Virus record (IMG/VR): IMGVR_UViG_3300020195_000009
Coordinates: 62,001-126,000 of that record
Reading direction: 5' to 3' (one strand)
Length of the DNA stretch: 64,000 bases
The number at the start of each line of letters is the position of its first letter. Positions within the stretch are counted from its first letter, which is position 1. Of the stretch, positions 1 through 64,000 are shown one piece after another. The position numbers and the translations under genes were made by a program. The notes beneath the pieces are model-generated. The model saw only the letters and a list, made by a program, of their open reading frames with translations, ran no database searches and had not been told where the DNA came from.

Positions 1-1326
1 AACGGCGGGGCGACCTGGAAGCCTCTTCTTGCTGGCGTTACCCGCCAGCTTGTCAAAGGCAGAGTCGATGAGGCCCTGAACGGCCGTGTTGCTGGTGAAC
101 CCAAGAGCTGCCCGAAGAGCTGTCTTGTAAGCGCTCGCTTCAACCGGATCCGACACCCCATCATTGTTGGTGTCATCGATCTGAATGAGAGTGAGGAAAC
201 TCTGAGCCCGGTGAACGAAGTCGAGCAAGAAGTACAATCGCTCAGCTTCGGATGAGAACGGGTCTACAGACACGTCACGTGTCGTAGAGCCTGGAACCAA
301 GCTGATTTCTTGGTTCACCCGCTGGATGGCCGTGATGAAATCAGCCGTGACGTTGAACTGGGTTCGACCAGGGAGGTCGCGGATAGCCGTGTCAATGGTG
401 AGTGGAGCCCCAAGAACCTCTTGGGAGAAGGGGCTCTCAATCTCGATACTCGTTGAGCTATCAAAGTAGACGCCAGTTACAACGTAGAAGATGGGGTCTG
501 CGTCCGAGACGTTGTTAAATTGATCCTCATTCAAGATCCCAGCCCCACCCGATCGGATATGCCGGAAGGTGATGAACTTGGTGAGAGTCCTGTCTTGAAG
601 AGTCGCGCTGAACTTGAGGTCGTTAGTGAATTCGATCGCGGAGTATTTCCGGTCCAGTCGAACCCCTAACTCATTCCCGAAAGAGTCTTCCTCACTAACG
701 CGAACACGAACGAAATCCCTGCTTTCAGTCGCCCATACAACCGAGTCAGCTCCAATTTCAAAGAGGTCTTCCTCGAATACATCGGAGGAGGCGGTAACGA
801 TATTCTCGTTGATCCTGTAATACCCGCTCGTACCCCCAGGGGTAACAGAGGCGTAAAAGTTAAATCCAACAAAGTTGTTCCCGGTGGGCCCACCCGCCGA
901 CCCAAGCACATCGCGAGGGATCGCCGCAAGAATGTCCACAGCATCACGGCGACGATGTACTCGAATCCCAGATGGTGGGTCGACCGTAGCGATGTCCGCC
1001 GCTCGAACCTTGGTGACTTTGACGGATGATGCCCCGCTCACTCCTCCAATGATGTCGATCGTTCGGATGAGGATGGTGTTGACGCCAGGCTCCAGAATGA
1101 GCCCCGTCGGGTAGCTGTCTGGGTTCGGGATCGTAAAGGCTGGGAGATCAAATTTCACCAACGTGGGGTCAGAGACGAACGCACCCCCGTTGACCGAAAT
1201 TTGAATGTCCGCCGTGCTGACGTCTACCAGACCCTCGATGAAGATGGCCTCCTGGTTCGTTGTGAACGTCAATGTCTGAGTGAACCCAGACCCATCTCTC
1301 AGTGCTATTTGCGGTGCGAAGGCCAT
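1..1326 (-). CDS. Baseplate J/gp6-like wedge protein, 5' part (runs off the left edge)
   Basis: Not in the ORF track. ATG at 1326 lies 1 nt after the upstream stop and the frame is open to the window edge: MAFAPQIALRDGSG...SLVPGSTTRDVSVDPFSSEAERLYF...AFDKLAGNASKKRLPGRPAV. The 'PGS..RD' and 'D.LA.N....R' pattern and the position after a gp25-like gene fit baseplate J. Confidence 0.75.
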   Translation of the reverse strand, partial: MAFAPQIALRDGSGFTQTLTFTTNQEAIFIEGLVDVSTADIQISVNGGAFVSDPTLVKFDLPAFTIPNPDSYPTGLILEPGVNTILIRTIDIIGGVSGASSVKVTKVRAADIATVDPPSGIRVHRRRDAVDILAAIPRDVLGSAGGPTGNNFVGFNFYASVTPGGTSGYYRINENIVTASSDVFEEDLFEIGADSVVWATESRDFVRVRVSEEDSFGNELGVRLDRKYSAIEFTNDLKFSATLQDRTLTKFITFRHIRSGGAGILNEDQFNNVSDADPIFYVVTGVYFDSSTSIEIESPFSQEVLGAPLTIDTAIRDLPGRTQFNVTADFITAIQRVNQEISLVPGSTTRDVSVDPFSSEAERLYFLLDFVHRAQSFLTLIQIDDTNNDGVSDPVEASAYKTALRAALGFTSNTAVQGLIDSAFDKLAGNASKKRLPGRPAV

Positions 1327-1327
1327 G

Positions 1328-2467
1328 TCAGCTCACTAGAGTGAAGTCACGGAGGGTTTGCCGGAACACGCCCTCTAGCTGCGTGGAACCAAGAAGGTCT
1401 TCAGGTTGGGGCAAACGGATCCCTCTTGTTAGTTGAAGAGCCTGTAGAGAACGGCTCTGCACCTCTAGGTTGACGAAGATCACGGTCGGGTCTTGCTGGC
1501 TCTGGTCCAGCGTCACTGAGACCAACCTAAAGGGAAATTCTCCATCCTCCACGAACTGGCCGACTGCTTCTTCTTGTTGCCGCTTGATCGATTGCCAGCG
1601 ACCAAAGGTCGTGTAGATGTCCGAAGTGATGGCGTTCTGGACGATCCCCCTAGCAGACAACTTCTGCCCGATCTGTTCCACAATGGTGGCCCCGTACCAC
1701 GGATGAAAAGGGTTGGACCCTCGAACTGTATAGAAGACCTTCTGGAGTTCCTGGATGAGGAGAGCTTCTTGTCGGACCTCAGCTACCGACCCGTTCGTCC
1801 CATAACGCCAGTCGTTCTCCACCCCAACCCCACCGCACCGTCGGCACTCCTGCCGGACGGTCGTGTAGTTGATCTCTGCGTAATCATTGAAACCACGGAG
1901 GGGGGAGTCGAAGATAATCTGACGGACGGGACGATCCAGCTCCGTGTTGGGATCGTTCACAAGCGTCCAACCTGGAGCAACCTCCTGCCCTCGAAACACA
2001 CGGTTCGCTTTGACTCCTATCGTTGAAGTCAACGTACTGGAAGGATCGATGAAGACCGTCGCATCGCGTCCTGAAAGCTCGGAACGAAGTCTAAGAAAAT
2101 TCCGATCAGCAAAGAATCGAACGCCTGGAAGTAGGGCGGTTAATTGATCTGCAACCCGAGAGACCGGCATCCTTACGCTGGTAGGAAGAACCGCAGTCTG
2201 AAGAGGGCCACCGTTGATCCGAACATGCAACAGGTTGTTGACCCCTGCCGTGATGGTGAAAGGGCCTTCTTTCGTCCCACCCGATTGAGCCGGAATGTGA
2301 ATCCCGGATGATGGGATGGTCAGCTCGCCGTTTAGGCGAACGACAACCGAGTTAGCAGAAGAGATCGGCCGTATGGGGATGACCGTCTGTCCATCCGTTT
2401 GAACAAGCAAGAACTCTTCGGCCACGAGATGGGGGCAGAGTTGGTCGATTTGACGATCGAAACTCAT
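1328..2467 (-). CDS. Baseplate wedge protein with C-terminal gp25/GPW-like domain and a CxxC-G-G zinc motif
   Basis: C-terminal 'LIQELQKVFYTVRGSNPFHPWYGATI' matches the gp25 pattern (T..G.R.F.P.YG); 'CRRCGGVG' lies upstream; adjacent to baseplate J. Confidence 0.75.
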   Translation of the reverse strand: MSFDRQIDQLCPHLVAEEFLLVQTDGQTVIPIRPISSANSVVVRLNGELTIPSSGIHIPAQSGGTKEGPFTITAGVNNLLHVRINGGPLQTAVLPTSVRMPVSRVADQLTALLPGVRFFADRNFLRLRSELSGRDATVFIDPSSTLTSTIGVKANRVFRGQEVAPGWTLVNDPNTELDRPVRQIIFDSPLRGFNDYAEINYTTVRQECRRCGGVGVENDWRYGTNGSVAEVRQEALLIQELQKVFYTVRGSNPFHPWYGATIVEQIGQKLSARGIVQNAITSDIYTTFGRWQSIKRQQEEAVGQFVEDGEFPFRLVSVTLDQSQQDPTVIFVNLEVQSRSLQALQLTRGIRLPQPEDLLGSTQLEGVFRQTLRDFTLVS

Positions 2468-3225
2468 GCCGTAGAGCCCCCCTCGCCGGAGATGACGGCA
2501 CCCTCACCACCACGTTCGACTACGAGACCATCCGGGTTGGCACGATCCGGCCCGGGATCGAGACCAGCCTGAGGGGCATACGTCAGCTTAGCAAATTCAT
2601 CGTTGCCCTTGTCGTCACTAACCGCTCGATAGTTACGGTCAGCAAAGAGAAGGCCGACCTCTGTGACGATATTCTCCAGAGATCCGTCCGTTTCGGCCGA
2701 AGCTTGGAGAGTTTGAAGAGCATCAATCTCAGATTGGAGTTGGTCTCCGTAGTCGAGCATCCGACGAATCTTGCGCTCAAGAGCTGCTCTTCGATCAAGC
2801 ATGTGGGACACCCCAGACTTGAGCTGACCCACAAGTTTAGACGTGGGTGCATCCGCCAAGCCGATCCCAGGAATAGGCTCTCCGTTGGACATGACCTTAG
2901 GGGCAGACACTTCCGTTCCCTTTGGAAGGAAGACCGCTTGGTCTTCCTTCGCTCGGGTCTGAAGCTCATGGAACGGATCGCCCCCCATGGCTTCATAAGC
3001 CCCCATGAGCTTGCCGATGTAGGTCGGGGAACCCCCTTCTGATCCAGTTGAGTAGGCCGTCGGGCGACCCGCAGAATCGAAGGTGAACCGCAGGAAACCT
3101 ACACGCGTCTGTTCGTTGACGAGATGCTTGATCCTAGGGTCCACATGGGCGGCCTGGTCTCGGACAAAGGCCACCAGCCGGTCAAACTGACTCCGGTTAA
3201 AAGTGCCGAGAAAGTCGAAAGCCAT
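2464..3225 (-). CDS. Hypothetical protein (baseplate region, coiled-coil)
   Basis: 253-aa ORF with 4-nt stop/start overlap with the next gene. Confidence 0.7.
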   Translation of the reverse strand: MAFDFLGTFNRSQFDRLVAFVRDQAAHVDPRIKHLVNEQTRVGFLRFTFDSAGRPTAYSTGSEGGSPTYIGKLMGAYEAMGGDPFHELQTRAKEDQAVFLPKGTEVSAPKVMSNGEPIPGIGLADAPTSKLVGQLKSGVSHMLDRRAALERKIRRMLDYGDQLQSEIDALQTLQASAETDGSLENIVTEVGLLFADRNYRAVSDDKGNDEFAKLTYAPQAGLDPGPDRANPDGLVVERGGEGAVISGEGGSTA

Positions 3226-3261
3226 GGGTAGGGACCTAGGGACCTACCATGAACCCTGGTA

Positions 3262-5436
3262 TCAAAAGATGATGCTAAACGCAGTGCTGAATGCGTCGAT
3301 GTTGGGGCCGGCATATGCCAAAGCGATACCCGCCGAATAACCACCGGGCCCAGACGGAGGCCTCGTGCCCCCTGCGTTGTCGATAGCCTCCACCCACCCT
3401 GGGATGCCCTTGTCCGTAGCTGGGACAGACAAGAAGAAGAACCCAGCCGAGAAACTATCGAGATAGTTGAGGATGTCGATGAGGAACTTCACGAACCTCT
3501 CCAGAACATCGATTTTTCGTATGAGTAGGTCGATAAAGGCGGCGATTTCATCGATAATGCTCTTGAAAGCAGCCAAGAGGGCGTCGATTCGAGCGAGAAG
3601 CTCGTAGATGAACTGCCCCGAGAAAGGGATGATGTCTCGGAGTAGGCTGATTGAGACCCAATCGGGTGGGACACCTCCGAGCGTGAACGACTTGATGAAT
3701 TGAACCGCAGCGACGATGTTGAGTCGCGTACCCAAATCAGAAAACGCTATTGCGTACGTCTTGTAGACCTTGGGGTCATACGTCTCTGGGAAGCCGTCTT
3801 GGATTGTGATGAATTTGGTGACGAGCTTCTCGATGGAGGTGACATCCTGATCACTGGCGAGGTAACCATCCCCCTTGATCGGCTTCGGGAGTGACCCTTG
3901 GTACAAATCCCGCAACGGAATCAACATCCCGCTGTTCTCCAAGAGAGACCCTGCAACCGCGTTCGTCAGCCGAGAGGCATGGGCCTTCACACTGATGAAG
4001 TTGTGGGTAACGTCTGGGTATTTTCCCGTTACGGGATCCGGCGTGGGAGACGCATTTGTAGCTGTAGCGCCCGGATCAGGGGCCGCACCAAAGAGGGCCC
4101 CAAACTCCAACTTGGGGAAGAGTCGACCCAATGGGCCAGCTAGGTTAGTTAGCAGGCCTTTCCCGACGTCAGCAACATGCGTGTCATCTGCTGCTGGAGA
4201 CCCGTCCTCATTGAAGGTGGCCCCTGCTGGCACCTCAAGATGGAACCCGAGCGCAAAGGCAGCTCGGAAGGTGGCGTTCAGGACCGCGATGACATCGAAG
4301 TCAGCGGGGATGTTCGGGACACGACCCGTGATGATGCCTGAAGGTCGCCCCATGATGACGGGGTCGTTGGGGTCCGTAGCGGGCCACGTTTGGATGAGTT
4401 CCCCCGAAGGCTTGTTAACGATGGGCGCGGGGAGCGTCATCGTCCCGCTTGAGCCCACATCTAAAGACCCACTAAAGGCTCGGATCCGGTAGTAGTAGGT
4501 CTTGTCCTTGGTCACATCCGTGTCGATATACCGGAACTTACCGAGCTGCCCAAGGAGGAACGTTGCCGTTTGCGTAGACGGGTCGATGATGATGTACTTC
4601 TCGAAGACGCGGAAGTAGTCGCCAGACTCATCTCGTAGACGCTTGGATCGTTTGATGCGCTTACCCTTCTTGTCCTCGAAGCTAGTCTCCTCCGGCTTGA
4701 GGACATTTTCCGGCCCCCCGCTATGCCCGGTCCTCTCGATGAGCCACTTTTGAGGGATGAACTCACTTGCGATCGTAGGTAGAAGGTCAGTGTATCCAGG
4801 ATCGGGTGGAAACTGATTCGTCGCAAGAGTCCACTCAACCGCGAGCCCTTCCAACTTGACCCCGAAGACACTAGCTATTGAGAGGATGGGGTCTGGGCTG
4901 GACTTACCTGGCTTCGTCCCAGCGGGAAACACCTTCACATTCGCCGGGGCCGTGTACTGCGGTGAGATCAACTCCTTACCGAAAAAGCGGAGCAGGATCT
5001 TGATGAGACGGAGCATCCCGAAGACAGTCCCTGCGTCCGCAACGATGAGGACAAAACCGCTACTGTTGATGCCAGCCGCAGGTTGGGGCCGGAAAGGATC
5101 CTTACTGTCAAAGAGAGACGCCTTGAAGCGTTCCGTGAAGGCCTGGTAACCTCCTTTGAATCGGTCGAACCCAGGATCAACAAGAGGGTTGGGTATATCG
5201 AAGTACCCGAATAACCCGGTCCTCTTGAGAGACTCAAAAAGCTGCAATATAAGCTTTAGTAGGGCTTCAAGCAACGCTCGCAGCGGGTTCCCGAAGTCGA
5301 TTAGGAACGCTTTAATTGTCTCCAGGATTGCCTTGATGATCTCCAAAAAGACAAGCAGGGTCTCAAGGATGCCCCTGACAGACTCCAGGAGATCCTTCCC
5401 AGGGATCTTTATTTCAAAGGCTTTCCAATCAGACAT
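3262..5436 (-). CDS. Putative virion structural protein with amphipathic helical termini and a central FN3-like motif
   Basis: 724 aa; 'YIDTDVTKDKTYYYRIRA' is FN3-like; long Leu/Ile-rich amphipathic helices at both ends. Confidence 0.6.
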   Translation of the reverse strand: MSDWKAFEIKIPGKDLLESVRGILETLLVFLEIIKAILETIKAFLIDFGNPLRALLEALLKLILQLFESLKRTGLFGYFDIPNPLVDPGFDRFKGGYQAFTERFKASLFDSKDPFRPQPAAGINSSGFVLIVADAGTVFGMLRLIKILLRFFGKELISPQYTAPANVKVFPAGTKPGKSSPDPILSIASVFGVKLEGLAVEWTLATNQFPPDPGYTDLLPTIASEFIPQKWLIERTGHSGGPENVLKPEETSFEDKKGKRIKRSKRLRDESGDYFRVFEKYIIIDPSTQTATFLLGQLGKFRYIDTDVTKDKTYYYRIRAFSGSLDVGSSGTMTLPAPIVNKPSGELIQTWPATDPNDPVIMGRPSGIITGRVPNIPADFDVIAVLNATFRAAFALGFHLEVPAGATFNEDGSPAADDTHVADVGKGLLTNLAGPLGRLFPKLEFGALFGAAPDPGATATNASPTPDPVTGKYPDVTHNFISVKAHASRLTNAVAGSLLENSGMLIPLRDLYQGSLPKPIKGDGYLASDQDVTSIEKLVTKFITIQDGFPETYDPKVYKTYAIAFSDLGTRLNIVAAVQFIKSFTLGGVPPDWVSISLLRDIIPFSGQFIYELLARIDALLAAFKSIIDEIAAFIDLLIRKIDVLERFVKFLIDILNYLDSFSAGFFFLSVPATDKGIPGWVEAIDNAGGTRPPSGPGGYSAGIALAYAGPNIDAFSTAFSIIF

Positions 5437-5446
5437 GACCTAAAAA

Positions 5447-5644
5447 TCAACCTCCGTAGGTCAAGCGGTCCAGCTTGCGTCGAAGCATGGCCAACTCCTC
5501 TTCGGTGGCCTCTATGGTCTTGTGGACAAGTTCCTTCATCCGCCCGGTGATGGCGAACTCCGTCTTGTACTCCCACTGAGCTTGAGGTTCCTCTTTGGCG
5601 GGCTCCGCCTTGATCTCTTCCACCGGATTTGTTTCGTCAGGCAT
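5447..5644 (-). CDS. Small coiled-coil hypothetical protein
   Basis: 65 aa, fills the gap between two genes with tight spacing and a GGAG RBS. Confidence 0.65.
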   Translation of the reverse strand: MPDETNPVEEIKAEPAKEEPQAQWEYKTEFAITGRMKELVHKTIEATEEELAMLRRKLDRLTYGG

Positions 5645-5647
5645 GCG

Positions 5648-8600
5648 CTACTCCACTGCTTGCAGTTTGATGAGTTGGTCCAGCACCTTTTGCTGCGACT
5701 TGATCCGCTCAGCAACAGCTCTCAATTGCTTGACGAGGATACCCTTCTCCAGGTTGATCCTAGCGTCAATCCATACCATCCGCTTGTCGTAGAGGCGATC
5801 TCCGGAGGACACGAGCTTCTCCACCGCTGCAATCCCCGTTGTATCAAGGTAGGCCCCTCTAGTCAGAACCGTAGTCTCTCGTGAAACCAAGTCCGTCAGT
5901 AAGAACCCACGAGCAAAGTACGAGGGGTCTACAGTGCTAGGAGGAACCAGGACGTCAACGGCCGTGGTGAGCAACGTCTGCCAACTTAAGATCGACTGCA
6001 AGTAGGTCTGGGCCTCCTGGCGGACGGCAAACAGCTCTTTCAAGGCCTGGGCACTGACTCCGAATACTTGGACGATGCGGAAGGTGAGAGCCTGAGGGAA
6101 GCTTGGGAAGCCTGGGGAATCGCTGATCTTCAAGGTGAGAGAATCCACAACCTCCCCGACCGTGTAGATGCCCTCGTTGGTTTGACTTGGGGGGATGTAC
6201 ACGAGGTCCCCAGCAACCACTTCCGAAGTGATGAAATTGACCCCAATTCCAACAAGAGTGTCGGCTGCCGTAGCGTTGCCGCTAGCGAGAGCCGGACTCA
6301 GCCGATCCGTGAAGACAGCAGAGAAGAAGTTGTCGATGGAGTTCAACTCGCTGGTCGGGTTGGAGCTGAGGATCGCAATTTGGGAGGTCAGGCTCCCCGT
6401 TGCCCCACTGAGGTTGCTATACGTGTTGAGGTTGTTGACGACTCGGTAGGTCGCTGGGGTAGTTGTATCGGAGAAGGCCGCTGTCAGGGTGAGTTGGGTA
6501 GCCGAATCAACGGAGGCCACCTGCCTCCGTTCAAGCTTGGCGGGATGCACTGCTTGAGTCAGGACAACCGTGTGCCCTGCTTGGACGCCGTTTACAGCAA
6601 AGTTTGCAAAAAGGTCCGTAACGATAGGACCCACTATCGAAGAGAAAGTACCCGTCTGAAGATCGGTGGCTGTAGTGATGAGGAAATTGAACCCCGAGTC
6701 CGTGATCGAGAACGGTACGTCCACCGTGACCGTCGTAGGTGTCGCTACAGACACGCGACGAAACTGAGTTAGCCCGTTGAGGCCATCGAGGATGCGCACC
6801 AAGTCCCCGATTTGAGGAAGAGGCGCTACGAAAGAGGCCGTGAGAATGGTGGCCGTCCCATCCAGAGATCCAACCCCAACAAACGGAGGAGTCGTGTTGG
6901 TTGCGATCGAACCTCCCGCACCGAGGTAAGTAAGCTCAGTTGAGAGTAGGTTCGGCTTGGCTCCTGGTTCTGTGGTGGGGGCGGTCTCTCGGGTGTAATT
7001 TGGGTTGAGGAGCGGGAGCCTTTGGTCGCCGCTATCATCGAACGGCTGGCCTTGGAGAGCTGGGACCTTGAATGGAGCCACCAAGGAGTTGTTGTAGGTG
7101 ACGATGGATTGGAGCAGCTCCTCTGAGGCTGGATTTTGAACCCGCAACTCGGAGATGACAGCGGGGACAGACCCATCAAACGGAGGGTAGGGTTTGATGT
7201 ACGTTAAGAACCCATTATCGGCATCCAAACCCACGTCAAATCCGATGCGGTAGCTCTTCTGGTACGAGGTATCCGCTCCAGCAAGATGAACCGTTGACCC
7301 AAGAGGGACCGCACCAGGAAGCACGGGAGCAAGAGTCAGGGATGTTGGCCCCCCAACCGTGATTGTTGCAGGAGAGCCCTCCGTGACGATGTAAGCGCCC
7401 GCAGGATCCCGAACCACGACCTTCATCCCAGTCACAAAAGCTGGCCGTAAAGGTCCAGGCTGCGTTTCTACGGCCGCCGTCGTGTCGACTTGCAAGGTGG
7501 CCGCACCCGTTGATGCAGCGGCCGTCACACGTGCTCGTGGGACTCGACGGAAAGCTGTTGGGGATGTGCTCGTGACCTTCTTGGCGGAGAGATCGAGCAT
7601 TTGGTCCCCGGTCGCCGCACTCGTGTCACTCCCAGCAATCGTGTAACTGAAACTGGTCCTAGCCGTAGGGTAAAACCGACTCTTGGCGTTCGCTTCGTAG
7701 GCCTTGAGGTAGGTTCCAAGGTACTTGAAAGGTAGGAGCGGAGGTGTGAAGTCAATGGGGAACGGGGAGATCCGGAAGAAGTCGTCGATCTGGTTGGTCG
7801 CGAGGGAGAAGTCGCTGACAATCGAACCCGTCGTCCCGTCGAACTTGAACCTCCCGTCGTAGTCCCCCACTACCCGACCATCCATATTTTGCAGGAGGTC
7901 GTCGATGAAGTTGATGTTGTCGTTGTAGAACTTGAGGACAGCCCGAGCGACAAGGTCCTCGTTCGCCAGCCGCCCCTCAGGGAAGTAGACCGACTCCCCA
8001 CCCCTCTCGAAGAGCTTGGCGGTTCCGGCGTTTTCAAGTCGTGGCCCCCCTGAGGGTCCCGACTGCGAGTCGTCATTGTACTTCTGGGCAAGCTCACCAC
8101 GGAAGTTGGTGAGGGTCTCGACCCTGAAGTAGAACGAATCCGGGGAGTAAGTCGTGAAGCTTGCGGAGAGTCTTTGGTTCTCTATCCCGTTGGTTGCGTT
8201 AGGAGAGATCGCCGCCGTGTAGGACGCACGCAACTGACCTGAGTTGATAATCTCGTGCTTCGAGTAGAGGATTGAGAATTCCTCGCTCGGCAACAAGGAC
8301 TCAGCGAAAATAAGAGTCCCTGCATCGTCGATCGTGAAGTCCGTAGGGGTGGTGAGAATCTCACCGGGGGCACCTTCGACTTGACGGAAGACGCGGATCG
8401 CATCCTTCAACTCCGTGAAGGGCGGGAGAAGGGCGGGAGAAGCACTGGTCTTCACTGTCGTCGTTGACGACTCGAAGACCGGCCGAACGGATCGACTCAA
8501 CGTATGCGTCCCGACGGTATACTGACGTGCGGTCGATTGAGTCAGTACAATCTCCGTGCGATTCAAGTTCACATCAAATGTTGACCCGGTGACGAGATAG

Positions 8601-11600
8601 AAGTCGTTGATGACCGGAGAGCCACCCGTCACATAAAGAGCGACGCCCGCAACGTAGAGCCCCGTCTTGTCCCCAAATAGCTTGAACTTGTTCATCCCAC
8701 GCGGGATGGTGTCGAAGGGATCTGGCTCCAGCACGAAGTAGGCAGGTAGGAACGGAAGAGAGGTCAAACGGACCGGCCCTGAGGAGACGAACAGCTTGGG
8801 TTGAGAGAACCCATCCCTGAAGACCGCTGGAGCTAGGATCGTAACTGTCGTCTCGTTGGTGCCAGCATTGTACGTAGATCCGGCGAGCATGTACGCTTGC
8901 TCATCCACAATCCGAAGCAGGTGGTCCGCCGGGAAGACGGATGTTTGATCTCCTTTCGCCTTGAAACTGGACCCCCCCTCCGTGATTGTGACCTGAAGGA
9001 GGTTGATCGGGGGGAGAAGAACGGTTGTGGTGTTCTCACCCCCGATAGCGTTGAAGACGTTGTAGTCGATGTAGACCCGCTCCGAAGGTTGGACGATGGC
9101 ACCATGGGGCAGAGCGTCCGAGATCGCCATATCCCCTCCTGGTGTCGGCAGAACATCAGGTAGAAACGTAAGCGTAGAACTCGACGGGTTGATTGAAATC
9201 TGAGTCTCATCTTGAGGTCGACCCCCTCGGAATACGGCTGGGGAAGGGTTGATAGCAATCTCTCGACCCAAGGGGTTGAAGGACATCACCGATGTCGGGA
9301 TGGGGTGACTTACGACCTCTTTCCGGACCAAGAAGGTAGCTCGCTCTTCAATGATCGTAACGGGCGGATCTTCTTGAAGAGAAGTGTAGGTCAGAAATAG
9401 CTCGTCCATCGCGAGCAAACGCTCGATGGTTTGGATGAACCCAAGGCGAGGTTCGATCCTGTACTCTACCCCCTGAATGAGCTTCAAGGCTCCATAGATC
9501 GTACCGCCAGGTCCTACATCGATGGAGCTGAAATTCAGGTTCCCCGTGTCTTGGCTAACCTCTACAGCCCCTTGAACCATGAAGCCTGGAACCGTGAAGG
9601 ACCCGTCGTTGGTCACAACCGTAGGCGTAGAGAGAAACGTCAAACCCAGTCGGAAGCGAGAGCGCCCGATGAGGCCGGGGTTGATGTTGAGCCTTGGGGA
9701 ATTGGTGATCGCCCCCAACGCTCTAATTTTCTCGACTTTGGTGTTGGGGTCGACAAGAAGTGCCTCTTGGAAGAATCTGTCCGCAAGGATCTCTTTTCCT
9801 CGACGGATTTCGTAGGCGATCCCTGTATCGACGGAGGGAGCCGGCGGGTTGAAGGTGAAGGTGGAAACCCCCACGGTATCAACCATATAAACACCCTTAC
9901 TTGGCCCTGAGAGCACAAAGAGAAGGTCCCCAAGGAGGACCCCTGCCCCGGCGAAGTCCGCCCCAACCTGGCTAACGGAAGTCAACGTGAAGATGGCCGC
10001 ACCCGTCCCCTCAAGGATGAGCGCACCGTCTGTTTGGATGAACGTGACAAGCCCAGAGAGGGGCTCCAGGAGGGCGTCCAGGTTGAGCGTCAGAGGTACA
10101 AACCCAAGTCCCTGATCCAACTCCAAGATGATGTTGGGGGCATTGACCAAGGGATCCGTCAACGGGACCGCTCCAGTACTTACTGGAATGGGAATGACGA
10201 GATTGTTTCGGCGAATAGCGAAGTTGAACTGCTTTTTGTCAAAGTCGAGAGTGTAACCGAAGCCCGAGGGTGGGGTTGGACCATCGAGTCGAGGAAGAGG
10301 TCCCGTGAAGGTCCCTGTTCCTTGCTCGATGTCGAAGGTCATCGGGTAGGCCGGATCATCAATGGGGTTGACCGGCATGAAAATGAATGGCATCCCCACG
10401 ATAGGGTCGGCCCAAGATGCCCCCGTGGTGGGGAAGAACGCCGAGATGTCCTTCGCATCCGGGTCCTGAGCTGCGGGGTCGATAGGTGTTCGGAAGAACC
10501 GTAGGGAGATGCCTCGTTCGATCGGTAGGTCTCCGAAGATGACCTCGGCTGCCCGAGTACCGTAGGTAGCCACATCAGGGGCGGAGAACTGAACCGCTCC
10601 GCTTGGATCGACCTGAACCTGTCCCGACTTCCCAAGAGTGTCGAATGCAGCCACCCGAACGAAGTCGGGAAACTGAACGATGTCTTTCTCGATCTTGTAG
10701 GTTGCGCCTGTAACGGAAGGGAAAGGGGGGGCTACCGTTACCTGAGTCTCGGATGGTACGTCGGTGATCATCCTGTGGCTTCCGGCGTAAAGACCTCCGG
10801 TAAGCACCACGATATCCCCTGCTTTGACCTCATTCGTCAGGAAGGCTGCACCTCCATCGTTCATCGTGGTGGTGCTTGGAAACGTCCCCGTGCCCGTCAG
10901 GAGAGTCGGAACAGCCCTGAACACGAGATCGGCCCCGTCACTCGGGAGACCGATGATAGAGCTTGGAGCTGCCACGGTCCCAAGGGTCTGTCTAGGGAGT
11001 GTCTTGCTTCGCTCGAACAAGACCCCGTCGTAATACACGGGCTCTCCGTTGTTGTTAGTCAGGTCGGTCGCGTTGAACTTGACCCTCCCCGTGTCCCGAG
11101 CCCACTCGAACGTCCCTTGAATCGGGTTCAAAGAGAATGCAACTTCAGTGGCCACATCGATGGGCGTCAAGTAGAGCCCAAACCCAAACCGAAGGTTCGG
11201 CTTCTGGTAGTTGATACCTAACCCAAGACCAGGGATTGGGGTCAGGAGGATGGTATCTGTACCCGCGATCCCAAGCTGCCCCGAAGATTCCTTGGGAGTG
11301 AAGAACGCTTGACGCTGGAAGAAGACGTCTTGATCGTCGTAGGTTGAAAGGTCCGACACGTTCCAGTTGAGGTTGCCGGTATCAAGACTCAACTCCACCG
11401 AACCCACGGGAGGCCCGGCGAAGGCCCCGTCATTAACCACCGTAACGATAGGGAAGGTGGTCCCACTACCCGAAGACCCTACCGCAAGCCGGTAGGGAGC
11501 CACCCCCAGGGGGAAGTTAGGCTTCTGGACCTTCAGTCTCGTCGTGTTTGCATCCGGCCCGAGGGTACCTACTTCGGCACGAACCGATCCTCGCAAGGGG

Positions 11601-11866
11601 ACGAAACGCGCCTCTGCCCCATCGAAGTCGAAGCGAGCGAAGCCGTCTTCGTTCTTCGTCCACCCGAACTCAGCGTTTGCTAGGTCCCCGTCAACAAGAG
11701 CGAGGGTTAGATACTCAACACGACCTGGATTCGACTCATCTGTTCCGAAAACCGCGTTGTACGACCCAGGGTCGGAGATGAGGTTGTCAGGAGTCGACGT
11801 AAACGTGGAGTTTGCGGACCCCACACGCGGCTTCTCAATGACATACCCCTTCAAAGAAAAACCCAT
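5648..11866 (-). CDS. Very large baseplate/tail-fibre-associated structural protein
   Basis: 2072 aa, beta-rich (T/G/V/P), with several repeats of the type 'F...GV..GD.V....G...G.Y.V..V.S.T.LT'; located between spike and wedge genes. Confidence 0.7.
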   Translation of the reverse strand: MGFSLKGYVIEKPRVGSANSTFTSTPDNLISDPGSYNAVFGTDESNPGRVEYLTLALVDGDLANAEFGWTKNEDGFARFDFDGAEARFVPLRGSVRAEVGTLGPDANTTRLKVQKPNFPLGVAPYRLAVGSSGSGTTFPIVTVVNDGAFAGPPVGSVELSLDTGNLNWNVSDLSTYDDQDVFFQRQAFFTPKESSGQLGIAGTDTILLTPIPGLGLGINYQKPNLRFGFGLYLTPIDVATEVAFSLNPIQGTFEWARDTGRVKFNATDLTNNNGEPVYYDGVLFERSKTLPRQTLGTVAAPSSIIGLPSDGADLVFRAVPTLLTGTGTFPSTTTMNDGGAAFLTNEVKAGDIVVLTGGLYAGSHRMITDVPSETQVTVAPPFPSVTGATYKIEKDIVQFPDFVRVAAFDTLGKSGQVQVDPSGAVQFSAPDVATYGTRAAEVIFGDLPIERGISLRFFRTPIDPAAQDPDAKDISAFFPTTGASWADPIVGMPFIFMPVNPIDDPAYPMTFDIEQGTGTFTGPLPRLDGPTPPSGFGYTLDFDKKQFNFAIRRNNLVIPIPVSTGAVPLTDPLVNAPNIILELDQGLGFVPLTLNLDALLEPLSGLVTFIQTDGALILEGTGAAIFTLTSVSQVGADFAGAGVLLGDLLFVLSGPSKGVYMVDTVGVSTFTFNPPAPSVDTGIAYEIRRGKEILADRFFQEALLVDPNTKVEKIRALGAITNSPRLNINPGLIGRSRFRLGLTFLSTPTVVTNDGSFTVPGFMVQGAVEVSQDTGNLNFSSIDVGPGGTIYGALKLIQGVEYRIEPRLGFIQTIERLLAMDELFLTYTSLQEDPPVTIIEERATFLVRKEVVSHPIPTSVMSFNPLGREIAINPSPAVFRGGRPQDETQISINPSSSTLTFLPDVLPTPGGDMAISDALPHGAIVQPSERVYIDYNVFNAIGGENTTTVLLPPINLLQVTITEGGSSFKAKGDQTSVFPADHLLRIVDEQAYMLAGSTYNAGTNETTVTILAPAVFRDGFSQPKLFVSSGPVRLTSLPFLPAYFVLEPDPFDTIPRGMNKFKLFGDKTGLYVAGVALYVTGGSPVINDFYLVTGSTFDVNLNRTEIVLTQSTARQYTVGTHTLSRSVRPVFESSTTTVKTSASPALLPPFTELKDAIRVFRQVEGAPGEILTTPTDFTIDDAGTLIFAESLLPSEEFSILYSKHEIINSGQLRASYTAAISPNATNGIENQRLSASFTTYSPDSFYFRVETLTNFRGELAQKYNDDSQSGPSGGPRLENAGTAKLFERGGESVYFPEGRLANEDLVARAVLKFYNDNINFIDDLLQNMDGRVVGDYDGRFKFDGTTGSIVSDFSLATNQIDDFFRISPFPIDFTPPLLPFKYLGTYLKAYEANAKSRFYPTARTSFSYTIAGSDTSAATGDQMLDLSAKKVTSTSPTAFRRVPRARVTAAASTGAATLQVDTTAAVETQPGPLRPAFVTGMKVVVRDPAGAYIVTEGSPATITVGGPTSLTLAPVLPGAVPLGSTVHLAGADTSYQKSYRIGFDVGLDADNGFLTYIKPYPPFDGSVPAVISELRVQNPASEELLQSIVTYNNSLVAPFKVPALQGQPFDDSGDQRLPLLNPNYTRETAPTTEPGAKPNLLSTELTYLGAGGSIATNTTPPFVGVGSLDGTATILTASFVAPLPQIGDLVRILDGLNGLTQFRRVSVATPTTVTVDVPFSITDSGFNFLITTATDLQTGTFSSIVGPIVTDLFANFAVNGVQAGHTVVLTQAVHPAKLERRQVASVDSATQLTLTAAFSDTTTPATYRVVNNLNTYSNLSGATGSLTSQIAILSSNPTSELNSIDNFFSAVFTDRLSPALASGNATAADTLVGIGVNFITSEVVAGDLVYIPPSQTNEGIYTVGEVVDSLTLKISDSPGFPSFPQALTFRIVQVFGVSAQALKELFAVRQEAQTYLQSILSWQTLLTTAVDVLVPPSTVDPSYFARGFLLTDLVSRETTVLTRGAYLDTTGIAAVEKLVSSGDRLYDKRMVWIDARINLEKGILVKQLRAVAERIKSQQKVLDQLIKLQAVE

Positions 11867-11894
11867 GTCAGTCCTCGACTTGGCTCCACTGTTA

Positions 11895-12464
11895 TCAGAG
11901 GATCGTCCCCACGCCTACACCAGCGGCGGGGTTGGGCCCAGGAGCACCCACAATAGGACTAGGAAGTTGGAGAGCTGTGAAAACGATGTCCAGAGCGCTT
12001 CCAATGGCGGTAGCCATCTTGATCGAACCAGGGTTGGTCATCCCCTGAGTGGCAAAACCTGCGATCATTGCAGGTACCGCCGATGCGGACTTGAAGGTGC
12101 AAACGCAGGCGCCGACCCCCACAGTCGGGTGCGCCGTGACCACGGATGCCTGGAGGAACGCCAGGTTTAGACCCGTTGCCAGCCCCATAATCGTCAGAGG
12201 GGCCATCACCCCAAGGATATTTTGAGCCGCGAAACCGAAAGTTAGGGCAGGGATGAATAGCTGAAATGGGACCAAAAGAGGAACCGTCCCTACACCCGTG
12301 CCCGAGAACCCTGTATCCGCAGTAAGAACCGTGAGGGTGTGCGCCCACGTGTTGATCCCCGCTGAGACACCGGAGGCGAGCTTGATCGCACCTGGTCCGA
12401 TGTGTAGGACGCCCGCTAGCTGGATAGCGAGAATCGCTGTTGCACCTGGAATCGTAAGCGGCAT
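11895..12464 (-). CDS. Hydrophobic Gly/Ala-rich structural protein (spike-associated)
   Basis: 189 aa with internal helical repeats ('KLASGVSAGI', 'GLATGL', 'KMATAIGSAL'); would directly follow the spike gene if the HNH insertion were removed. Confidence 0.65.
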   Translation of the reverse strand: MPLTIPGATAILAIQLAGVLHIGPGAIKLASGVSAGINTWAHTLTVLTADTGFSGTGVGTVPLLVPFQLFIPALTFGFAAQNILGVMAPLTIMGLATGLNLAFLQASVVTAHPTVGVGACVCTFKSASAVPAMIAGFATQGMTNPGSIKMATAIGSALDIVFTALQLPSPIVGAPGPNPAAGVGVGTIL

Positions 12465-12467
12465 AAT

Positions 12468-12512
12468 TCAAATACTTCGGATGACAGCGCATCCCTGGAG
12501 AGGGAGACCTGT
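12468..12512 (-). pseudogene. Displaced duplicate of the spike gene 3' end (TGLPLQGCAVIRSI*), within a 39-aa mini-ORF 12468..12587
   Basis: The last 12 residues (LPLQGCAVIRSI) plus TGA are identical to the spike C-terminus ending at 13426, but with different synonymous codons. Confidence 0.85.
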
Positions 12513-12588
12513 GGAAATCGCGGCCGACATCAAGGGTACGGGGGCCACGGACACTGGGGCCATAAGATTGACAGGTGTGAGGGGCATT

Positions 12589-13407
12589 TCAGGTCGTACT
12601 TTGGGGAACTGGAGCCGCAGACTCCAAGTAGTCAGCGAGACGACGGAACGCTCCGGCATCCATACAGTTCTGCTTCATCGTGTTCGCCAGGTGACTGATG
12701 ACCGCGATATTACCTGGGACGTACCCGAGGGTCGGGTTGATGCGGTCGAGAGTCATCGAGCGTTGACCTACCTTACCTACACCTCGTTCAAAAGGTTCTT
12801 TGGTGATGGGACACTGCCCATCCAAAGGGATGATCTTCACAATGTCCTCAAGGGTGATCGTGAAAGGTAACCCGAATCGACGGGCTCTCTGACGAGCACA
12901 CTTTAGGAGCAGCTTCCCTGGGTAGTTCTGATAATACTCCCGTTCTTTGCGACGAACCTGGTCTCCGTTTTCAAGACGATACTGCCTGGCAACCTCTCTA
13001 AGTTTTTCAGCGTTATCAGCGTAATACTTGTTGTTGTACTCCTTGTACTCTTCGCGATTAGCTTCTCGGTGAGCCTGTTTAGCGATGTGAGTCTTCTCAG
13101 CATTCGCCTCATGCCAAGCCTTCTTTTGGACTCTAATCCGCTCCTTGTTGGCCTCCCGATACACCCTCAGCTGTTCCTTCTTCTCCTCTGGAGTCTGTTG
13201 AATTGCCTTCGTCCGTTGCTCGTAGGCAGTGGCTCCAAACTTGGCGATCCACCAACGTCGGAGGGTTAGCCGGACGATGCCGAAGCGTTGAGCAACTGAA
13301 GTGAAAGTTTCTCGGGTGTGGAACGCTTCGTAGGTCTCTTCAGGACGGACAGGAGAGGGGGGCATGACTCTGATTGCTAACACATCCCTTGAACGATTGC
13401 CAATCAC
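12589..13407 (-). CDS. Free-standing HNH-type homing endonuclease
   Basis: C-terminal 'CPITKEPF...SMTLDRINPTLGYVPGNIAVISHLANTMK' is the phage HNH-like nuclease pattern (LDRI....GY...N...I....N..K), preceded by charged helical 'YREANKE' repeats and an N-terminal HTH-like segment. Real start may be the ATG at 13365. Confidence 0.85.
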   Translation of the reverse strand: MIGNRSRDVLAIRVMPPSPVRPEETYEAFHTRETFTSVAQRFGIVRLTLRRWWIAKFGATAYEQRTKAIQQTPEEKKEQLRVYREANKERIRVQKKAWHEANAEKTHIAKQAHREANREEYKEYNNKYYADNAEKLREVARQYRLENGDQVRRKEREYYQNYPGKLLLKCARQRARRFGLPFTITLEDIVKIIPLDGQCPITKEPFERGVGKVGQRSMTLDRINPTLGYVPGNIAVISHLANTMKQNCMDAGAFRRLADYLESAAPVPQSTT

Positions 13408-13425
13408 ACTCTAAGTGTTTGATAT

Positions 13426-15609
13426 TCAAATACTTCTTATCACGGCGCACCCTTGCAATGGAAGAGACGTTATCCAATCCAAACTCGGCGAACCAGGGGG
13501 GTGCATCGGCAAACCACGGCAAACACCGAGGACTGCGGGGGGTCCCCCCAAGAGGACTTGAATGGACGTCAACGAGATCGCGATGGCGGCCGTGATGTTT
13601 ACTGCAAGGCCTGCTGTGATGGCAATGGCTCCAGCGGCGGCAGCCATCGAGATAGCTCCGGCTGCCGTGGTCATCGAGATGGCTCCGGCTCCTGTTGAAA
13701 TCGAGATGGCTCCGGCTCCAACCGTGATGGAGTAGGCACCCGCAGCGCAGTTCCAAGCCACGGCCCCTGCCGCAACGGTGTACGTCATCGCCCCGGCAAG
13801 AAGGGTCGTGAGATGAGCCCCGGCCAGCGTGGTGCTGATCTTACCCCCTAGTGCAATCGTCTCCATGTACTGGAGGGCAAAGGTGTTCTGAGTCTTCCCT
13901 GAGATGAAGTTGCTCAGCTCCCCAGCGGTGAGCGCATACCCGTTGAGGGCGTTGATGTTGACCTTGCTGGCTTGAAGAGAATAACCCCCTGAAACCTTCT
14001 TGGTGTAAGCACCGTTGACGGTCTGAGTGTCGTTTCCAGAGATCGTCGTCTCATCGTTGCCCGTGATGCTCGCACTGCGGGCGATGTCATCCTCATCCAT
14101 GACCCCGTGGTAGCTGTTTTGAACCGAGCTTCGGAAGTGGGTCTTGATCGCCTGACCTGTTGAACTCGATCCGCAATCTAGGAAGATGCCGCCTTCACAT
14201 GTCAGGTGGATGGATAGTTTGTCGGGAGTGGCCGCTCCGATGCGAGCCTTGAGGCCGCCCTCCAGGTTGATCTCAGCCGAGACGTTCTTCGTAGGGTAGT
14301 TCTCGACGCTAGAACCTGGGATGTTGACGAAGAGCTTACCCTGCTTGCTTACGGCTACCGCAAATTTGCTCTTTGACGCACTCCTGGGGGGGTTCATCTG
14401 GAAGAGGTAAGCCGCAGCCATGTTGAGGGCCTCATCCACGCCAACACTAGGGGGACGAGCGGCCTCGTCCATTCGGAACCCGCTTGGGTTCCCTATCTGA
14501 TCGAAGTCCTCGAAGAGAACCGGCTTGAGGATACGCCCGTACTGACGTTGACCAAGGGTTGAGAAGGAGTCGTTACCGATGACCGTCCCAAAGACCTGCT
14601 CGATGTAAACCTTGGGGCGGTCCATCGAGAAGCCGTCGATCTCCTCCAGTACCTCTTGACGGAGATCCGTATCGTGCCGGATCTCCAAACGGCGTTCCGT
14701 GAAAGCACGTCCCGAACCACCCGTGAGGGCATCCTCAAAGTTGGTGGCTGCATTACCAGAGGGATAGTAGACCTGTCTTCCGTTGGAGTACGTGAGAGGT
14801 GGGAACTCCTCGTTGTCGTTGATGCGATCGAGGACCTTGCCGGTCTCTGTGTTCAAGTACGTGTTGGGTGGGATCCCTGCGTCAGCAAGCTCATCCCGTC
14901 CAAAGTAGCGTTGCTCGACCGTTCGGACAGTTTTACCGAAGGTCCCGTCCTTTTCCTTTTGGAAGATGTCGAGCGGAAGATTCATCTCCCCTCGTCGGGC
15001 GGCCCCAGAAAACAAGTAGCAGGCCGAGTCGGACTCGACTCGATGAATCGCTTGGGAGATCAGCGTCCGATCAACCGCTCGAAGCTCAATGAGGTCTCCT
15101 GCTTGGTTGCAAAACTTGACGTCGGAGGAGAGGTGCATCTCCGATCCAGACGAACTCATCCCCATGATGTCGCCGGGACGACCCATCATCCGCTTGAATC
15201 GGATGGTCTTCCCGTAGAGTTTGTCGATATCCGCTGACTCCTCGGCCGTAACCGCACCTGGGTCTACGGGAGAATGAGGATCAAACCGAAGCCCAAGCTT
15301 GTTCCCAGTGGGGATGTAGCCGACGATCACAGCATCGTAGAGCTGCTTTTGACGGCGTCGGTATGCGACGATGACAAGAGAATTGACCTCCGGGATCCCG
15401 CCCAAGAAGCTGCGGGGACCGCACATGGCTTGGGTGAGGTCTACCTCGAACCGCTCCTCCGATCCGGTGACCATCCGAAGATCCGCCTTCATGTTGATCT
15501 CATCCACTCGCGTGATGAGGGCGATCTTTGTACCGGAGAACGGAGCATTATCCCCGCTGATGAACTCCTTTCCTGGGATCTTACCGACGGGTTGCTTAGG
15601 GAAGCCCAT
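13426..15609 (-). CDS. Baseplate central spike (gp5/gpV/VgrG-like)
   Basis: N-terminal OB-fold-like segment ('GGIPEVNSLVIVAY'), C-terminal beta-helix repeats ('GNDETTISGNDTQTVNG', 9-aa 'GAISISTGA' repeats); follows the hub gene. Confidence 0.8.
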   Translation of the reverse strand: MGFPKQPVGKIPGKEFISGDNAPFSGTKIALITRVDEINMKADLRMVTGSEERFEVDLTQAMCGPRSFLGGIPEVNSLVIVAYRRRQKQLYDAVIVGYIPTGNKLGLRFDPHSPVDPGAVTAEESADIDKLYGKTIRFKRMMGRPGDIMGMSSSGSEMHLSSDVKFCNQAGDLIELRAVDRTLISQAIHRVESDSACYLFSGAARRGEMNLPLDIFQKEKDGTFGKTVRTVEQRYFGRDELADAGIPPNTYLNTETGKVLDRINDNEEFPPLTYSNGRQVYYPSGNAATNFEDALTGGSGRAFTERRLEIRHDTDLRQEVLEEIDGFSMDRPKVYIEQVFGTVIGNDSFSTLGQRQYGRILKPVLFEDFDQIGNPSGFRMDEAARPPSVGVDEALNMAAAYLFQMNPPRSASKSKFAVAVSKQGKLFVNIPGSSVENYPTKNVSAEINLEGGLKARIGAATPDKLSIHLTCEGGIFLDCGSSSTGQAIKTHFRSSVQNSYHGVMDEDDIARSASITGNDETTISGNDTQTVNGAYTKKVSGGYSLQASKVNINALNGYALTAGELSNFISGKTQNTFALQYMETIALGGKISTTLAGAHLTTLLAGAMTYTVAAGAVAWNCAAGAYSITVGAGAISISTGAGAISMTTAAGAISMAAAAGAIAITAGLAVNITAAIAISLTSIQVLLGGPPAVLGVCRGLPMHPPGSPSLDWITSLPLQGCAVIRSI

Positions 15610-15611
15610 GG

Positions 15612-18600
15612 TTAACCTAACTGCGCCATCTCTGCCTGCTTATGGGCGAGGTCTTGTTGCGCTTGAGCGATCTGTTTCCTAAGGCTTTCCGCCGAGTCGG
15701 TGTTTCCGATGGTGGTGTTACCCGGCGTGTTGCTGGAGCTGCCAAAGGTGGAGCGGCCCTTCAAAAGAAGGGTGTTCTCCCTCTCAACAGCGGTGAGACG
15801 CTTGTTGAGTCGATCAATTAGACCCGCGAGGTTGGTGATCTCCTGTGCCAACCCGGCCTTCTTCGCGTTCTTCTTTATGTTATCGCCGAAACTGGAAAAG
15901 GCTTTTTTGAGATCCGACGCGGCCGAGCTTCCCTGTTGAGCTGTTGCAATCGGGTCCCCAAGGCCCGAACGGTTCATCGATCCGTACGGAGGGGCAAAGT
16001 CAGATTGGCCGGAGTCTCCCTCTCGACCCGTAAAGAGGTCCGGTAGAGGTTTTTGGAGACCCGAATCCTGACCTGTCGCATCCCCACGCAACGACTTCTC
16101 GTACGGTTGGTGGACATCATCGAGCGTCTTGTAGAGGTTCCAAAGGAACTCATCCACCCTGTCCTTGATGTTCGCGAACTTGAGGGCTGGATCTTGGGGT
16201 TTGTTGAAGTTTGGAGTCTCCCCTGTCTCCCCGTGGACGTCTTGGCCGAACAGCTCACTCGTGTCCGGACTTGCCGCACTGATGATGTTGCGAAACTGAT
16301 ACCCCACATTGATAAAGGCTAGGTCTGCTCTCCCGATCTGACAGTCGCAGTCGGGATCTCCAGGGGCATCCGCAGACCGGATGGACATCTCCGTAAGAGT
16401 CAACGCTCTTGAGAACTGGCTCGCTTCCACACTGGCTGCATTACCCTTGTAACCAGGGGAACCCAAAGGAACTACGTCGATGAACTTCTCTTCCGTAGCC
16501 GAGAATTGAGCCGGCCTGTCCCCGACAGTACCGCCAGGGGTCAAGACCGCCGCTGTTTGATAATCCTCTGGGAGCATCCTCGCTAGAGCATCTGCGGGGT
16601 TAGCGTAAGCTGAGGTGATGGAGGTCAGACCTTGCGACTGAGCGTTGAGCATCGCGAACAGGTTGCCACTCAACGCCGTTTGAAGGTCGACCCCCTCCCC
16701 ACCCTTCAACCTCTTGTTCGCCTTACCTGGCTCACCCTCGTTGAGAACAAGAGAGCCGTCACGAAGGGCAACCCCACGACCATACCGGAAGTGGCCGACC
16801 ACCTCGAACCCCCTTGCATCAGACACGGGGCGAACCATCGCATTACCGTTAGGGATCGGGCTTTTTTCTATGCCCGTGGCGGTGATGTTTGAACTTGGAA
16901 TGAGGGCGAACTGAGTGATGTCCCCTGACACATCGTGGGCGTACACATAGACGCCAGCTGAGTTGATCCCGTATTGGTAACGGTTCTCACTGTGCTTCTT
17001 CTGGTGAGCGACGAGCTTCTCATCTGCTCTTGCAAGGCCCTCCTTTACTTTAGCCTCCTGTTGAGTCTTGTTGACCTTAGGCGCTTCCTTCACCTTGACG
17101 AATTTGTTAGTCCCTGGCTCCTTCTGTCCGTCGTTGGCCTTATCAAACGTAGCTTGGTCCATAGGGCGGGCGTAGACCATCACGACGTTAGGGTACCCAA
17201 CGATCTTACCGTTCTTAGGGTGCCTTAGGATGAGCGGCTCGTAAGGCTCTGTAGTCTTCCTATCCTCTGGGTTCACATTGATTGGAGGAACGGTTGCGGC
17301 ATCCCCCATTTCAAGAGTGAACGCCTTTTGTGCAAGCCCTTTGATAGTGGGGGGACCCGGATTGACGTTATCCTTCTTCGCAGGTGGGGGTTTCGGTGGG
17401 GACCCTTTGGCCTTCCCTGAGGCTGCGAGTTTGTCAAACTTAGCCTTCGCAACTTGAAAGGCCCTATCAGACAAATCGCCGGTCGTCTTGAGGGTAGCCA
17501 TCCCTTTGATGCCAATGAACTTCTGGCGTCGGGCCGTCAAAGACAAGGTGGTTGTCGCTCGACCCCCAAAGGAGATGTTGTGGCTGATTCCTTTCAAGTA
17601 CCAAACTTGGTCCTTGGGGGCAACATAGACTGGGAACCCGAGACGTAATTCAGGGCGCAACGGGATATTGATGGTTGCTTGGTGTCGCCTGGAATTCAAG
17701 CGGTCCATGATGTCCATCCCGTGGTAGTACATCATCGTTGGATCCGACATCCACTCGCTGTTGTACGAATGGGGACGCCACCCGTACTTCCGAAGCAGGT
17801 GGTAATCAGTTACGGATGACGTCGGGGTCGACTCTTCCCCAAGTCCATAGTCGATGTTACCTCCGAAATTGCCTTGCATTGTCATCTGTGTGACAACCTC
17901 AGCTTCCGAATCTGAGAAGTTCCAGTCGATGATGTCGATGTCTTGGATCCAGGACACGGGCTTGTTGGCGATGATGTCCAAATTGTAGAAGGGGGGCTTG
18001 AAGACGATGTCCCCCGTAACGTCCATAAAGAACTCGAACCCAAGAGCTTCTTTACAGGTGTTGGCGATCTCTAGCTTGGTTTGGTACTCGGCCTGCCAGA
18101 AATTAACCTGACCCGCTTGACTGAACTGAGTCTTGAAAGCGGTTACACCAGGATCGGTAGGATCAAATATGAGCTGCGAGGCATTGGAGCCCCCGTTCGC
18201 ATTTCTGACCGCTGTTGAGGCGACGTGTGGGTTACTTTGGGTAAACTTACCCTTGTCATACGCTTGCGCAAGCGAGTCTCCTCGGACAGCAATCCCATTC
18301 ACCCCATAAAGAAGCAAACTGGACCTAATTCGAGAGAACCGGCTCGACCAGTACTGCATGACATCCCCCAAGACGGCAGTAAACGTCTTGGTTTGTTCGG
18401 TCTCTTTTCGTAGCGTGATGAGCGAGCCAGTCCCTAGGATCACATCACCAAACGCCATCTGCGCCAGGGTCATGATAGTGTCGTAAGGGTTCGTACCGAA
18501 GAGCACGTTACCGAAAATGCTACGACCCGATTGCCCGGCCGGGGCTGTAAATGCCGGGTTGATGTTCATCCGGCAGATTTCCCACCACTTGAGGATGTCT

Positions 18601-19010
18601 GCGCAGTTGATAGTTACCGTGTGCTCCCCAGCCGAGTAGCTGTCACTCACCTCGGTGACAATACCCCAGAAGATCGGGTAGTACTGAGGGATGCCTTCGA
18701 GGAGGTAGTACCCCTTGGCGAAAATCTCGATCTCCATCATCGGGGAGATCATGGGTACCCCGTCGAAGTAGAAGTCTTCGATTTCATGCCGAGGGACCGA
18801 CATGGTGACGTTAGCCGAGCCAGGCACGCTATCGACACTCAAGTCCACTTGAATTTGAGTGATGTATTTGGAGAAGTCGAACTTGCGCTTGCAACTAGGG
18901 CAGCCAATGACATCCTGCTCGCCGTTGAGGTAGACGATAGCATCAGGAGCCGTAACAACCGTCGGTCGGAAGTTCGGTTGAAAGGTTCCTTGAAACGGTC
19001 CACGAGCCAT
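15612..19010 (-). CDS. Baseplate hub protein (gp27/gpD-like) with C-terminal extension
   Basis: 'KLEIANTCKEALGFEFFMDVTGDIVFKPP' and 'INIPLRPELRLGFPVYV...YLKGISHNI...TTTLSLT' are typical hub motifs; located between tube initiators and spike. Confidence 0.8.
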   Translation of the reverse strand: MARGPFQGTFQPNFRPTVVTAPDAIVYLNGEQDVIGCPSCKRKFDFSKYITQIQVDLSVDSVPGSANVTMSVPRHEIEDFYFDGVPMISPMMEIEIFAKGYYLLEGIPQYYPIFWGIVTEVSDSYSAGEHTVTINCADILKWWEICRMNINPAFTAPAGQSGRSIFGNVLFGTNPYDTIMTLAQMAFGDVILGTGSLITLRKETEQTKTFTAVLGDVMQYWSSRFSRIRSSLLLYGVNGIAVRGDSLAQAYDKGKFTQSNPHVASTAVRNANGGSNASQLIFDPTDPGVTAFKTQFSQAGQVNFWQAEYQTKLEIANTCKEALGFEFFMDVTGDIVFKPPFYNLDIIANKPVSWIQDIDIIDWNFSDSEAEVVTQMTMQGNFGGNIDYGLGEESTPTSSVTDYHLLRKYGWRPHSYNSEWMSDPTMMYYHGMDIMDRLNSRRHQATINIPLRPELRLGFPVYVAPKDQVWYLKGISHNISFGGRATTTLSLTARRQKFIGIKGMATLKTTGDLSDRAFQVAKAKFDKLAASGKAKGSPPKPPPAKKDNVNPGPPTIKGLAQKAFTLEMGDAATVPPINVNPEDRKTTEPYEPLILRHPKNGKIVGYPNVVMVYARPMDQATFDKANDGQKEPGTNKFVKVKEAPKVNKTQQEAKVKEGLARADEKLVAHQKKHSENRYQYGINSAGVYVYAHDVSGDITQFALIPSSNITATGIEKSPIPNGNAMVRPVSDARGFEVVGHFRYGRGVALRDGSLVLNEGEPGKANKRLKGGEGVDLQTALSGNLFAMLNAQSQGLTSITSAYANPADALARMLPEDYQTAAVLTPGGTVGDRPAQFSATEEKFIDVVPLGSPGYKGNAASVEASQFSRALTLTEMSIRSADAPGDPDCDCQIGRADLAFINVGYQFRNIISAASPDTSELFGQDVHGETGETPNFNKPQDPALKFANIKDRVDEFLWNLYKTLDDVHQPYEKSLRGDATGQDSGLQKPLPDLFTGREGDSGQSDFAPPYGSMNRSGLGDPIATAQQGSSAASDLKKAFSSFGDNIKKNAKKAGLAQEITNLAGLIDRLNKRLTAVERENTLLLKGRSTFGSSSNTPGNTTIGNTDSAESLRKQIAQAQQDLAHKQAEMAQLG

Positions 19011-19013
19011 CGA

Positions 19014-21092
19014 TCAACCCCCTCCAAGGGTGGGAAGAGCATTCCCTTCCGCTACAGCGTTCCGTTCTGGATTCCCAAGAGCAGGAATGGCATTCCCTGC
19101 CACTACGGCATCCAGTTCTGCTTGAGCCCCTGGCGGTAGGGCAACGGGACCGCCCCCTGTAGAAGTCGAATCTGAGCGAGTCGGATTTGCGGATTGGATG
19201 AATCTTTGCTCGGCCTGCTGCTGATCTGTTTTGGATACCTGGCTTTGGGTGTCGGGTCGGTCGAGGAGGAATGTGGCTCTCACGGTGAATGTGAAGCTGT
19301 ACTCCAACGAGTACGGTTTGTCATCGGACTCCGTGATGTTGAAGTTGTCGAACGACCCGATGTACATAGTGTTGTCGTAGTAAATGTAGATCGAACCCAC
19401 CATGGAGATTCGATTCCACTCTGTTCCATCAAATCGTGGACGAGTATCACCTTCCGTGATGATGCTGGCGTTGTTTCGGTAGAGGAGCCACAAGGACAAG
19501 AAGTTGTGGTACGCCGCTGAGAAGTTACGAGCGACACGGGTGAGCCCAGGCCCTTCTCCTTCCGCATCATCACGAGGGTTGTTGGCGTCTATCGCAAAGA
19601 ATCCCGCCACACGACCGGAGGCTTCGAGCTTGTCCTGCCCATCCCCCCAATGTTCGATGATAGGTCCGTTCCTAGTCCAGTTCCCATCGGCGATGATTTT
19701 CTCGCTACTGACTTTGAAACTGGAGGGATTGACGAGCATCCGCAAGGGCGGAGTGTTCTTCATCGTGTTGATGGCTTCGATCGTGGCGTTGATCTCCGCC
19801 TGCTGACCCGTCAGGAACTTCTCACCCAACGCTACCTGCTTGTCACGAAGGCCATTATCGAAGGTCTTCGACTCCTCTTGCTTCGACTTGGAAGCGTTGG
19901 CGCTTCCCTTAGTCTGCCACTCCCCGTTGGCATTTTCGGAAGGTGAGATGACTTTCTTGGGGGCTGGGACTCCACCTCCTGCACGCGCAACCGCAGCATC
20001 AATCTTCGATCGGATAGCAGCGGAGGGTTTACCTCGAACATACTTCTCTAAGTCGTTAATTTCTACGTAACCCTTACCTCCAGCTAGGCTGGCGTTTAGA
20101 TCGATTGCCCTTTGTTGACCCTCTGGGTCATTAAATTTGTCCCCAGGGTGGTCTGCAAGCCAAGCCGCTTGGCGAGCTTTGCCTGCGTACATCGAGCCGT
20201 CTGGGTTGCTATGATTACCGAAGTTCCTAGCGTAGATTTGTAGCGCGTTCTTACCCGCAACGTTCTGACCTCGCATGAACCTCTCAACGAACGGGAGTTG
20301 TTCCTGAGCTGACAAGTCCTGGTAGGTCGTCCACTGCTCAGGCGTCATATACCCGCCCTGCACTTTTCCGTTTTTCACCGTACCCACGGCTGTGGAACGC
20401 ACAAATTGGTTCAACCCCTGTGCGATAACCTTCCCCTTTTGTATGTTTTGAGCATGAGGGTCAAACCCACTCTCACCGTCAATGACCCCCGCCATGGCGT
20501 AGGGGCTGACTTTGAGTCTATTGCACATACCAACATAATCGTTCCAGAATACGTCGGGTAGATTGGGCCCAGGCCTTTGACTTGCATTACCAAACGTCCC
20601 ATCTTCGTTTGGAATGCGACCAGGACCCCCTGTTGCTGTGGCCCCACCCCCAGCTCCTCTAAGGTCAATGTCCTCAGGGGCACCAACAACCGCACCCACG
20701 GATCCCGAACGATCAAGAAGACGGCCCGTGATGTTCGACGCTGGAGGGATGAGCCCTACCGCAAAGAGCTTGGGGTTTGGTTTGACTTGCGTGACAGGGA
20801 TGAAATCTTGACTGATCGCGTCATCAATGTGAGAGAAGTTCGAGTAGAAGTGAAGTTGAGCGTAGATGTCCGGCCCGTAGTAATCCGCAGCGGATTCGAC
20901 CTGCTCCAGGACTCGATTGTTCCTTGACTCCGCAGGGCGAGGCGCAAAGGCAGCGTTAGGGTTCGACCTAGGAGTAACGGCTCCGCTATTCACTGTCCGA
21001 GGCGGTTGACCTGTCGTAGTGAAGGCATCGACCTTCTCGACGATCGTACCTACAGCTCCTTTGAGAAAACTGGTCTCTCTCTCCTCTGCCAT
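19014..21092 (-). CDS. Lytic transglycosylase (SLT/lysozyme-like) fused to a tail-tube-initiator-like domain
   Basis: 'GVIDGESGFDPHAQN...AQGLNQF' matches SLT motifs I and II with a catalytic Glu; the C-terminal domain 'VNPSSF...EHWGDGQDKL' is paralogous to 21096..21992. Confidence 0.8.
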   Translation of the reverse strand: MAEERETSFLKGAVGTIVEKVDAFTTTGQPPRTVNSGAVTPRSNPNAAFAPRPAESRNNRVLEQVESAADYYGPDIYAQLHFYSNFSHIDDAISQDFIPVTQVKPNPKLFAVGLIPPASNITGRLLDRSGSVGAVVGAPEDIDLRGAGGGATATGGPGRIPNEDGTFGNASQRPGPNLPDVFWNDYVGMCNRLKVSPYAMAGVIDGESGFDPHAQNIQKGKVIAQGLNQFVRSTAVGTVKNGKVQGGYMTPEQWTTYQDLSAQEQLPFVERFMRGQNVAGKNALQIYARNFGNHSNPDGSMYAGKARQAAWLADHPGDKFNDPEGQQRAIDLNASLAGGKGYVEINDLEKYVRGKPSAAIRSKIDAAVARAGGGVPAPKKVISPSENANGEWQTKGSANASKSKQEESKTFDNGLRDKQVALGEKFLTGQQAEINATIEAINTMKNTPPLRMLVNPSSFKVSSEKIIADGNWTRNGPIIEHWGDGQDKLEASGRVAGFFAIDANNPRDDAEGEGPGLTRVARNFSAAYHNFLSLWLLYRNNASIITEGDTRPRFDGTEWNRISMVGSIYIYYDNTMYIGSFDNFNITESDDKPYSLEYSFTFTVRATFLLDRPDTQSQVSKTDQQQAEQRFIQSANPTRSDSTSTGGGPVALPPGAQAELDAVVAGNAIPALGNPERNAVAEGNALPTLGGG

Positions 21093-21095
21093 GGG

Positions 21096-21992
21096 TCACC
21101 TCTTCCTTGTGGGTAGAGGTTTCTTGGTGAAGAGATCGTGGATCTCGACATCCCTATCAGGTGGGCTCACAACAGGCTGACCTGCGTTGGCCGCCTCTGC
21201 TTTCGCATGCTGAGCCAAGAACTCTTGAGATTTGGCCTGATTCTCCAACTGCAAGTTAGCCTCAATGGCTTCCGCTTTTTGCGCTTGGGCTTCCGCTTTT
21301 TGCGCTTGGGTTTGACCCGGAGTGGCACTCGCCTGCTCAGGGATCTTAAGCGTCTTGAGCTGGTTCTGAGACTGGAACCCTGCGGATCTAACCTTGTAAC
21401 GATCCGCGTTGACCGGGATCTGGTAGATCATTTTGACGACCTTGAAGACCCATGAAAGCTTGAAAACGAACGGAGCTTCGTCCGTCTCTTCCACGGAGAA
21501 TGATCGGAAGTGACCGAGGTAGGTGCCACGGTCGTACATGATCATGATTTGACCTTGGAGGACAATCGCACCGAAGGGGTCGTAAACGCTCCCATTGTTT
21601 CGGTACAAGTCGTAGAGGTCTCTGTACCGATCCCACGCAATGGTCCGTTGTCGAAGAACCGAAGAGAGCCCTGTGGCCAAGTTAATGAAGGCGCCAGTCG
21701 ACTGTTCGACCGAGATTTCACCGAGGTCATCTCCCCAGTGCTGCTCAACGAACCCCCCACGCGTCTGGATGCGTTCGATCTTCTTGTTGAAGGTTTCGGC
21801 AAAGCTCTGCGGGTTTACATGCGTGATGAGGGCGTGAGGTAGCATCGCCCTGAACTCCTCGTTCGGACTTGTTACTTGAAAGGCGAGAGGGATGAACCCG
21901 TCCCGCTTCTCAGCTCCATGCCGGTAGATGGCCTCTCCCGGAGCCGAGAGGGGTTCAAACTGCGATGGGTTCGCCGACCTAATGTATGGCAT
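21096..21992 (-). CDS. Tail tube initiator / baseplate tube-like protein (gp48/gp54-like)
   Basis: 'VNPQSF...IQTRGGFVEQHWGDDLGEI...YLGHFRSFSVEETDEAPFVFKLSWVF'; immediately after the tape measure. Confidence 0.7.
   Translation of the reverse strand: MPYIRSANPSQFEPLSAPGEAIYRHGAEKRDGFIPLAFQVTSPNEEFRAMLPHALITHVNPQSFAETFNKKIERIQTRGGFVEQHWGDDLGEISVEQSTGAFINLATGLSSVLRQRTIAWDRYRDLYDLYRNNGSVYDPFGAIVLQGQIMIMYDRGTYLGHFRSFSVEETDEAPFVFKLSWVFKVVKMIYQIPVNADRYKVRSAGFQSQNQLKTLKIPEQASATPGQTQAQKAEAQAQKAEAIEANLQLENQAKSQEFLAQHAKAEAANAGQPVVSPPDRDVEIHDLFTKKPLPTRKR
21267..21308. repeat. 21-bp perfect tandem duplication (QAQKAEA x2)
   Basis: ggcttccgctttttgcgcttg repeated twice, in frame. Confidence 0.9.
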
Positions 21993-24900
21993 TTAGGTCA
22001 ACTTCTCTCTTCGCTTGTATTCGTAGATCCCCTCCGCAATCTTGACCTTGAGGAAGTTGGCGAGGTCCTGTCCTCCGATGCCATTCACGGTGAGGTTGAT
22101 GCTGCCACCCCCACCGCCACCAGCTCCAGCGGGAGTGATCTTCTCACCAGGTCCGATCGAGGCAAGACCTTCACCGGGAGGTAACTGTTTGATGTTGGCG
22201 ATGCCGCCACTGACAGAGGTGACGATACCCCCGGTTGCATTCTTCCGGATAGGATCGTCAGACCACGCCTTACCCATCGCCTTGACTTCACTAGGCCCAC
22301 TCTTTTCAATCTGGTCTAGAAGCTTCTTGGGATCCGATGTCGAGTACATAGCGTACTCGAAGAGGCCTTTGCGGATGGCAGCCAGAGACCCTTCTTCAAT
22401 CGCTTTCTTGAAGTGATTCTCGATGGTCATCGTCTTGTCGATCTTGATCCCCTTGACCCGCATCGCGTTCCAGAGGTCTTGAAGGCTCTTGACGACCTCA
22501 ATACCGCCATCCGCGATAGTTTCGGCAACAACCTTGTCCTCGGTTTTTGCTGGGGCGGTTGGCCCAGCAGCAGTTGGTCCAGCAGCCGGAGCTACTGGAG
22601 CAGGAGCCGGTCCAACGACAGCCACGGGCATAGGAGCCGCTCCTGGGGTGCCAGGAGTACCAGGTGCCGGGGCTGCGGATGGAGCGGGAGCACCTGGAGT
22701 GGGGGCGGCTCCGCCTACTTTTTGACCAGCCGCAGCCGCCTGCATCTTGATTAGTTGCTCATCCTGAGCGGCCCAACCGGACTTAACCATCGTCTTCTTG
22801 TAATCCTCATCCCCCATGCTTGCGCGTAGGTCTTTGAAGTAGGCCTCTTCTTTCTTATCTTGTAACTCCTTGGTTTTCCTTTGAATTTCAAGGCTGCCTG
22901 CTCCTGCTACAGCTTTGAACCCCTCCTTGCTCTCATGGGAAAAGGCACCACGTTCCAGTTTGACCTCTGCGGCGATCTTGGCGGCTTCTTCGGGAGTAAC
23001 CGAAGTAATCTCGGTGATCTTGCCCAATGTACCCGCCGACCGGGCGGCTTCTTTGAGCTGGTCTCGTGTCAGATTGGATTGTAGCGATTGAAAGACAGCG
23101 TCTTGTTGCTTCTTCTCCTCGTTCGTCTTGGCGTCCATCTCGATAACACCAACGATCTTCTTCCAACCTGGACTCTCAAGGATATTACCCTTGACCTTTT
23201 GACGGTCACCTCCCGACTTGTTTACAGCGTCGATCAAGTCGTTATTTCGAGTCTTAGCTGTCTGGATCTCCAGCTTGGCCATCTGTCTAGCTTCGTTGTC
23301 ACCCCCAAACAACTTAGAGCTAAGGATGCCTTCGAGCCCGTCCCACAGCGAGACCAGGACCTTGTAGAGCCAGTTGAAGAGGGCGTCGATCACGATGTCC
23401 ATCTTGTCGAGGGCCGACTGAGCGAGCTTTCCAGACTCGTGTGCAGCCTTCATTTGCTCCGCGGCTTCTTTAGCCTGGTCCTCAGCCGACTTGTCCAAGC
23501 TCTTGTAAATCTTGTTTGTACTGGCCTTGTCCACATCCTCCGCGCTGTGCATCCCAGCAGCTTGCACCTGCTCCATCTTCTCCCGCTCATCCTTGCTGAG
23601 CACTTCGTTCTTTTTCCCCGCCTTCTCAAACAGCTTCTTGAGCTTCTTCTTCTGGTCTTCGATGCTATCGAAGAACGCCATGGTCTGGAGTTGCTCCTCT
23701 TGGGAGTAACCCGTCGCTTGTTCGTTGGCGGTGACCCCTAGATCCGACATGTCTTTGAGGGTCTTACCTCCACCAAATCTGAGCATGGTAGCTTTCATCG
23801 CATCGGCGACGCCGGCTGGACCCATATCCGCCATCGCAGAGGCCGTTCCGAGAGGACCCCCACGATCGAGCGACTTCTGACGTTGGGTAAGACGCATTAA
23901 CGCTTCTCGCTCCGCCCCCCCAACCTCACCCGATTCGATAGCCTTCTTCGCCTCGTCTTTAGTCTTCAGACCTTTCTTGCTCATGACCTCTCGAAGGAGA
24001 TCATCCATCTTATCCGTGACGTCTTCTTGGGCTGCTTTTGTGACCCCACCCCCTCCAATCAGAGAGGTCTTGAGTCGGTCCTGCATGCTCTTCCCCTTGA
24101 AGCCTTGAGTGAGCGTCTGCATGAATTTAGCCGCTGTTCTCGGGCTCATCGTCTTACCCATGAGAGCCAAGGTCTTCGTCACGTCTTTCAACCGCATCCC
24201 GTAGAGAGACAGATCCGTAGACACCCCTCGGATGATGTTGAAGAATTTACCGACACCGATCCCCGACTCAACGGCGGCTGTCGTCATACGAGAGTACTCC
24301 ATAGCCATGCCCGTGGCGCCCATTTTCAACTCGGACATCAACTCCCCTTGGAGGGAGCCGATTTCATCGAGCGATACGCCAAACTGCCTAGAATAAGCTA
24401 CAGCCAAACTTGTAAGGCCGGTGTATTTGGTCATCCCCTGAGAGAGAGTCGCAAGAGACTTCTGCCCGGCCGCTGCTGCGGCCTCAGATTCATTCTTGGC
24501 TTCTTCTTGCGATTTACGAAGGGTGTGGGTCGTCATCCCTTCTTTCTTCATGGCATCAATGACGGCGTAGTGGTCCTTGGCCGTCGTTCCCATATCAAAG
24601 TGCATCTTTATAGCAGCAAGACCCTCCGCAGAATCCAAAGTCCCACTGATTTGGTCTTTGATCGTTTGCAACTGGTCCGACAAAATACCAGCGGCGGCAA
24701 CCGGCTTATTGAAATTGGCACCCATGACCGACATGCTGTCCGCAAAGCCATCCGCGAGAGCACCACCTTGCATCAACTCCTTGTTAAGTTGCTTTGCGGT
24801 TGACTCCACGTCGATCATCATCTTGACAATGCCAGCAAATATGCCGGACGCCGCAGACAGGAGAGGGCCCATCTTGGCCAACGTGCCAATTAGGGGAGCC

Positions 24901-25538
24901 ATTTTCCCCAGGATGCTGCCCAGCATCTCCATGCCCTTGCCACCCATCCCGCCCATCTCACCACCCTTCTTTTGAAGGGCCGCTCCACCTTTGGCAGCTC
25001 CAGCACCACCATACCCACCGATAGCCTTCAGGATGCCGGAGCCGAGCTTGCCTCCACCCTTGAGAAGACCAGAGATGTCCTTCGCTTTGAACGAGGCGAA
25101 GCCCTCTTCCAGACCCCCCTTGAGGTCTTCCCCGATGGACTTCTTGAACGCCGTGAGGTCTATCTTCTTGTTGAGGATCTCACCAATCTCATCCGAAGCC
25201 TCTTGAGCGTTCTTGATAGACGCTAGTTTCAACGCCTCGAATTCTTTGATCTGTTCTTGGATCGATTCCCGCTGCACCTCCGTGGAGGCGGCGGCCAGGT
25301 CCTCTCGGTTCTTCAGGATCTCCCGTTCGCTTCGGACGACCTCTGCTCGGAAGTGATTGACCGCCTTCTCCGCCTCCGCAAACTGCTTGGTGTGACCCCC
25401 GCTGAGGGCCTTCCCAAGAGCCCCGACTTGCTGCGAGGACTTCCGAACGCTTTGGTCAAAACCCCTAAGAGCCTTATGGAGATTGCGAGTCTCCATATCG
25501 ATATTGAAGGCAACCCTTACGTCTTCACTCGAAGCCAT
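21993..25538 (-). CDS. Tail tape measure protein
   Basis: 1181 aa, helical and A/K/G/M-rich, after tube and chaperones; typical C-terminus 'ATGGIV...GEKITP..GGGGGSINLTVN'. Confidence 0.85.
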   Translation of the reverse strand: MASSEDVRVAFNIDMETRNLHKALRGFDQSVRKSSQQVGALGKALSGGHTKQFAEAEKAVNHFRAEVVRSEREILKNREDLAAASTEVQRESIQEQIKEFEALKLASIKNAQEASDEIGEILNKKIDLTAFKKSIGEDLKGGLEEGFASFKAKDISGLLKGGGKLGSGILKAIGGYGGAGAAKGGAALQKKGGEMGGMGGKGMEMLGSILGKMAPLIGTLAKMGPLLSAASGIFAGIVKMMIDVESTAKQLNKELMQGGALADGFADSMSVMGANFNKPVAAAGILSDQLQTIKDQISGTLDSAEGLAAIKMHFDMGTTAKDHYAVIDAMKKEGMTTHTLRKSQEEAKNESEAAAAAGQKSLATLSQGMTKYTGLTSLAVAYSRQFGVSLDEIGSLQGELMSELKMGATGMAMEYSRMTTAAVESGIGVGKFFNIIRGVSTDLSLYGMRLKDVTKTLALMGKTMSPRTAAKFMQTLTQGFKGKSMQDRLKTSLIGGGGVTKAAQEDVTDKMDDLLREVMSKKGLKTKDEAKKAIESGEVGGAEREALMRLTQRQKSLDRGGPLGTASAMADMGPAGVADAMKATMLRFGGGKTLKDMSDLGVTANEQATGYSQEEQLQTMAFFDSIEDQKKKLKKLFEKAGKKNEVLSKDEREKMEQVQAAGMHSAEDVDKASTNKIYKSLDKSAEDQAKEAAEQMKAAHESGKLAQSALDKMDIVIDALFNWLYKVLVSLWDGLEGILSSKLFGGDNEARQMAKLEIQTAKTRNNDLIDAVNKSGGDRQKVKGNILESPGWKKIVGVIEMDAKTNEEKKQQDAVFQSLQSNLTRDQLKEAARSAGTLGKITEITSVTPEEAAKIAAEVKLERGAFSHESKEGFKAVAGAGSLEIQRKTKELQDKKEEAYFKDLRASMGDEDYKKTMVKSGWAAQDEQLIKMQAAAAGQKVGGAAPTPGAPAPSAAPAPGTPGTPGAAPMPVAVVGPAPAPVAPAAGPTAAGPTAPAKTEDKVVAETIADGGIEVVKSLQDLWNAMRVKGIKIDKTMTIENHFKKAIEEGSLAAIRKGLFEYAMYSTSDPKKLLDQIEKSGPSEVKAMGKAWSDDPIRKNATGGIVTSVSGGIANIKQLPPGEGLASIGPGEKITPAGAGGGGGGSINLTVNGIGGQDLANFLKVKIAEGIYEYKRREKLT

Positions 25539-25541
25539 CTG

Positions 25542-26840
25542 TCATCTCCGAAAGGGGGTGGTTCGAGGTCGCGAAGGGGGGAGAGGGTGGATATCCGAGG
25601 TGTCCCGGTCAGTGGTCCCAACGTTGGACTTCACACCTGGAGACGACTGATAAGTGTCATCGGAATCCATGTATTTCTGAAGGAAGGCCTCCATCCTCGG
25701 CTCCATCATCTCCGGGTAGACCATCTTGCCTGCAACTCCCTGCGCTTCAAGTTGCCTACGTCGAAGAATGCGCTGTTGAACCTCCTCACGGGAGAGACCC
25801 GCCAGCTCCGTGGTGGCAGATCGCATGGGGTCTCGTTCACGGTCTTTAGAGACCTGATGGATTTTCTGTTGACGTTCTTGAATCGTAGCTCGGATACGAG
25901 CCTCTTCCCGAGTGACAACCTCGTCGTGCCAGTCCTTCTCTCCACGAAGATCCCGCTCCAATTGAGAAGCCAGCTCCTCGACGGTTCGAGCTACGATCTT
26001 TACGGTCCGGCCCTTCTTCTCATCTTCAGGATCTTCACCGAGAAGAATTTGACGGAGGATTTTGTCTTTTCGCTCAAGACGGTTCTCTTTCTCCTTCTTT
26101 CGTCGTTCTTGGTCCTGATTGTGGACCTTCCTGATCTCCTTCCCTCCAACGAAGCATCCGCCGATAAACTTGGCGTAGTCCCACTCTCGTTCCGCTTGGT
26201 CTCGGGTATCCTCGTAGCTGTTGAGTGCTCTCCAAACGAGCTGGGCGAAGTTCATCCCCAACGACTCCGTCCCTTGGACTCCTGTACAACCAGAGGACAT
26301 GAGATCGAGCCCCTTGAGCTGAGCCCATCGGAATCGCGAGGAGACCTCCATTTGGTAAGCCTCCGTCAAAGTGATTGCGTTCGTCGCCTTGCGGTTCACC
26401 TGACTCAAGTAACGGATGATCTTGGACTTGGCTGACATGGGGAGTGCCTCGAAGGTCTCCACAAGCTTCGGGATCCACTTGGCCTGCTCAAGCAAGATGT
26501 TTTGCCCATCAATCATAAAAACGCCGTGGGCAAGGAAGGTGCTGTAGTACCTCTCAAGAGATCGCCGATCTCGACTTTCCATACCCCCCGTTACCCACTG
26601 GAGGTTGTCAAACTCGTTGTGGTTCAACGATTTGAAGACAAACGGAACGTCGTTGATCTCACCTGGTAGAGTCAGGAAGCCCTTGAATAGGAGACGCTCG
26701 ACATCTCGATAGACCTCGGGGTTGACCTCCGGGTCCTTAGGGGCATCAATCCGAATACCCCCCTCATCAAGACCAGAAAGGGCTTCTTCTTCCCCCTCAA
26801 CCACTCGGTTGATGGCGTCGTTGAGATCCCTAGAAGACAC
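25542..26840 (-). CDS. Putative tail assembly chaperone 2
   Basis: Directly precedes the tape measure; 'FVFKSLNHNEF' resembles the upstream protein's 'IVLQSLRPDEY'; GTG start. Confidence 0.6.
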   Translation of the reverse strand: MSSRDLNDAINRVVEGEEEALSGLDEGGIRIDAPKDPEVNPEVYRDVERLLFKGFLTLPGEINDVPFVFKSLNHNEFDNLQWVTGGMESRDRRSLERYYSTFLAHGVFMIDGQNILLEQAKWIPKLVETFEALPMSAKSKIIRYLSQVNRKATNAITLTEAYQMEVSSRFRWAQLKGLDLMSSGCTGVQGTESLGMNFAQLVWRALNSYEDTRDQAEREWDYAKFIGGCFVGGKEIRKVHNQDQERRKKEKENRLERKDKILRQILLGEDPEDEKKGRTVKIVARTVEELASQLERDLRGEKDWHDEVVTREEARIRATIQERQQKIHQVSKDRERDPMRSATTELAGLSREEVQQRILRRRQLEAQGVAGKMVYPEMMEPRMEAFLQKYMDSDDTYQSSPGVKSNVGTTDRDTSDIHPLPPSRPRTTPFRR

Positions 26841-26849
26841 TCACGCCTC

Positions 26850-28013
26850 CTAGAACTGCTGGGGCCTACGAAACCTCGCGTTTATACCAGCCACGGGCGG
26901 CTGCTCGAAGATCCTCTCCGCCTCGGTAGGGTTGACCCTTTCGATGGGCCTTGAAAGCTCCATCGGGGTCCGTTCCATACCGGGCGTAGCGGCGACGATC
27001 TGCGTCCCCCCCTGGACGGCTGGTGGAAGTTGCGTCCCTCCTTGGATGGGTGAGGTTGGCTCGAAGGACTCCCCCTCCATCGCAGCGATCTGAGCCGACT
27101 TCTTCAACACGGCTTGGTTGGCTGGAAGCACTGGATTGGCCTGCATCGCCGGGGATGGGGTAGGCACGGGGACCTCGACCTGACGCTGGTTGAGGGGTTG
27201 CCTTGCCTGCATGATCTCATCAGGAGTCGGCTGGTCCTCCTGAGGTAGCGGTTTAGCGACCCTGGGAGCCGCCTCAACAGGCCTTTGAGCAGGTCGAGCC
27301 CTTGGGGTTGGGGCCGTGGCTGCCGCATCAGAGGTCGGTTCTGGAGCCGCCTCAGGGACGGCGGTTCCTGCGGGAGGCTCGGGCTCCGCAATCTTGGAGA
27401 GCTTCTCGTTGGCAGCCTCCAACTCTACCTTAGAGGTCTGGGTGATGTATCCCAAGTCTTCTCGGATCTTTACCGAGATTTCAACAGGGACATGCCCCTC
27501 AAGCTCCTTGGCTTCCGAAAGGAGGCGGCGGTACTTCTCCTCGGGGGTTTCATCAGGGACCGTAAACTTGACCCCTTCCCCAGCCTCCTTTTCAGCCTTG
27601 GCGATGACGTCGTTGAACTTGCGGAAGGCTACGTCTATAGCCTCACGACCCCAAGACCCAAGGACATAATCACGCACAAAGGCGTGTCTCTCAACCTTCA
27701 CTGTCTTAACGACAAGCTTCTTGGTCTTCTCGTCTACATCCTCAACGTCCACTTCAACGAAATCGACCTGACGGAGATCGACTTCGTTGAACTCGCAGAC
27801 GGCACGGCATAGGTGCTCCCGCTTGAAAGCGTTGAGGTAACCTACGCCCTCGGGGACCTCATCGATCTCCGCGTGTATCGTCTCGTACTCATCTGGACGA
27901 AGGCTTTGGAGGACTATGGAGCACCCACTGATGGTGAGTGGCTCCTCAGACCTGCCAACGTTCTGAGCCTTCTTGAGCGCCTCTGTGATCTTCTTCGCTG
28001 AAAGGGTTGCCAT
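26850..28013 (-). CDS. Putative tail assembly chaperone 1 with Pro-rich disordered C-terminus
   Basis: Between tube and tape measure; acidic N-terminal domain. Confidence 0.6.
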   Translation of the reverse strand: MATLSAKKITEALKKAQNVGRSEEPLTISGCSIVLQSLRPDEYETIHAEIDEVPEGVGYLNAFKREHLCRAVCEFNEVDLRQVDFVEVDVEDVDEKTKKLVVKTVKVERHAFVRDYVLGSWGREAIDVAFRKFNDVIAKAEKEAGEGVKFTVPDETPEEKYRRLLSEAKELEGHVPVEISVKIREDLGYITQTSKVELEAANEKLSKIAEPEPPAGTAVPEAAPEPTSDAAATAPTPRARPAQRPVEAAPRVAKPLPQEDQPTPDEIMQARQPLNQRQVEVPVPTPSPAMQANPVLPANQAVLKKSAQIAAMEGESFEPTSPIQGGTQLPPAVQGGTQIVAATPGMERTPMELSRPIERVNPTEAERIFEQPPVAGINARFRRPQQF

Positions 28014-28188
28014 TCTCTCGCACCTTGGTTTGGGGTGAGGAGAAGGACGGAGCGGTTTGGGAGGCGGTATACATCTTCATCTTGGATTCGGGAGGGGGAG
28101 ACAATTTGGATCCAATCTGATTTATCTACATTTACATCCGTGGCCGCTTGTCCAGTCTCGTTTCTATGTTGCTGGATTACGCCCCATG

Positions 28189-28917
28189 TCAAAGGGCTCC
28201 AGCAGTCTGGTTCGGAGAGGTTCCACCGGAGAAGCGGAGCGAGTAGCCGGCACCTGCGGAGCCGTTGGCTCCGATCGGCGCAAGGCCAGAGTCGATCCAC
28301 TCCCCGTAGTTGGAGAACCCGTCGATGACGTCGGTGACCGTGACAGAGCTGTTCTCCGCTACCATGGCCGCATCCGACGTGAACGAGGCGCTGTAGCTGT
28401 TGAGCCAGCACCCCTCGTAGAACGTGAACAGAGCCTTGATCGCGTTCGTGGCGAGGTTGGCGACGGCCGTGGGTTGTTGAACCGCCTGCTTGGGCGAGAT
28501 CGGAACACCGGCGATGTCATCCCGGCTGCTGATCTCGGAGAAGACAAGCTCTTGCTTGAGATCGAACGGCCAGCGGTGATGCTTGAGGGAGCGGACGAGG
28601 CCCTCCACGCCACCCTTGTAGCCGAGCACCTGCATAATGTTCACCGTGTACAGGAGCGTCCTGTTCAAGGTGAGGGTCATCGGCTCGGTCACACCCGGCA
28701 CCAGTTCGGCAACCTGGTCACCGAAGCCAACACCACGGACCGGATCGATCGTTCGGGATTCATCAAACCCGAACTCCGACACGACGCCGATCTGCTGAAA
28801 CTTCTGTTTGCCAGTCATGTACCCGTAAATCTTGGTCTTTTGACTGACAGCTACACGTGTGTTGGGAGCCGTTCCCATGCGGTAGATGTAAGTGTCGTTT
28901 TCGCGAGGAGATCCCAT
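28189..28917 (-). CDS. Tail tube protein
   Basis: 'IGVVSEF...SRTIDPVRGVGFGDQVAELVPG..EPMTLTLNRTLLY...FYEGCWLNSYSASFTSDAAMVAENSSVTVTDV' is the myovirus tube pattern. Confidence 0.85.
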   Translation of the reverse strand: MGSPRENDTYIYRMGTAPNTRVAVSQKTKIYGYMTGKQKFQQIGVVSEFGFDESRTIDPVRGVGFGDQVAELVPGVTEPMTLTLNRTLLYTVNIMQVLGYKGGVEGLVRSLKHHRWPFDLKQELVFSEISSRDDIAGVPISPKQAVQQPTAVANLATNAIKALFTFYEGCWLNSYSASFTSDAAMVAENSSVTVTDVIDGFSNYGEWIDSGLAPIGANGSAGAGYSLRFSGGTSPNQTAGAL

Positions 28918-28920
28918 GAC

Positions 28921-30474
28921 TTACGTGCTCCCTTTCCCGTCTTGAATGAGACTCTGCTTTGCGGCCCCGAAGTGGGCTTGAATCTTCTCGGCCTTGGAGG
29001 CCAGATCCAAGAGCTGAGGTTGAAGGTCATCGTCGGTCAGGGCCTTCAACTGAAGCATCTCAGCGAGCTTGCTGGAGATGATGTGAAGGTCCATCGTGGC
29101 AACCTTGGTGTTCGTTCGAGGGCTGGTCTCGACGGCCTGAAGAGCAGCCTCAACCTTCGTCAACACGGACGTAGCGAGGGCCTCGTTGAGCGTGGCTGTC
29201 TTGAAGGTGTCTTCTTCCACCTTTGCTTCTTCGCTTGCCGAGAAGTTGGTTGTGGGGCGCCCGCTAGACAGCGTCAGGAAGGCCTTACGGACCCGAATGA
29301 GATAGCCGATGTCCGGGAGGTCAAAGGCGGTCCCAACTCGACCAAGGCCATTCAAAACCCCAAGGAGGCTGAAGAAGACCTTGCCCGTCTTCCCGCTCGT
29401 GTAGGCGGCTTGCGCCTTACGAGCGGCTGCCATGATTTCATCCAAACCTTCGAGGACCATCGCGTCCCCGAACTTGGGGGCGGGATCGAGCCCACCAGGC
29501 ATGGGAACTTCCATCTCTGGTTCGCCGGCAGCCGACTTGAACTTGTCCTTGTTCTTGTCGTTCTGCTTCTTCCACTCATCCGCGTCCTCTTTGGACATGT
29601 TCTCGGTGGGGTCGGCCGGCTTACCCTCCTCGAAGCGGGATTCCTTCTCCTCGCTCTCTTTGCTTTCAGCCCCGGCTGCCTTGAAAGAGAGAACAGCTGA
29701 GGGCGCACTTGCCATGATTTCACCTTCGTCGGCCACCTTGATGTGGCTGTAGTTACCTTCTTCAATGAGAACCTTCTCGTGATCGGCGATGTCCTTCGCG
29801 AGAGCCTCACGGAGCGGCTTCGGGAAGAGCGTCTTAGCCTCTCCTCCGAACTCCTTGGCGTACATCTTGGCGCCTTCATCGACCCAGTACATCCAGAGCT
29901 TGGGGGAAAGGTTGTGGTCGTACTTCCCCGACTTCATCTTGCGAAGGATGTTCTTGAGGATGCCCTCCTTTTGAGAGACGAGACGACCCTCGTTGTCCAT
30001 GTACAGCTCAAGCTCAGTCTTGGCATCCTCGTCGACTGCGCCTTCTTTGGCGATAGGATCTACGGACAACCCGTGAGCAAGTTGCTGGAGGGCCCGTACT
30101 TGAGTAGGCGAGGCAGCATTGGTGATGCCTGCTACCAAAGTCTCCAATGCTGCCAACTTGAACTCGAACGGGTTCATCGTGCTTGCGCCTCTGGGAAGGG
30201 GTCGTGAAACCACAGGGATAAGACGATTCTCATGCACCGCCCATCGGGACCTTTTGGGGCGCAAAAGGTCCTCCATCTCCGTGAGATCCACAGAGAGTTT
30301 CGCCTCCCCTTTGGCGAGGAAAGCATCGAGAACTTTGCGAGCGATGGCCCCGCTCGAAACCAAGCTGGTTACGAACTTCAAAACGGAGACGGACCCGAGC
30401 GTGAAGGTCCTTCCGTCCGGTAGATTCACAAAATCCCGGAAGCCGTCTGTGCCCACTGTCACGAGCATCCCCAT
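28921..30474 (-). CDS. Modular hypothetical protein (candidate internal head protein)
   Basis: 517 aa made of short, unrelated-looking charged modules separated by K-x-A type motifs. Confidence 0.65.
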   Translation of the reverse strand: MGMLVTVGTDGFRDFVNLPDGRTFTLGSVSVLKFVTSLVSSGAIARKVLDAFLAKGEAKLSVDLTEMEDLLRPKRSRWAVHENRLIPVVSRPLPRGASTMNPFEFKLAALETLVAGITNAASPTQVRALQQLAHGLSVDPIAKEGAVDEDAKTELELYMDNEGRLVSQKEGILKNILRKMKSGKYDHNLSPKLWMYWVDEGAKMYAKEFGGEAKTLFPKPLREALAKDIADHEKVLIEEGNYSHIKVADEGEIMASAPSAVLSFKAAGAESKESEEKESRFEEGKPADPTENMSKEDADEWKKQNDKNKDKFKSAAGEPEMEVPMPGGLDPAPKFGDAMVLEGLDEIMAAARKAQAAYTSGKTGKVFFSLLGVLNGLGRVGTAFDLPDIGYLIRVRKAFLTLSSGRPTTNFSASEEAKVEEDTFKTATLNEALATSVLTKVEAALQAVETSPRTNTKVATMDLHIISSKLAEMLQLKALTDDDLQPQLLDLASKAEKIQAHFGAAKQSLIQDGKGST

Positions 30475-30499
30475 GCACTAGGGAACCCTGACAACAAGA

Positions 30500-31375
30500 T
30501 TAGACTCTCAGGAAGACTCCCAACATGTGTGCGACGAGAACCAGGCTCCCGTCCGAGGGTCCGAACAGGTAGTGCCCCTCAACCCTCCAGTTTGCCTCAC
30601 CCCCAGAGAGACGCTCTAGCTCGTTGAGGTGGTAGGCCGCCTGGTTGAGGTCAAAGGCTACCTTGTCACTCTTTCGAGAAGCGATCACGTGGCGGAAGTC
30701 TCGATCCTCCGGTCCAATGAGGACACCACGCAAGAACCCCTGACGGTACAAGCCCCCCCAAGCATCCAAGGAAGGTCTCTTTGCTTCGGCGAAAACGAAC
30801 CCGTTAGTTCCCACCTCAATGATCCTAGGCTTCGTCATCAACGGCCCCACGTTGGGCAGGTTACCGTCGATCACATACTCCCGAATCCACTGAGTAGCCG
30901 ACGCAATGCGCTCCCCCATCTCTTGTTTGGAGACTCCGGTGGGGAAGAAGTCCATCATCCCTTGTAGGAATCTGGCGAGATCGGCATCGACGTGACCCAA
31001 GAAGGGGAGTCCCTTCCGATGAATCAGATCCACGACCGTGACAAGACCGGGGGTAGACGGGTGAATCGCTAGGTCCCGGTGAAGGAACAGAGCCACCGCC
31101 ATGAGGGTGTCGATCCCCTTGATCGACTTCGTTGCGAACGTAAGCGGGAAGGCCGATCCCTCCAGAAGATCCTCGTAGAAGCGGGTCAATGCTCCGGGTT
31201 CGCGAGGTGAAAACTCTTCCCCGTGGTGCTCGTAGGCGAAGTTGGAAGGCTCTTCAACCTGAACCCTTGAGGCGCCGGTCTCAAAAGAGATGGCCTTTTC
31301 AACCAAGACCGGGGCGGTTGAATCAACCAAGACCTGGAAGTGGATCTCAGCCTTTTGTAGCTCCGCCGATGGCAC
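30500..31375 (-). CDS. Hypothetical protein, weak DHH-phosphoesterase-like motif
   Basis: 291 aa; 'AYEHHG' and 'GIDTL' loosely resemble DHH-fold metal-binding motifs; function not established. Confidence 0.5.
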   Translation of the reverse strand: MPSAELQKAEIHFQVLVDSTAPVLVEKAISFETGASRVQVEEPSNFAYEHHGEEFSPREPGALTRFYEDLLEGSAFPLTFATKSIKGIDTLMAVALFLHRDLAIHPSTPGLVTVVDLIHRKGLPFLGHVDADLARFLQGMMDFFPTGVSKQEMGERIASATQWIREYVIDGNLPNVGPLMTKPRIIEVGTNGFVFAEAKRPSLDAWGGLYRQGFLRGVLIGPEDRDFRHVIASRKSDKVAFDLNQAAYHLNELERLSGGEANWRVEGHYLFGPSDGSLVLVAHMLGVFLRV

Positions 31376-31383
31376 GGCTAGAA

Positions 31384-32187
31384 CTACACCGTTCGGTCGT
31401 ACGTGTACCCCGGTTCAATGACGGCCGACTTTTGACAGCCTCCGCAGCAAGGCTGCCCGTCTGCCCGTACCCCTGTACCCCCACAAGCACAAGGCTCGCT
31501 TGCCGTTCGAGTCCGGCCGATCGTCGACACCGTGATGAATGATCCGGTAGCGTTGTCTCGACCCCTCCAGACGATCTCCCCGACCGTCAGGACTTGAGCC
31601 TGCCCACTTTGGCGTTTTGCCAAGACCCTGTCTCCAGGCTTCACATCGCCTTGGATACGAAGACCCCAATCACCGGATTTGAGCTTGGTGAAGGTGGCAT
31701 TGGCCTCTGGGGCGCTTCGCTCAGGCTCGGGTGTTGGCTCTGGCTCTGGATCTCGATCTCGTTGCTCGGGCTCTGGATCGCGTTCTGGCGTAGGTTCGGA
31801 CCGAACCGGGACTCCGGTTGCTTGTGCCTCAAAGACCGCTTCTTTCTCCTCGTACAGCTCAATGAAGTCCTCGACCCGGTCTTGGAGATTGTTCTTCCAA
31901 CCCTGGGTACGTTTGACGATGGGGGCCTTACCCTTCGTCAGAGGCCAAGACCGGCCTCCCTTCCTAGCAAGGAGCTGAATGCGGATAGCATCGGAACCAA
32001 CGTCTGCTCCCGTGTCTCGGCCTGCTCCGATCGAGGTCCAAATGCGGATGATGACGTTCTCGCTCAACGCAAGGTCATAGTAGACCTCACGGCGTTCAGT
32101 TCCCTGCTTAGGGCGAAGTGCTCGCCAGCTACGCAGGATGAACTTCGCCATCTCTTCGAGGGTTACCTCGGTGAATTGAGCGGCCAT
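31384..32187 (-). CDS. Two-domain hypothetical protein with Pro/Glu linker and Cys-rich tail
   Basis: Probable start is the ATG at 32187 (MAAQFTEV), just after the helicase stop, rather than 32343; 'PERDPEPE' repeats; C-terminal 'PCACGG...PCCGGC'. Confidence 0.7.
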   Translation of the reverse strand: MAAQFTEVTLEEMAKFILRSWRALRPKQGTERREVYYDLALSENVIIRIWTSIGAGRDTGADVGSDAIRIQLLARKGGRSWPLTKGKAPIVKRTQGWKNNLQDRVEDFIELYEEKEAVFEAQATGVPVRSEPTPERDPEPEQRDRDPEPEPTPEPERSAPEANATFTKLKSGDWGLRIQGDVKPGDRVLAKRQSGQAQVLTVGEIVWRGRDNATGSFITVSTIGRTRTASEPCACGGTGVRADGQPCCGGCQKSAVIEPGYTYDRTV

Positions 32188-32197
32188 ACCCTGTTTC

Positions 32198-35100
32198 TCA
32201 CGAAGCATTGGACGTCTCCCAGGGGTGTTCCCCGTAAAGATCCATCCCTTCCAGAACGCTTGGATCCGATGACGCTTCCTTGAGGGGGGGCTCTGGCTCC
32301 GTAGGTACTGGAGTGGTTGCCTCTTGCTTGGGTACGTTCTCACCTACAGCCAAGCCGGCCTCCATGACGAACGAACTCACTCCGGCCACCTTACCTCCAA
32401 CTTCCTTAGGGCAAATCACCCGGAGATTCTTGGCTGCTCGGGTCAAGGCCACGTAGGCCAAGCGCCGCTCATCCTCCCAGCGCTCCGCTTCCTTTACCGG
32501 ATCCGGCGGGGGTTCACCAGGTTTTGGCTTGAACTCCATGGGGAACTTACCCTTCGGCATCTGAACGAAGGTGGTTTTCCACTGTGCGCCTTTTGTGGAG
32601 TGGACCGTCCCGAGAAAGACGCCGGGGGGTTTTTGACGCTTCTCCGGGGGAAGAGCGGATTGCTCCTTGTTCCACTTGTCCACGTCCGTCCGAAGGTCCC
32701 TCATCTTGGATGTGTACCGGGCCATTTTGGCCGCGAACCCTTGGGGGGTCGTAGGGGGCGTGATGGCGTCATCTTCGTCCGTTGGATCCGCTTGGGCCAA
32801 CTTGTAAAGGAACGCGACATTCCCAAGACCCTTGGTCTCGTCTTCCTCCTCGTCCTCATCTACAGGCTCTTCATCACCGATAGCATTCCGCAGATTTGCT
32901 TGAAGGCTCGCTCGGAAGGTCTGTTCCCTGAAGACACCGCCTTCTATCGTTACGCCTTCCAACCCCAAGATGTCGTCAAACAACGCCTTCGTGGAATACT
33001 CAGGGTCACTAGACCTCGCCTTGATCTCACCCAGAGCGAGCGCCAGGTCTTGAATCTTCTCCTCAAACTTGAACCCTTTGCCGGTTCGGGTAAGTCGAGC
33101 CAGAGAACTAGCGAGCAACCGGACGAACGTGATGTCTTGGAGGGCCTCGATGGGGTTGATGGACTTGATGGTCTGCCCAACCGTCCTTGCGTAGGTAGAA
33201 AGAGCCTGCTCTACAGCCTCAGGGGCCTTCTTCGGATCCGACAAGAAGAAACGGTTGGGGTTGTTGATGGTCTGCCCCAACGCTTGCTGCATCTTATCGA
33301 AGTCGGAGCCAGTCACAAGCTGGACATAACCTAGAACCGCCTTGGTCTCAGGTGAGCCCAAGAAGGAGCCGGCCCCACGGCGGGCGTAGGGCACCCCTCG
33401 GATAATGCAAGACGTTTCGTAAGCATGCAGCTCCTTGTTCGTACGACACAAGACAGCATGGTCCGTGTAGGACTCCCCGAGGACTTGGTTCTGCTTGATC
33501 TCCTCGATAGCCGTGAGGGCGCCATCCACCTCATCATCGGCAACCCGAACATGAACGCTCCCTACTCCGCGCTTTCGACCAGGAGCCGACACTTGAGGGA
33601 TCGGGACATTCCCATCGTTGTTTGAGATGAGTTGATTTGCTGCATCAACGATCTCCGGCTCACACCGATAGTTAGTGCGGATCACACGAGTCTTCCACCC
33701 CTCCTTTTGGAAGAGTTCCTTGAAGAGAGAGGCTTTGGCACCCTGGAACGAGTTAATCGCCTGCTTGTCATCTCCGACAATCCAGCACGACTTCCCATCC
33801 TCACCATCCGTGATGTGACCAGAGATCATGTCGATGATGTCAGCCATCAACGTGTTTCGGTCTTGGGCTTCATCCACGATGATGTGGTCGAACATCCCCT
33901 GAACCTTGGCCTGGACGGCTGGATTTCGCTTCAGGATGTCCCTGAAGATTTTGAGCATGTCAGTGAAGTCCCCAAGACGCTCCGCCTTGGAACCATGCTT
34001 AGCCATGAAGCTCTCGTAGGCCTTTGACGGACAAGGAGGCTTCCAACCCTTACCGTTGGTCCCCTTGAGACCCTCGTAGATTTCGTACCATTTGGCTTGG
34101 GCAGCCTCTTCGGAGCTTGTCGCTTGCTCTGCGGCCATCGCAGGGGAGATGTCGTTACCCGACCATTTCGCCTTGCTCATGACGGCGTTCTTCAACTTGG
34201 GCGGGGGCTCCGTCTTACCGTAGCAATCTTCCCAAATCTTCTGAACAGCATAGGCTACGTTGTTACCGCCCTCTACGAACCCGGCCCCAAGGGCCGCCTT
34301 CTCCACGGGGGTGCCGAACTCCGTGATGAAGCGTCGGAACAGGGAGTGCATCGTTCCAACAGACATCTGTTGGAGGGCGTCTCCACCGGCTGCTCGGCCG
34401 ATCTTTTCCTTCAGTTCCGTGGCGGCCTGAGTATTGAAACTGGTGACCATGATACGACTCGGGTTGACCCGACGATCACGTACCAAATAGGCAACACGAG
34501 CCACCAACGTTGTCGACTTTCCGGCTCCGGCGCCAGCAAAGACCCCAACCCGTCCATCCGTGAGAGCCGCTGCCCGTTGCTCATCATCAAGCCCGCGAAG
34601 GGGCTCTGGGATGTTCTGAGAGTTGGAGGGATCGCTGGTAGCTGCCGCTGCCGCTGCCACCGCAATACCAACGACCTGAGACTTCGTAAGGGGTTCATCT
34701 AGCTCCCCCGCTCGGTCCATCGACTGACGAGCCGCTGCGGTAGCCTCATCCTGAACCTTCAAGAGCTGCTGGGTCTGAGCCTCTTGGGCTTGCTTCGACG
34801 CATCCGCTCCAGAGGATGCCATTTGGTCGATGTTTTGCTCCAGGAGCTTACCCTTCTGGTCTTGAGCTTCCTTGGAGCCAGCCTCGACAACATTGGCTGG
34901 GAGCTGACCTGAGACGGCTGTTTTCGCCGCTAGTTCAATCCAACCAGCAAGACGCATGTTACGGAAGGTGAGCTTAGCGAAGAGGTCGAGCGCAGCATCC
35001 GCGTTGTCCATCTGAGCGGCGGTCATCGCCTCTCGGACCTGCTTCAAAGCCCTATTGGACTGGAAGACGCCCCGCATGGTGGCGGCACCTCCCCGTGAGA

Positions 35101-35482
35101 GCAACGTACGCAAACCAAGAGCCCGACGACCCACACCTTGGGGGTTTGTTGCCTTCACTTGAAGGTACTTCAGAAGCATGCGCTTGTGGGTCTCAGTAGC
35201 GAGATGCTCCTGAATGAACCCACGGATGCTTTCCAGCTCGGAATCTGCGTTACGAAGGAGCCTGAGCCCCTTCGCAATCACCTCATCGAGGGGGTCTTCT
35301 TGGCTCGTAGCCTCTTCGACGTACCGAATGTAGGTGTCGATGGCGAGGAGGAAAATCACGTACTCGGCGACTTGAAGCTCACCGATCGGCTCGTCATCCC
35401 CATCAACGTCTTCAACCGCCTCGACAGTTCGGGCGGGACGGGTTGCTTCCAAAGCCTGGCGAACTGCCTGTCGGACATCCAT
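32198..35482 (-). CDS. UvrD/Rep/PcrA-family SF1 helicase with ~290-aa N-terminal extension
   Basis: Q motif 'LDDEQRAA', Walker A 'AGAGAGKST', Walker B 'IIVDEAQD', 'VGDDKQAINSFQGA', 'TNYRC', 'TVHSTKGAQW', 'ERRLAYVALTRA'. Confidence 0.95.
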   Translation of the reverse strand: MDVRQAVRQALEATRPARTVEAVEDVDGDDEPIGELQVAEYVIFLLAIDTYIRYVEEATSQEDPLDEVIAKGLRLLRNADSELESIRGFIQEHLATETHKRMLLKYLQVKATNPQGVGRRALGLRTLLSRGGAATMRGVFQSNRALKQVREAMTAAQMDNADAALDLFAKLTFRNMRLAGWIELAAKTAVSGQLPANVVEAGSKEAQDQKGKLLEQNIDQMASSGADASKQAQEAQTQQLLKVQDEATAAARQSMDRAGELDEPLTKSQVVGIAVAAAAAATSDPSNSQNIPEPLRGLDDEQRAAALTDGRVGVFAGAGAGKSTTLVARVAYLVRDRRVNPSRIMVTSFNTQAATELKEKIGRAAGGDALQQMSVGTMHSLFRRFITEFGTPVEKAALGAGFVEGGNNVAYAVQKIWEDCYGKTEPPPKLKNAVMSKAKWSGNDISPAMAAEQATSSEEAAQAKWYEIYEGLKGTNGKGWKPPCPSKAYESFMAKHGSKAERLGDFTDMLKIFRDILKRNPAVQAKVQGMFDHIIVDEAQDRNTLMADIIDMISGHITDGEDGKSCWIVGDDKQAINSFQGAKASLFKELFQKEGWKTRVIRTNYRCEPEIVDAANQLISNNDGNVPIPQVSAPGRKRGVGSVHVRVADDEVDGALTAIEEIKQNQVLGESYTDHAVLCRTNKELHAYETSCIIRGVPYARRGAGSFLGSPETKAVLGYVQLVTGSDFDKMQQALGQTINNPNRFFLSDPKKAPEAVEQALSTYARTVGQTIKSINPIEALQDITFVRLLASSLARLTRTGKGFKFEEKIQDLALALGEIKARSSDPEYSTKALFDDILGLEGVTIEGGVFREQTFRASLQANLRNAIGDEEPVDEDEEEDETKGLGNVAFLYKLAQADPTDEDDAITPPTTPQGFAAKMARYTSKMRDLRTDVDKWNKEQSALPPEKRQKPPGVFLGTVHSTKGAQWKTTFVQMPKGKFPMEFKPKPGEPPPDPVKEAERWEDERRLAYVALTRAAKNLRVICPKEVGGKVAGVSSFVMEAGLAVGENVPKQEATTPVPTEPEPPLKEASSDPSVLEGMDLYGEHPWETSNAS

Positions 35483-35519
35483 GCTGGTAACCCGTTCGGA
35501 TAAGAAGTTCAGGTGTGGG

Positions 35520-35858
35520 TTACACCGTTTCCCCGAGGGACCGCAGCATCACCTTCATCGCCGAGAAAACGGAGCCAGCCGAGTTCTTGAAGTTCTCCAA
35601 CTGGGGCTTGTATTTCCCCGGATCGCTCTTGTACTTAGAGAGCGAGGACCTCATCTGCTTGACCTCGTCTTCGGTACTATCCAAGAGCCGGTCCAGCTTG
35701 GGGAGGTTGACTTCACCTTCGACGGCACCGACCCGGTCCGCAAGCTCCCGAAGTTCCTCAGCCACCCGCTCACGGCTTGGGTTGGGGCTCTCGGCGTACG
35801 AAAGAACCCGACGCAACTCGACTTGCAGGTCACGGGAAGTAGCGAGCTTCTTCATCAC
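35520..35858 (-). CDS. Hypothetical protein
   Basis: 112-aa helical ORF, MKKLATSRDLQVELRRVL... Confidence 0.65.
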   Translation of the reverse strand: MMKKLATSRDLQVELRRVLSYAESPNPSRERVAEELRELADRVGAVEGEVNLPKLDRLLDSTEDEVKQMRSSLSKYKSDPGKYKPQLENFKNSAGSVFSAMKVMLRSLGETV

Positions 35859-35880
35859 GAGAGCGGGCTTACAAGTTACT

Positions 35881-35928
35881 TAACGCCTGACGGTATCGGG
35901 AGCTTACCTCACCGATGCCGTCAGGTTA
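35881..35928. other. Long imperfect inverted repeat downstream of the sheath gene
   Basis: CCTGACGGTATCGG...CCGATGCCGTCAGG arms (14 bp, one G-T pair); no U-tract. Confidence 0.65.
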
Positions 35929-35949
35929 TACCAGCCCGTTTACCCGCTG

Positions 35950-38900
35950 CTAGATTCTAGCTCTGAGGTTGAATGTGAGCACAAGGTAGAGGAGCGGGAA
36001 GATCGGCTGGTAGAAGGCCTCTGCCCTCAAGATGGTCGGGTCCTCCGTGTCGACCTGAGCCGAGATGCCCGTGAAGGCCGCCACGATCTCCTGCTGGATG
36101 AGCTGCTTGAAGAGTGAGGTCATCGAGACCTCGACTTCATTGACTCGGGAGGACAGGATCTTGGTGCCGACGAAGGCATCGAGAACCGCCCTGGAGTTGA
36201 TCGACACGAAGTCGGCGATCTGGGTGACCGTCGGAAGCCTCGTGAGCACCGACGTCATGTTCGTGGTGAGACCCTGGCGAACCCGAACGATCGGGTCGAG
36301 GTCTTCCAGGAGAGTCACACCAGCCGTTGCCGTCTGGTTCAGCTCCACCGCATCGAGGATACGTGGGATTCGGGTGAACCCCTGAACCCTTCGACGGGTG
36401 TAAGGAGTCGCCACGTCAATCGCAGGGCTGCATACGGCACCTGCAACGGCCGCCGCGAAGAACGATCCGTCCACCAAGGTCTCGAAGGTCTCCCCCAGCT
36501 CGTTGGAGAGGGTGATGACCGAAGAGTCCGGGTAGAAGGCAACCATTCGCTGGCTGACAAGACCCCGAGCGACCGTTTGGGCCGTCGTGGGAGTCGTCCC
36601 ACTTGCGAACCCGATGAATCCCATCCGTTCCGACTGGTTGCGGATGTTGCTCTGGATCTCGCAGTGTTGGGTGAGGAACGAGTAGACCGCCGTGTCCGTG
36701 GCGAGCGGGATGATGACGTCTGGCTTGATGTTGCCAGGTAGCGGGGTCCCTAGCGCTTGGATCGCGTCGATGAACGACTGAGCCGAGGCTTGATTCGTAT
36801 TCGGAACCTTGAGGACCTGCTTGACTCCAACGAGGACGGCCCCATTGAGAATTGTCAGGAAGGCTCCGAGCGTGACCCGATTCTCAGCCGAGAGTGTCCC
36901 GAAGTTGGCCTGGATCGTCTTGAACTGACGGAAGATCCGGGTGGAAAAGTCCTGCTTCAAGAAGCGGTACGAGATGAAGTAGAAGTCCCCGTTCTTGGGC
37001 TCCACTCCACTCGGGTTGAACGTCTGAAGCGTTGCCGTATCGTTGATCCCGACATTCACCGTGTTGGTAACGATGGTCTCCAACCCAGGAATCGAGAGGT
37101 ACGGTACGGACGGGTTGACGTTCCACGTTGGAGAGACATCCATCGTGAAGAAGCCGCCCGTGTTGTACGATCCATCTGCGCTCGGAAGAACCGTGAACCG
37201 AAGGCCAGACCTGACGTCCGTGTACGTCTGACCAGGGATACCCGTACCCGCCGACCCGATGGGGTTGTTCGAGGTGACGACAAAGTTGTCGTAGACGCCT
37301 TCTCCACTGTCCCCATCCGTACCTGGAACAATCTGCGTTCCAGTCAGGACGTTGAAAGCCGAGTTGGTTCCCGTCACGAAGGCGATTGCAGACGTTGTAC
37401 CCAGCACGACGGACTCGATGGTGAGGTACGTCTGAGCGTCGATGACCGATGGGTAGGTCACGGCACCCGTCGCACTGGGCGTCGGAGGGGACCAGGTGGA
37501 AACCGCAAAGCCTATGGTATCCATGAGGCGATCGACAACCTCTTGGACTGACACTCGGGTCTGGCTTGCGAAGTCGCCTTCGTTGAAGCCGAAAATCGCA
37601 TTGGCCGAGCCGTTGAGGATGAGGACAGCGCTCTGGTCGCTGTTGGTGTTCGAGGTGATGCGAATCTTGTTGAGGTTTGCACCCGTTCCAACGCTGGCCG
37701 TTCCTTGAGAGGAGATGGCCGCGTTGATATCGATCACAACCAGAGCTGCCGTTGTCGACGCTGGGTTGACGATGGCAGTGAAGTCGATCCCGTTGACCCG
37801 GACCTTGAACTCATCACTCACCCCACTCACGACAGAGAAGGGTTGAGCGAGAGTACCGAGAATCGTAGCCGCCTTGTTGACGGCTCCGGTTGTACCGTCT
37901 GCCCGCTGGAAGGTCGTGAACCCCAGCGTCGTCTCCGCAGTACCCTGACGGATAGCGGAGTAAGACGTGTGGTCGAACCCTGCCGGAAGGGCGGTTGGGA
38001 CTGCGTAGCTCCGAAGCACGAAGAACGTGCTGGAAGCACCCGGCCCAGGGATCGGCGTGAACATGTTGTTCGGGGCCGTCCCAAGGAACGTGGCGTTCGC
38101 ATCGATGACTGCATTGACTGCGGTTGCAATCGCAGCCGGAGTGATCGCCGGACCTGCTGGAAGCGTGACGGTGAGATCGACACCGTCGATGGTGATCTCC
38201 AACAAGTCGTTGACGGCTGCTGTGATGAGAACGCCACCACCGCTGAGGGGGACAGCTTGGCTGACGAGATAGCCGCGAGTAGCGACATTCAAGTTGGTAG
38301 CGAGCGTTGATCCGCCGTTGAGAACCGTTCGCCAGGTTGCCGACGAAGGACCATAGAAGGAGAACGGTTGGGCTCCCTTGTTCGTGTACACGGCATTCGT
38401 AGCCGCACTCACTCCGAAGGTGACCGTGACGGTCTCAGAAACCGGCGTACCCCCAAAGTGGAAGACATCCGGGATCTGCTCCACCCCACGAGGCCACTGG
38501 ACCGTGTCCACAAGGCCGCCGCCCTTCGACCCGAACCGGACTTGAAGAACGTTCGAGTTGAAGAGGGAACTGAAAACCTCGAACTGACCCGTTCCGATGG
38601 GACCGGGAGTCTTGTTGGTGAGGATGTACGTGTCGTCCGCGATGCGGTTGTAATAGAAGGTGGCGAACGCCTTATAGTCAGGCGGGACCGCATCCTTCAA
38701 GGTGATCTTGCGGGATACCCCATCGACAGCCAAGACCTTGGCGACTGGACGATTGAGGGCGTCCCGGAGGTTTCGACCCACACGGACCACAACGAGGTCC
38801 GGGCGGTTGGAGATGAGGTCTTGGCGCTGGTTGGTAGCCGCAAAGAACAGATCCAACCCAAGGACCGTGTCACGACCGTTGCCGGTCGTCGGGTTCGTGG

Positions 38901-40248
38901 GGAGGAGGAACTCCGTCGTGGAGGTCCTAGCTGGGACAACCGAGTTGTCGATGAACCGAGCACACTCCGCAAGCCAGAGCTTGTCGTCCACCAAGGTGGG
39001 ACCGATCTGACTGTCATCAAACAGCTCAGCGCCAGGGGTGCGCAACGTCGAAGAGACGGCGTAGCTGGTACCCCAATGGATGATCGACACGTCCGGGGAC
39101 GGGTTCGACACCACGAAGTCCTGGTTTTGAATGAAGTCTGCACGACCGGGAGAGATGCCGGCCCGGATCACGTTGGTGACCAGAGTGTTGGGGAGGTAGT
39201 CGAACGTATCCTGCCAGGTGTTGGCGAAGTACGTGATGAGGACTTCCGAGCCAGGAGCAGGAGCCGTGGGCAACGTAACCGTGCCGTTCGTCCCATCGAC
39301 GGAAGCCGGAATCACCTGGACTCCGTTGACCTTGGCGACAACCTTGCTCGGGTCCGTCGTTGTAAGGCCAGCGCTGGTCCCATCTACAATGGGGCGCTGG
39401 AAGACCTTGTAGGTAGCGTTACGGGCCGTCTTTTGACCGTTGACCAGACCAAGGATACCGTTCGCGTTGCCATCCCCAATTTCAATTGAGGTAGCCGCGT
39501 TGAACTGAAGATGCAGAGTGCCGTCGTTGGCCGTGAAGACACTCGTAGTGAGACCGACGATCGCGGCTGCATCGATCTGGGTCTTGAGGGACGATGCGGT
39601 TGCCGCAGGGGCAACCGTGAACGTAACCGATACCTCGGCTCCCCCGTTCACCTTGATCCTGAAGTTGTCGTTCGCCCCAGCGGTGATGTTGAACGTCTGG
39701 TAGCCGGGAGTGACGATTTCTGCCGTCGTCGTCGTCACCTGGTCGGACAAGTCGTCCGTGAAGGCCGTGTCGCCCCGGTGGAAGAAGTAGGTGCAACGAA
39801 CGACGTCCGTTGGTTGCGGAGGGACTTGGAGGATGACTTCTCCGGTTGAGCCTCGGACGGCTCCAACCGCCACCGGGATCCCGTTGACCGTCACGGTCAC
39901 GGATCGGACGTCGTTGGTCGTTCGACCGAATCCTTGCCCATCTACGATGGGGAAATTCCGAATCTTGAACCGCGTCCGAGTCCCATCATTCACCCCAAGA
40001 ATGGGGTTGGCCGGGTTGGAGTCATCGACAATCCAACGGACCGTGATGTCCTCGTTGACGATCTGCTGGTCAAGAGTCGATGACGAACCTCTCACCATCT
40101 CCAGGTCGAGCTGCTCCAGCTCTTCCTGACCCACACCAATGACGGTGGGGATGCGAAGGCCTGCGATGAGCGCAGCCACATTCGCTTCCGTCAAAGTACG
40201 AGAGTAAACGCCAGGAGGAACGTACGTAGTGAAGGGGCCCAACGCCAT
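35950..40248 (-). CDS. Contractile tail sheath protein with large insertion domains
   Basis: N-terminal 'YVPPGVYSRT'; C-terminal 'VRVRQGLTT...RLPTVTQIADFV...AFVGTK...YQPIFPLLYLVLTF' are sheath signatures. Confidence 0.92.
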   Translation of the reverse strand: MALGPFTTYVPPGVYSRTLTEANVAALIAGLRIPTVIGVGQEELEQLDLEMVRGSSSTLDQQIVNEDITVRWIVDDSNPANPILGVNDGTRTRFKIRNFPIVDGQGFGRTTNDVRSVTVTVNGIPVAVGAVRGSTGEVILQVPPQPTDVVRCTYFFHRGDTAFTDDLSDQVTTTTAEIVTPGYQTFNITAGANDNFRIKVNGGAEVSVTFTVAPAATASSLKTQIDAAAIVGLTTSVFTANDGTLHLQFNAATSIEIGDGNANGILGLVNGQKTARNATYKVFQRPIVDGTSAGLTTTDPSKVVAKVNGVQVIPASVDGTNGTVTLPTAPAPGSEVLITYFANTWQDTFDYLPNTLVTNVIRAGISPGRADFIQNQDFVVSNPSPDVSIIHWGTSYAVSSTLRTPGAELFDDSQIGPTLVDDKLWLAECARFIDNSVVPARTSTTEFLLPTNPTTGNGRDTVLGLDLFFAATNQRQDLISNRPDLVVVRVGRNLRDALNRPVAKVLAVDGVSRKITLKDAVPPDYKAFATFYYNRIADDTYILTNKTPGPIGTGQFEVFSSLFNSNVLQVRFGSKGGGLVDTVQWPRGVEQIPDVFHFGGTPVSETVTVTFGVSAATNAVYTNKGAQPFSFYGPSSATWRTVLNGGSTLATNLNVATRGYLVSQAVPLSGGGVLITAAVNDLLEITIDGVDLTVTLPAGPAITPAAIATAVNAVIDANATFLGTAPNNMFTPIPGPGASSTFFVLRSYAVPTALPAGFDHTSYSAIRQGTAETTLGFTTFQRADGTTGAVNKAATILGTLAQPFSVVSGVSDEFKVRVNGIDFTAIVNPASTTAALVVIDINAAISSQGTASVGTGANLNKIRITSNTNSDQSAVLILNGSANAIFGFNEGDFASQTRVSVQEVVDRLMDTIGFAVSTWSPPTPSATGAVTYPSVIDAQTYLTIESVVLGTTSAIAFVTGTNSAFNVLTGTQIVPGTDGDSGEGVYDNFVVTSNNPIGSAGTGIPGQTYTDVRSGLRFTVLPSADGSYNTGGFFTMDVSPTWNVNPSVPYLSIPGLETIVTNTVNVGINDTATLQTFNPSGVEPKNGDFYFISYRFLKQDFSTRIFRQFKTIQANFGTLSAENRVTLGAFLTILNGAVLVGVKQVLKVPNTNQASAQSFIDAIQALGTPLPGNIKPDVIIPLATDTAVYSFLTQHCEIQSNIRNQSERMGFIGFASGTTPTTAQTVARGLVSQRMVAFYPDSSVITLSNELGETFETLVDGSFFAAAVAGAVCSPAIDVATPYTRRRVQGFTRIPRILDAVELNQTATAGVTLLEDLDPIVRVRQGLTTNMTSVLTRLPTVTQIADFVSINSRAVLDAFVGTKILSSRVNEVEVSMTSLFKQLIQQEIVAAFTGISAQVDTEDPTILRAEAFYQPIFPLLYLVLTFNLRARI

Positions 40249-40422
40249 CTGAATTTCTCCTCAGTGTCAGGGATCGCTCAATTGGATTCGATCTTCATTT
40301 TCGATAGAAAGATGAGCGTTCTGGATCTGATTCGATTGGATCTTCATCTTCCGGTAGAACCGGGTGGCGTTTCTTCGTCAAGGTTACAATACAAGGGGAT
40401 TACCGAAGACTGAAATTTACCC

Positions 40423-40857
40423 TCAGGGCTTGGGTACGATGGGTTGGTTCTCCATCGTAACGGCGTAATCGACGAGATTTTCGCGAGCTGTCTTACCCCC
40501 AGGGCTCATCGCATCGTACTCAACAAAGCCATCCCCGTCGGAGCGGAGTAGGGCGCCGGACCCACCTTGCTCTCGGACTTGCTTCTTGACCTTCTCTCGC
40601 TCTCGGTACTCCGACCAACGTTCTTCCGCACTACGACCCACGATCTTGTCCGCCGTAGGGTAGTCATGGTCGTGGACGCCTGAGTTCGCTGCCGCTCCGT
40701 TCCCAGCCGAGAAGGCATGGGAGAAACCGTTACCCATAAAAAGGCGAGGAGCCTCCTCTTTACAGGCAGGACATGGATGTGTGGGGTGATCCCCCATTTT
40801 CAACGTTCGCTCAAACCTGGTCGAGCAACTCTGGCAATCAAAGTCGTACTTCGGCAC
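40423..40857 (-). CDS. FmdB-family zinc-ribbon protein
   Basis: 'MPKYDFDCQSCSTRFE...PCPAC' matches the CxxC-CxxC FmdB pattern; GTG start with GGAGG RBS. Confidence 0.85.
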   Translation of the reverse strand: MPKYDFDCQSCSTRFERTLKMGDHPTHPCPACKEEAPRLFMGNGFSHAFSAGNGAAANSGVHDHDYPTADKIVGRSAEERWSEYREREKVKKQVREQGGSGALLRSDGDGFVEYDAMSPGGKTARENLVDYAVTMENQPIVPKP

Positions 40858-40880
40858 GTCAGGCCTCCATCTATCTTCAT

Positions 40881-42077
40881 TTATGCGATTCGTTCGTAGA
40901 AGTTATTGCGTCCCACGATGACAGGCACCGTGGCAAAGAAGAGCCCAGCAGGAGAGGGCTCATCCAGTCTTGTGGGTCTCCCACGCCGATCTGTGGTCAC
41001 GGCAGCTTCGGCGGCTTTTGTCGCAGTCACCGCCTTGCTGATTGTGAATGGGAGAGGGATGTGAATCTCCCAGTCCGCTTGAAGCTGCAACGACAAGGAG
41101 GCGTTGTAGAAGTAGAGGTCTCCCGTCTCATCGTAGGTCTCCTCTGCCTCGCCACCCATTGACACATCGATGATCTCGATTCCCTCAAAGGAGAGGGACG
41201 CTCGTTTCTCCCCCCAAAGGGACATGACGAGAAAGTCCGCAATCTCCTCCATTTGGATGGGGTCTTGAGAGATGACATCAAGGTCAAACGAGGCTTCAAA
41301 CCGCCCACCAAAGGCGTTGGCCGCATCCACCCGATCGTCGTAAACAACGATCGCCATCTTGTCCCCGGGCTTGCCTCGTTTACCGAAGGCCATGACCACC
41401 CCTGGAAGGGTGGTCCAGTCCGCAGTGTTCCAGCGCCACTCAATAGGACCGATAGAAGGGGCCGCGTAACGATAATCTGCGGTCAAGATAGAGTTGGGTT
41501 GCAACCTGGTCTTGATCTTGATGGCCCCAGTCGCGTAGTTGACCTCAAAGTCCCTACCTTCAATGAGAAGAATTTGACGGTCTTCCCAAATGCGAACCGT
41601 TCCCGCAACGGGTTTTTGCGAAAACTGGGCCTCGGTTTCGATACCCGACCGAACCTTGAGTAGAGGCTCATCCGTCGCTGTCAAAAGAGGGTCGATGACG
41701 AACGTTCCCAGCGTCCCTTCCATGGTGGGGGCCGTCAAGCATTCGATGTAGTAGACCCCAGAGGCCGTTGGCATCCGGTCATCGTTTTTCCGAACGCAGG
41801 GGAGGTCTTCCTTGGCCCATTCGAGAAGGTAGGCCGGGGAGTCCAGGTACGCGAGCATCACGTGACTTGCGACCACACCCACAAAGTTCTCACTGGATAG
41901 CTGGACCTTGTTGGCGCTGGATCCCTTGACGACGATTCCGAACTGGGGACGCTCATCAAAGGCATATTTATTCTGAATCCACGGTACGATCTTCTGGTAA
42001 ACGGGGTGACGGGAGAAGCTGTCTTGTAGCTCAAGGATGAGACGCCTCTTGAGGCTACTAATCAAATAGTAGTACAT
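40881..42077 (-). CDS. Putative tail terminator/tail completion protein
   Basis: Located just before the sheath; 'FEASFDLDVISQDPIQMEEIADFL...YFYNASLSLQLQADW' fits the terminator fold pattern. Confidence 0.6.
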   Translation of the reverse strand: MYYYLISSLKRRLILELQDSFSRHPVYQKIVPWIQNKYAFDERPQFGIVVKGSSANKVQLSSENFVGVVASHVMLAYLDSPAYLLEWAKEDLPCVRKNDDRMPTASGVYYIECLTAPTMEGTLGTFVIDPLLTATDEPLLKVRSGIETEAQFSQKPVAGTVRIWEDRQILLIEGRDFEVNYATGAIKIKTRLQPNSILTADYRYAAPSIGPIEWRWNTADWTTLPGVVMAFGKRGKPGDKMAIVVYDDRVDAANAFGGRFEASFDLDVISQDPIQMEEIADFLVMSLWGEKRASLSFEGIEIIDVSMGGEAEETYDETGDLYFYNASLSLQLQADWEIHIPLPFTISKAVTATKAAEAAVTTDRRGRPTRLDEPSPAGLFFATVPVIVGRNNFYERIA

Positions 42078-42196
42078 CAGGCCGCTCCCGACAGTAACTG
42101 GGGCAGGGCCGGCTGCTTTTGACGAGCCTTAGCGCACGGGCTGCAATGCCCGGACTTGTCCCGTTCCATCGATCCACACTTCCTACAGGGCCGCAT
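42077..42196 (-). CDS. 39-aa CxxC...CxxC zinc-finger mini-protein (probable homing-endonuclease N-terminal remnant)
   Basis: Not in the ORF track: MRPCRKCGSMERDKSGHCSPCAKARQKQPALPQLLSGAA*; its TGA overlaps the next ATG (TGATG). Confidence 0.65.
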   Translation of the reverse strand: MRPCRKCGSMERDKSGHCSPCAKARQKQPALPQLLSGAA

Positions 42197-42205
42197 TGTA
42201 GCCTA

Positions 42206-43246
42206 TCACCCGTCGTGTTCCTGCGTAGCGAGCACGAGGAGACCTTCGGCAACCGCCGTCATCGGGTCTTTCGCCTGACGAATCTCAGAGATTTCGATAG
42301 GGAAACCCTTCTTCTTGATGGCCATGAACTCCTCTTTGAATAGGTCCATGAACCCTTCGGCTAGAGAGGTCCCACCGCTGACCACGAAGGGGACGGCATC
42401 AGGGAGGGTGACCTTCCCCTGCTCCCGCCTGAACTGAATCGCGATCTTCTCCAGGCAATAGGAGATGAGGCTTCGGATGTAGAGAGCGATGGCTTCCGCG
42501 TCCCGGTTACCCTTTCCAGGGTTGGCGAGGTTGAAGCCGCCCTTCTCCTTGGTCGAGCACATCCGAGTCGCCGTTGAACCGACGGCCTTGGCGGCATGAA
42601 GGTCGATCCAATCACCCCCACGAGCGATGGAGAAGTCCATCCCCATCATCGTCTGGTAGGAAAGGGCAACGTTGCACATGCCCGAGCCGAACGAGACAGC
42701 CAGCCCGGAAAACTGCTCTTCCGCACATTGGCTGTAGATGATGGCCATCGCCTCGTTCATCGGGTGCGGGGTATATCGATGCTCCGTGATGATCTGCTTG
42801 AAGACCTCACGGTGATAGGCCACGTCCTGATCGGGGACGTCGATGGGTTCGGCCGGCACGCTGTAGTAGCAGTGCTCGCCAACCTCAAGGGCTTCTCCAA
42901 GAACTTGGAGAACCATCATCGAGAGGATCTCTTGCGACTCCAGCTCACCGGGGGCGATGAGGCCCTTTGCTAAGGGCCGGCGAACTTCCCTCTTGAAGAG
43001 GTTCGCCATGTTGAGGGCACTGTCCCCGATGACGATGAGCTGTCCGTCCTTCTCGACGTAATTCACCTTGGACATCTTGAGCGCCTTCTTGGCGTCGATC
43101 TCAAGGTCGATGAAAGCGTCTCGGACCCTCTTCGTTTTCACGTCCGTCCCGTACTGCCGGGCGGACACGAGGTTCATGGTGCCTACGTCTAGCCCGACCC
43201 CCAGCACAGCATTCGATTCATTTGCCATATTCATATCCTTTTTCAT
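42206..43246 (-). CDS. Actin-fold ATPase (MreB/ParM/FtsA superfamily)
   Basis: Phosphate-1 'GLDVGTMN', connect-1 'MNEAMA', phosphate-2 'VSFGSGMCN', 'GGDWID', adenosine 'VVSGGTS', connect-2 'DPMTAVAEG'. Start may be the ATG at 43228. Confidence 0.9.
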   Translation of the reverse strand: MKKDMNMANESNAVLGVGLDVGTMNLVSARQYGTDVKTKRVRDAFIDLEIDAKKALKMSKVNYVEKDGQLIVIGDSALNMANLFKREVRRPLAKGLIAPGELESQEILSMMVLQVLGEALEVGEHCYYSVPAEPIDVPDQDVAYHREVFKQIITEHRYTPHPMNEAMAIIYSQCAEEQFSGLAVSFGSGMCNVALSYQTMMGMDFSIARGGDWIDLHAAKAVGSTATRMCSTKEKGGFNLANPGKGNRDAEAIALYIRSLISYCLEKIAIQFRREQGKVTLPDAVPFVVSGGTSLAEGFMDLFKEEFMAIKKKGFPIEISEIRQAKDPMTAVAEGLLVLATQEHDG

Positions 43247-43273
43247 CTGGTTTTAGCGGGGTGAACCCGAAAG

Positions 43274-43978
43274 CTAACGACGTTTCCAGAGATCAGCCGC
43301 CGTCTTAGGTGCCGGCTTCCCTCTTTGGAGGAGCAAGTAAACGTGCTCCTCGTGCTTGTCCTCAATCCCAGCAAGGAGGTTATCTGTACCACGTGAGAGC
43401 CGGTCGACTTGCTCCAAAGAGGCAACCATCTGCTTCACGCAGTCCAAGAACCATCGTTCCGCTTTAAGAGAGGTCGCGATGAACGAGTCGGGGTTCTCAC
43501 CTTCCCCGAAGGTCTCCCCGTCCCCACAGAGGGCCTCCACTACCAGAGCCACTTGCTTGGCTTGGGCACCTGGATGGATCATAGACAGCGGGCTGCCTTG
43601 ACCTACCGCCCGCTCCGCAACTTGGTCGATCTCTCCAACTACATCGTTGTAGAGGCGATCAAAGAGCAAGTGGTCCGCGTAGAAAACACCACCATACGTG
43701 AGCCAGTGGTGGCTTTGGTGGACCATTGCAAGCGACCGAAGGAGCGTCAGGATGGCGGGAAGAACCGCCTCGGGGGCTGCAATTGTGGCCTCAAGGACCC
43801 CCGCTACCACTTCTCGAACCGAAGCTACTCGACCCTTAAGCTCAGGGAGGTAGGGCGGTCCTTGCGTGTACGGGTCGTAAGATGAGGGATCCTGCCAAAT
43901 CGAATGGGAGGCATCCTCGGAAGGTGTTACGGGAGCAAATGGGTAAGCCCCAACCTTTTTCCACGCAAGAGGGTTCAC
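43274..43978 (-). CDS. Dps/ferritin-like protein with N-terminal extension
   Basis: 'HQSHHWLTYGGVFYADHLLFDRLY....EIDQVAER' matches the Dps signature H-W...G..F...H..F...Y......D..AER. Confidence 0.85.
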   Translation of the reverse strand: MNPLAWKKVGAYPFAPVTPSEDASHSIWQDPSSYDPYTQGPPYLPELKGRVASVREVVAGVLEATIAAPEAVLPAILTLLRSLAMVHQSHHWLTYGGVFYADHLLFDRLYNDVVGEIDQVAERAVGQGSPLSMIHPGAQAKQVALVVEALCGDGETFGEGENPDSFIATSLKAERWFLDCVKQMVASLEQVDRLSRGTDNLLAGIEDKHEEHVYLLLQRGKPAPKTAADLWKRR

Positions 43979-44709
43979 TTGAACCTCTGCTCCATCTGCT
44001 TGGCGACGAGCGCTGCCTTTTCGGCGAGAGTCTTGATCTCAGGCATCACAAGAGCGAGCACCAAGGTGGGGTCTTCGGTTCGCCCCACGCCAACCTTTTT
44101 CAGGCGAGCAGACCTCTGAGCCGCCTCTTTGAGGCCTTTGACGACCTCTCCGAACTGATCCGTCAAAACCTTGAGGGCTGGGTGGCTCTCCCCTTGGTCA
44201 AGGATCTCCGCAGCCATTTCCCACTGCTCTTCGGAGCCTGAGACAATCGCTACTTTCCCCCCTTTAGGGGGTAGCCTTGACGGGGTGGCTTCCTTGTTCT
44301 TCAGTTCCTTACCAACATCATTCAGAGTCGATTTATCGGCCTTGGGGGTGAAGCTCTTGCCGGAATAGGGACTCTTGAGCGTCCCCGTCATCTTCTTCGG
44401 GAGGAAGAACTCCTTGCCGTCCCCATCGACATACTTGAAGAGAGCGCCTTTGACTTTGGCACCCTCTTCCTTCAGTTCCTTGCCAACATCACCCATCGAT
44501 GAGCGTTCTGGCTTCCCCGTGAAGCTCTTGCCGGAATAGGGACTCTTGAGCGGACCTATTTTCTTCTCCGGTAGGTAGAAATCCCCACCCTCTTCATCCG
44601 TGTACTTCCAAAGCACGGCGGCCGAAGTCTTCTCGATGAGATTGGCGGTACGATCGAGAAGGGCCTGCTTGGGATCGGTTGTGAGCATGGATCGTCTCCG
44701 TAAACCCAC
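43975..44709 (-). CDS. Hypothetical protein with a duplicated 57-aa domain
   Basis: Two copies of '(W/F)KY.D..G..F.LP.K..G.LKSPYSGKSFT.K...S...DVGKELK'; probable start is the ATG at 44688. Confidence 0.75.
   Translation of the reverse strand: MGLRRRSMLTTDPKQALLDRTANLIEKTSAAVLWKYTDEEGGDFYLPEKKIGPLKSPYSGKSFTGKPERSSMGDVGKELKEEGAKVKGALFKYVDGDGKEFFLPKKMTGTLKSPYSGKSFTPKADKSTLNDVGKELKNKEATPSRLPPKGGKVAIVSGSEEQWEMAAEILDQGESHPALKVLTDQFGEVVKGLKEAAQRSARLKKVGVGRTEDPTLVLALVMPEIKTLAEKAALVAKQMEQRFK
44348..44552. repeat. 34-bp identical direct repeat, 171-bp period
   Basis: gtgaagctcttgccggaatagggactcttgagcg at 44348-44381 and 44519-44552. Confidence 0.9.
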
Positions 44710-44742
44710 CCCGCATAAGAACTTTCAGACGTACTGAGCCTT

Positions 44743-45411
44743 TCATTGACCGCCCTGCTGAGACTTCAACCGACGAAGAGCATTCTTCGCCTGTGAGACC
44801 CCACCGGCTTCCGCAGTGGTCTCCTGAACCGCGATTCGAGAAGCATCAACCCCGTCCGGCTTGATTTGAGAGGGTATGAAGTTGGGAGCAGCCTCTTCTT
44901 GGAACTCAGGCAAACTAGCCCTGGAGCCTTGAACGACGGTCTGCATCACGGTCGGTCGGTCCTTCAGGAGAGTGAGCATCTGGTTCAACTTCTCGTCGGT
45001 CGAATTGGCAGCTTGAGCTTCTTGCTCCAAGCGGACCTTTTCTGCTTTCACGGCCGCCAGCTCGGTTTGTAGTCTTACGTTCTCTTCTTGAAGCTTAGCC
45101 TGGTCTCCCTTGAGAACCTGGTTCTCATCCGTGAGCCCGTTGGTCCGGCTTTGAAGGGCGTGGGCCAAGTCATTGGCGAACCGCTCCTCTTCCACTGCTG
45201 GGGCTCGGGGGGATTTCTTGTTGAAGAGTAGGCTGTTGATGTTGAGCTGAAAGATGATCCCTTGGGAAAGGGCTCGATGGAGGTCGATCGACCGGACGAC
45301 AAGGTCAGCCGGGACTGTAACCGCATGACCCTTGGGGACCGAGAAAGCGATGTCCTCGATGATAAAATCCGAAGTCACCCCGCAAACGACCATATCACCC
45401 GTGTTCGTCAT
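44743..45411 (-). CDS. Coiled-coil protein
   Basis: 222 aa; central heptad region 'LTDENQVLKGDQAKLQEENVRLQTELAAVKAEKVRLEQE'. Confidence 0.7.
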   Translation of the reverse strand: MTNTGDMVVCGVTSDFIIEDIAFSVPKGHAVTVPADLVVRSIDLHRALSQGIIFQLNINSLLFNKKSPRAPAVEEERFANDLAHALQSRTNGLTDENQVLKGDQAKLQEENVRLQTELAAVKAEKVRLEQEAQAANSTDEKLNQMLTLLKDRPTVMQTVVQGSRASLPEFQEEAAPNFIPSQIKPDGVDASRIAVQETTAEAGGVSQAKNALRRLKSQQGGQ

Positions 45412-45899
45412 CTGGATGCACCTCTGGCCGCTCGTGAGGCAGCCGCTTGAATCTCCTTGACTACACGCTGACGAATCAACTCTTTAGCTTCAACCTTGGC
45501 CTTCTCAACGAAATCAAACGGCCCTCGGCCTGGGTGGATCCACTTCCCATCCTTCATGGACCGGGCCGAAGCAGTACGAAAGATCAACTCCCCCGTTTCC
45601 GTGATGATCGGGATCGGACGTCTGGCTTTCACAAGCCACGTCATCTGACCCTTCTTTTGGCCCCGGAGCATCATGGCGAAGGCTGGGTGGTTCGACATGA
45701 TTGTCAAGGACGAGGGGCCAACTTGAACGGAAATGGCCTTAGAAAAGGACTTCTTAGCTCGATCAGAGAAGGTCGACTGGAGGAGCTTCTTGCGGACCCG
45801 ATACAGGATCTCCCCCTTCATCAACTGAAGGGCTCGACTAGGGGAATCGGAGATCCCCTTAATTAAAGGCTTGCCGTAGATCGAGGAGATGCGATCCAT
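45408..45899 (-). CDS. Putative neck/tail-completion protein
   Basis: Basic 163-aa protein with 'WIHPG..P..F', a motif common in phage head-tail completion proteins; adjacent to a neck gene. Confidence 0.55.
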   Translation of the reverse strand: MDRISSIYGKPLIKGISDSPSRALQLMKGEILYRVRKKLLQSTFSDRAKKSFSKAISVQVGPSSLTIMSNHPAFAMMLRGQKKGQMTWLVKARRPIPIITETGELIFRTASARSMKDGKWIHPGRGPFDFVEKAKVEAKELIRQRVVKEIQAAASRAARGASR

Positions 45900-45908
45900 T
45901 AGGAGACC

Positions 45909-47324
45909 CTACACGAACCGAGAAACGGCATGGGCAACCTCCAACAAGGAATACCCCACCAAAAATAGAATGCCGTAGTTAGTGTTCTCCCAAGCTTTAG
46001 TTCGGCCGCGAAGCTCACGCTCATTCCCGATGCCGGGCTTCTCCGTGATGTCCCGACCAGCCTCCAACTCAGGCCCCGTGGGGCCGAACTGGGTAGCAGC
46101 AAACTTGATAGGATCTCCGGCTAGAACCTTGTACCGGATGTCCTTGTCGTCAAAGCTGCCGATGGAAAAGTGCTGCTGGAGAAGGTTGCCTCTGTTTGAG
46201 GGCATTCGGACCGGACCGATCGAGTAGCGGTCCCCATTGATCTTCAGGATGAAGTCTCGCTGGGACAGGAGCGGAGTCGGACCCGTCCAAACCTCATACG
46301 TGTGGACCGTGGTTCGCCCATGTTCCGTTTGTCGGATCGCCGTCTCGGCGTCATCAGGAGCAACGATGATCTCGTAGGGTCCTTCGTAACCCCCGACGAT
46401 CATCGTACCGAAACAAGACAAGCAATCCGCCTGAGCTTGCTTGTGATGGAACGATACACAAGGGCACGGAATGCCGACGTTCTTCCGAAGAAAGACGCTG
46501 ACTCGTTCGCCGCCTTGTTGGAGAATCCAACGGTTCCTACGGATGGCCTCCCGCCAGATGTAGTCGAGCTTCTCCGTCTCGAACGTGTTGGTAGCCGCTG
46601 CATGCTCCAGGGGGGTTTCAACGAGGTCCTGGGGGGTCACTAGCGAAAGGTTGCACCCTGTCGGTACCCCAACCGTGGTTACACGGTAGAAGATGCGTTG
46701 GTTCAAGTCCGTTTTGAGGAAGGACCGTGGGTACCGATAGGTGCAGGTCACTCGACTTTGCTGGGTTGGGACGATTGGAGGAATCGTCTGCTGGCGGCCA
46801 ACATCCGTGTAGGTATTAGAGTCTATTTCGATCTCACCCGTGTTGCCGGAGACCTTGAGGACCCGAACCTGAACCCCATCCACGTAGACCCACACATCAC
46901 GAGTGTTGTTCGTTGGGATGTTTCGAGACCCTTCGGCAACAAGGGGTGTGTGAAGAGTCCTGAAGACGTACCGAGGAGCATCCATCCCACTTGCAGAGCA
47001 ATCACCAAAGAGGGTGAACTTGTCCGAGACGTCCTCTTCTACGATCAGCTCGTTGTCCGTCTGGTCTCTCCAGAACGTAGAGCCAATAGGTAGGTCCGTG
47101 ATTCGCTCGTAAGGTCCGAACTCGGAGTCAAACGAGCGGTACACGTTGACCCCAAGCAAGTGGAACCTACTGTTCAACGTGAGGATCGCGGGATCATCCC
47201 ATCGAAGGTCGATGACCCCTCGTGTCCCATCGAGCATGAACAGGTTGAGCGGGGGAGCCGGCCACGGAAGCTTCGTCAGCTCCAGTAGTTGTGGCGTCCT
47301 ATCTCGCTGCCCAACATCAGCCAC
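45909..47324 (-). CDS. Neck/head-closure protein with zinc motif
   Basis: 'GGERVSVFLRK..G.PCPC......QADCLSCFGT..VGGY' is the large-myovirus neck pattern; FN3-like N-terminus; GTG start. Confidence 0.7.
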   Translation of the reverse strand: MADVGQRDRTPQLLELTKLPWPAPPLNLFMLDGTRGVIDLRWDDPAILTLNSRFHLLGVNVYRSFDSEFGPYERITDLPIGSTFWRDQTDNELIVEEDVSDKFTLFGDCSASGMDAPRYVFRTLHTPLVAEGSRNIPTNNTRDVWVYVDGVQVRVLKVSGNTGEIEIDSNTYTDVGRQQTIPPIVPTQQSRVTCTYRYPRSFLKTDLNQRIFYRVTTVGVPTGCNLSLVTPQDLVETPLEHAAATNTFETEKLDYIWREAIRRNRWILQQGGERVSVFLRKNVGIPCPCVSFHHKQAQADCLSCFGTMIVGGYEGPYEIIVAPDDAETAIRQTEHGRTTVHTYEVWTGPTPLLSQRDFILKINGDRYSIGPVRMPSNRGNLLQQHFSIGSFDDKDIRYKVLAGDPIKFAATQFGPTGPELEAGRDITEKPGIGNERELRGRTKAWENTNYGILFLVGYSLLEVAHAVSRFV

Positions 47325-47408
47325 GACCGCACCCCCTCCCTTGAAGATAACGGTCGAGAGCCAGGTCCGCCATGGTGCCTCACCAGAGGCACCTGATAGA
47401 GGGATCCG

Positions 47409-47774
47409 TCAGGAGGCTTTAGGGGCCCCGTTTTCCTGAGCTTGAGCTTTTTCAGCTTCCTTCTTGGCCAGCATGTCCGGAGTGACGCCATGGATGGGGT
47501 TCATCTTGCCCGTCTTGCCGTCGATTTCGACCGGGAAGTTGGGCGGGAGACCACGGGACAGAAGAAGACCCTCAAACAGCTTTTGCCGCTCTGCATCGAC
47601 GTTGGCTGCTGCCCGAAGCACGCGAACTCGCTCTTGTTCCAAGTCGAGAAGCCGCTCTGCGCACTGCATACGGGCTTGCTGGAGCTGTCCGAACTTCCCC
47701 AGTAGCTCCGGCTCAACCGGATCATCGAGGGTCAGCTTCTTGGCTTCGGGGTTGGCAGGGGTGCTCATCTTCAT
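47409..47774 (-). CDS. Hypothetical coiled-coil protein
   Basis: 121-aa ORF with its own upstream leader. Confidence 0.7.
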   Translation of the reverse strand: MKMSTPANPEAKKLTLDDPVEPELLGKFGQLQQARMQCAERLLDLEQERVRVLRAAANVDAERQKLFEGLLLSRGLPPNFPVEIDGKTGKMNPIHGVTPDMLAKKEAEKAQAQENGAPKAS

Positions 47775-47829
47775 CTTCTCCGAGTCTTGATTTATGATGG
47801 CCCTTGATGGGACGCACCGGGGGTTAGCG

Positions 47830-47840
47830 ATAAAAGGATC
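47830..47840 (-). promoter_or_regulatory. Candidate late promoter motif GATCCTTTTAT
   Basis: Same 12-mer (GGATCCTTTTAT) as at 55713-55724; intergenic, upstream of a gene start. Confidence 0.55.
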
Positions 47841-47884
47841 CTGGTTTCAACAGTCAGAGGTTTCCTGACCCTACACCGCTACCA

Positions 47885-48775
47885 TTAAACGCCCATGAAT
47901 TTTCGCGGGGACAGGACTCCCCTCCCGACATAGGGGCCGAAGGAGCTTCGGATCCCTGCTCCGTACTTAGGCTGCTGCAAACCCTTGACGAACTTAACCG
48001 TGGCCTTGGCTCGCTCAAGCTGCTTGTCGAACAGGTCGCTAGCCCCTGACTTGAGGGATTCGTACTTGCTCGACTTGTCGATCGTCAAAGAAATTCCACC
48101 GATCGAGTAGTCGAACTCATCCGCCACCCAATTGATCTGAAGGGCTTGGAGGGCGTAGATCATCGCTCCGGTGAGGAGGAGGGTCTTCCACTCTGGGCGA
48201 TACTGCGCCATTTGCTCGATGTTACCAAAGGGGGTACGAGGAGGCGTGGCGATGACCATGTCCAGGGATCGATCTAAGTACTCCAGCAACTCAACGTCTT
48301 CCCAGATGTAGCCAAAAACCCTGCTGAATTGGTTGACTGTCTCCTCGTGGGCGGGGGGCCTGAATTTGTAGAACTTGTCCGGGTTTTGGTCCCTGAGCAG
48401 CATCCGAAGACGGTTGATGAGTTCGATTTCAAGCGGGGAGTAACATACGGGCATCGCTGTCTCGCGATCACGTACGTTGAACTCCTGCACCACGGTTTGA
48501 AGAGGCCCGCCAACGATCTCACGCATAACCCAACGGATTCGGTAATCTCCGAGGTTAGCATCCAGAGGAATGATGAGGCTGGCGTAGTATTCTCCAACCG
48601 TTGGGTTCAACGGGTTCCTCTTGGGGGTACCTACGAGCACTTCGAGGCCGGTCGTGAAGTCGTAGATGGCGTAGTAAATTTCAGCCGCGTTGATAGGGTG
48701 CCCTGACGAGTTGGTCAGGAAGAGGTTGAGGTCGTCTCGGCCTAGCTGTTGTCCTCGAAGGAAGCCTACACCCAT
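47885..48775 (-). CDS. Head-tail adaptor (neck 1) with N-terminal Ig-like domain
   Basis: 'LINRLRMLLRD...YIWEDVELLEYL...FDYSIGGISLTIDKSSKY' resembles gp15/gp6-type adaptors. Confidence 0.65.
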   Translation of the reverse strand: MGVGFLRGQQLGRDDLNLFLTNSSGHPINAAEIYYAIYDFTTGLEVLVGTPKRNPLNPTVGEYYASLIIPLDANLGDYRIRWVMREIVGGPLQTVVQEFNVRDRETAMPVCYSPLEIELINRLRMLLRDQNPDKFYKFRPPAHEETVNQFSRVFGYIWEDVELLEYLDRSLDMVIATPPRTPFGNIEQMAQYRPEWKTLLLTGAMIYALQALQINWVADEFDYSIGGISLTIDKSSKYESLKSGASDLFDKQLERAKATVKFVKGLQQPKYGAGIRSSFGPYVGRGVLSPRKFMGV

Positions 48776-48776
48776 G

Positions 48777-49265
48777 TCACCACCCGTACTTTCCGCAACC
48801 GGATGGGGTCAAGCACTTCCATTGGCAACTACCCACGGGGTTCAAGTTGGTGCAGCCACAACCCCCAGAGGAGCAACCACAACCAAGTCTCTGGTATGTG
48901 ACACCAGGGAGGTATTGAGCCGTATCGAAGACCTTGAACCCGAAGCGGTCGGAAGCGAACGGAGAGCCGAATGACTCCTGAAACTTCCACTCTACGAACC
49001 AATCCCCTGGTTGACCGCACTGACCAGCAACCCCCGAGACGTAGTACTCCCCGATGTCAGCGTTCACGGGGGTCCGGTCACAAGGGCCAACCCGCATCGG
49101 TGCGCAAGCCCCCTTGGAGTAACGGAAGAGCGTGAATGTGACCTTAAAGGGGCTGACGGGGTTACCTGCTGTGTCCGTGATGAAGATGGGGAGGTCCCCT
49201 CTTTGGAATACATACCCCCACTTGAAGATCCCAGGGCTGACGGATCTAGCAATCATTCTTCTCAC
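48777..49265 (-). CDS. Ig-like protein paralogous to the neck-1 N-terminus, Cys-rich tail
   Basis: 'DLPIFITDTAGNPV...VG...RTPVNADIGEYY' aligns with 'DLNLFLTNSSGHPI...VG...RNPLNPTVGEYY'. Confidence 0.7.
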   Translation of the reverse strand: MRRMIARSVSPGIFKWGYVFQRGDLPIFITDTAGNPVSPFKVTFTLFRYSKGACAPMRVGPCDRTPVNADIGEYYVSGVAGQCGQPGDWFVEWKFQESFGSPFASDRFGFKVFDTAQYLPGVTYQRLGCGCSSGGCGCTNLNPVGSCQWKCLTPSGCGKYGW

Positions 49266-49656
49266 CCGGCCCGATAAAAGAAGCCTTCATCCCGCTTCCA
49301 AGGGCCACCCCACCCGAAACAACGTCGTAATCCTGAGCTAGGATCTGAGATCCAACAGGGTAAGTGACGAGAAGACGCCAGTAACCCACGGCGTTGGGGC
49401 GCCAACGAACGCTGTAGGGGCCGTTTGGACCGGGAATCTCGTGCCAGTAGACCTTCCCAGAGACGACCTGCGGGTCCAAGATCCCAACACCAGATACGAG
49501 CGCCCAAGTGAGCAGAGAGTTGTTGAAGAAGACCTGAAACACGACCTGACTGATCGTCAACCCGGCCTGTCGAGTGAACCCGTCAAGTTGAAAGAAGTCC
49601 GCCTGGTCGTAGACAACCTGGTTGGACTGTACCAGTCTGCCTCGGGTTGTGGCCAT
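49246..49656 (-). CDS. Putative structural protein (paralogue of 50216..50761)
   Basis: Shared 'WALVSGVGI.D.QV..GKVYW.E...Y.VR..PN.VG.WRL..TYP'. Confidence 0.75.
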   Translation of the reverse strand: MATTRGRLVQSNQVVYDQADFFQLDGFTRQAGLTISQVVFQVFFNNSLLTWALVSGVGILDPQVVSGKVYWHEIPGPNGPYSVRWRPNAVGYWRLLVTYPVGSQILAQDYDVVSGGVALGSGMKASFIGPGEKNDC

Positions 49657-49664
49657 CCATTACC

Positions 49665-50219
49665 TCACCCTCGCCAACTGTCATCGAGGACGAAGTTTGG
49701 GTCCTTGATCACGCTGTAGAGGCCCTTAACGTAGGATTCGAGGTCCTGCGTATACCCGTAGGTGTTTGCAGCCGCGTGGAGCTTCTGGGTTGCCGGAGCA
49801 CTCTTCGCTTTCAGGTGGTCGATCTTGTTCGACTTCAACTGGCGAATGCCCCTCTCCATCATCTCCAGCGTCGCCCCTCGGGCGTCTGCATCATCCCCCT
49901 CGGAGTCTTCAACGAGGGTAATGTACGACTTCAAGAGACCCTCGGCCGCCTTTACGGCTTTATCGCTGTTCTCGAATAGTTTGTCGTAAGCTCGGTCGAA
50001 CTTCTTTGCCGCAGAGCTGTCGGCGTTCTCGACCTTCTTCTTCAACGACTCCAGCTCAGAAAACAGCTTCTTGTTCTCTGCGAATCGAGCTTCCGATTGA
50101 TCCGCAGCCTTCCCGGCTGGAGCGTGGTTGACACCCCTCGATCCTTGCCGCCCCAGGAACCTGGAAGCCACACGGCGATGGAGGAGGGCATCTTGAAACG
50201 CTCGAAGGGGCTCAGTCAC
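49665..50219 (-). CDS. Hypothetical helical protein (candidate internal head protein)
   Basis: 184 aa; N-terminal 'LHRRVASRFL'. Confidence 0.7.
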   Translation of the reverse strand: MTEPLRAFQDALLHRRVASRFLGRQGSRGVNHAPAGKAADQSEARFAENKKLFSELESLKKKVENADSSAAKKFDRAYDKLFENSDKAVKAAEGLLKSYITLVEDSEGDDADARGATLEMMERGIRQLKSNKIDHLKAKSAPATQKLHAAANTYGYTQDLESYVKGLYSVIKDPNFVLDDSWRG

Positions 50220-50761
50220 GGGGTTCTCCGAATGAAAGAAGACCGGAGACCGAGAACACCAGGAGCCCCAGCTTGAGGGACCACGTCGTAAGAGAGTGAA
50301 ACAGCCTGATCAAACGCAGGGTAGGTAAGGATCAAACGCCAGGGGCCAACCATGTTAGGGAAGAATCGAACATTGTAAAAGCCCGTAGAAAACTCCGTCC
50401 AATAGACCTTGCCCGCTGTGACTTGGATGTCTGGGATCCCTACCCCAGACACCAAGGCCCACGAAAGCTGGTTGGCCCCCGCGTAGATCCGAAGAACCAG
50501 ATTGCCAGGTAGGACATCTTGCGAACGAGTCTTGCCGTCCACCAAGAAGAGATCGACTTGGTCAAGGACCGGCCGTCCCGATTGAACCACCCGTAAAGGG
50601 GGTGAATGTCGAACAGGCGCAGCAAAGCCCGTGACCACGGTGAGGTTGGCCCCCATCGTGGCTGATCCAGCGATTCCGGCTGTAGCCTTGAGTTGAACTT
50701 GACCGTCGGCTGTAAGCGTAGAACCGCTGGATAGATCCGCGTCGATGTTGACGATGGGCAC
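50216..50761 (-). CDS. Putative structural protein (paralogue of 49246..49656)
   Basis: Shared motif as above, plus N-terminal 'A.L...S.LTA' repeats like those of 51235 and 51909. Confidence 0.75.
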   Translation of the reverse strand: MPIVNIDADLSSGSTLTADGQVQLKATAGIAGSATMGANLTVVTGFAAPVRHSPPLRVVQSGRPVLDQVDLFLVDGKTRSQDVLPGNLVLRIYAGANQLSWALVSGVGIPDIQVTAGKVYWTEFSTGFYNVRFFPNMVGPWRLILTYPAFDQAVSLSYDVVPQAGAPGVLGLRSSFIRRTP

Positions 50762-50787
50762 AGGTGTCTTTTACGGAAGGTGACCTA

Positions 50788-51186
50788 TTACCCTTCGGAG
50801 ACCGTAAGTGCTCCGATGGCAAACGACACCTGGTCGCCCGTACCGACGGTCTTGGGGGTGCCAAGGACTCCCTTGTAGAGCATGTTCCCTACGGTCAGGG
50901 CATCCAGGATGGCCGTATGGGTGATCGTCCCCCAGGGGGCCGTCGCTACCGGGAAGGTAACAGCGACACCGTTCGAGACCGAACCCGCCGAGATCGTTCC
51001 CCAGGAGATGGACTGACGGGCATACGACCCACCAGAAACCTCAGCCGCCTGCGAGCCCGTATCCGTGGGATCGGCCGTGAAGAGACCGGAGTACACGGTT
51101 GCTGGGAACGTGTAGGTGAACTGAGCGTTGTTCTTGAGGACTCGGTCGAGAACGCGGTCCTCCAGGAAATCGGTCTTTGCGGTCAT
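50788..51186 (-). CDS. Phage tail/fibre-associated structural protein
   Basis: 'TVYSGLFTADPTDTG...EVSGGSYARQ...VTFPVATAPWGTITH.AI.DA...GNML..G.L...K.V..GD...F..GAL' is a widespread phage minor structural family pattern. Confidence 0.8.
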   Translation of the reverse strand: MTAKTDFLEDRVLDRVLKNNAQFTYTFPATVYSGLFTADPTDTGSQAAEVSGGSYARQSISWGTISAGSVSNGVAVTFPVATAPWGTITHTAILDALTVGNMLYKGVLGTPKTVGTGDQVSFAIGALTVSEG

Positions 51187-51234
51187 CTGAGCATCTCCTC
51201 TTTACGTGGGCTTTGTCTCGGAGTACCGAGCAAA

Positions 51235-51891
51235 TTACTTAGGTTTGAAAGGTTTTCTGGGCGGATTGAGATCAATCATCCCGTTGTTGGCTGACGGGGT
51301 CTTGTTCTTTGACTTGCCACTACCCGTCGCATCAATGAATTGTTGAAGCGTAGTTGCCCCGTTGACCGAGGGCATGGGAGACGGTGCTCCAGGGTGTGGT
51401 GTCCAGGTAATGTCCGCTTGGAAGAAGGTTCCACCGGCTTGAAGATTCGCAAGGATCAACCGGGTAACAAGAAGGTCACCGACTGTGAACCCAGACCCAG
51501 AAGCCGCCAAGGTAGCAGTCAGGAACGCAATCAACGAGGTGTTGAGGTCTGCACTTCCAACAAGGGAGGCACCCAAGGCGAAGGCGGCCTTTACATCCGA
51601 GGAGAATGAGGTGTCTCCTGCAAAGGCAGCTTGAAGAGCAAGAGTTGCAAGGAGATTTGAAGCGTAGGAAGCGTCCCCTGAGAGGGTAGAGTTCACAAGG
51701 AACGCAAGTCCTGCGTCTCCAGACTGGGAAGCACCACCAGAGATTGTAGAGCCCACAGGGAGCGCTAATCCTGCGTCTCCAGACTGGGAAGCACCACCAG
51801 AGATTGTGACACCCAACGGGTAGTTGGCCGTCGCATCTACGGTTTGCGTAGATGACCCATCCAGTGTCGCGTCTACGGCATGATCCGTCAT
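51235..51891 (-). CDS. Repeat-rich fibre-like protein (20-aa repeats)
   Basis: 'TISGGASQSGDAGLA' repeats; C-terminus shared with 51909..53102. Confidence 0.7.
   Translation of the reverse strand: MTDHAVDATLDGSSTQTVDATANYPLGVTISGGASQSGDAGLALPVGSTISGGASQSGDAGLAFLVNSTLSGDASYASNLLATLALQAAFAGDTSFSSDVKAAFALGASLVGSADLNTSLIAFLTATLAASGSGFTVGDLLVTRLILANLQAGGTFFQADITWTPHPGAPSPMPSVNGATTLQQFIDATGSGKSKNKTPSANNGMIDLNPPRKPFKPK
51709..51807. repeat. 39-bp identical direct repeat, 60-bp period
   Basis: tcctgcgtctccagactgggaagcaccaccagagattgt at 51709-51747 and 51769-51807. Confidence 0.9.
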
Positions 51892-51908
51892 GTAAACCTA
51901 GCTCCGCT

Positions 51909-53102
51909 TCATCCCTCGAAGGAGGTTTTCCGAGGTGGGTTCAAAACGATCGTCACCGCATGTTCCGTCGGAGGCTTCAACCGTTCCTTACTCAAGCCCA
52001 AAGAATCAATGAATTGTTGAAGGGCAAAGGCATTGTTGAGCGTTGGTTTCGGTGTGGGGGCCGCAGGGTGGGGGGTCCAAAGGACCCCCGCCGCTACCTC
52101 GGATTGACCAACCATAGTTGAGGTGACGAAACGGACACATAGAGGGACCGCAGTAATGTCTGAAATACCAGTCAGAATGGCGTCAATTAGATCCGTGAGT
52201 TGAGGAGCTGTGACCGTAGAGTCACCCGCCAATGTAGTTGTCTCGGCGTAGTTGACGGACATGGCCGAGATGAAGTCCGAATCTCCGTTCAACACAGCAT
52301 TGATGGTAAAGGTCAACAAAACATCAGAGAGAACGGAGCCGCTCCCACTAAATATGGATGTAAGGGCGTATATAGCAGTCATGCCAGCGACCACGGATGC
52401 GGCTGCATCGGCATCTGCGAGACCCAAATTAAACTGATCGTAAAGAACGGGGACGTAGAAGTCACCTTCCCCGCTCATCGAGGAAATCGCAGCTAGCTTG
52501 AGGACGATCTCTGAGGTTACAGAGGCGTCCGCAAACAGCGATGTGGTTGTCCTGTAGTGAACCGTCCCGTTAGCCGAAACATCACCAGAACCAGACAAGG
52601 TGGCTTCTGGGAGTAGGATCTTGGTAAGAGTTTGGGTGACCGTACCTCCACCACTCAAAGAGGCATCGACCAAGATTGCAAGCACAGCGCTGGCTGTAAC
52701 CGAAGCCCCCCCGGCTGGGCTTGAGGTTACGAAGAACCCGAGACCGATCGAACCTGAAAGGGTGGCTCCTCCTGGTACAGAAGCAGTAATCGCAAAGTTT
52801 TGACCCAGCGAGGAAGTAACGGTACTTCCACCTGAAAGAGCCGCTGTGATCAGGTCCGTGAGTTGAGGGGCAGTGAGAGTGACCCCACCTGATAGCGAAG
52901 CGGTTACCCCGTAAACAATGGAGAGGTCTGCAAAAAGGGTAGAAGAACCTGCAAAGGAGGCGTCTGCCGCGTAGGCTACCCCTGCATCCGCTGTTTGGGT
53001 TGCCCCCCCTGAGAGAGTGGCGTCGACATCAATCGGGGCGGTCCCAAGTTCGAGATCGCCTAGTAAGGCATCTCCAAGAACGCCAGTGTCCCTATCGGCC
53101 AT
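51909..53102 (-). CDS. Repeat-rich fibre-like protein (~20-aa repeats)
   Basis: Repeated 'A.LSGG.T.TA'; C-terminus 'WTPHP.AP.P.P..N.A..LQQFID..G...LNPPRK' shared with the neighbouring gene. Confidence 0.7.
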   Translation of the reverse strand: MADRDTGVLGDALLGDLELGTAPIDVDATLSGGATQTADAGVAYAADASFAGSSTLFADLSIVYGVTASLSGGVTLTAPQLTDLITAALSGGSTVTSSLGQNFAITASVPGGATLSGSIGLGFFVTSSPAGGASVTASAVLAILVDASLSGGGTVTQTLTKILLPEATLSGSGDVSANGTVHYRTTTSLFADASVTSEIVLKLAAISSMSGEGDFYVPVLYDQFNLGLADADAAASVVAGMTAIYALTSIFSGSGSVLSDVLLTFTINAVLNGDSDFISAMSVNYAETTTLAGDSTVTAPQLTDLIDAILTGISDITAVPLCVRFVTSTMVGQSEVAAGVLWTPHPAAPTPKPTLNNAFALQQFIDSLGLSKERLKPPTEHAVTIVLNPPRKTSFEG

Positions 53103-53152
53103 CGCTCAGGCCCTCAGGGTTCGTGAGCGTGGTCGTTTCCGTCGGCATGGCC

Positions 53153-53173
53153 CCTACCCCTAGAAGGGGTAGG
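53153..53173. other. Perfect 9-bp hairpin in a gene leader
   Basis: CCTACCCCT-AGA-AGGGGTAGG. Confidence 0.7.
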
Positions 53174-53182
53174 CAAGCATTA

Positions 53183-53453
53183 TCAGGGGGTAGATGGCGC
53201 CGAACGAGAGCCCCATCTCTCAAGGTATTCAACGGCAGACCGCAACACCTTCAAGTCGTCCTTCGCGTACCCGAGGACGAGATTGCAGTTCCGGTGGATG
53301 AGGCCCCTCACACACTTACCGCTCTGCTCTGTCCCTAGCTACACACTCGGAGACGTGGCACTTCTTGCACTGAGACCAGAGCTTCCCCGTCTTCTTGTAG
53401 ACGTAGAACTCGGACTCGGCCTTCTCAATCTGACACTTGGTACATCGCCTCAT
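53183..53453 (-). pseudogene. Internally deleted endonuclease VII-family homing endonuclease
   Basis: Frame 1 (53453..53316): MRRCTKCQIEKAESEFY...CKKC zinc finger. Frame 2 (ending 53183): GKCVRGLIHRNCNLVLGYAKDDLKVLRSAVEYL, the EndoVII C-terminus. The central CAIC...DHDH segment is absent. Confidence 0.85.
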
Positions 53454-53494
53454 GCGACGAGCTTACACCGCCCATCCCATGTGACAAACGTTTA

Positions 53495-53782
53495 TCACCC
53501 CATATGGCAGATACTCTTCAATGATTTTATGGCGTTCGCATACGGCTGCGCCGCTACCTTGGCGGTGTTGTTGAACCAGCCGGTCTTCAACTCGTTGATG
53601 TCGGCGATAGCGGTGTCGAAGACGAAATAGACTCGGTTGTTCTCCCGGTCCGTTCGGGTCATCTCGACTCCAGCCGTCTGGAGGTACGCCGCGAAATAGA
53701 GATCGGGGGTCCGAAAGTCCTTCGGACTTGTTGTCGTCTTCGCTGACATTTCAGCCTCATCTGATCTGGTTCTTACGTTCAT
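53495..53782 (-). CDS. DUF5659-like small phage protein
   Basis: 'FRTPDLYFAAYL...G.......RVYFVF' pattern; probable start is the ATG near 53749 (MSAK). Confidence 0.7.
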   Translation of the reverse strand: MNVRTRSDEAEMSAKTTTSPKDFRTPDLYFAAYLQTAGVEMTRTDRENNRVYFVFDTAIADINELKTGWFNNTAKVAAQPYANAIKSLKSICHMG

Positions 53783-53831
53783 GTGCGAGATTCAATCTGG
53801 GTATGGGATCTGGATTTACATCATATATTTG

Positions 53832-53859
53832 AGGGGCTCCGGGTCAAACCGGAGCCCCT
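53832..53859. other. 11-bp GC-rich hairpin between genes
   Basis: AGGGGCTCCGG-gtcaaa-CCGGAGCCCCT; no clear U-tract. Confidence 0.7.
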
Positions 53860-53871
53860 ACGAGCCAAGCA

Positions 53872-54651
53872 TCACGTCAGGGCGACGGCCGCCGAAAGCA
53901 TGTCGTTCACCTGAACCCGAGCGAAGGTCGTCGTGTTGGCGATGCCTGGAACGAGAGCTGCCGGGATGTTGATGATGGTACCAGCCACGTTGATCGAGCC
54001 TCCACCGGCAACGATCTGAGCCTGAGTGAGCCTCTTGGTCCCATAGGAGGGCGTTCCGGTGCCCGTAAGGACAACCGTGAAGGTGAAGAGCCCGTACGGA
54101 CCGAGATCCGTTCCGGTGATCCGTAGGTCACCCGCTCCTGGGGTATCCTTGTCCGCCGTCGTGATGACGGGAGCCGCGAAGGCGAACGGGGTTGAACCAT
54201 CATCTTGAACGATCGAGATGGCGGCTCCGTTGGCGAGGGCTGGTTCCCGACGTGGATCCGGGTTGAAAGTGGCGGCTCGATAACCCGCCAGGTTGCCGAA
54301 GAGGTAGCTCTTCTTGACCGCATCCGTCTCCACGAACTGCGGAGCCAAGAGTTCTTGAAGGGCAGCAACTTGCGTTGCTGTAGCTCCTCCAAGACCCGCT
54401 ACACCCGTGATGGTGGCCGAAGCCACGTTCACGGGACCACCAACCGGAACGGTCGCCGTGATGAGCGTCGCCGCTACGGTCACGAGACCCTGAGCCTTCA
54501 AGTACGTCTGGATGTTGGTCGCGTTGGGGCGTCCAACATACCGAGCGTTACCACGAGACGCTTCAGTCGAAGAGTTCGACTGCGACTTGGGCTCCACATC
54601 GGCGATGAAGAGTGCCTTACTGATGTCCCCACGAATGACTCCGACGCGCAT
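53872..54651 (-). CDS. Putative virion decoration protein with C-terminal Ig/IPT-like domain
   Basis: C-terminal domain 'AAP...TAD..TPGAGD...TGT...AQI..GGG......IPAALVPG' shared with 55039..55668. Confidence 0.7.
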   Translation of the reverse strand: MRVGVIRGDISKALFIADVEPKSQSNSSTEASRGNARYVGRPNATNIQTYLKAQGLVTVAATLITATVPVGGPVNVASATITGVAGLGGATATQVAALQELLAPQFVETDAVKKSYLFGNLAGYRAATFNPDPRREPALANGAAISIVQDDGSTPFAFAAPVITTADKDTPGAGDLRITGTDLGPYGLFTFTVVLTGTGTPSYGTKRLTQAQIVAGGGSINVAGTIINIPAALVPGIANTTTFARVQVNDMLSAAVALT

Positions 54652-54668
54652 TTGAACTCCTCCTGACC

Positions 54669-55031
54669 CTAGACGGGCTCTAGTTTACCTCTCGCCTCGT
54701 CGATCTTCAGAAAGCGAAGGATCTCTCCATACGCCGTGTAGAACTCCGAGACAGCCTGACCGAAGGCCAGATGATTCGCACGCCGAACGAAGTGAGCCCG
54801 CTTGAGGATGAGCCCCATCTTCCTCATGAGCCGAAGAAGACGCTCCGCCCGATCGAGCGTTTGAAGCTCGTTTTCCGCTTCTTTGAGGCGGTTGTACCGG
54901 CGGACCATGTCGTTCATCAATTCTTTCGTTTGCAGCTCAAAAAAGAGGTTTTGAGGGCGCCACTTGTTGTCGATCCTTTGGAATGAACCAAGTTCCTGAT
55001 CGATCAAATCTCGAAGGATAGGCGCCCCCAC
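54669..55031 (-). CDS. Hypothetical protein
   Basis: 120-aa helical ORF filling the gap between two genes. Confidence 0.6.
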   Translation of the reverse strand: MGAPILRDLIDQELGSFQRIDNKWRPQNLFFELQTKELMNDMVRRYNRLKEAENELQTLDRAERLLRLMRKMGLILKRAHFVRRANHLAFGQAVSEFYTAYGEILRFLKIDEARGKLEPV

Positions 55032-55038
55032 GTTAGGC

Positions 55039-55668
55039 TCACGTCAGGACCACAACAGCCGTGAGCTGGTTGTCGGCCTTCACTTGAGCGAACGAGGTCA
55101 CCAGAGCCAACCCTGGGACCAAAGCAGCCGGGATGAAGATGGAGGTTGCCGCCACCGTTCCACCCCCAGTGATGATCTGAGCTGCGGTCCGGGTGATAGC
55201 ACCCGTCCCCGTGAAGAAGACGGTCGTGATGTCGGGAGCGAGCGACGTGAAGTTCGTCCCCGTCAAGGTCACATCCCCGGCTCCGGGCGTACCAAGATCC
55301 GCAGTTGCCAGCGTGGGGGCTGCAACGTCGGCGGCTACGAACGAGGTGACGGTGAGGTGCCCAGCCGTTTGAAGACCTTTGATGGTCCCCCTCGCCTGAG
55401 ACATCAGGACCCGATCGCTCTCAGCGACGTCGATGTACCCAGCGACGGTGATATCCCCAATCTTTCGACGGGGGATGTAGCACCTCTGCTTGTCGAAGTT
55501 CACCCCAGGGGACTGGCTGTGATCAGTCCCCAATTGGGAATTCCCATCCCGCTGGTAGCGCTTGGGGGCTCCGACGAGCCGCTTGGCAGTCTTGTTGGCC
55601 AGCCGGTCATCGATATCGTTGATCAGCAAGGCGCCTTGCGCAACCTGGGTGTGGGTCAGCCTCAGCAT
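55039..55668 (-). CDS. Putative virion decoration protein with C-terminal Ig/IPT-like domain
   Basis: C-terminal domain paralogous to 53872..54651; AGGAG RBS. Confidence 0.7.
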   Translation of the reverse strand: MLRLTHTQVAQGALLINDIDDRLANKTAKRLVGAPKRYQRDGNSQLGTDHSQSPGVNFDKQRCYIPRRKIGDITVAGYIDVAESDRVLMSQARGTIKGLQTAGHLTVTSFVAADVAAPTLATADLGTPGAGDVTLTGTNFTSLAPDITTVFFTGTGAITRTAAQIITGGGTVAATSIFIPAALVPGLALVTSFAQVKADNQLTAVVVLT

Positions 55669-55712
55669 TTCGTCTGCGCTCCTACGAGGAAGGGTTCATC
55701 GAAGGAGCGAGC

Positions 55713-55723
55713 ATAAAAGGATC
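55713..55723 (-). promoter_or_regulatory. Candidate late promoter motif GATCCTTTTAT
   Basis: Identical intergenic copy at 47830-47840; variants at 47396, 11894 and 3261; lies immediately downstream of a terminator. Confidence 0.55.
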
Positions 55724-55731
55724 CGCCGGGC

Positions 55732-55774
55732 TAAAAACGAAAGGGGGTCCTGGTTTAGAACCAGGACCCCCTTT
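55732..55774 (-). terminator. Rho-independent terminator after the lipase gene
   Basis: Minus strand: AAAGGGGGTCCTGGTT-CTA-AACCAGGACCCCCTTT followed by CGTTTTT. Confidence 0.85.
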
Positions 55775-55794
55775 AGGTTGGATCATTTCAGGCT

Positions 55795-56736
55795 TCAGTC
55801 CGTGTTGACCTTGCAGTAGGCGTCGTTGATCGCCGTGGTGTTCGTCGGGATCACGAGGTGTAGGACGTTCGACAGCTTGCAGGAGTCCGCATCCGGGTCG
55901 AGGGTGTAGTTGCCGGACCCAGAGCAGTTCAGGTCGTCACCTTGCTGCGTTTGAGGGTTCAAGATGAAGTAACCCCCACACCACGGGGGCACCGTCTTGT
56001 CTCCCGTGCTCACCGTCGCCGAATAGTGAACCGGACCCAGGGTTGTTGACCCTGGCGTCATGTCGTTGGATCCGTCGCCCTGGGGAGCCACCCCGTTCAA
56101 CTTGTGGAGGAACGCGCTGTCCGGACAGACCTCTGGGTTCACCCCGGTACAGGCGCCGGCCAGAGTGCAGTTCGTGATCCCGTTGTGGGTTGGGGCCATG
56201 ACCACGAGGTCATTCACTTGTCGAGGGGAGGCTAGGAACTGCGTGTAGTACCTTGCGACGACCCCGCCTTGACTGTGCGTCACGATGTCGACCATAGGGC
56301 ACACGGTCCCGCCGTCACCGTCAGAAGTGCAGGGCACCTTCTCGTCGATGTACCTCTTGAGGCACTTGGCGTAGCTCTCGTTGACGTACGTGGCGCCCGT
56401 TCCGTCTGGCGCCGCGAGCATCGAGCAGAACCCGTTGCTACCGCAGTATGCGGCCATGGAGATCCGGAACAGGTTCACGTTCTCCGTGTACCCCTTCGCC
56501 GACCAGTTGGAAACGAGGGTGTCCCATCGAGCGCCGGAGTCGTTCCGTCCATGCACGAGGATGACCGGGTGTTGAGGAGTGACGTTCGAGCACGTCTGAC
56601 AGGTCGTGAGTCCAGAGGAGACCTTTCTCAAGGACTTCGCGTTGGGATCGTCCACCTGTTGCTGCGTTCCGCAGCTCGCACACCCGACAATGAACATAAG
56701 TAGCGCTACGGCCACCCAAACGATCTTTTTCAACAT
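55795..56736 (-). CDS. Secreted lipoprotein lipase/esterase (alpha/beta hydrolase)
   Basis: True start at 56736 (MLKKIVWVAVALLMFIVGC, signal peptide with lipobox Cys); oxyanion 'LVHG', nucleophile elbow 'THSQGG', 'GDKTVP' Asp and C-terminal His; Cys-rich. Confidence 0.88.
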   Translation of the reverse strand: MLKKIVWVAVALLMFIVGCASCGTQQQVDDPNAKSLRKVSSGLTTCQTCSNVTPQHPVILVHGRNDSGARWDTLVSNWSAKGYTENVNLFRISMAAYCGSNGFCSMLAAPDGTGATYVNESYAKCLKRYIDEKVPCTSDGDGGTVCPMVDIVTHSQGGVVARYYTQFLASPRQVNDLVVMAPTHNGITNCTLAGACTGVNPEVCPDSAFLHKLNGVAPQGDGSNDMTPGSTTLGPVHYSATVSTGDKTVPPWCGGYFILNPQTQQGDDLNCSGSGNYTLDPDADSCKLSNVLHLVIPTNTTAINDAYCKVNTD

Positions 56737-56743
56737 GGTCTTT

Positions 56744-58153
56744 TTACTCCTCCGTCCAGTACACGCCCATCCTAAAAGTAGAAGTGTTGGTTGCGATCTG
56801 CCGGAGGTACAGACCTTGACCTTCTCGTAGAATGATAGGCTTTGTACGGTCCACCAAAGACCCGTCATGGACGGTGTGGGAATGGGCGTCCGTTGACCCC
56901 TGTGCCGTGTTGATCTGCTCTACCCACGTGTACATCTTCGGAGTTGTAGCGTGGTCCGTGATGCCGGTAGGGGCAGACCGAACGACCGCCTGTGCCCCGG
57001 GATCATCCTGATCATACTTAGCAGCGGTGACTGTCGAGCCGGTCGTGATGGCTGTTGCCAACCGCATCTCGAACGGAATGATGACCGTTGCTCCGGAAGA
57101 CGACGGAACTGCGGCCCATACCTCAAAGACGCGGACGATCTTCCCCGAACCACTTGGGTTGAAGATCGAGATCATGTCCTTGCTGTTGGCACCCGCAAGA
57201 GCCGCCTCGGCTATGTAGGTAGCTCTCTCGACTCCAGCTATAGCGAGCGCGTCCTGGTCGCTCGCAAATGTAACAGGGATAGAGGTCGACTTCGTCTTCT
57301 GCCCAATGGTCGGGACCGTTGAGCCGAGCCAAGCTCCAATGTTGGTGTCGAGACGGCCACCTACAAGAGCCGCCGGAAGCTGCCCCGCGGTGTTCGTGTT
57401 GTAGAAGGAGGTGCCATCGCTCAACCGATTCGACCACGGGGCGTTGGCCGCTGCTCCAGCTCCTTGAGCTGCGGTAACGATGTCTACGTTGGTGAGGGCT
57501 CGGATCGCCGTGGGGTCCTTGGCGACCCCACCGTGGTAAATTTGAACGTCGAGACCTTGGTGATCGGCACCTTGAGCCGTCGAAGTGACATCGGCGGCGG
57601 TCGTGGCGCCCTTCGCACCGCCTCGCACGATGGCCTTTTGAGTTCCATCCGTGAGGGTGGCGTCGAGGGCGAGCCCGTTGGTGGTTCCTATGTTAGCGGT
57701 GACGGTACCGTCAACCGTGAGGGATCCACCGTTGTCCGTGACCGGAAGAGCGCTTTGATCCGACGCAAAGGTGACCGGCGTGGAGGCGGCCATCGCCTTC
57801 TGGCCGAGCGTGTTGATCCGAGCCGTGAAGGTGGCTTCGGCCAACCGAGAGGCGAGGGTCGTCTCCGTTGCCGCCCCAGTAGGAAGGGGGAGCGAGGCAA
57901 CACTGACCGGAAGGTCGGTCCCACCCGCAACGCCTTGAATCGAGAGGACACCGCCCGCAGGCGTGCCGGCTACCCCGGCCCCAACAACAACCTGACGCCC
58001 CGTGGTGTCCACGAGGATGAACTGAGCGTTCCCCGAACCGTCGACCCCTACGGAGATGAACCCACGTGTATTGCCCGTCGTAACGAACGCGTCTTTGACG
58101 GCTAGTTCGACGCTATCCGTCGTGAACAGGATGGAGACGAGGGACTTTGCCAT
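56744..58153 (-). CDS. Putative fibre/appendage protein
   Basis: G/A/T-rich, repeated 'GQK....S.PVTFASDQ.AL', C-terminal beta-sandwich-like domain. Confidence 0.65.
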   Translation of the reverse strand: MAKSLVSILFTTDSVELAVKDAFVTTGNTRGFISVGVDGSGNAQFILVDTTGRQVVVGAGVAGTPAGGVLSIQGVAGGTDLPVSVASLPLPTGAATETTLASRLAEATFTARINTLGQKAMAASTPVTFASDQSALPVTDNGGSLTVDGTVTANIGTTNGLALDATLTDGTQKAIVRGGAKGATTAADVTSTAQGADHQGLDVQIYHGGVAKDPTAIRALTNVDIVTAAQGAGAAANAPWSNRLSDGTSFYNTNTAGQLPAALVGGRLDTNIGAWLGSTVPTIGQKTKSTSIPVTFASDQDALAIAGVERATYIAEAALAGANSKDMISIFNPSGSGKIVRVFEVWAAVPSSSGATVIIPFEMRLATAITTGSTVTAAKYDQDDPGAQAVVRSAPTGITDHATTPKMYTWVEQINTAQGSTDAHSHTVHDGSLVDRTKPIILREGQGLYLRQIATNTSTFRMGVYWTEE

Positions 58154-58154
58154 G

Positions 58155-58649
58155 TCACGCTATCGTGCGGGTTCGACTCGTCTCGAAGATGCCCGAGTAC
58201 GAGATCGTATCTGTCACGGTCGCGAGAACAGTAGATCCGTCAACGTCATAAACTTTCCACTCGTCGGTGTTGACGGTCTTGTTCGCGTTGTAGGTGATCG
58301 TCTCTTCAACGATCTTGTCGACCTTGGTGTTGTCCACCCACCAGATGATGGAAGTCGGGAACGGGTCGGCCGTGGGGAGGGTCTCTTGGTACGCCCCGGA
58401 GGCGAACCCCTCGAAGGGGCCGCCTTCCTCCGCAAGATGAATGAGCTGGCGAAGGGTCTTGTGATCGTCCGCCGTAATCCCAGTGCTAGCAGACCTTGGG
58501 TTGAAGGTCCCGACGGTATCCCGCATCCAAAAACTGGTGCCGTCGAATGTAACCCCACCAGCTACCGATGGGATTGAAGCCCCCCCGCTTAGACGAAGTT
58601 CTTCATCTTCTTCGAGAGGGCCAGGGCGACGGTCTGGAGTCCGGGGCAC
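58155..58649 (-). CDS. Putative structural protein
   Basis: 164 aa, beta-rich C-terminus 'VTDTISYSGIFETSRTR'. Confidence 0.65.
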   Translation of the reverse strand: MPRTPDRRPGPLEEDEELRLSGGASIPSVAGGVTFDGTSFWMRDTVGTFNPRSASTGITADDHKTLRQLIHLAEEGGPFEGFASGAYQETLPTADPFPTSIIWWVDNTKVDKIVEETITYNANKTVNTDEWKVYDVDGSTVLATVTDTISYSGIFETSRTRTIA

Positions 58650-59347
58650 TACGCCCTCTTAGGGCTCTTCTTAGAGGTCCCCTTCTTAGGGGGGGCCGTC
58701 ATCTGAGCTTCAGTTGCAGGGGTCTCAGTTGGGGTGAGGGCTTGTTCAAGCCCTGGGACACCCTCAAACGGAGCAGACCCGTTCGCATGACCATTTGCAG
58801 CCCCATTCGGAACTACAGAGGTGACCTCAGCAGCAGAGGCAGCCTCCTCAGCCAAGCGACGCTCCTTGATCGACATCCCAGGTCGGATACCCGGTACAGG
58901 TCTCGGCCCCCCTAAGGCGGGGCCGAGACCTGAAGCCTCTTCAACAATGGCGCCTTCACTCAACGCCTTTTTGAAGTTGGCGACCTTCGTGGCCTCATCT
59001 TCTTGAAACTTCTTCACAATCTTGACCGACATCTCCATCGCTTGAACGCGACCGGAATGGATCAGCCTGTTGTTCTCCGCTTGCTTGGCAAGATTGGCGG
59101 AAACTTGAGATGCTCGAACGAGGTATTTCTTGATGTCCCCTGCGACTTCGAGGCCAAACTTCCCCTCTGCGATGTCCTTGTCAACATGAGTCAAAAGCGC
59201 CTCGACAGCTTGAGCGGCTTGGAGGAAAGCTTGGGTCGCCCCTTCAAACCGAAGGACATCTTTCTGGACGGACTCCAACGTATCATCGAGGCGGCACCCG
59301 AGTTCGTGTGCCACCCCGATCTTCAACTCCGACTTGTCGAGATTCAT
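58649..59347 (-). CDS. Hypothetical coiled-coil protein (possible fibre chaperone)
   Basis: 232 aa; helical N-terminus, disordered C-terminus. Confidence 0.65.
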   Translation of the reverse strand: MNLDKSELKIGVAHELGCRLDDTLESVQKDVLRFEGATQAFLQAAQAVEALLTHVDKDIAEGKFGLEVAGDIKKYLVRASQVSANLAKQAENNRLIHSGRVQAMEMSVKIVKKFQEDEATKVANFKKALSEGAIVEEASGLGPALGGPRPVPGIRPGMSIKERRLAEEAASAAEVTSVVPNGAANGHANGSAPFEGVPGLEQALTPTETPATEAQMTAPPKKGTSKKSPKRA

Positions 59348-59381
59348 GTGGGTCCTTTTACATTTGATTTAGAAGTTCAGA

Positions 59382-61316
59382 TCAGGCGTACGGAACGACG
59401 CAGAGCACATCCGGGGTTGCGCCCGTAGACTTCACCGTAAACTCGAACTTGAGCTGCCCGTTGACCAGCGACGTACCAGGGTAGTAGTCGTGGTTTGCGG
59501 AAGCATCCGCTCCACCACGAAGCAGCTCCCCGTTGAGGAACACATCGTAGGACGTGATAAAGTTACCACCAGAGAAGTTGGGGAGCTGTGTATCGAGGTT
59601 GGTGCCTCCACCAACTCCACCGACATCCGTATCAGATCCAGTCGTAGCTGTGACGTTGGCGTAAACCTTGGTTCCACGCTGGGCCGCGTTAGCGGACAAA
59701 TAGATGGCTCGAAGAAGCGAAACCTCTCCGAACGCCGTCTCGAAGTCGTTCCACTCCGCTGTCGTATCCGACAGCTTGATACCGTCCGTCTGAGCCCACG
59801 TCGAACCCGTCTGGTTCGAGTCGTCGAGATACATCTCGCTGAATGCAAGGATCCTCAGATCACCTGCCGTAGTCTCGATCACACCGTCCGAGCTACCCAC
59901 TCGAATCGGTCTGGTTCCAGACGTGTTCGCACGAAGACCCGTAGCGAAGTCGTTGACGATCGCATCGTTGTTGAACGTGTCTACATCGGTGCCGAACTGG
60001 ATCTCGCTGGTGCCTCCCGTGCTTCCTTCCAAAAGGCGGAGAAGGTTGGCGTTAGCGAGGTCTCGGATGATCCAGGTAAGCCCGGCCGAGTTCAGGTCCA
60101 ACGTGGCGTTGTTGCCAAGCTCGACGGCCGTTGTACCCTGGTTGTCGTAAGCCCGCTGCCGGGTGACATCCACACTTGCCGCATGGTCCACGAAAGTCGC
60201 CGACATGAGCCAGCAATCCTCGGGGAGATCGTCGAACTTGATTCGGCGAACATAGGCGTAGTTGATGAACTTCGCCTGAATGTCCGCTACCGGACAGGCT
60301 TCGAGGTCATCCAACGCAACGTTCATCCGGACGAAGCTGATCTTGACTCTGTTTCCAGCCGAGGTGTCGTTGAAGGCGGCGCCGTCGGTGCCCGTGCTCT
60401 CGTACTGGAGGAGTCCGAAGACGTCTCGACCGCTGGACTGAATCTTCTGTCCCGTCGTAACGTCTCGAATCTCCAAAAGGTTCTTGGGGTTGATGGCATC
60501 CGGCCCGGCAATTTCAACCAGCTCGTGGACGTTGAAACCTGCACCAGAGAAGGCGGAGTACTGAACCACCGCACCGTCCTGAGTCAGCGCTACAGCTGCA
60601 ACCAAGGTCGGGGCCTGAAGTGCGTATACGGTCAGAAGCTTCCAGTTCTGACCCGTGGCACCACCGCTCATGCCGGTCACAACGAATCCGGCGCCCACCA
60701 CCGTTTCGGTGATGGCAACGTTACCCGCCGTCCCCCCAGTGTCGTTGATCAGGTTGACCAACGCCGATCCACCGCTGTACGCAGTGACGTTCAACGTAGG
60801 AGCGGCGTTGACAGCCGCGATGATGGTGTCTCGGATGGTGTCGGCCGAGTCACCTCCCGTAAAGACAAGCGCTCGGAGCGTAGCGGTGTTGACGACAGAG
60901 GCGTTGCTGTCGAACTCGAACGTGACCGCAGGATTCACGCCGTCGCTGAGGACGAAGTTCTCACCGTCTACGATGAGAGACCCTGCGATGGTCGTGATGG
61001 TGCCTCTGGCCTGAGCATCCACGGGGATGTCAGTGAGGCTGGTCACTCGACAGAGGGTCTTCTGCTCCTCCAGCTCATCCAAGTCGAAGTTGAGGTCACG
61101 GATACCACGCTTCTTCCCGTTGATGGTTGGGATGTCGTCGTACCAATTGCCAGCCCCGTCATCCCAGATGGCTCGTTTCATCTGCGAACGAAGGCCGTTC
61201 AGATCGAATTCGATCTCGACGCCCGCTGTCTCCAGGGTCGAACCCGCCGCGACGGTATCGTCATACAGATCCGAGTTCTTGATCTGAGTGTCTTGGCGAA
61301 TGAATGTTCTGGACAT
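59382..61316 (-). CDS. Putative virion structural/fibre protein
   Basis: 644 aa, acidic and beta-rich; 'DVFLNGELLRGG...DYY' end motif; GAGGAG RBS. Confidence 0.7.
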   Translation of the reverse strand: MSRTFIRQDTQIKNSDLYDDTVAAGSTLETAGVEIEFDLNGLRSQMKRAIWDDGAGNWYDDIPTINGKKRGIRDLNFDLDELEEQKTLCRVTSLTDIPVDAQARGTITTIAGSLIVDGENFVLSDGVNPAVTFEFDSNASVVNTATLRALVFTGGDSADTIRDTIIAAVNAAPTLNVTAYSGGSALVNLINDTGGTAGNVAITETVVGAGFVVTGMSGGATGQNWKLLTVYALQAPTLVAAVALTQDGAVVQYSAFSGAGFNVHELVEIAGPDAINPKNLLEIRDVTTGQKIQSSGRDVFGLLQYESTGTDGAAFNDTSAGNRVKISFVRMNVALDDLEACPVADIQAKFINYAYVRRIKFDDLPEDCWLMSATFVDHAASVDVTRQRAYDNQGTTAVELGNNATLDLNSAGLTWIIRDLANANLLRLLEGSTGGTSEIQFGTDVDTFNNDAIVNDFATGLRANTSGTRPIRVGSSDGVIETTAGDLRILAFSEMYLDDSNQTGSTWAQTDGIKLSDTTAEWNDFETAFGEVSLLRAIYLSANAAQRGTKVYANVTATTGSDTDVGGVGGGTNLDTQLPNFSGGNFITSYDVFLNGELLRGGADASANHDYYPGTSLVNGQLKFEFTVKSTGATPDVLCVVPYA

Positions 61317-61375
61317 GGGAACTCCTCTTTGGCCGCTGCTTCCTTAAAAAGGAAACATAAGAACCTTCTCAAAGC

Positions 61376-61699
61376 TCAAGGGGTAGTGATGATGTAGTCC
61401 GCGATGAGCTTGTCACCCGGCCTCATGGGTACCCCCATGGTGATTGTATCAAAACCAGTCCCAACCCCACCACTTTCCGAAACCGTGTAGTCATCAAGCA
61501 GGGTTTGTCTGACGCCGTTGTAGTAAACCTGGATTGAAAGGAAAGGGAGATTGTGAACGAAGTTCTCAGAGGAGGGGGTTGTGTAGACGAGGTTGACCCC
61601 ATCCTTTGCACCCAACAACCCCTGCCCCGTCCTGTACCGACCAACAGCTATGAAGAGCTGCTGTGCGGTCTGGAGGTTGAGGAAGTTGATTAGATACAC
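61376..61699 (-). CDS. Small structural protein (fibre-base type beta domain)
   Basis: 'G.KDGVN..YT...QVYYNGVRQ....DYT.......IT......GDKLIADY'. Confidence 0.7.
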   Translation of the reverse strand: MYLINFLNLQTAQQLFIAVGRYRTGQGLLGAKDGVNLVYTTPSSENFVHNLPFLSIQVYYNGVRQTLLDDYTVSESGGVGTGFDTITMGVPMRPGDKLIADYIITTP

Positions 61700-61733
61700 G
61701 CACGTCTCCCACCGCTTTCAACGAACCGGAGGT

Positions 61734-62387
61734 TTATCGCGGGTTGGCGAAGGTGAACGATGTCGTGAACTGAACAGCGCCTCCCGTGGATCGAACAAAC
61801 ATCGTTGAAACAAGTCCGAAAAACCCAGTGAGTTCCTTCCCAAATGGGATCAGCATCTCCGGCCCACCCGGATCGAAAGCGACGTACAGAGGGTTCGCCC
61901 CATCGAGATTGAGGATGCGAACATTCTCCATAGCTCTTGGTAGATCGAGCTGGAGAGCGTCTGCGATCCCAGTCCCGGTCGGAGCACTCGCCGTGAACCC
62001 CGATTGCAACGGCCCGGTGAACGGGGGGAGCACCAAGGTTGCCGCCCCCGGTGCCGGAGTGACCATTTCGGCGCTTGCCCCATCGATGTAAACAAGCTTG
62101 ATCCAAAACGCATCCGTATCCGACAGGGAGAAGTTGGAAGGCTTGAAAATCATCCGAACGTTCTCGCCCGGTTGAATCACATGCTGAGGGCCCGCTACCT
62201 CAGGGTCCACCTTTCCTGTTCTGGGGACGGTCATCACCGTGGTCGCGAAAAGACCCCCTGGGTTGTTGGCGACATCCGCCTTGAGCCGGTACTGTTCAAC
62301 CAGCTCCGATGCAGGTCGGATCGGAGTGATGAGATCGATCAGGCCGGGTTTGCGACGAAGGATTGAGAACAGGCGGGGGGCTGTCAT
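61734..62387 (-). CDS. Putative structural protein
   Basis: 217-aa beta-rich ORF, tightly coupled to the upstream gene. Confidence 0.65.
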   Translation of the reverse strand: MTAPRLFSILRRKPGLIDLITPIRPASELVEQYRLKADVANNPGGLFATTVMTVPRTGKVDPEVAGPQHVIQPGENVRMIFKPSNFSLSDTDAFWIKLVYIDGASAEMVTPAPGAATLVLPPFTGPLQSGFTASAPTGTGIADALQLDLPRAMENVRILNLDGANPLYVAFDPGGPEMLIPFGKELTGFFGLVSTMFVRSTGGAVQFTTSFTFANPR

Positions 62388-62388
62388 G

Positions 62389-62793
62389 TCACTTCGACCC
62401 GGCTACAAGATGATCATAGGTTGCAGCCGCCTCGTTACCCTTCTCGGTACGGGCCAGCTCTTGGGCCTCCCTCCAGGAGCCGGTCTCAACCCCCTCGTAG
62501 TTTGCCTGAAGGTTGGCTTTGAAGACGTGGTCCTTCTCTTTTTTGGCCAGCATGTCCCGCCGCTTCGCCCGGTAGGCGTTCTCTTTGATGGACTTGCTAG
62601 CCCACCCCCCAGACTCACCCTCCTTGAGAATGAACCCTAGGTTACCGGGGGCGAAGCCAATTTGAGCTGGAAGGCCGCAGGTCTTGCAGGCGAGGGCTTT
62701 GGTGCCAGCTTTTACTTGGTCGTACTCCGAGTACGACAGGCGTTGGTCGTGGGTTTCACCGCATTCAAGGCATTCGATTTGGTACGTCGGCAC
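62389..62793 (-). CDS. FmdB-family zinc-ribbon protein
   Basis: 'MPTYQIECLECGE...ACKTCG...FILK....GGW'; GTG start with GGGAG RBS. Confidence 0.85.
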   Translation of the reverse strand: MPTYQIECLECGETHDQRLSYSEYDQVKAGTKALACKTCGLPAQIGFAPGNLGFILKEGESGGWASKSIKENAYRAKRRDMLAKKEKDHVFKANLQANYEGVETGSWREAQELARTEKGNEAAATYDHLVAGSK

Positions 62794-62806
62794 GGTCGAT
62801 CTCCCT

Positions 62807-63706
62807 TCATTTCATTTTCATTTCACGCTGAATAGCGTGGCGGAAAGCATCCTCTGCGGCGGTCTTCTTCTTGGGGATCTCCCACTTACGAACATGACCA
62901 ATGACAGCCGATACGTGTTTGCAAACCCGATTGATCCTCTCGGGGTCTTTAATGTTCGGAGTTGAAGCCGTACCCACGGGCTTACCGTCTATGTACGCCT
63001 CACCCTTCGCATGGAACTCGGAACCCAACCATCTCCAAGCATGGCAGGAGCATGAGAAGTGGGCGTCCATCTTGGTCAAGGCTTTCACTACCCCTTTGCG
63101 GGTTGCCTTAAGCTTGACCATCTTGGGGCCGTTACCGCAGTTGACAGAGAAGATCCAACGAAGATTGCCAACATCCACTCGTTTGACGGAAACAGCGCAA
63201 GTTTTGGATCGGTCGACGACCTTGGGGTTCAACCCCTCTTCAATCTCGGGAAACCGGGCAGCAATCCGCACCAAACCCTCAAGTGGTACCAAGACCTCAT
63301 GGGCCGTCCGTAGCAACCAGAGCTGCGTCACAGACTCAACGAGGTGGGCGTTGTGACGGTTGGGGATCTTGTCCCGGTACGGGTAACGGGTCTTGGAATA
63401 GTCGTTGTCGGGTCGTTCACCAAGCCCGTTGTAGCTAGGTTGGGCTTTCGAGTGGTCGATCTCGTCCGCCCGCCCTTGGTCCTTCAACAGATCGTCGGCG
63501 TTGTCGACATGGTAGATCGACTGGTTGTTCATGGAAGGCTCTCGGGGAGGCTCGCCGGGTGGCTTTGCAAACGTAGAGGACCCAGGGATAGCGGGGTCCA
63601 AAGACAAGCCCTTCCCCGCCGGGTCACCACTGGGGAGCTTGGACTCCGAAAGTGCCGACCCACCCGCTGTGCCGTAAGGCGGGCGAATAACAAGCGGCTG
63701 GATCAT
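62807..63706 (-). CDS. SWIM-type zinc-finger protein with disordered N-terminus
   Basis: 'FSCSCHAW...RVCKHV' is the CxC...CxH SWIM motif. Confidence 0.8.
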   Translation of the reverse strand: MIQPLVIRPPYGTAGGSALSESKLPSGDPAGKGLSLDPAIPGSSTFAKPPGEPPREPSMNNQSIYHVDNADDLLKDQGRADEIDHSKAQPSYNGLGERPDNDYSKTRYPYRDKIPNRHNAHLVESVTQLWLLRTAHEVLVPLEGLVRIAARFPEIEEGLNPKVVDRSKTCAVSVKRVDVGNLRWIFSVNCGNGPKMVKLKATRKGVVKALTKMDAHFSCSCHAWRWLGSEFHAKGEAYIDGKPVGTASTPNIKDPERINRVCKHVSAVIGHVRKWEIPKKKTAAEDAFRHAIQREMKMK

Positions 63707-64000
63707 GGGGAGGCTGCCTTCCCCCGCGCTCTCTTCTCGGCCTTGTATATCCGATTCTGTTCTCGCCGTCTTGCTTTACGTGCCCGCTCCTCAGGGGGGA
63801 GATGAGCGTCTCTGGCGATTGCATTCGCAGCAACCGTTTCCCAAGCCTTGCGCAACCCCTCGGCGTTAGCCTTCTGCCACTCAGGATCAGCATGCTGCTT
63901 ACGAAGCTGCTCTAGGTTCTGCTTTCGCCACTCAGGATTGGCGAGCTTTGCTTGAGCACCCCTTGAACAAGCGTCCCTGTACTCAAGGTCAGCCGCTCTC
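63703..64000 (-). CDS. C-terminal part of a probable homing-endonuclease-like DNA-binding protein (runs off the right edge)
   Basis: Open frame ...ADLEYRDACS...ANPEWRKQN...ADPEWQKAN...RRREQNRIYKAEKRARGKAASP*; '(D/N)PEW' helical repeats; stop overlaps the next ATG (ATGA). Confidence 0.55.
   Translation of the reverse strand, partial: RAADLEYRDACSRGAQAKLANPEWRKQNLEQLRKQHADPEWQKANAEGLRKAWETVAANAIARDAHLPPEERARKARRREQNRIYKAEKRARGKAASP

Follow-up and report, generated by a model that had tools for sequence, protein, structure and literature searches.

The window (W), i.e., the whole stretch of 64,000 nucleotides that was analysed, originates from an uncultivated giant phage represented by a metagenome contig. 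Every gene in the region described here lies on the minus strand. The gene for the central spike is followed by a predicted homing endonuclease gene (HEG), and between the latter and a gene for a protein of 189 amino acids lie a fragment of a second allele of that gene, a spacer and a second copy of the spike 3' end. Spike-end haplotypes were designated A, A' and B, and relatives of the phage were designated L with a number. The features of the locus are the following:

13426..15609, minus strand: spike gene, 727-aa ORF; tail/baseplate central spike with a gp5-like C-terminal beta-helix, the gene in use
13437..13471, minus strand: substitution patch between W and a HEG-less sibling, spike codons -15 to -3; putative co-conversion tract
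13426..13470, minus strand: copy A, the final 14 spike codons and the stop; in use, with atypical codon usage
12480..13437, minus strand: 958-bp segment missing from the HEG-less sibling allele
13366..13425, minus strand: HEG leader, 60 nt, with a motif kept in HEG-carrying relatives, ATTCGTTCAA ... AGAGTC, ahead of the ATG
12589..13365, minus strand: HEG, 258 aa; N-terminal HTH, long helical linker and C-terminal HNH-like beta-beta-alpha domain
12559..12587, minus strand: stub, approximately the ten first codons (MPLTPVNL..) of the 189-aa gene in a foreign allele, beginning 1 nt past the HEG stop
12513..12558, minus strand: 46-nt spacer, separating the stub from copy B
12468..12512, minus strand: copy B, dead remnant of the spike 3' end, codons -14 to stop
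11895..12464, minus strand: 189-aa gene, Gly/Ala-rich, usually abutting the spike stop; a strongly allelic cassette

The C-terminus of the spike in use (copy A) reads ..DWITSLPLQGCAVIRSI before the stop. Copy B encodes TGLPLQGCAVIRSI before its stop, which is followed by ATT and then by the start codon of the 189-aa gene. Stub and copy B share one frame as an ORF of 39 codons (12587..12468); 1 nt separates it from the HEG stop and 3 nt from the ATG of the 189-aa gene. The leader motif was recognized in an alignment of the spacers from nine HEG-carrying loci and the HEG remnant of L100. The spike matched PHROG 694, "baseplate hub and tail lysozyme", over residues 467-675 (E=4.9e-10), and 259 spike homologues of about 725 aa were recovered, most of them on contigs of up to 660 kb. 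No match was obtained with blastn of the 3.9-kb region against GenBank phages, and the HEG, spike and 189-aa proteins were all without a match in Pfam and NCBIfam. In the Logan assembly of the probable source run, a 1.9-kb stretch of the locus was found whole in one contig of 19.9 kb, with 0 differences and at a depth of 95. This assembly was built from the same reads; it backs the join but is not an independent sample.

The predicted product of the HEG matched PHROG families 3322 (endonuclease, 3e-28), 1035 (endonuclease VII, 1.2e-14) and 3118 (HNH, 1.2e-11). Its profile also matched the transposase-like HTH protein 2jn6 (E=0.002); one homologue has PF13384 together with PF13518, and some relatives of the HEG have two to three HTH copies in tandem. 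The AF2 model (pLDDT 92.7) has strands at residues 204-208 and 220-224, followed by a helix at 225-232, and its best Foldseek matches in PDB were all HNH nucleases (PacI, Gme HNH, Cas9 HNH and McrA), at weak E values of 0.06-1. A phmmer search of PDB returned coiled-coil noise only, and a sequence match to solved Endo VII was undetectable. Homologues, of which the nearest is 74% identical, came only from a large protein search, and a scan of viral contigs with the single protein was empty. Residues C185, P186, S203, D207, G214, Y215, N219, A227, N228 and K231 are invariant in the family, and D207, R208, N219, H225, N228 and K231 form the conserved set over 36 homologues, a conservation which argues for function. 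The nearly invariant R208 stands directly after the invariant D207, in the position where canonical HNH/Endo VII enzymes have the general-base His, and because of this replacement nuclease activity is not assured. F-CphI/DHHRN enzymes are Endo VII-motif homing endonucleases of cyanophages (PMC6083498). The HEG of W is similar to F-CphI in being a free-standing phage gene with an Endo VII-like nuclease domain (the match to PHROG 1035 above), but the D-H-H-R-N set is not evident in it, D-R being found where D-H is expected. A group I intron or an intein as the carrier of the gene was considered and rejected: Rfam gave no match at E<=1 in positions 11800-13800, and the gene has its own leader, start and stop and lies outside the spike frame. 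The sequence features support a free-standing gene of the homing-endonuclease type, encoding a predicted nuclease.

Members of the HEG family were found at the junction of the spike and the 189-aa gene in W, L003, L012, L015, L016-18, L019/20, L021/22, L024, L032, L034 and L036, and decayed remnants in L025 and L100. In at least 11 distinct HEG-carrying megaphage relatives the gene is a clean insertion after the spike stop and before the next gene, without duplication, and none of the other HEG-carrying loci examined had a second spike end. The normal cassette in these relatives consists of a leader of ~57 nt and the HEG ORF, placed between the spike stop and the next ATG, and the HEG stop overlaps the ATG of the 189-type gene. 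About 30 other distinct relatives are HEG-less, with a spacing from stop to ATG of -1 to +10 nt. The 46-nt spacer of L013 was considered as a trace of a past HEG loss and discarded, its likeness to the HEG leader being vague and not demonstrable. In the comparison of W with L012, the spike body had a dS of 0.47 and the next large gene one of 0.60, whereas the HEG reached 1.71 and the 23 terminal spike codons 2.27. The HEG was 73% identical both between W and L012 and between W and L015, though the spikes of these pairs are 94% and 65% identical, respectively. By these comparisons the history of the HEG at the junction is non-vertical, and the junction is best explained as a HEG hot spot. The initial annotation had taken the inserted gene for a homing endonuclease; this was borne out by the HTH and HNH-like domains, by presence or absence at one locus and by a history incongruent with that of the neighbours.

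The same annotation had described a duplicated spike end flanking the HNH gene, with synonymous differences in nine of the 12 shared terminal codons, and both points were confirmed: the two copies were located, B lying 3 nt before the 189-aa gene, and the 12 residues are identical, with 10 nt differences in nine codons, all synonymous. Over the full 45 nt, 32 positions agree, and the longest exact identity is a 13-mer common to A (13436-13424) and B (12478-12466). An all-synonymous outcome was reached in 0 of 200,000 trials of 10 randomly placed substitutions, which indicates that A and B diverged inside functional genes and not by drift after a duplication in situ. Codons typical of the genome in B and rarer ones in A, also pointed out before, were evident from the summed log codon fractions (-21.0 for A, -16.3 for B). 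For the terminal 22 spike codons the score was -1.68, which is lower than the 1st percentile (-1.50) of windows of that length in long ORFs of the genome. Their GC3 was 0.43, compared to 0.68 across the whole gene. Low GC3 at the spike end was rejected as a sign of foreign origin, as it is general (mean -0.06 to -0.10 relative to the gene body); in the HEG-less L013 the drop is -0.26, as strong as in W. On the pattern of substitutions, the apparent recoding is allelic divergence under purifying selection, and the restriction to synonymous differences is best explained if A and B are two old alleles encoding a peptide under strong constraint.

The HEG-less sibling L105 is 96-97% identical to W over 6.3 kb, and the same HEG-less allele was found in a run from another study, X2. 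Both are without exactly 958 bp (12480-13437) and read ..CGA AGT ATT TGA ATT ATG. The X2 contig joins position 12479 directly to 13438, and L105 aligns to both flanks of the insert with an overlap of 38 nt. The difference totals of X2, 21 and 14, equal the L105 mismatches exactly, so X2 has the haplotype of L105. This haplotype, A', is a third spike end, identical to A in 36 and to B in 32 of 45 positions. W and L105 differ by 10 substitutions within 13471-13437, i.e., codons -15 to -3, a rate of 10 in 45 nt against 3.2% upstream (binomial p=1.3e-6); the next 56 nt upstream contain no substitution, and the next mismatch is at 13528. The patch is almost purely synonymous, and identity in the flanks, 96-97%, holds as far as 13472 on one side and resumes at 12479 on the other. 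That the end in use had changed together with the HEG was thereby upheld, a dense synonymous cluster beside the HEG being what co-conversion predicts. Copy B is sibling-like from 12479 onward. The codon at which its homology begins, -14/-15, is also that of the left patch edge, as a single break with little end processing predicts. Between W and L012 the divergence begins further upstream, at codon -23, which means that tract edges are not always at codon -15 and counts against the explanation preferred below.

HEG-less relatives had been expected to end in B codons. This failed for the nearest sibling (L105/X2), whose A' end is nearer to A; B was favoured only by L013, which is HEG-less but more distant and has the spike end nearest to B (36/45, vs 31/45 to A). 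No HEG-less genome with B codons was found, another point against the preferred explanation, and exact patterns of the empty site and of the left HEG junction gave 0 matches in viral contigs. The proposal that the downstream copy is the original terminus stood in part: B is a dead spike terminus in a junction of the HEG-less type, judged from its spacing and the TGA ATT ATG of the sibling, but the nearest sibling does not carry it. The direction of change, with B original and A incoming, is plausible but unproven.

The 189-aa gene of W was 97.5% identical at the nucleotide level to that of L105, 89.5% to that of L013 and about 49% to those of L012, L100, L101, L102 and L104. Between W and L012 the protein is 41% identical, though the spikes are 94% identical. 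For both B (36/45) and the adjoining 189-aa gene (89.5%) the nearest relative outside the sibling is L013. The stub agreed with the start of the diverged allele in L100, denoted 189', in 23 of 29 nt and in the first eight residues, with a score above all 200 shuffles. The 46-nt spacer (12513-12558) had no significant similarity to spike 3' regions or to 5' regions of the 189 family. A longer remnant of B within this spacer could not be established, the collinear PGxPSLD-coding similarity being non-significant (24 of 200 shuffles reach its score).

We tentatively explain the structure as the scar of one aberrant homing event at the junction of the spike and the 189-aa gene, a reading to which we give slightly less than even confidence. 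The recipient would have had a spike ending in B codons and directly abutting the W-type 189-aa gene. In a mixed infection, the enzyme would have cut this HEG-less genome near spike codon -15, around TGG AT^N ACN, a site placed there by the sequence boundaries alone. The left end would then have invaded the spike gene of a HEG-carrying donor. Copying would have run from the last ~15 codons of that gene (now A, the end in use) through the leader and the HEG and ended within the first codons of the donor's diverged 189' allele. Second-end capture would have failed because the 189 alleles are only about 50% identical, and the new strand would have been joined illegitimately to the right end of the break. 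Codons -14 to stop of the recipient would thus persist as B, in frame with the 189' stub and upstream of the intact 189-aa gene, and the small stub-B ORF may keep that gene translationally coupled. The 189' stub beside the HEG points to failed second-end capture and not to designed cargo. The Arg in place of the general-base His weighs against this explanation, and so do two further observations: the origin of the 46 nt between the stub and B was not accounted for by similarity searches, and a donor with the A end, the W-type HEG variant and a full 189' gene was not found. With somewhat less confidence again, we suggest that the last ~15 spike codons lie between the cut site and the HEG insertion point, and would therefore be co-converted at every homing. 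They would form a hitch-hiking mini-cassette, the synonymous sites of which are saturated among ~97%-identical phages (A, A' and B on one backbone), and the failed event would place the cut of an arginine-variant HNH-like endonuclease family of megaphages no more than a few bases from codon -15.

It is also conceivable, but in our opinion unlikely, that the aberrant event occurred earlier and in another host lineage, and that the resulting unit (A end, leader, HEG, 189' stub and left part of B) later homed ordinarily into a sibling genome of the A' type. The spike would then have been the left arm and CGA AGT ATT TGA ATT ATG with the 189-aa gene the right arm, and B would never have been the terminus of this genome. 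Relative to A', both the A patch (76% identical) and the left 33 nt of B (61%) are indeed foreign, while the flanks are 96-97% identical. However, such a history needs one event more than a single failed homing, the stub-B arrangement was present in no second genome among about 45 distinct loci, and the junctions gave no hit when the viral collection was scanned for exact patterns.

We consider it improbable that A is native and B imported. Here, a HEG-less genome of the A type would have been broken near the junction, and both ends would have been primed on a diverged HEG-carrying donor via the 13-mer, copied outward and end-joined. The outcome would be the same as if a circularised donor fragment had integrated by a single crossover, and the insert would be a circular permutation of the donor spike end, HEG and 189' start. 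The exact 13-mer at the 3' ends of A and B is in agreement with this, and joining the ends of the 958-bp insert restores a canonical spike end, leader, HEG and 189' start. Moreover, the hallmarks of A (TCN serine, CAA and GTG) are common to the HEG-less sibling, L012 and L100 and fit the vertical state of the subclade. On the other hand, the 10 differences between A and the sibling, clustered beside the HEG, are left unexplained, two microhomology-primed invasions are needed, the genome-typical codons are in B and not in A, and B shares its nearest outgroup, L013, with the 189-aa gene.

The initial annotation had proposed an adaptive version, which we find quite improbable, in which the mobile unit is the HEG with a purpose-recoded 3' end, inserted in an essential spike gene, and the recoding destroys the target and prevents excision. 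The A end is HEG-linked and atypical in its codons, and the anatomy is that of fungal mitochondrial mobile endonuclease ORFs (mORFs), which carry a foreign C-terminal gene end, e.g., in atp6 of Allomyces and in atp6, atp9, cox2 and nad3 of Glomus (PMC3630166). As in W, an endonuclease ORF lies there between a diverged 3' end in use and a displaced copy, the differences being largely synonymous. In the fungal cases, however, the downstream copy corresponds to the insert-less close relative, whereas the closest insert-less sibling of W matches neither copy and is nearer to the upstream one. The enzymes of the fungi belong to the LAGLIDADG or GIY-YIG type, the HEG of W is HNH-like, and duplication is the rule in mORFs but a single exception in the phage family among at least 11 HEG-carrying loci, where it is accompanied by a 5' stub of the downstream gene. 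Assignment of W to the gene-end-replacing mORF type was rejected, since the sibling end is closer to A (36/45) than to B (32/45) and the duplication is not regular. Invasion by means of a carried replacement gene end did not hold up either: the insertion in at least 11 HEG-carrying relatives is intergenic and without duplication, the 189' stub represents donor flank carried on both sides instead of a tailored end, the predicted match of the empty site to B fails in the closest sibling, and HEG-less relatives likewise have a lower GC3 at the spike 3' end than in the gene body (mean -0.06; L013 -0.26). An artefact or a duplication in situ is hardly credible: W is a metagenome contig and siblings with and without the HEG occur in related samples, but the longest exact identity of A and B (13 nt) is too short for an assembler join, which would delete and not duplicate, a second assembler yields the same 19.9-kb contig at depth 95, and 10 of 10 synonymous differences are beyond local duplication followed by drift.

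SegF, SegG and MobE of T4 are free-standing phage HEGs with "intronless homing" and co-conversion of flanking markers (reviewed in PMC2988022; PMC2790892), and nuclease genes have been described at boundaries of genetic exchange (PMC10448857). The locus in W resembles the T4 cases in that a nuclease ORF, which relatives have or lack at one place, separates two conserved genes, that flank divergence rises sharply beside the ORF and that some relatives have decayed copies. It is unlike them in that the HEG family of W has no Pfam or NCBIfam model. The duplicated gene end with a stub of the downstream gene is not described for T4-type systems in PMC2988022, PMC2790892 or PMC10448857. In phage T6, HEG breaks can yield duplications joined by microhomology, with segmental amplification driven by SegB (PMC13096335). 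What this has in common with W is a rearrangement that depends on an endonuclease, duplicates sequence around the HEG and leaves a junction of the microhomology type; the T6 event is a tandem amplification of a whole unit selected by a defence system, whereas in W the junction is single and heteroallelic and the HEG is present once. The scar in W is not evidence of a mobile element of a new kind.

The locus appears to present a selfish nuclease shaping an essential virion gene in uncultivated phages of 300-600 kb. Its effect on the spike would be a sharply bounded, purely synonymous hypervariable patch. The HEG would also drive wholesale swapping of alleles of the adjoining 189-aa gene, with scars left occasionally where homology on one side is too low. 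The footprint of the scar suggests where the HEG cuts, which amounts to a prediction for a family of endonucleases lacking a curated model. In annotation and phylogeny, caution is needed with the last 15 codons of the spike and the 189-aa gene, which differ in history from their neighbours. A codon signature of HEG status was also sought in 45 distinct spike ends; the associations were mostly in the last five codons, and the signature was left unused as it was uncorrected for relatedness. An Arg codon with G as third base, for instance, was found in 0 of 13 spike ends with a HEG and in 20 of 32 without, kinship being ignored in this count.

Every gene in this part of the window lies on the minus strand. 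The locus, on a 286-kb viral metagenome contig with a completeness of 60% (CheckV), comprises the following features:

15609..13426, minus strand: spike gene, 727 aa, with copy A as its 3' end
13470-13426, minus strand: copy A, the last 14 spike codons in use and the stop
Between copy A and the 258-aa ORF, minus strand: leader of 60 nt
13365..12589, minus strand: 258-aa ORF, the homing endonuclease gene (HEG)
12512-12468, minus strand: copy B, a second spike end 76 nt past the HEG stop; ATT and then the ATG of the 189-aa gene come next
12464..11895, minus strand: 189-aa gene, followed by the 2072-aa gene
5648-11866: 2072-aa neighbour, conserved in synteny across related megaphage contigs
15612-19010: 1132-aa neighbour, likewise conserved in synteny across these contigs

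Neither the 2072-aa nor the 1132-aa protein gave a meaningful family match, and the 189-aa protein could be assigned to no family or function. The region was reproduced by a second assembler from the probable source run. Copies A and B differ at 10 nucleotides in 9 codons over their 12 shared residues, and all the differences are synonymous. Since an all-synonymous set was never obtained with 10 randomly placed substitutions (0 of 200,000 trials), the copies are two alleles, each diverged within a working gene, and not a local duplication followed by drift. The initial annotation had described the duplicated ends and their codon usage, rare codons in A and typical ones in B, correctly. The second assembly and the all-synonymous differences leave essentially no room for an assembly artefact or a duplication in situ.

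The nearest sibling lacking the HEG, contig L105 from another sample, shares 95.8% identity with the window across the final 764 nt of the spike and 97.3% across the next 5.6 kb. Compared with it, the window carries a 958-bp insertion (12480-13437) and 10 substitutions concentrated in 13471-13437 (codons -15 to -3, counted from the spike stop), the next difference occurring only at 13528; this density exceeds the upstream rate of 3.2% (p=1.3e-6). In a contig from a run of a different study, position 12479 directly adjoins 13438. This contig has the mismatch counts of L105 (21 and 14) and the individually listed mismatches fall at the same positions, so it represents the same allele. The sibling end, A', is identical to A at 36/45 positions and to B at 32/45. 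The initial annotation, which held B to be the original terminus, expected HEG-less relatives to match B rather than A; A' is neither but a third haplotype, somewhat nearer A. The end of L013, a more distant HEG-less contig, is nearest B (36/45, vs 31/45 to A). In one sample the HEG-less sibling consists of two contigs, L001 ending at window-equivalent 14169 and L105 starting at 14187; the split, inside the repetitive GAGAIS beta-helix region of the spike, suggests that assembly broke off at an internal repeat.

One nucleotide past the HEG stop an ATG opens the codons for MPLTPVNL, the first eight residues of a foreign allele of the 189-aa gene (189') on contig L100, with 23/29 nt matching and a score above all 200 shuffles. 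This stub runs in frame via 46 nt into copy B as a 39-codon ORF, ending 3 nt before the real 189-aa gene. As the stub is the start of a 189' allele, the HEG cassette evidently carries flanking donor sequence at either end.

The start of the dense patch in A, at codon -15, coincides with that of recognisable B, at codon -14/-15, and a single break there would account for both boundaries. Our best, though tentative, reading is aberrant repair of one double-strand break near codon -15 in a HEG-less genome. On the left side, repair would have copied in donor sequence, yielding the A patch, then leader and HEG, and lastly the first part of the donor 189' allele. On the right side, what the recipient itself carried beyond the break, B and its 189-aa gene, would have been kept and joined illegitimately, because the two 189 alleles are only about 50% identical and good homology resumes only 600 nt further on. 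Such a repair fits the native-type junction and genome-typical codons of B, and L013 as nearest outgroup common to B and the adjoining 189-aa gene. It also fits all other HEG-containing loci, where capture succeeded, which have a swapped 189 allele and no duplication. Alternatively, the cassette could have acquired its scar earlier and then homed, as one unit, into a genome of A' type; this would fit the boundaries equally well, but we consider it rather unlikely. Less likely is a native A together with an imported B, derived from a donor segment by circular permutation; this leaves the A patch without an explanation. The adaptive version of the initial annotation, a purpose-built replacement end letting the element live inside the gene, is improbable: the fungal mitochondrial mORFs, the closest analogue of such an end, are defined by a downstream copy equal to the gene end of the insert-less relative (PMC3630166), and B does not equal A'.

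Spike homologues were found in hundreds on very large phage contigs, and about 45 distinct spike-end loci were surveyed. In about 30 of these the spike stop overlaps or nearly abuts the ATG of the 189-aa gene (spacing -1 to +10 nt). Eleven further loci hold a member of the same endonuclease family exactly at this junction, most with a conserved leader of ~57 nt 5' of the HEG and a HEG stop overlapping the next ATG; none of the 11 has a second spike end. Decayed copies were seen in L025, where the last ~20 codons (ending in LFRRIADYLERAQEPVLKKAG and the stop) remain in an 87-nt spacer after the spike stop, and in L100:1627-1802, where the leader is fused to the last ~45 codons. The junction is thus a hot spot with HEG gain, decay and loss, and the window, with its duplication, is exceptional. 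In L013 a HEG may have been lost by deletion between the HEG start and the 189 start. The 46-nt spacer that separates spike and 189-aa gene in L013 (8233-8278) loosely resembles the HEG leader, and both the HEG and the 189-aa gene start with ATGCC. Locus L036:2522-4292 has two genes of the family in tandem, the first with a triplicated N-terminal helix-turn-helix module. Longer members with two nuclease domains in tandem occur at L024:5181-6377 and as proteins P0131-P0133, P0137 and P0140, some with an added CxxC-type segment. Other cargo at the junction includes an unrelated two-domain classical HNH ORF with CxxCH motifs (L057:4202-4810) and an insert of ~2 kb that has several ORFs on the reverse strand (L049:5137-7093).

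The nuclease part of the 258-aa protein gave no sequence match in Pfam, NCBIfam or PDB; residues about 114-251 match PHROG profiles for endonuclease, endonuclease VII and HNH endonuclease (3e-28 to 1e-11). An alignment of 36 homologues showed an N-terminal helix-turn-helix (matching 2jn6, E=0.002), a long helical linker and a C-terminal module, in which C185, P186, S203, D207, G214, Y215, N219, A227, N228 and K231 are invariant. The AF2 model, of high confidence (pLDDT 92.7), shows the C-terminal module folded as two strands and then a helix, and its best PDB neighbours are HNH nucleases throughout, but with weak E-values. In place of the histidine that canonically serves as general base, the family has a nearly invariant arginine, so nuclease activity is no more than plausible, judged from conservation.

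The closest relative with the HEG, L012, is about 90% identical to the window at nucleotide level in the spike body and about 87% in the 2072-aa gene, but only about 72% in the HEG and about 49% in the 189-aa gene. Between these two, dS was 0.47 for the spike body, 0.60 for the 2072-aa gene, 1.71 for the HEG and 2.27 for the last 23 spike codons. Among the relatives, spike identities are not tracked by HEG identities. The 189-aa gene of the window shows 89.5% identity to its L013 counterpart, against only about 70% in the L013 flanks. This Gly/Ala-rich gene (window 11895-12464; L012:2126-2695; L100:1803-2372; L013:8279-8848) acts as a cassette of exchangeable alleles: the window protein is 41% identical to that of L012 while the spikes are 94% identical, and 93% identical to that of L013 while those two spikes share about 75% identity.

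Free-standing HEGs are known for intronless homing, for co-conversion and for placing nucleases at the boundaries of exchange (PMC2988022, PMC2790892, PMC10448857); here an uncurated endonuclease family in megaphages is involved. The locus combines ordinary free-standing-HEG biology with an unusual, informative failure product, resembling fungal gene-end duplications (PMC3630166) and homing-endonuclease-induced rearrangements in T6 (PMC13096335). Over spike codons -23 to -15, L012:1232-1260 and L013:8164-8192 are almost identical in sequence, with spike bodies only about 70% identical, and the six codons after codon -15 (SLPLQG) all differ synonymously; this is a further small patch of mosaic sequence near the end of the spike gene.

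What the first reader, a model, noticed from the sequence alone, without database searches (positions are those of the whole stretch)
28921..63706. Recurring K/R-x-A motif marks a set of late proteins: possible protease-processed virion cargo system
Seen: non-structural-looking proteins scattered through the late operon carry K/R-x-A at apparent module boundaries or termini. Examples: 517 aa (HIKVA, SFKAA, KFKSA, TFKTA, NTKVA); 244 aa (KVKGA, KNKEA, GGKVA, flanking the duplicated domain); Dps (KGRVA, APKTA); SWIM (LLRTA, LVRIA, KKKTA); 267 aa (RTRTA, CQKSA); helicase (AAKTA, PLKEA); 112 aa (MKKLA); 184 aa (HRRVASRF). Known: T4 and phiKZ prohead proteases cleave internal head proteins at short motifs ending in Glu, removing targeting propeptides. 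Inference: an Ala-specific maturation or targeting code packages these proteins into the head as polyproteins or cargo for ejection. The motif is short, so chance occurrence is a real risk.
Basis: inference. Interest (0 to 1): 0.75.

Follow-up and report, generated by a model that had tools for sequence, protein, structure and literature searches.

The report
Alanine cleavage code in megaphage heads

Summary
The window is part of a 286 kb contig from an uncultivated, phage-G-like megaphage. All cited peptides exist. Genome-wide, [KR]-x-A is not enriched (894 vs 868), and five of the eight cited proteins are explained by chance or conserved core residues.

The motif is nevertheless real. The most enriched protein in the genome is the scaffolding protein, encoded just outside the window between the head-maturation protease and the capsid protein. 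K-x-A is the top pattern of about 600 tested in that family (51 vs 12). The enrichment recurs in distant relatives, including cultured phage Tunturi_5.

Published N-terminal sequencing of phage G's capsid protein puts its cut after an alanine that aligns with K-L-A in ours.

Inside the window, the 517-aa and 244-aa proteins carry the signal (83/83 and 49/55 homologues above expectation). The Dps-like protein has a site in a conserved linker position.

It is present in 517 protein clusters, usually ends in F-K-x-A, and sits between unrelated domains.

Best reading: K-[T/V/Q/E]-A↓[S/A/G] is the prohead protease site in modular head proteins. Cleavage, packaging and ejection remain untested.

The parts
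28921..30474 (-). 517-aa modular protein, the best in-window candidate substrate. Folded blocks at residues 1-72, 101-250 and 413-513 are separated by low-confidence linkers.
   Evidence: 13 [KR]xA vs 7.7 expected. Orthologues give 12/6.9, 10/7.3 and 16/6.4. All 83 database homologues exceed expectation. AF2 model has mean pLDDT 72.7, and 7 of 13 sites lie within 5 aa of linkers.
29530..29688 (-).
   Evidence: The module recurs 1-5 times per protein in 517 protein clusters. At the C-terminal boundary F is 95%, K 97%, A 82% and the next residue is A/S/G in 74%, after which conservation collapses. 73-81% of copies end in [KR]xA and 52-59% have one just upstream.
29731..29745 (-). HIKVA site (residues 244-248) at the end of the N-terminal helical domain.
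   Evidence: G-x-Y-D-H-L-K-x-A is kept in all five orthologues. It lies 5 residues before the 253-285 linker.
43975..44709 (-). 244-aa protein built of ~55-aa LWKYTD...DVGKELK repeats plus a C-terminal EEQWE domain. Sites KVKGA (nt 44443-44457), KNKEA (44287-44301) and GGKVA (44248-44262) lie at unit boundaries.
   Evidence: 8 vs 3.6. 49 of 55 homologues exceed expectation, ratio 1.57. The alignment shows K-x-A (sometimes K-G-S) ending each repeat, and [KR]-x-A|[ST] before the C-terminal domain in 4 of 5 orthologues.
43274..43978 (-). Ferritin/Dps-like protein with a conserved N-terminal segment (WQDPSSYDP...GPPYLP), a variable linker carrying KGRVA|S (nt 43823-43837), then the ferritin domain. 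Possible N-terminal propeptide.
   Evidence: Weak ferritin/Dps hits. All 5 orthologues have [KR]xA|[S/A] in the linker; the joint chance is about 0.002 if independent. There is no overall enrichment (3 vs 2.4).
32198..35482 (-). 1094-aa UvrD-family helicase. Motif-rich, but not a convincing substrate.
   Evidence: PF00580/PF13361. 28 vs 16, p about 0.001. Many sites are conserved inside UvrD domains. The 40%-identical orthologues are only weakly enriched (22/18.3 and 25/18.2).
62807..63706 (-). Not supported as a substrate.
   Evidence: 4 vs 3.9. LLRTA and LVRIA are conserved core positions, while KKKTA is not conserved. No Pfam hit.
31384..32343 (-). Not supported.
   Evidence: 4 vs 3.9; family z 0.4.
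35520..35858 (-). 112-aa ORF. MKKLA is simply its N-terminus. Not supported.
   Evidence: 2 vs 1.3. It has no syntenic orthologue, and its sites are not kept in the one weak homologue found.
49665..50219 (-). 184-aa ORF (HRRVASRF). Not supported.
   Evidence: 6 vs 4.2, p 0.22. No orthologue in the four relatives.
35950..40248 (-). Context: 1432-aa tail sheath, not motif-enriched. It shows that the window is mainly a neck, tail and baseplate region.
   Evidence: 31% identity to the Tunturi_5 sheath gp326. 76-77% identity in relatives. 7 vs 8.3.
28189..28917 (-). Context: 242-aa virion structural protein immediately downstream of the 517-aa gene.
   Evidence: 47% identity to Tunturi_5 gp329. In Tunturi_5 the gene just upstream of gp329 is the K-x-A-rich 'DNA ejection protein' gp328 (25 vs 13.5).

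Best explanation
K-[T>V/Q/E]-A followed by S/A/G is the recognition site of this clade's head-maturation (prohead) serine protease, which cuts after the alanine. The protease is a 555-aa protein encoded just outside the window (L035:7997-9664, minus strand). It lies between the portal and a 482-aa Gln-rich scaffolding protein, and the HK97-fold capsid protein follows. After the prohead assembles, the protease would do four things. It would dice the N-terminal third and free the C-terminal end of the scaffold. It would trim about 25 residues from the capsid protein at K23-L-A25. It would trim the portal's N-terminal tail. It would cut modular head-internal proteins at K-x-A sites that flank their domains and a portable 44-residue acidic spacer module. 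Within the window, the 517-aa and 244-aa proteins, and probably the N-terminal extension of the Dps-like protein, are such substrates. What is shown: the motif statistics, the module, the gene order, the homology, and the published phage G capsid cut. What is inferred: that this protease makes the cuts, that K/R sits at P3, and that the window proteins are inside the head.
For: Head module: the gene order portal, protease (phrog_18299), scaffold, capsid (phrog_2522) is conserved in four relatives and three distant contigs.

Scaffold: it is the most enriched protein of 313 (15 vs 5.2). K-x-A ranks 1st of about 600 patterns under local shuffles, 51 vs 12, z about 13. In one orthologue 12 of 15 lysines are in K-x-A.

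Independent replication: Tunturi_5 gp332 has 20 vs 7.3 while its sheath has 6 vs 6.3. The L046, L047 and L052 scaffolds give 10/4.0, 11/6.3 and 12/5.3. Phage G's protease gives 10/3.4 and its gp21 8/3.9.

Experimental anchor: phage G capsid protein goes from 282 to 255 residues by N-terminal sequencing (PMC5646251). That is a cut after A27, which aligns with the invariant L24-A25 of our K23-L-A25|A.

Module: the boundaries coincide with K-x-A. Non-module parts of 122 independent module-bearing clusters have 1683 vs 1089, with controls at 0.82-1.08.

Shared consensus: scaffolds, the 517-aa family and the 244-aa family share the same P2 Thr and P1' Ser/Ala preference.

Specificity: Cpn60, SNF2 and UDG on the same contigs are not enriched.

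Protease: His130 and Ser181 are invariant, and K295-A-A297 just after the catalytic domain is kept in 52 of 52. Its atlas neighbours are prohead proteases of the S77, S78 and S80 families.
Against: No cleavage has been observed in this phage or its close relatives. The only experimental site, in phage G, has Ala rather than Lys at P3. The protease's catalytic domain could not be modelled (pLDDT below 50), and it matches no Pfam protease family or solved structure. The 517-aa gene lies among tail genes. Positional conservation of sites in orthologues is no higher than for control motifs (0.36 vs 0.30-0.49). Site mapping to linkers in the 517-aa model is not significant on its own (P 0.13). Some enriched families, such as the tail-terminator-like 398-aa protein and the helicase, are unlikely head substrates. 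This shows that family z-scores are inflated by shared ancestry.
Confidence: 0.65

Rival explanations
1. The motif is real but is read by something other than the prohead protease. Candidates are another protease (some module proteins and their neighbours carry Peptidase_C39-like domains; phage G packages ClpP/ClpX), or a non-proteolytic docking motif that binds the scaffold, the coat or DNA.
For: A C39-like domain occurs in the module protein P0180 and in a neighbour of P0281. [quoted passage not shown] No direct link between the 555-aa protease and the sites has been shown.
Against: The strongest enrichment is in the protein encoded next to the prohead protease, and in that protease itself. 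The phage G capsid cut after the homologous Ala is a classic prohead-maturation event. C39 peptidases are known for Gly-Gly sites (my own knowledge). Sequence conservation stops exactly after the Ala and one small residue, which is how a scissile boundary looks.
Confidence: 0.2
2. The enrichment is a by-product of mobile low-complexity cassettes. These acidic or Gln-rich linkers happen to contain K-x-A and spread by duplication and recombination, and the tripeptide itself has no function.
For: Repeated units such as KEA-GELPPWLK, QQKQAQ and the 44-aa module are shared between different proteins and move between families.
Against: Enrichment persists after masking the modules and their boundary zones (1683 vs 1089). 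It also persists under 15-30-aa local shuffles. The Tunturi_5 scaffold-position protein gave no hit in a local tblastn at E<=1e-3, yet is enriched. Isolated sites occur in non-repetitive contexts: capsid K-L-A, scaffold HPE-KTA|S, and the Dps linker.
Confidence: 0.08
3. The whole finding is chance plus post-hoc selection of proteins that happen to contain a very short motif.
For: There is no enrichment genome-wide or window-wide. Picking the best 8 of 36 proteins yields on average +16 excess sites by chance. Five of the eight cited proteins show nothing.
Against: Control motifs are flat throughout.
Confidence: 0.05

Closest known systems
phiKZ / 201phi2-1 / SPN3US head maturation (prohead proteases gp175 and gp245; motif S/A/G-x-E or A-x-E)
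   Same: A giant phage with a dedicated prohead serine protease. A three-residue motif recurs many times in scaffold-like and internal head proteins, the portal, the capsid protein and the protease itself. Propeptides are cut at multiple sites (PMC10052503).
   Different: P1 here is Ala with Lys/Arg at P3, not Glu at P1. The protease does not match Peptidase_S80 or S77 by sequence. The capsid protein is a short 290-aa HK97-type protein with a separate scaffold. A conserved, portable 44-aa spacer module has no described counterpart in those phages. Nothing here has been confirmed by proteomics.
T4 gp21 processing and the capsid-targeting sequence of internal proteins (L/I-x-E motif)
   Same: The concept is the same: a short N-terminal targeting peptide removed by the prohead protease, and a scaffold core degraded at many sites (my own knowledge; also summarised in PMC10052503).
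   Different: The motif is different. The candidate targeting element is about 44 residues, often internal and repeated, and not only N-terminal: 23 of 300 copies are at the N-terminus and 22 at the C-terminus. Targeting has not been tested.
Bacillus phage G head (protease gp19, capsid gp27, decoration gp26)
   Same: The capsid protein is homologous (38% identity). The protease is homologous, sharing the YKTFIG...H and SMGC motifs and the Cys-rich insert. Phage G's capsid protein is cut after the alanine that aligns with our A25. Its protease and gp21 are also rich in K-x-A.
   Different: In phage G the P3 residue at the capsid site is Ala. Its protease is 300 aa and lacks our 250-aa C-terminal helical domain. 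No cleavage motif, and no acidic module, has been described for phage G in the papers I could read.
Herpesvirus assemblin maturation sites ((V/L)-x-A↓S)
   Same: Ala at P1 and Ser at P1', in a capsid-maturation protease that also cleaves the scaffold (my own knowledge, not tested here).
   Different: P3 here is basic. Any relationship of fold or ancestry is untested, because our protease model was too poor to compare.
HK97-family prohead protease (Pfam Peptidase_S78)
   Same: It pairs with an HK97-fold capsid protein in a portal, protease, scaffold, capsid cassette, and the catalytic His precedes the Ser. Models of the nearest atlas cluster resemble S78 proteases (TM 0.57-0.68).
   Different: There is no S78 sequence match. 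Our protease has a four-Cys insert and a large C-terminal domain.

Membership tests
Prohead-protease-processed head protein system (T4 / phiKZ / HK97 type) | A dedicated maturation protease gene inside the head module, beside the portal, scaffold and capsid genes | tested here: met
   The 555-aa protein matches phrog_18299 'head maturation protease' (E 4e-12). It lies between the portal (phrog_16240) and the scaffold and capsid protein (phrog_2522, PF05065). The order is conserved in relatives.
Prohead-protease-processed head protein system (T4 / phiKZ / HK97 type) | Conserved catalytic His and Ser, with the His preceding the Ser | tested here: met
   H130 and S181 are invariant in 52 of 52 homologues and shared with phage G gp19. 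Their catalytic role is inferred.
Prohead-protease-processed head protein system (T4 / phiKZ / HK97 type) | Assemblin-like protease fold | tested here: inconclusive
   AF2 pLDDT is below 50 across the catalytic domain and there is no PDB profile hit. The only support is atlas neighbours that are prohead proteases.
Prohead-protease-processed head protein system (T4 / phiKZ / HK97 type) | A short motif over-represented in the scaffold or core proteins, and present in the capsid N-terminus, the portal and the protease itself | tested here: met
   Scaffold 51 vs 12, rank 1 of about 600. Capsid K16-T-A18 and K23-L-A25. Portal tails in 4 of 5. Protease family K-x-A ratio 1.70, and K295-A-A297 kept in 52 of 52.
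Prohead-protease-processed head protein system (T4 / phiKZ / HK97 type) | Cleavage at the motif observed in virions or proheads | not testable with these tools
   The only evidence is a literature anchor in a relative: phage G capsid protein goes from 282 to 255 residues by N-terminal sequencing (PMC5646251).
T4 / phiKZ-type cleavage specificity (x-x-Glu↓) | Glu at P1 | tested here: not met
   The enriched motif ends in Ala, while [DE]-x-A and other controls are flat. The phage G cut is after Ala.
Pfam Peptidase_S77 / S78 / S80 | Sequence match to the family model above its cut-off | tested here: not met
   No PF03420 or PF04586 match in the 286 kb record. None of the 52 family members hits any protease family, even at E<=1.
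Capsid-targeted internal or ejection proteins (T4 IPs, phiKZ inner-body proteins, P1 Dar) | The protein is physically present inside the capsid and is delivered to the host | not testable with these tools
   No proteomics exist for this clade's module proteins. The only hint is a Tunturi_5 'DNA ejection protein' annotation (gp328) for a K-x-A-rich protein in the equivalent gene position.
Capsid-targeted internal or ejection proteins (T4 IPs, phiKZ inner-body proteins, P1 Dar) | A removable targeting peptide bounded by the protease motif | tested here: inconclusive
   The 44-aa module is bounded by K-x-A on both sides and sometimes sits at the extreme N- or C-terminus. The Dps-like protein has a conserved N-terminal segment followed by a site. 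A targeting function has not been shown.

The most novel reading that the evidence does not exclude
The 44-residue acidic module (...ESRFEEGKPADPTENMS.EDA..WK...DKNKD.FK.A) is a portable capsid-loading tag. It would dock on the scaffold or the inner capsid surface, carry arbitrary passenger domains into the prohead as polyproteins, and then be excised by the K-x-A-specific prohead protease. Passengers seen so far include a C39-like peptidase, DUF7007, the LWKYTD repeats and many unknown domains. That would give phage-G-like megaphages a modular, evolvable system for packaging proteins that are co-injected with the DNA.
Probability: 0.3. Interest if true: 0.85.

Novelty: new variant of a known kind. 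Interest (0 to 1): 0.68.

Why it matters
Proteolytic head maturation has been worked out in only a few phage lineages, and it is known there with Glu at P1. This result predicts a different code, K-x-A↓ with a small residue next, for a large and globally distributed clade of 300-600 kb soil and sediment megaphages. That clade includes two cultured members, phage G and Tunturi_5, so the prediction can be tested immediately by proteomics and peptide assays.

If the code holds, it lets annotators recognise scaffolds, propeptides and head-internal proteins in genomes where most genes have no annotation. It also reveals a conserved excisable module found in more than 500 protein clusters. That module may be a natural cargo-loading tag, which would be useful for understanding what megaphages inject and for engineering capsid cargo.

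Tried and rejected
- **DNA search:** megablast of 6.4 kb of the window against GenBank phages found nothing.
- **Family libraries:** PHROGs and Pfam left most window proteins unannotated.
- **Known protease families:** T4-type (PF03420) and HK97-type (PF04586) proteases were sought in the genome and not found.
- **First gene caller:** my first crude ORF picker replaced the 517-aa gene with an ORF on the opposite strand and had to be redone.
- **Positional conservation:** aligned K-x-A sites are kept no more often than control motifs. I therefore relied on enrichment with site turnover, not on site conservation.
- **Longer motif:** [KR]xA[AGS] genome-wide is not clearly enriched.
- **Family z-scores:** scores from five related genomes are inflated for highly conserved families. 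I discounted the 398-aa terminator-like protein and the helicase for this reason.
- **Protease structure:** the prediction failed in the catalytic domain, so I ran no fold search. The PDB profile search and the per-member Pfam scan gave only zinc-ribbon noise.
- **Module identity:** the atlas search with the module alone returned noise, and PHROGs has no family for the module or its carriers.
- **Literature:** the phage G cryo-EM/proteomics paper (PMC7316594) is not held. Neither the 2025 phage G multi-omics paper nor the Tunturi paper reports cleavage data.
- **Not attempted:** I did not try complex prediction, because the protease domain could not be modelled.

Full report
**What the window is.** The 64 kb window is bases 62,001-126,000 of a 286 kb IMG/VR viral contig that CheckV rates about 60% complete. 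All genes in it are on the minus strand. Its relatives are uncultivated megaphages of 380-512 kb with terminal repeats. By capsid protein, the relatives include an uncultured 485 kb phage (84% identity), the cultured Acidobacteria myophage Tunturi_5 (48%), Bacillus phage G (38%) and cluster-C mycobacteriophages (about 30%).

Comparison with Tunturi_5 and the family libraries shows the window is mainly a neck, tail and baseplate region. It contains:
- a head-tail connector (296 aa);
- a minor tail protein (471 aa);
- a terminator-like protein (398 aa);
- a 1432-aa sheath;
- a gp329-like structural protein (242 aa);
- an SLT-domain protein and several giant proteins.

Accessory genes are interspersed. 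These include a UvrD helicase, a volactin-type actin, a ferritin/Dps-like protein, a GP4-gp80-like head fibre, and a lipase-bearing island that is absent from the relatives' syntenic regions.

**Observation check.** All cited peptides exist. [KR]-x-A is not enriched in general:
- 894 observed vs 868 expected genome-wide;
- 206 vs 198 in the window;
- a near-null spread of per-protein p-values (12 of 313 below 0.05).

The eight cited proteins pooled give 68 vs 43. This is specific to this spacing and survives local shuffles. Selecting the best 8 of 36 proteins by chance would already yield about +16 sites. The observed +25 has P about 0.02 against that, and the motif ranks 6th of 537 comparable motifs. 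Taken alone, this would be weak.

**Following the signal.** The contexts showed recurring units: K-x-A followed by A/G/S, often after acidic or Gln-rich spacers. Ranking all 313 proteins of the contig put a 482-aa Gln-rich protein first (15 vs 5.2). It is encoded just beyond the window's right edge.

Annotation of that region gave a canonical head cassette, in this order:
- portal (602 aa);
- a 1310-aa protein;
- a 254-aa protein;
- head-maturation protease (555 aa, phrog_18299);
- the 482-aa protein, in the scaffold position;
- a 216-aa protein;
- HK97-fold capsid protein (290 aa, phrog_2522).

In the five scaffold orthologues, K-x-A is the single most over-represented gapped dipeptide of about 600 tested under 15- and 30-residue local shuffles. 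The count is 51 vs 12, z about 13, with the next pattern at about 7. In one orthologue 12 of the 15 lysines are in K-x-A. Several sites keep their position: HPE-KTA|S, LP-KTA|S, QQ-KQA|HAV-RTA|S and a C-terminal [KR]-[ED]-A|FG.

The near-invariant capsid protein carries K16-T-A18 and K23-L-A25. Four of five portals have [KR]-x-A in the N-terminal tail before a Gly-rich stretch. The protease family itself has a K-x-A ratio of 1.70, and K295-A-A297, just after the catalytic domain, is kept in 52 of 52 homologues.

**Independent replication.**
- In Tunturi_5, the protein between the protease and the capsid gene (gp332) has 20 vs 7.3. The annotated 'DNA ejection protein' gp328 has 25 vs 13.5. The sheath has 6 vs 6.3.
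- Scaffold-position proteins on 620 kb, 453 kb and 37 kb contigs give 10/4.0, 11/6.3 and 12/5.3.
- Phage G's protease gives 10/3.4 and its gp21 gives 8/3.9.
- Myrna's 1211-aa protein next to its capsid gene gives 31/16.4.
- Ordinary enzymes on the same contigs (Cpn60, SNF2, UDG) are not enriched.

**Experimental anchor.** Hua et al. 2017 (PMC5646251, Table 1) report, from N-terminal sequencing, that the phage G capsid protein gp27 is 282 residues as encoded and 255 when mature. In the gp27 sequence this places the cut at ...G-R-V-A-L-A27|Q28. In the alignment G, R, L and this A are invariant, and the homologous position is G-R-A-K23-L-A25|A in our phage and G-R-Q-K-L-A|A in Tunturi_5. So Ala at P1 has experimental support in a homologous protease and capsid pair. 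Lys/Arg at P3 is my inference from the enrichment, and phage G has Ala there.

**A conserved excisable-looking module.** Database homologues of the 517-aa protein often share only residues ~274-317 with it, at 70-89% identity. That segment is a 44-residue acidic module with consensus xxEEKESRFEEGKPADPTENMSPEDAKKWKxxHDKNKDxFKxAA.

Over 100 distinct copies, the C-terminal boundary reads F 95%, K 97%, x, A 82%, then A/S/G 74%. Conservation then drops to background. A [KR]-x-A lies at that boundary in 81% of copies. Another lies within eight positions upstream of the module start in 52%, against 20-26% in control windows.

An exhaustive profile search of 1.84 billion representatives found the module in 517 clusters, 457 of them at E<=1e-10, with 2-5 copies in proteins of 180-1600 aa. 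A fresh set of 122 such clusters (300 modules) gave these results:
- 73% of modules end in [KR]-x-A and 59% have one upstream;
- 23 modules sit at the extreme N-terminus and 22 at the extreme C-terminus;
- the non-module segments carry 1683 vs 1089 [KR]-x-A (ratio 1.55, z 22), with controls at 0.82-1.08.

The module is unknown to Pfam and PHROGs; the 'OAS1_C' hits are simply the module itself. It occurs once each in G000, G001 and G002, in different protein families, and not at all in G003 or G004. Those two genomes use a K-x-A|GELPP[WA]LK unit instead. Module proteins are encoded near head cassettes or beside large enzymes.

**Consensus.** Distinct K-x-A contexts from the scaffolds, from the module-masked 517-aa family and from the 244-aa family independently favour Thr at P2 (3.3-4.3-fold). 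They also favour Ser (2.6-4.1-fold) and Ala at P1'. This gives K-[T>V/Q/E]-A|[S/A/G], with F at P4 at module ends.

**Verdict on each cited protein.**
- *517 aa: supported.* All 83 homologues exceed expectation. HIKVA keeps its position in all five orthologues at a domain end. SFKAA and KFKSA flank the module. The AF2 model shows folded blocks joined by linkers.
- *244 aa: supported.* 49 of 55 homologues exceed expectation, and the sites end each LWKYTD repeat and precede the C-terminal domain.
- *Dps-like: plausible.* All five orthologues have [KR]-x-A|[S/A] in the linker after a conserved N-terminal segment. The joint chance is about 0.002, and there is no overall enrichment.
- *Helicase: enriched but unconvincing.* Its sites sit largely at conserved positions inside UvrD domains, and replication at 40% identity is weak.
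- *SWIM-like, 319-aa, 112-aa and 184-aa proteins: not supported*.

**Mechanism and rivals.** The best explanation (confidence 0.65) is that the motif is the prohead protease's cleavage site. If every site in our scaffold were cut, the fragments would be small N-terminal pieces, one 208-residue Gln-rich core, and a freed C-terminal end. The rivals are:
- another reader of the motif, either a different protease or a docking function (0.2);
- hitch-hiking in mobile low-complexity cassettes (0.08);
- chance plus selection (0.05 for the core signal, though it is the right account of five cited proteins).

**Limits.** No cleavage, virion location or ejection has been observed for any protein of this clade, apart from the phage G capsid N-terminus. 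The protease's fold could not be modelled, and it fits no curated protease family. The atlas places it among prohead proteases only at lead level. The 517-aa gene lies among tail genes.

**Comparison and novelty.** The logic matches T4 and phiKZ/SPN3US maturation (motif A-x-E; PMC10052503). It differs in specificity (Ala at P1, basic P3), in protease family, and in the portable spacer module. I found no prior description in the searchable literature, which is not proof that none exists. I rate it a new variant of a known kind.

Noticed in passing
window 42206-43246 (-): A 346-aa protein matches the Pfam Volactin family (an actin homologue) over its full length with E 8e-71. It is conserved at 61-76% identity in all four relatives, so this megaphage clade encodes an actin-like protein between the tail-terminator-like gene and the Dps-like gene.
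   Followed up: partly
L035:4801-5673 (-) (genome 130801-131673): The 290-aa capsid protein is 96-98% identical among five genomes whose other structural proteins are mostly 30-80% identical. That is an unusually strong constraint on one protein.
   Followed up: partly
window 55795-61699 (-): Six ORFs have no counterpart in the syntenic regions of the four relatives. They include a lipase/alpha-beta-hydrolase-like 357-aa protein and a 644-aa ORF. This looks like a strain-specific island inserted in the structural region.
   Followed up: no
G002:C1:204280-207222; proteins P0032, P0041, P0057, P0096 and others: The head-maturation protease gene is interrupted by an insertion of about 400 aa in G002. 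Many homologues carry Hint, intein or LAGLIDADG domains, so inteins have repeatedly invaded this protease.
   Followed up: no
Scaffold L035:6503-7951 (-); 517- and 244-family orthologues in G003 and G004 (L027-L034): A second short unit follows K-x-A in several different proteins: KQA|GQMPPQFKENAEKKKEEA in scaffolds and K[ED]A|GELPP[WA]LKD, tandemly repeated, in G003 and G004. A 'DPWK' motif also recurs after K-x-A|S. These may be alternative spacer or docking units in genomes that lack the 44-aa module.
   Followed up: partly
window 3262-5436, 5648-11866, 13426-15609 (-): The giant tail or baseplate-like proteins (724, 2072 and 727 aa) and their orthologues are depleted in K-x-A (family z -2.0 to -3.3). 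This is the opposite of the head proteins.
   Followed up: no
L035:18318-19388 (-) (genome 144318-145388): A 356-aa protein matches the catalytic core of eukaryotic-type DNA topoisomerase I (PF01028, E 6e-22). It is encoded just upstream of the portal region.
   Followed up: no
L036:2400-4451 (-) (genome 148400-150451): A 683-aa Cys-rich protein has 19 [KR]xA vs 10.4 expected, and 9 [KR]xA[AGS] vs 2.7. It is the second strongest protein in the genome on the four-residue motif. Its function is unknown.
   Followed up: no
L053:2614-6249 (Mycobacterium phage Myrna gp97): The 1211-aa protein is annotated 'tape measure', but it is encoded directly upstream of gp98 and the major capsid gene and is rich in K-x-A (31 vs 16.4). 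The annotation may be wrong; it could be a head-internal or scaffold-like protein.
   Followed up: no
window 50788-51186 (-): A 132-aa protein matches the head-fibre protein gp80 of Ralstonia podophage GP4 (PF23140, E 6e-38; phrog_240 'head protein'), although this is a myophage-type genome.
   Followed up: no

What the first reader, a model, noticed from the sequence alone, without database searches (positions are those of the whole stretch)
32198..35482. UvrD-family helicase with a ~290-aa extra N-terminal domain placed between tail sheath and tail tube genes
Seen: intact SF1A motifs plus a helical N-terminal extension of unknown type. Sheath and tube, usually adjacent in myoviruses, are separated by about 7 kb containing five genes including this one. 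A TTCTTAT motif lies 18 nt upstream. Inference: a late-expressed, possibly virion-packaged helicase acting in packaging, ejection or immediately after infection.
Basis: partly seen in the sequence, partly recalled or inferred. Interest (0 to 1): 0.65.

Follow-up and report, generated by a model that had tools for sequence, protein, structure and literature searches.

The report
Two-part helicase inside phage tail operon
A huge phage carries an intact UvrD-type DNA helicase, wedged between its tail sheath and tail tube genes, whose unique N-terminal domain is predicted to dock a small basic protein encoded right behind it; this is a new variant of a known enzyme, and nothing shows that it travels in the virion.

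Summary
ORF 32198..35482 (-) encodes a 1094-aa SF1A helicase with all motifs intact and a roughly 300-aa N-terminal extension. It lies in a 7,032-bp interval with four other ORFs, between a 1432-aa tail sheath gene and a 242-aa tail tube gene. TTCTTAT sits 17 nt before the ATG.

New findings:
- **N-domain.** Residues 30-192 form a confident all-helical domain. A profile search of 1.84 billion proteins finds it only at the N-terminus of this helicase family (77 clusters, many with inteins). No fold match was found.
- **Partner gene.** A small basic protein is encoded directly downstream, overlapping the helicase stop, in all 10 loci with DNA, whatever the context. A complex model docks it on the N-domain (ipSAE 0.84, best control 0.00).
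- **Operon.** A hairpin follows the sheath gene. Helicase, partner, two unknown genes and the tube are packed with gaps of 25 nt or less.
- **Motif.** TTCTTAT belongs to a YTYTTAT family enriched upstream of structural-region genes.
- **Placement.** It is clade-specific. Sheath and tube are adjacent in LR745208 and near-adjacent in phage G. Several homologues sit in non-tail contexts.

Late co-expression is plausible; virion packaging is unsupported. I rate it a new variant of a known kind, of moderate interest.

The parts
32198..35482 (-). UvrD/Rep/PcrA-like SF1A helicase, 1094 aa (P0001)
   Evidence: Pfam UvrD-helicase 1.7e-41 and UvrD_C 3.8e-24; PHROG 1967 DNA helicase 5.5e-78; PDB UvrD 3e-34, Rep, PcrA; motifs intact
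34907..35395 (-). Family-specific all-helical N-domain (residues 30-192), predicted docking site for the partner
   Evidence: pLDDT about 90, nine helices. Only 77 hits among 1.84 billion proteins, all N-terminal; every long hit scanned is a UvrD helicase. No fold match in PDB, BFVD or ESM Atlas. Interface residues 49-161 in the complex model
34700..34897 (-). Variable Ala/Gln/Glu-rich helical hairpin (residues 196-261) with an acidic tip, low confidence
   Evidence: pLDDT 47-64; poorly conserved in alignment A5; only generic coiled-coil matches
32414..34591 (-). Helicase core (residues 298-1023) with motifs Q to VI
31384..32208 (-). Partner protein, 274 aa: basic alpha+beta core (about 1-135), Pro/Glu linker and an optional C-terminal beta domain; its start overlaps the helicase stop by 11 nt
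   Evidence: Directly downstream of the helicase in all 10 loci with DNA; model; core pI about 9-9.6 in 7 of 8; complex ipSAE 0.84 against 0.00 for the best control
35500..35506 (-). TTCTTAT, one copy of a YTYTTAT promoter-like motif family
   Evidence: L004 has TTCTTAT about 20 nt before its helicase ATG
35860..35955 (-). Strong hairpin just after the sheath stop codon (terminator or attenuator-like)
   Evidence: dG -44.3 kcal/mol, z -4.5, 0 of 200 shuffles as stable; hairpins well below the shuffled mean at the same place in L002, L003, L005, L007, L008 and L009
35520..35855 (-). Small ORF, 111 aa, not conserved in relatives; lies in the variable slot between sheath and helicase
35950..40248 (-). 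Tail sheath, 1432 aa, with large inserted repeat domains
30500..31375 (-). Conserved 291-aa protein of unknown function
   Evidence: Orthologues in 7 relatives' loci, all near the helicase; L004 lacks one. No Pfam, PHROG, NCBIfam or phage-database match
28921..30474 (-). 517-aa protein; only the first 130-250 residues or so are conserved; unknown function
28189..28917 (-). Tail tube protein, 242 aa; the most conserved gene of the block (67-80% identity)
26850..28013 (-). Tail assembly chaperone-like protein, 387 aa
   Evidence: The family profile hits phage G gp181 (tail assembly chaperone) at 4e-8
40881..42077 (-). Tail terminator-like protein, 398 aa
   Evidence: BLASTP to Tunturi_5 gp324 'tail terminator', 1.5e-12

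Best explanation
This is a two-subunit phage DNA helicase that is probably made late; it is not a tail part.

Shown:
- The 1094-aa protein is an intact SF1A (UvrD/Rep/PcrA-like) motor.
- It carries a 163-residue helical N-domain found in no other protein family.
- The gene directly downstream always travels with the helicase.

Predicted: that downstream protein, which has a small basic alpha+beta core, docks on the N-domain.

Inferred:
- The partner is a DNA-binding or targeting subunit that activates or directs the motor, as accessory proteins do for other SF1A helicases.
- In this clade the helicase-partner pair, with two unknown genes, was inserted between the sheath and tube genes.
- A hairpin after the sheath gene insulates the cassette. 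It has its own promoter-like YTYTTAT element and runs without gaps into the tube gene, so it is made together with tail proteins.
- Its likely job is DNA work needed late in infection: recombination-dependent replication, and clearing branches or bound proteins from the very large concatemer before packaging. T4's late UvsW helicase with its small partner UvsW.1 is the analogy.
For: - **Helicase identity and motifs:**
- **N-domain:** a confident model. Only 77 clusters among 1.84 billion proteins carry it, always at the N-terminus. All six long hits scanned are UvrD helicases, five of them with inteins.
- **Partner linkage:** the partner lies directly downstream in the window, L002, L003, L004, L005/L006, L007, L008, L009, L018 and LR745208. 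In the window its start overlaps the helicase stop. No partner lies beside the Tunturi_5 helicase, which lacks the N-domain.
- **Complex model:** ipSAE 0.84 (runs 0.86, 0.83, 0.84) against 0.00 for the best of 3 controls. Runs agree in at least 94% of contacts and the partner pLDDT is at least 80. The mark was reached by 58 of 80 solved complexes and 2 of 110 mismatched pairs; these counts hold only roughly because my own alignments were used. The interface includes conserved residues on both sides.
- **Partner chemistry:** the core pI is about 9-9.6 in 7 of 8 orthologues.
- **Operon:** a hairpin after the sheath, and gaps of -11, 8, 25 and 3 nt from the helicase to the tube.
- **Motif:** enriched in structural-region intergenic DNA.
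- **Insertion:** sheath and tube are adjacent in LR745208 and near-adjacent in phage G.
- **Analogy:** T4 UvsW and UvsW.1 as cited in PMC7824862.
Against: - There are no expression data. The promoter and terminator calls rest on sequence only, and internal promoters cannot be excluded.
- The complex is a model score, not a measurement, and used shallow alignments (25 and 8 rows).
- The partner's fold matches are non-specific (best Z 7.0), so DNA binding is inferred from charge alone.
- The DNA polymerase A and DnaB-like genes lie about 70 kb away on the same strand. Strand orientation therefore does not separate late genes from replication genes.
- The biochemical role (recombination, packaging preparation) is an analogy and was not tested.
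Confidence: 0.55

Rival explanations
1. Virion-packaged or tail-delivered helicase. The helicase is loaded into particles and enters the cell with the DNA, helping to internalise or protect the huge genome. The small partner would act as a loading chaperone.
For: The gene sits in the tail operon and is conserved there across much of the clade. Tunturi_5 has a protein annotated 'DNA ejection protein' in the same sheath-tube slot. Several type III secretion chaperones appear among the partner's weak fold matches (Z 5.2-5.9).
Against: No proteome or expression data exist. The helicase lies outside the tail module in L004, P0110, P0116, LR745208 and Tunturi_5. Tunturi_5 gp328 is unrelated to it. 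The partner is basic, unlike the acidic secretion chaperones, and the fold matches lie in the range expected by chance. SF1A enzymes move on single-stranded DNA, which is a poor fit for pulling in duplex DNA (established knowledge of the family). The two jumbo-phage virion proteome papers read do not report a virion helicase.
Confidence: 0.1
2. RNA-polymerase-directed motor (HelD-like or UvrD-like). The hairpin at residues 196-261, with its acidic tip, would enter the secondary channel of the host or phage RNA polymerase. The helicase would then strip or backtrack polymerases from phage DNA late in infection.
For: A helical hairpin with conserved acidic residues at its tip lies just before domain 1A, as in HelD (recalled knowledge, a lead only). 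Weak NCBIfam hits to HelD (2.6e-7) and HelR (6.3e-6) exist.
Against: The hairpin is modelled at low confidence (pLDDT 47-64) and is poorly conserved. The core is far closer to UvrD, PcrA and Rep (about 1e-51) than to HelD. The hairpin finds only generic coiled-coil matches. No RNA polymerase interaction was tested.
Confidence: 0.1
3. Incidental cargo. The sheath-tube interval is an insertion hot spot, and the helicase-partner module is a general replication or repair or anti-defence accessory. On this reading its position and timing carry no functional meaning.
For: The slot between sheath and helicase is variable, holding 0 to 8 extra genes including an HNH gene nearby in L007. Tunturi_5 carries different cargo in the same slot. 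Homologues occur in several unrelated contexts. Inteins are frequent: about 27 of 75 hits are 1350 aa or longer.
Against: The placement and the tight packing with the tube gene are kept across lineages with only 44-75% helicase identity. A structural-region motif precedes the gene.
Confidence: 0.2

Closest known systems
UvrD / PcrA / Rep (SF1A DNA helicases)
   Same: All conserved motifs are present and both Pfam UvrD domains match. The best PDB sequence matches are E. coli UvrD (3e-34), Rep (9e-31), mycobacterial UvrD1 and PcrA. As in those enzymes, an accessory partner is proposed to direct or activate the motor.
   Different: It scores far below the NCBIfam equivalog cut-offs (about 175 bits against 911-1144), so it is not an orthologue of any of them. 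It has about 300 extra N-terminal residues with a domain seen nowhere else and a longer, acidic region between residues 745 and 1000. It lacks a recognisable C-terminal Tudor-type tail.
Phage T4 UvsW helicase with UvsW.1
   Same: A phage helicase paired with a small protein encoded immediately downstream; PMC7824862 calls UvsW.1 a potential DNA-binding partner. T4's late expression of UvsW and its role in recombination-dependent replication are recalled knowledge.
   Different: UvsW is an SF2 helicase and UvsW.1 is a three-helix protein. Here the motor is SF1A and the partner is an alpha+beta sandwich. This is an analogy, not homology.
HelD / helicase IV (RNA polymerase recycling motors)
   Same: A UvrD-like core preceded by an N-terminal extension of about 200-300 residues that contains a helical hairpin.
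   Different: Sequence similarity to HelD is marginal (28.9 bits against a cut-off of 419). The extension here is dominated by a globular helical domain that is predicted to bind a partner protein.
UvrD-like helicases of SPO1-like Bacillus phages and phage G (PHROG 1967)
   Same: These are the closest matches among deposited phage genomes, at 27-29% identity over the core.
   Different: Their matches cover only residues of about 295-746. None aligns to the N-domain region.

Membership tests
SF1A UvrD/Rep/PcrA-like helicases | Conserved motifs Q, I, Ia, II, III, IV, V and VI | tested here: met
   Q at 298, I at 317, II at 534, III at 570, V at 959 and VI at 1011 by pattern. Ia (around 346) and IV (around 602) were read in the translation.
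SF1A UvrD/Rep/PcrA-like helicases | Pfam UvrD-helicase and UvrD_C domains above the gathering score | tested here: met
   143.2 bits (cut-off 23) and 86.2 bits (cut-off 25.6).
SF1A UvrD/Rep/PcrA-like helicases | ATP-driven 3'-5' translocation and unwinding | not testable with these tools
   Needs a biochemical assay.
Orthologue of bacterial UvrD, PcrA or Rep (NCBIfam equivalogs) | Score above the curated equivalog cut-off | tested here: not met
   162-176 bits against cut-offs of 911-1144.
HelD / HelR RNA polymerase recycling motors | Family-level sequence match and an N-terminal secondary-channel arm | tested here: not met
   HelD 28.9 bits against a cut-off of 419; HelR 24.7 against 750. The hairpin is modelled at low confidence only.
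Contractile-tail sheath (the neighbour at 35950..40248) | Sequence similarity of the C-terminal core to known sheath proteins | tested here: met
   tblastn to annotated sheaths at 3e-45, 4e-25 and 3e-13. The language-model hits are all sheath families. The Pfam sheath models themselves found nothing.
Tail tube (the neighbour at 28189..28917) | Similarity to tube proteins, and a position before the tail chaperones and tape measure | tested here: inconclusive
   It matches virion structural proteins of Tunturi_5 and phage G (gp179/gp180) that occupy the tube position. It scores 0.96 to a Phi812_tail_tube cluster. The next gene resembles phage G's tail chaperone. There is no direct match to a solved tube, and the fold was not modelled.
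Virion-packaged (ejected) proteins | Presence in purified particles | not testable with these tools
   No cultured member of the clade and no proteome; no RNA run either.

The most novel reading that the evidence does not exclude
The helicase-partner complex is a tail-operon-encoded protein that is loaded into virions and delivered with the DNA. There it would act as a motor or guard for the entering genome of about 300-480 kb, with the small partner serving as its loading chaperone.
Probability: 0.07. Interest if true: 0.85.

Novelty: new variant of a known kind. Interest (0 to 1): 0.45.

Why it matters
SF1A helicases are usually weak alone and are switched on or aimed by partners. Here a whole clade of huge phages (contigs up to 469 kb) has fixed a private solution: a domain found nowhere else, and a co-translated small protein predicted to bind it. 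That gives a clean, testable pair for studying how accessory subunits control UvrD-type motors.

It is also a marker gene for this poorly known phage group. Its frequent inteins suggest that the gene is important to these phages.

The tail-operon placement, insulated by a hairpin and preceded by a structural-region motif, offers a first handle on late-gene regulation in phages that have no cultured representative. It also shows that tail gene blocks of huge phages hold enzymes and cytoskeletal genes. Position alone should therefore not be read as a virion role.

Tried and rejected
- **Nucleotide search:** no close genome in the phage collection.
- **Family scans of neighbours:** Pfam, PHROG and NCBIfam gave almost nothing.
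- **Pfam sheath and T4 tube models:** nothing in the 286-kb record. PF26461 is not in the local library.
- **PDB profile searches:** the sheath, tube, 432-aa and partner families found nothing useful.
- **N-terminal fold searches:** Foldseek against PDB and BFVD and the ESM Atlas shape search gave no match. The VIA wide search was filled by the generic hairpin 196-261. The N-domain alone was not folded separately, so 'no known fold' means only 'none found'.
- **Partner fold searches:** only common alpha+beta arrangements, best Z 7.0. I do not file it with type III secretion chaperones or YbjN.
- **HelD-like reading:** considered and ranked low.
- **Tunturi_5 gp328 ('DNA ejection protein'):** not related to the helicase.
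- **LR745208 N-terminal extension:** not detectably homologous to the N-domain by HMM or hhalign.
- **The 291-aa and 517-aa proteins:** no relatives in deposited phages or in distant relatives' tail loci.
- **Sigma-70 promoter and terminator scan:** uninformative. There is no hairpin after the tube gene.
- **Sequencing runs:** no RNA run holds the stretch.
- **GGTGTA motif:** not partitioned between genome regions once intergenic length is taken into account.
- **L004's genome:** could not be searched for its sheath and tube, because the record is not held.
Full report
**Where the window lies.** The window is bases 62001-126000 of a 286,005-bp IMG/VR virus record, which CheckV rates at 60% complete. 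GC content is 57%. The best holder of the sequence is a microbial mat metagenome. Almost every gene in the window is on the minus strand. No deposited phage is close at the nucleotide level.

**The observation.**
- ORF 32198..35482 (-) gives a 1094-aa protein.
- Pfam places UvrD-helicase at 300-590 (1.7e-41) and UvrD_C from 602, with nothing before residue 300. PHROG 1967 'DNA helicase' matches at 5.5e-78.
- The best solved relatives by sequence are UvrD (3e-34), Rep, UvrD1 and PcrA.
- NCBIfam scores for UvrD, PcrA and Rep are about 1e-51 but far below the equivalog cut-offs. HelD scores only 2.6e-7.
- Motifs Q, I, II, III, V and VI were found by pattern. Ia and IV are visible in the translation.
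- The helicase claim and the 'extra N-terminal region' claim are therefore correct.

**The neighbours.**
- Pfam sheath and T4 tube models found nothing in the record, and profile searches of PDB sequences found nothing.
- tblastn against annotated phages settled the sheath. The last 416 residues of the 1432-aa protein (35950..40248) match the tail sheaths of Tunturiibacter phage Tunturi_5 (3e-45), Bacillus phage G (4e-25) and cluster C mycobacteriophages (3e-13). The language-model search gave only sheath families.
- The 242-aa protein (28189..28917) matches Tunturi_5 gp329 (1e-58) and phage G gp180/gp179. In phage G these sit between the sheath and the tail assembly chaperones and tape measure. 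Its nearest named cluster is Phi812_tail_tube.
- The next gene's family profile hits phage G's tail chaperone gp181 at 4e-8.
- The 398-aa protein upstream of the sheath resembles Tunturi_5's 'tail terminator'.
- Tunturi 5 is a cultured contractile-tailed jumbo phage of Acidobacteriota (PMC11924767).
- The order here is therefore: terminator, zinc-ribbon protein, sheath, five ORFs in 7,032 bp, tube, chaperones, then a long tape-measure-like gene.

**The N-terminal extension.**
- Forty-two full-length homologues share it. An alignment of 25 shows a well conserved block at about 30-192, a variable Ala/Gln/Glu-rich stretch at about 195-260, and a conserved linker into motif Q.
- AlphaFold models residues 34-190 as a nine-helix domain at pLDDT of about 90. 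Residues 196-261 form a low-confidence helical hairpin.
- Foldseek against PDB and BFVD and the ESM Atlas shape search gave no match. The VIA wide search only matched the hairpin to generic coiled coils. I did not fold the domain alone, so I claim only that no known fold was found.
- A profile of the domain searched against 1.84 billion representative proteins found only 77 hits, each at the N-terminus. The six long hits scanned were all UvrD helicases, five of them with inteins. About 27 of 75 hits are 1350 aa or longer. Short hits are probably fragments.
- The domain is thus private to this helicase family.

**The partner.**
- The gene after the helicase (31384..32208, 274 aa by my gene model) overlaps the helicase stop by 11 nt.
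- Its roughly 125-residue core is conserved and lies directly downstream of the helicase in every locus for which DNA was available: L002, L003, L004, L005/L006, L007, L008 and L009, L018 (1e-45) and LR745208 (1e-8). L004 and LR745208 are in different genomic contexts.
- Tunturi_5's helicase is 686 aa without the N-domain, and no partner homologue lies beside it.
- The partner model is an alpha / five-strand sheet / two-helix sandwich, then a Pro/Glu linker and a small beta domain that only some orthologues have.
- Fold matches are weak and mixed: best Z 7.0, with Mediator Med17, YbjN-like proteins, secretion chaperones and frataxin among them.
- The core is basic, with pI of about 9-9.6 in seven of eight orthologues.

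**The complex model.** I tested helicase residues 1-310 against partner residues 1-135.
- ipSAE was 0.84 (runs 0.86, 0.83, 0.84) against 0.00 for the best of three controls.
- Runs agreed in at least 94% of contacts, and the partner pLDDT was at least 80.
- In the tool's calibration, 58 of 80 solved complexes and 2 of 110 mismatched pairs reached the mark. These counts hold only roughly here, because my own alignments were used.
- The interface lies on N-domain residues 49-62, 98-105, 115-130 and 157-161 and on partner residues 22-32 and 109-121. It includes conserved positions on both sides.
- This is a model-based prediction, not a measurement.

**Transcription signals.**
- A hairpin of -44.3 kcal/mol (z -4.5) follows the sheath stop.
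- Different sequences form comparable hairpins at the same place in six other loci. The one in L005 is followed by a T-run.
- After that hairpin come a non-conserved 111-aa ORF, a 37-nt gap containing TTCTTAT 17 nt before the ATG, and then the helicase, partner, 291-aa gene, 517-aa gene and tube, with gaps of -11, 8, 25 and 3 nt.
- No sigma-70-like promoter or further motif copy lies inside this run.
- TTCTTAT, CTTTTAT and TCTTATG are the most enriched 7-mers in upstream regions genome-wide.
- The YTYTTAT family occurs 9 times in 3,476 bp of upstream intergenic DNA in the head-tail region, against 6 times in 18,149 bp elsewhere (p = 1.4e-4). The head-tail region was defined with the major head protein and protease homologues found.
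- L004 has the same heptamer about 20 nt before its helicase. L002, L003 and L007 have TTTCTAT.
- I read this as a phage promoter element of the structural regulon, and the helicase as co-transcribed with the tube. That is an inference from sequence only; no RNA run holds the region.

**How general is the placement?**
- The order sheath, variable slot, helicase, partner, about 285 aa, about 300 aa, tube is kept in L002, L003, L005, L007, L008 and L009. Helicase identity across these is 43-75%.
- The slot between sheath and helicase holds 0 to 8 extra genes.
- In LR745208, sheath and tube are 680 bp apart and the helicase-partner pair lies elsewhere.
- In phage G one structural gene separates sheath and tube.
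- In Tunturi_5 the slot holds unrelated genes.
- L004, P0110 and P0116 place the helicase among non-tail genes.
- The pair is therefore older than its insertion into the tail operon, and the insertion is clade-specific.
- DNA polymerase A and a DnaB-like helicase lie about 70 kb away on the same strand.

**Interpretation.**
- The best reading is a two-subunit SF1A helicase that is made with the tail proteins and works on DNA late in infection.
- T4 UvsW with its small neighbour UvsW.1 is the nearest analogy (PMC7824862). It is not homologous.
- Virion packaging remains possible but has no support.
- A HelD-like reading of the hairpin is a weak lead.
- The finding is a new variant of a known kind: a known motor with a new private domain and a new obligate-looking partner, restricted to huge phages.

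Noticed in passing
window 42206..43246 (-): A 346-aa actin-fold protein matches Pfam Volactin (8.3e-71), a family named after a Haloferax volcanii cell-shape protein. It is conserved at 62-70% identity next to the tail terminator gene in relatives and at 51% in LR745208. An actin-like cytoskeletal gene inside a huge-phage tail block deserves its own look.
   Followed up: partly
G000 outside the window, window coordinates about +152,000 to +210,000 (+ strand): At least seven small plus-strand genes share a fixed leader: GGTTGATTCC or GTTGAATC, then about 12-15 nt, then GTGTTCTT exactly 5 nt before the ATG. This is a likely second promoter or leader class, perhaps for early genes.
   Followed up: no
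homologues P0010, P0042, P0055, P0098, P0105, P0116 and others: Many homologues of the helicase carry one or more inteins (Intein_splicing, LAGLIDADG_3, Hint). About 27 of 75 profile hits are 1350 aa or longer. The window's copy has none.
   Followed up: partly
window 35950..40248 (-): The sheath is 1432 aa, 1204-1665 aa in its closest relatives against 587 aa in phage G. It has about 1000 residues of inserted, internally repeated domains before the conserved C-terminal core, and a weak DUF2460 match at residues 67-157.
   Followed up: no
window 43274..43978 (-), 40423..40857 (-), 55795..56736 (-), 19014..21092 (-): Other non-structural-looking genes sit in the structural block: a weak ferritin-like match, a zinc-ribbon protein (3.8e-10), a lipase or alpha/beta-hydrolase (3.5e-9) and a 692-aa protein with an SLT lytic transglycosylase domain.
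   Followed up: no
whole record G000: GGTGTA lies 8-15 nt before many start codons across the genome. It may be an unusual ribosome-binding or promoter element. It is not partitioned between genome regions once intergenic length is considered.
   Followed up: partly
window 31384..31880 (-) (partner residues about 167-274): The partner's C-terminal beta domain, followed by a Cys-rich tail, is present only in the window, L002, L003 and L009. It is absent from L004, L005, L007, L008 and L018. Its fold was not searched separately.
   Followed up: no
L013 / L016 (LR745208, about 300.4-305.7 kb): This 485-kb uncultured phage has a 1748-aa UvrD-like frame with an N-terminal helical extension of similar length. 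The extension is not detectably homologous to the N-domain, yet a partner homologue follows it. It may be a highly diverged version of the same two-part design.
   Followed up: partly
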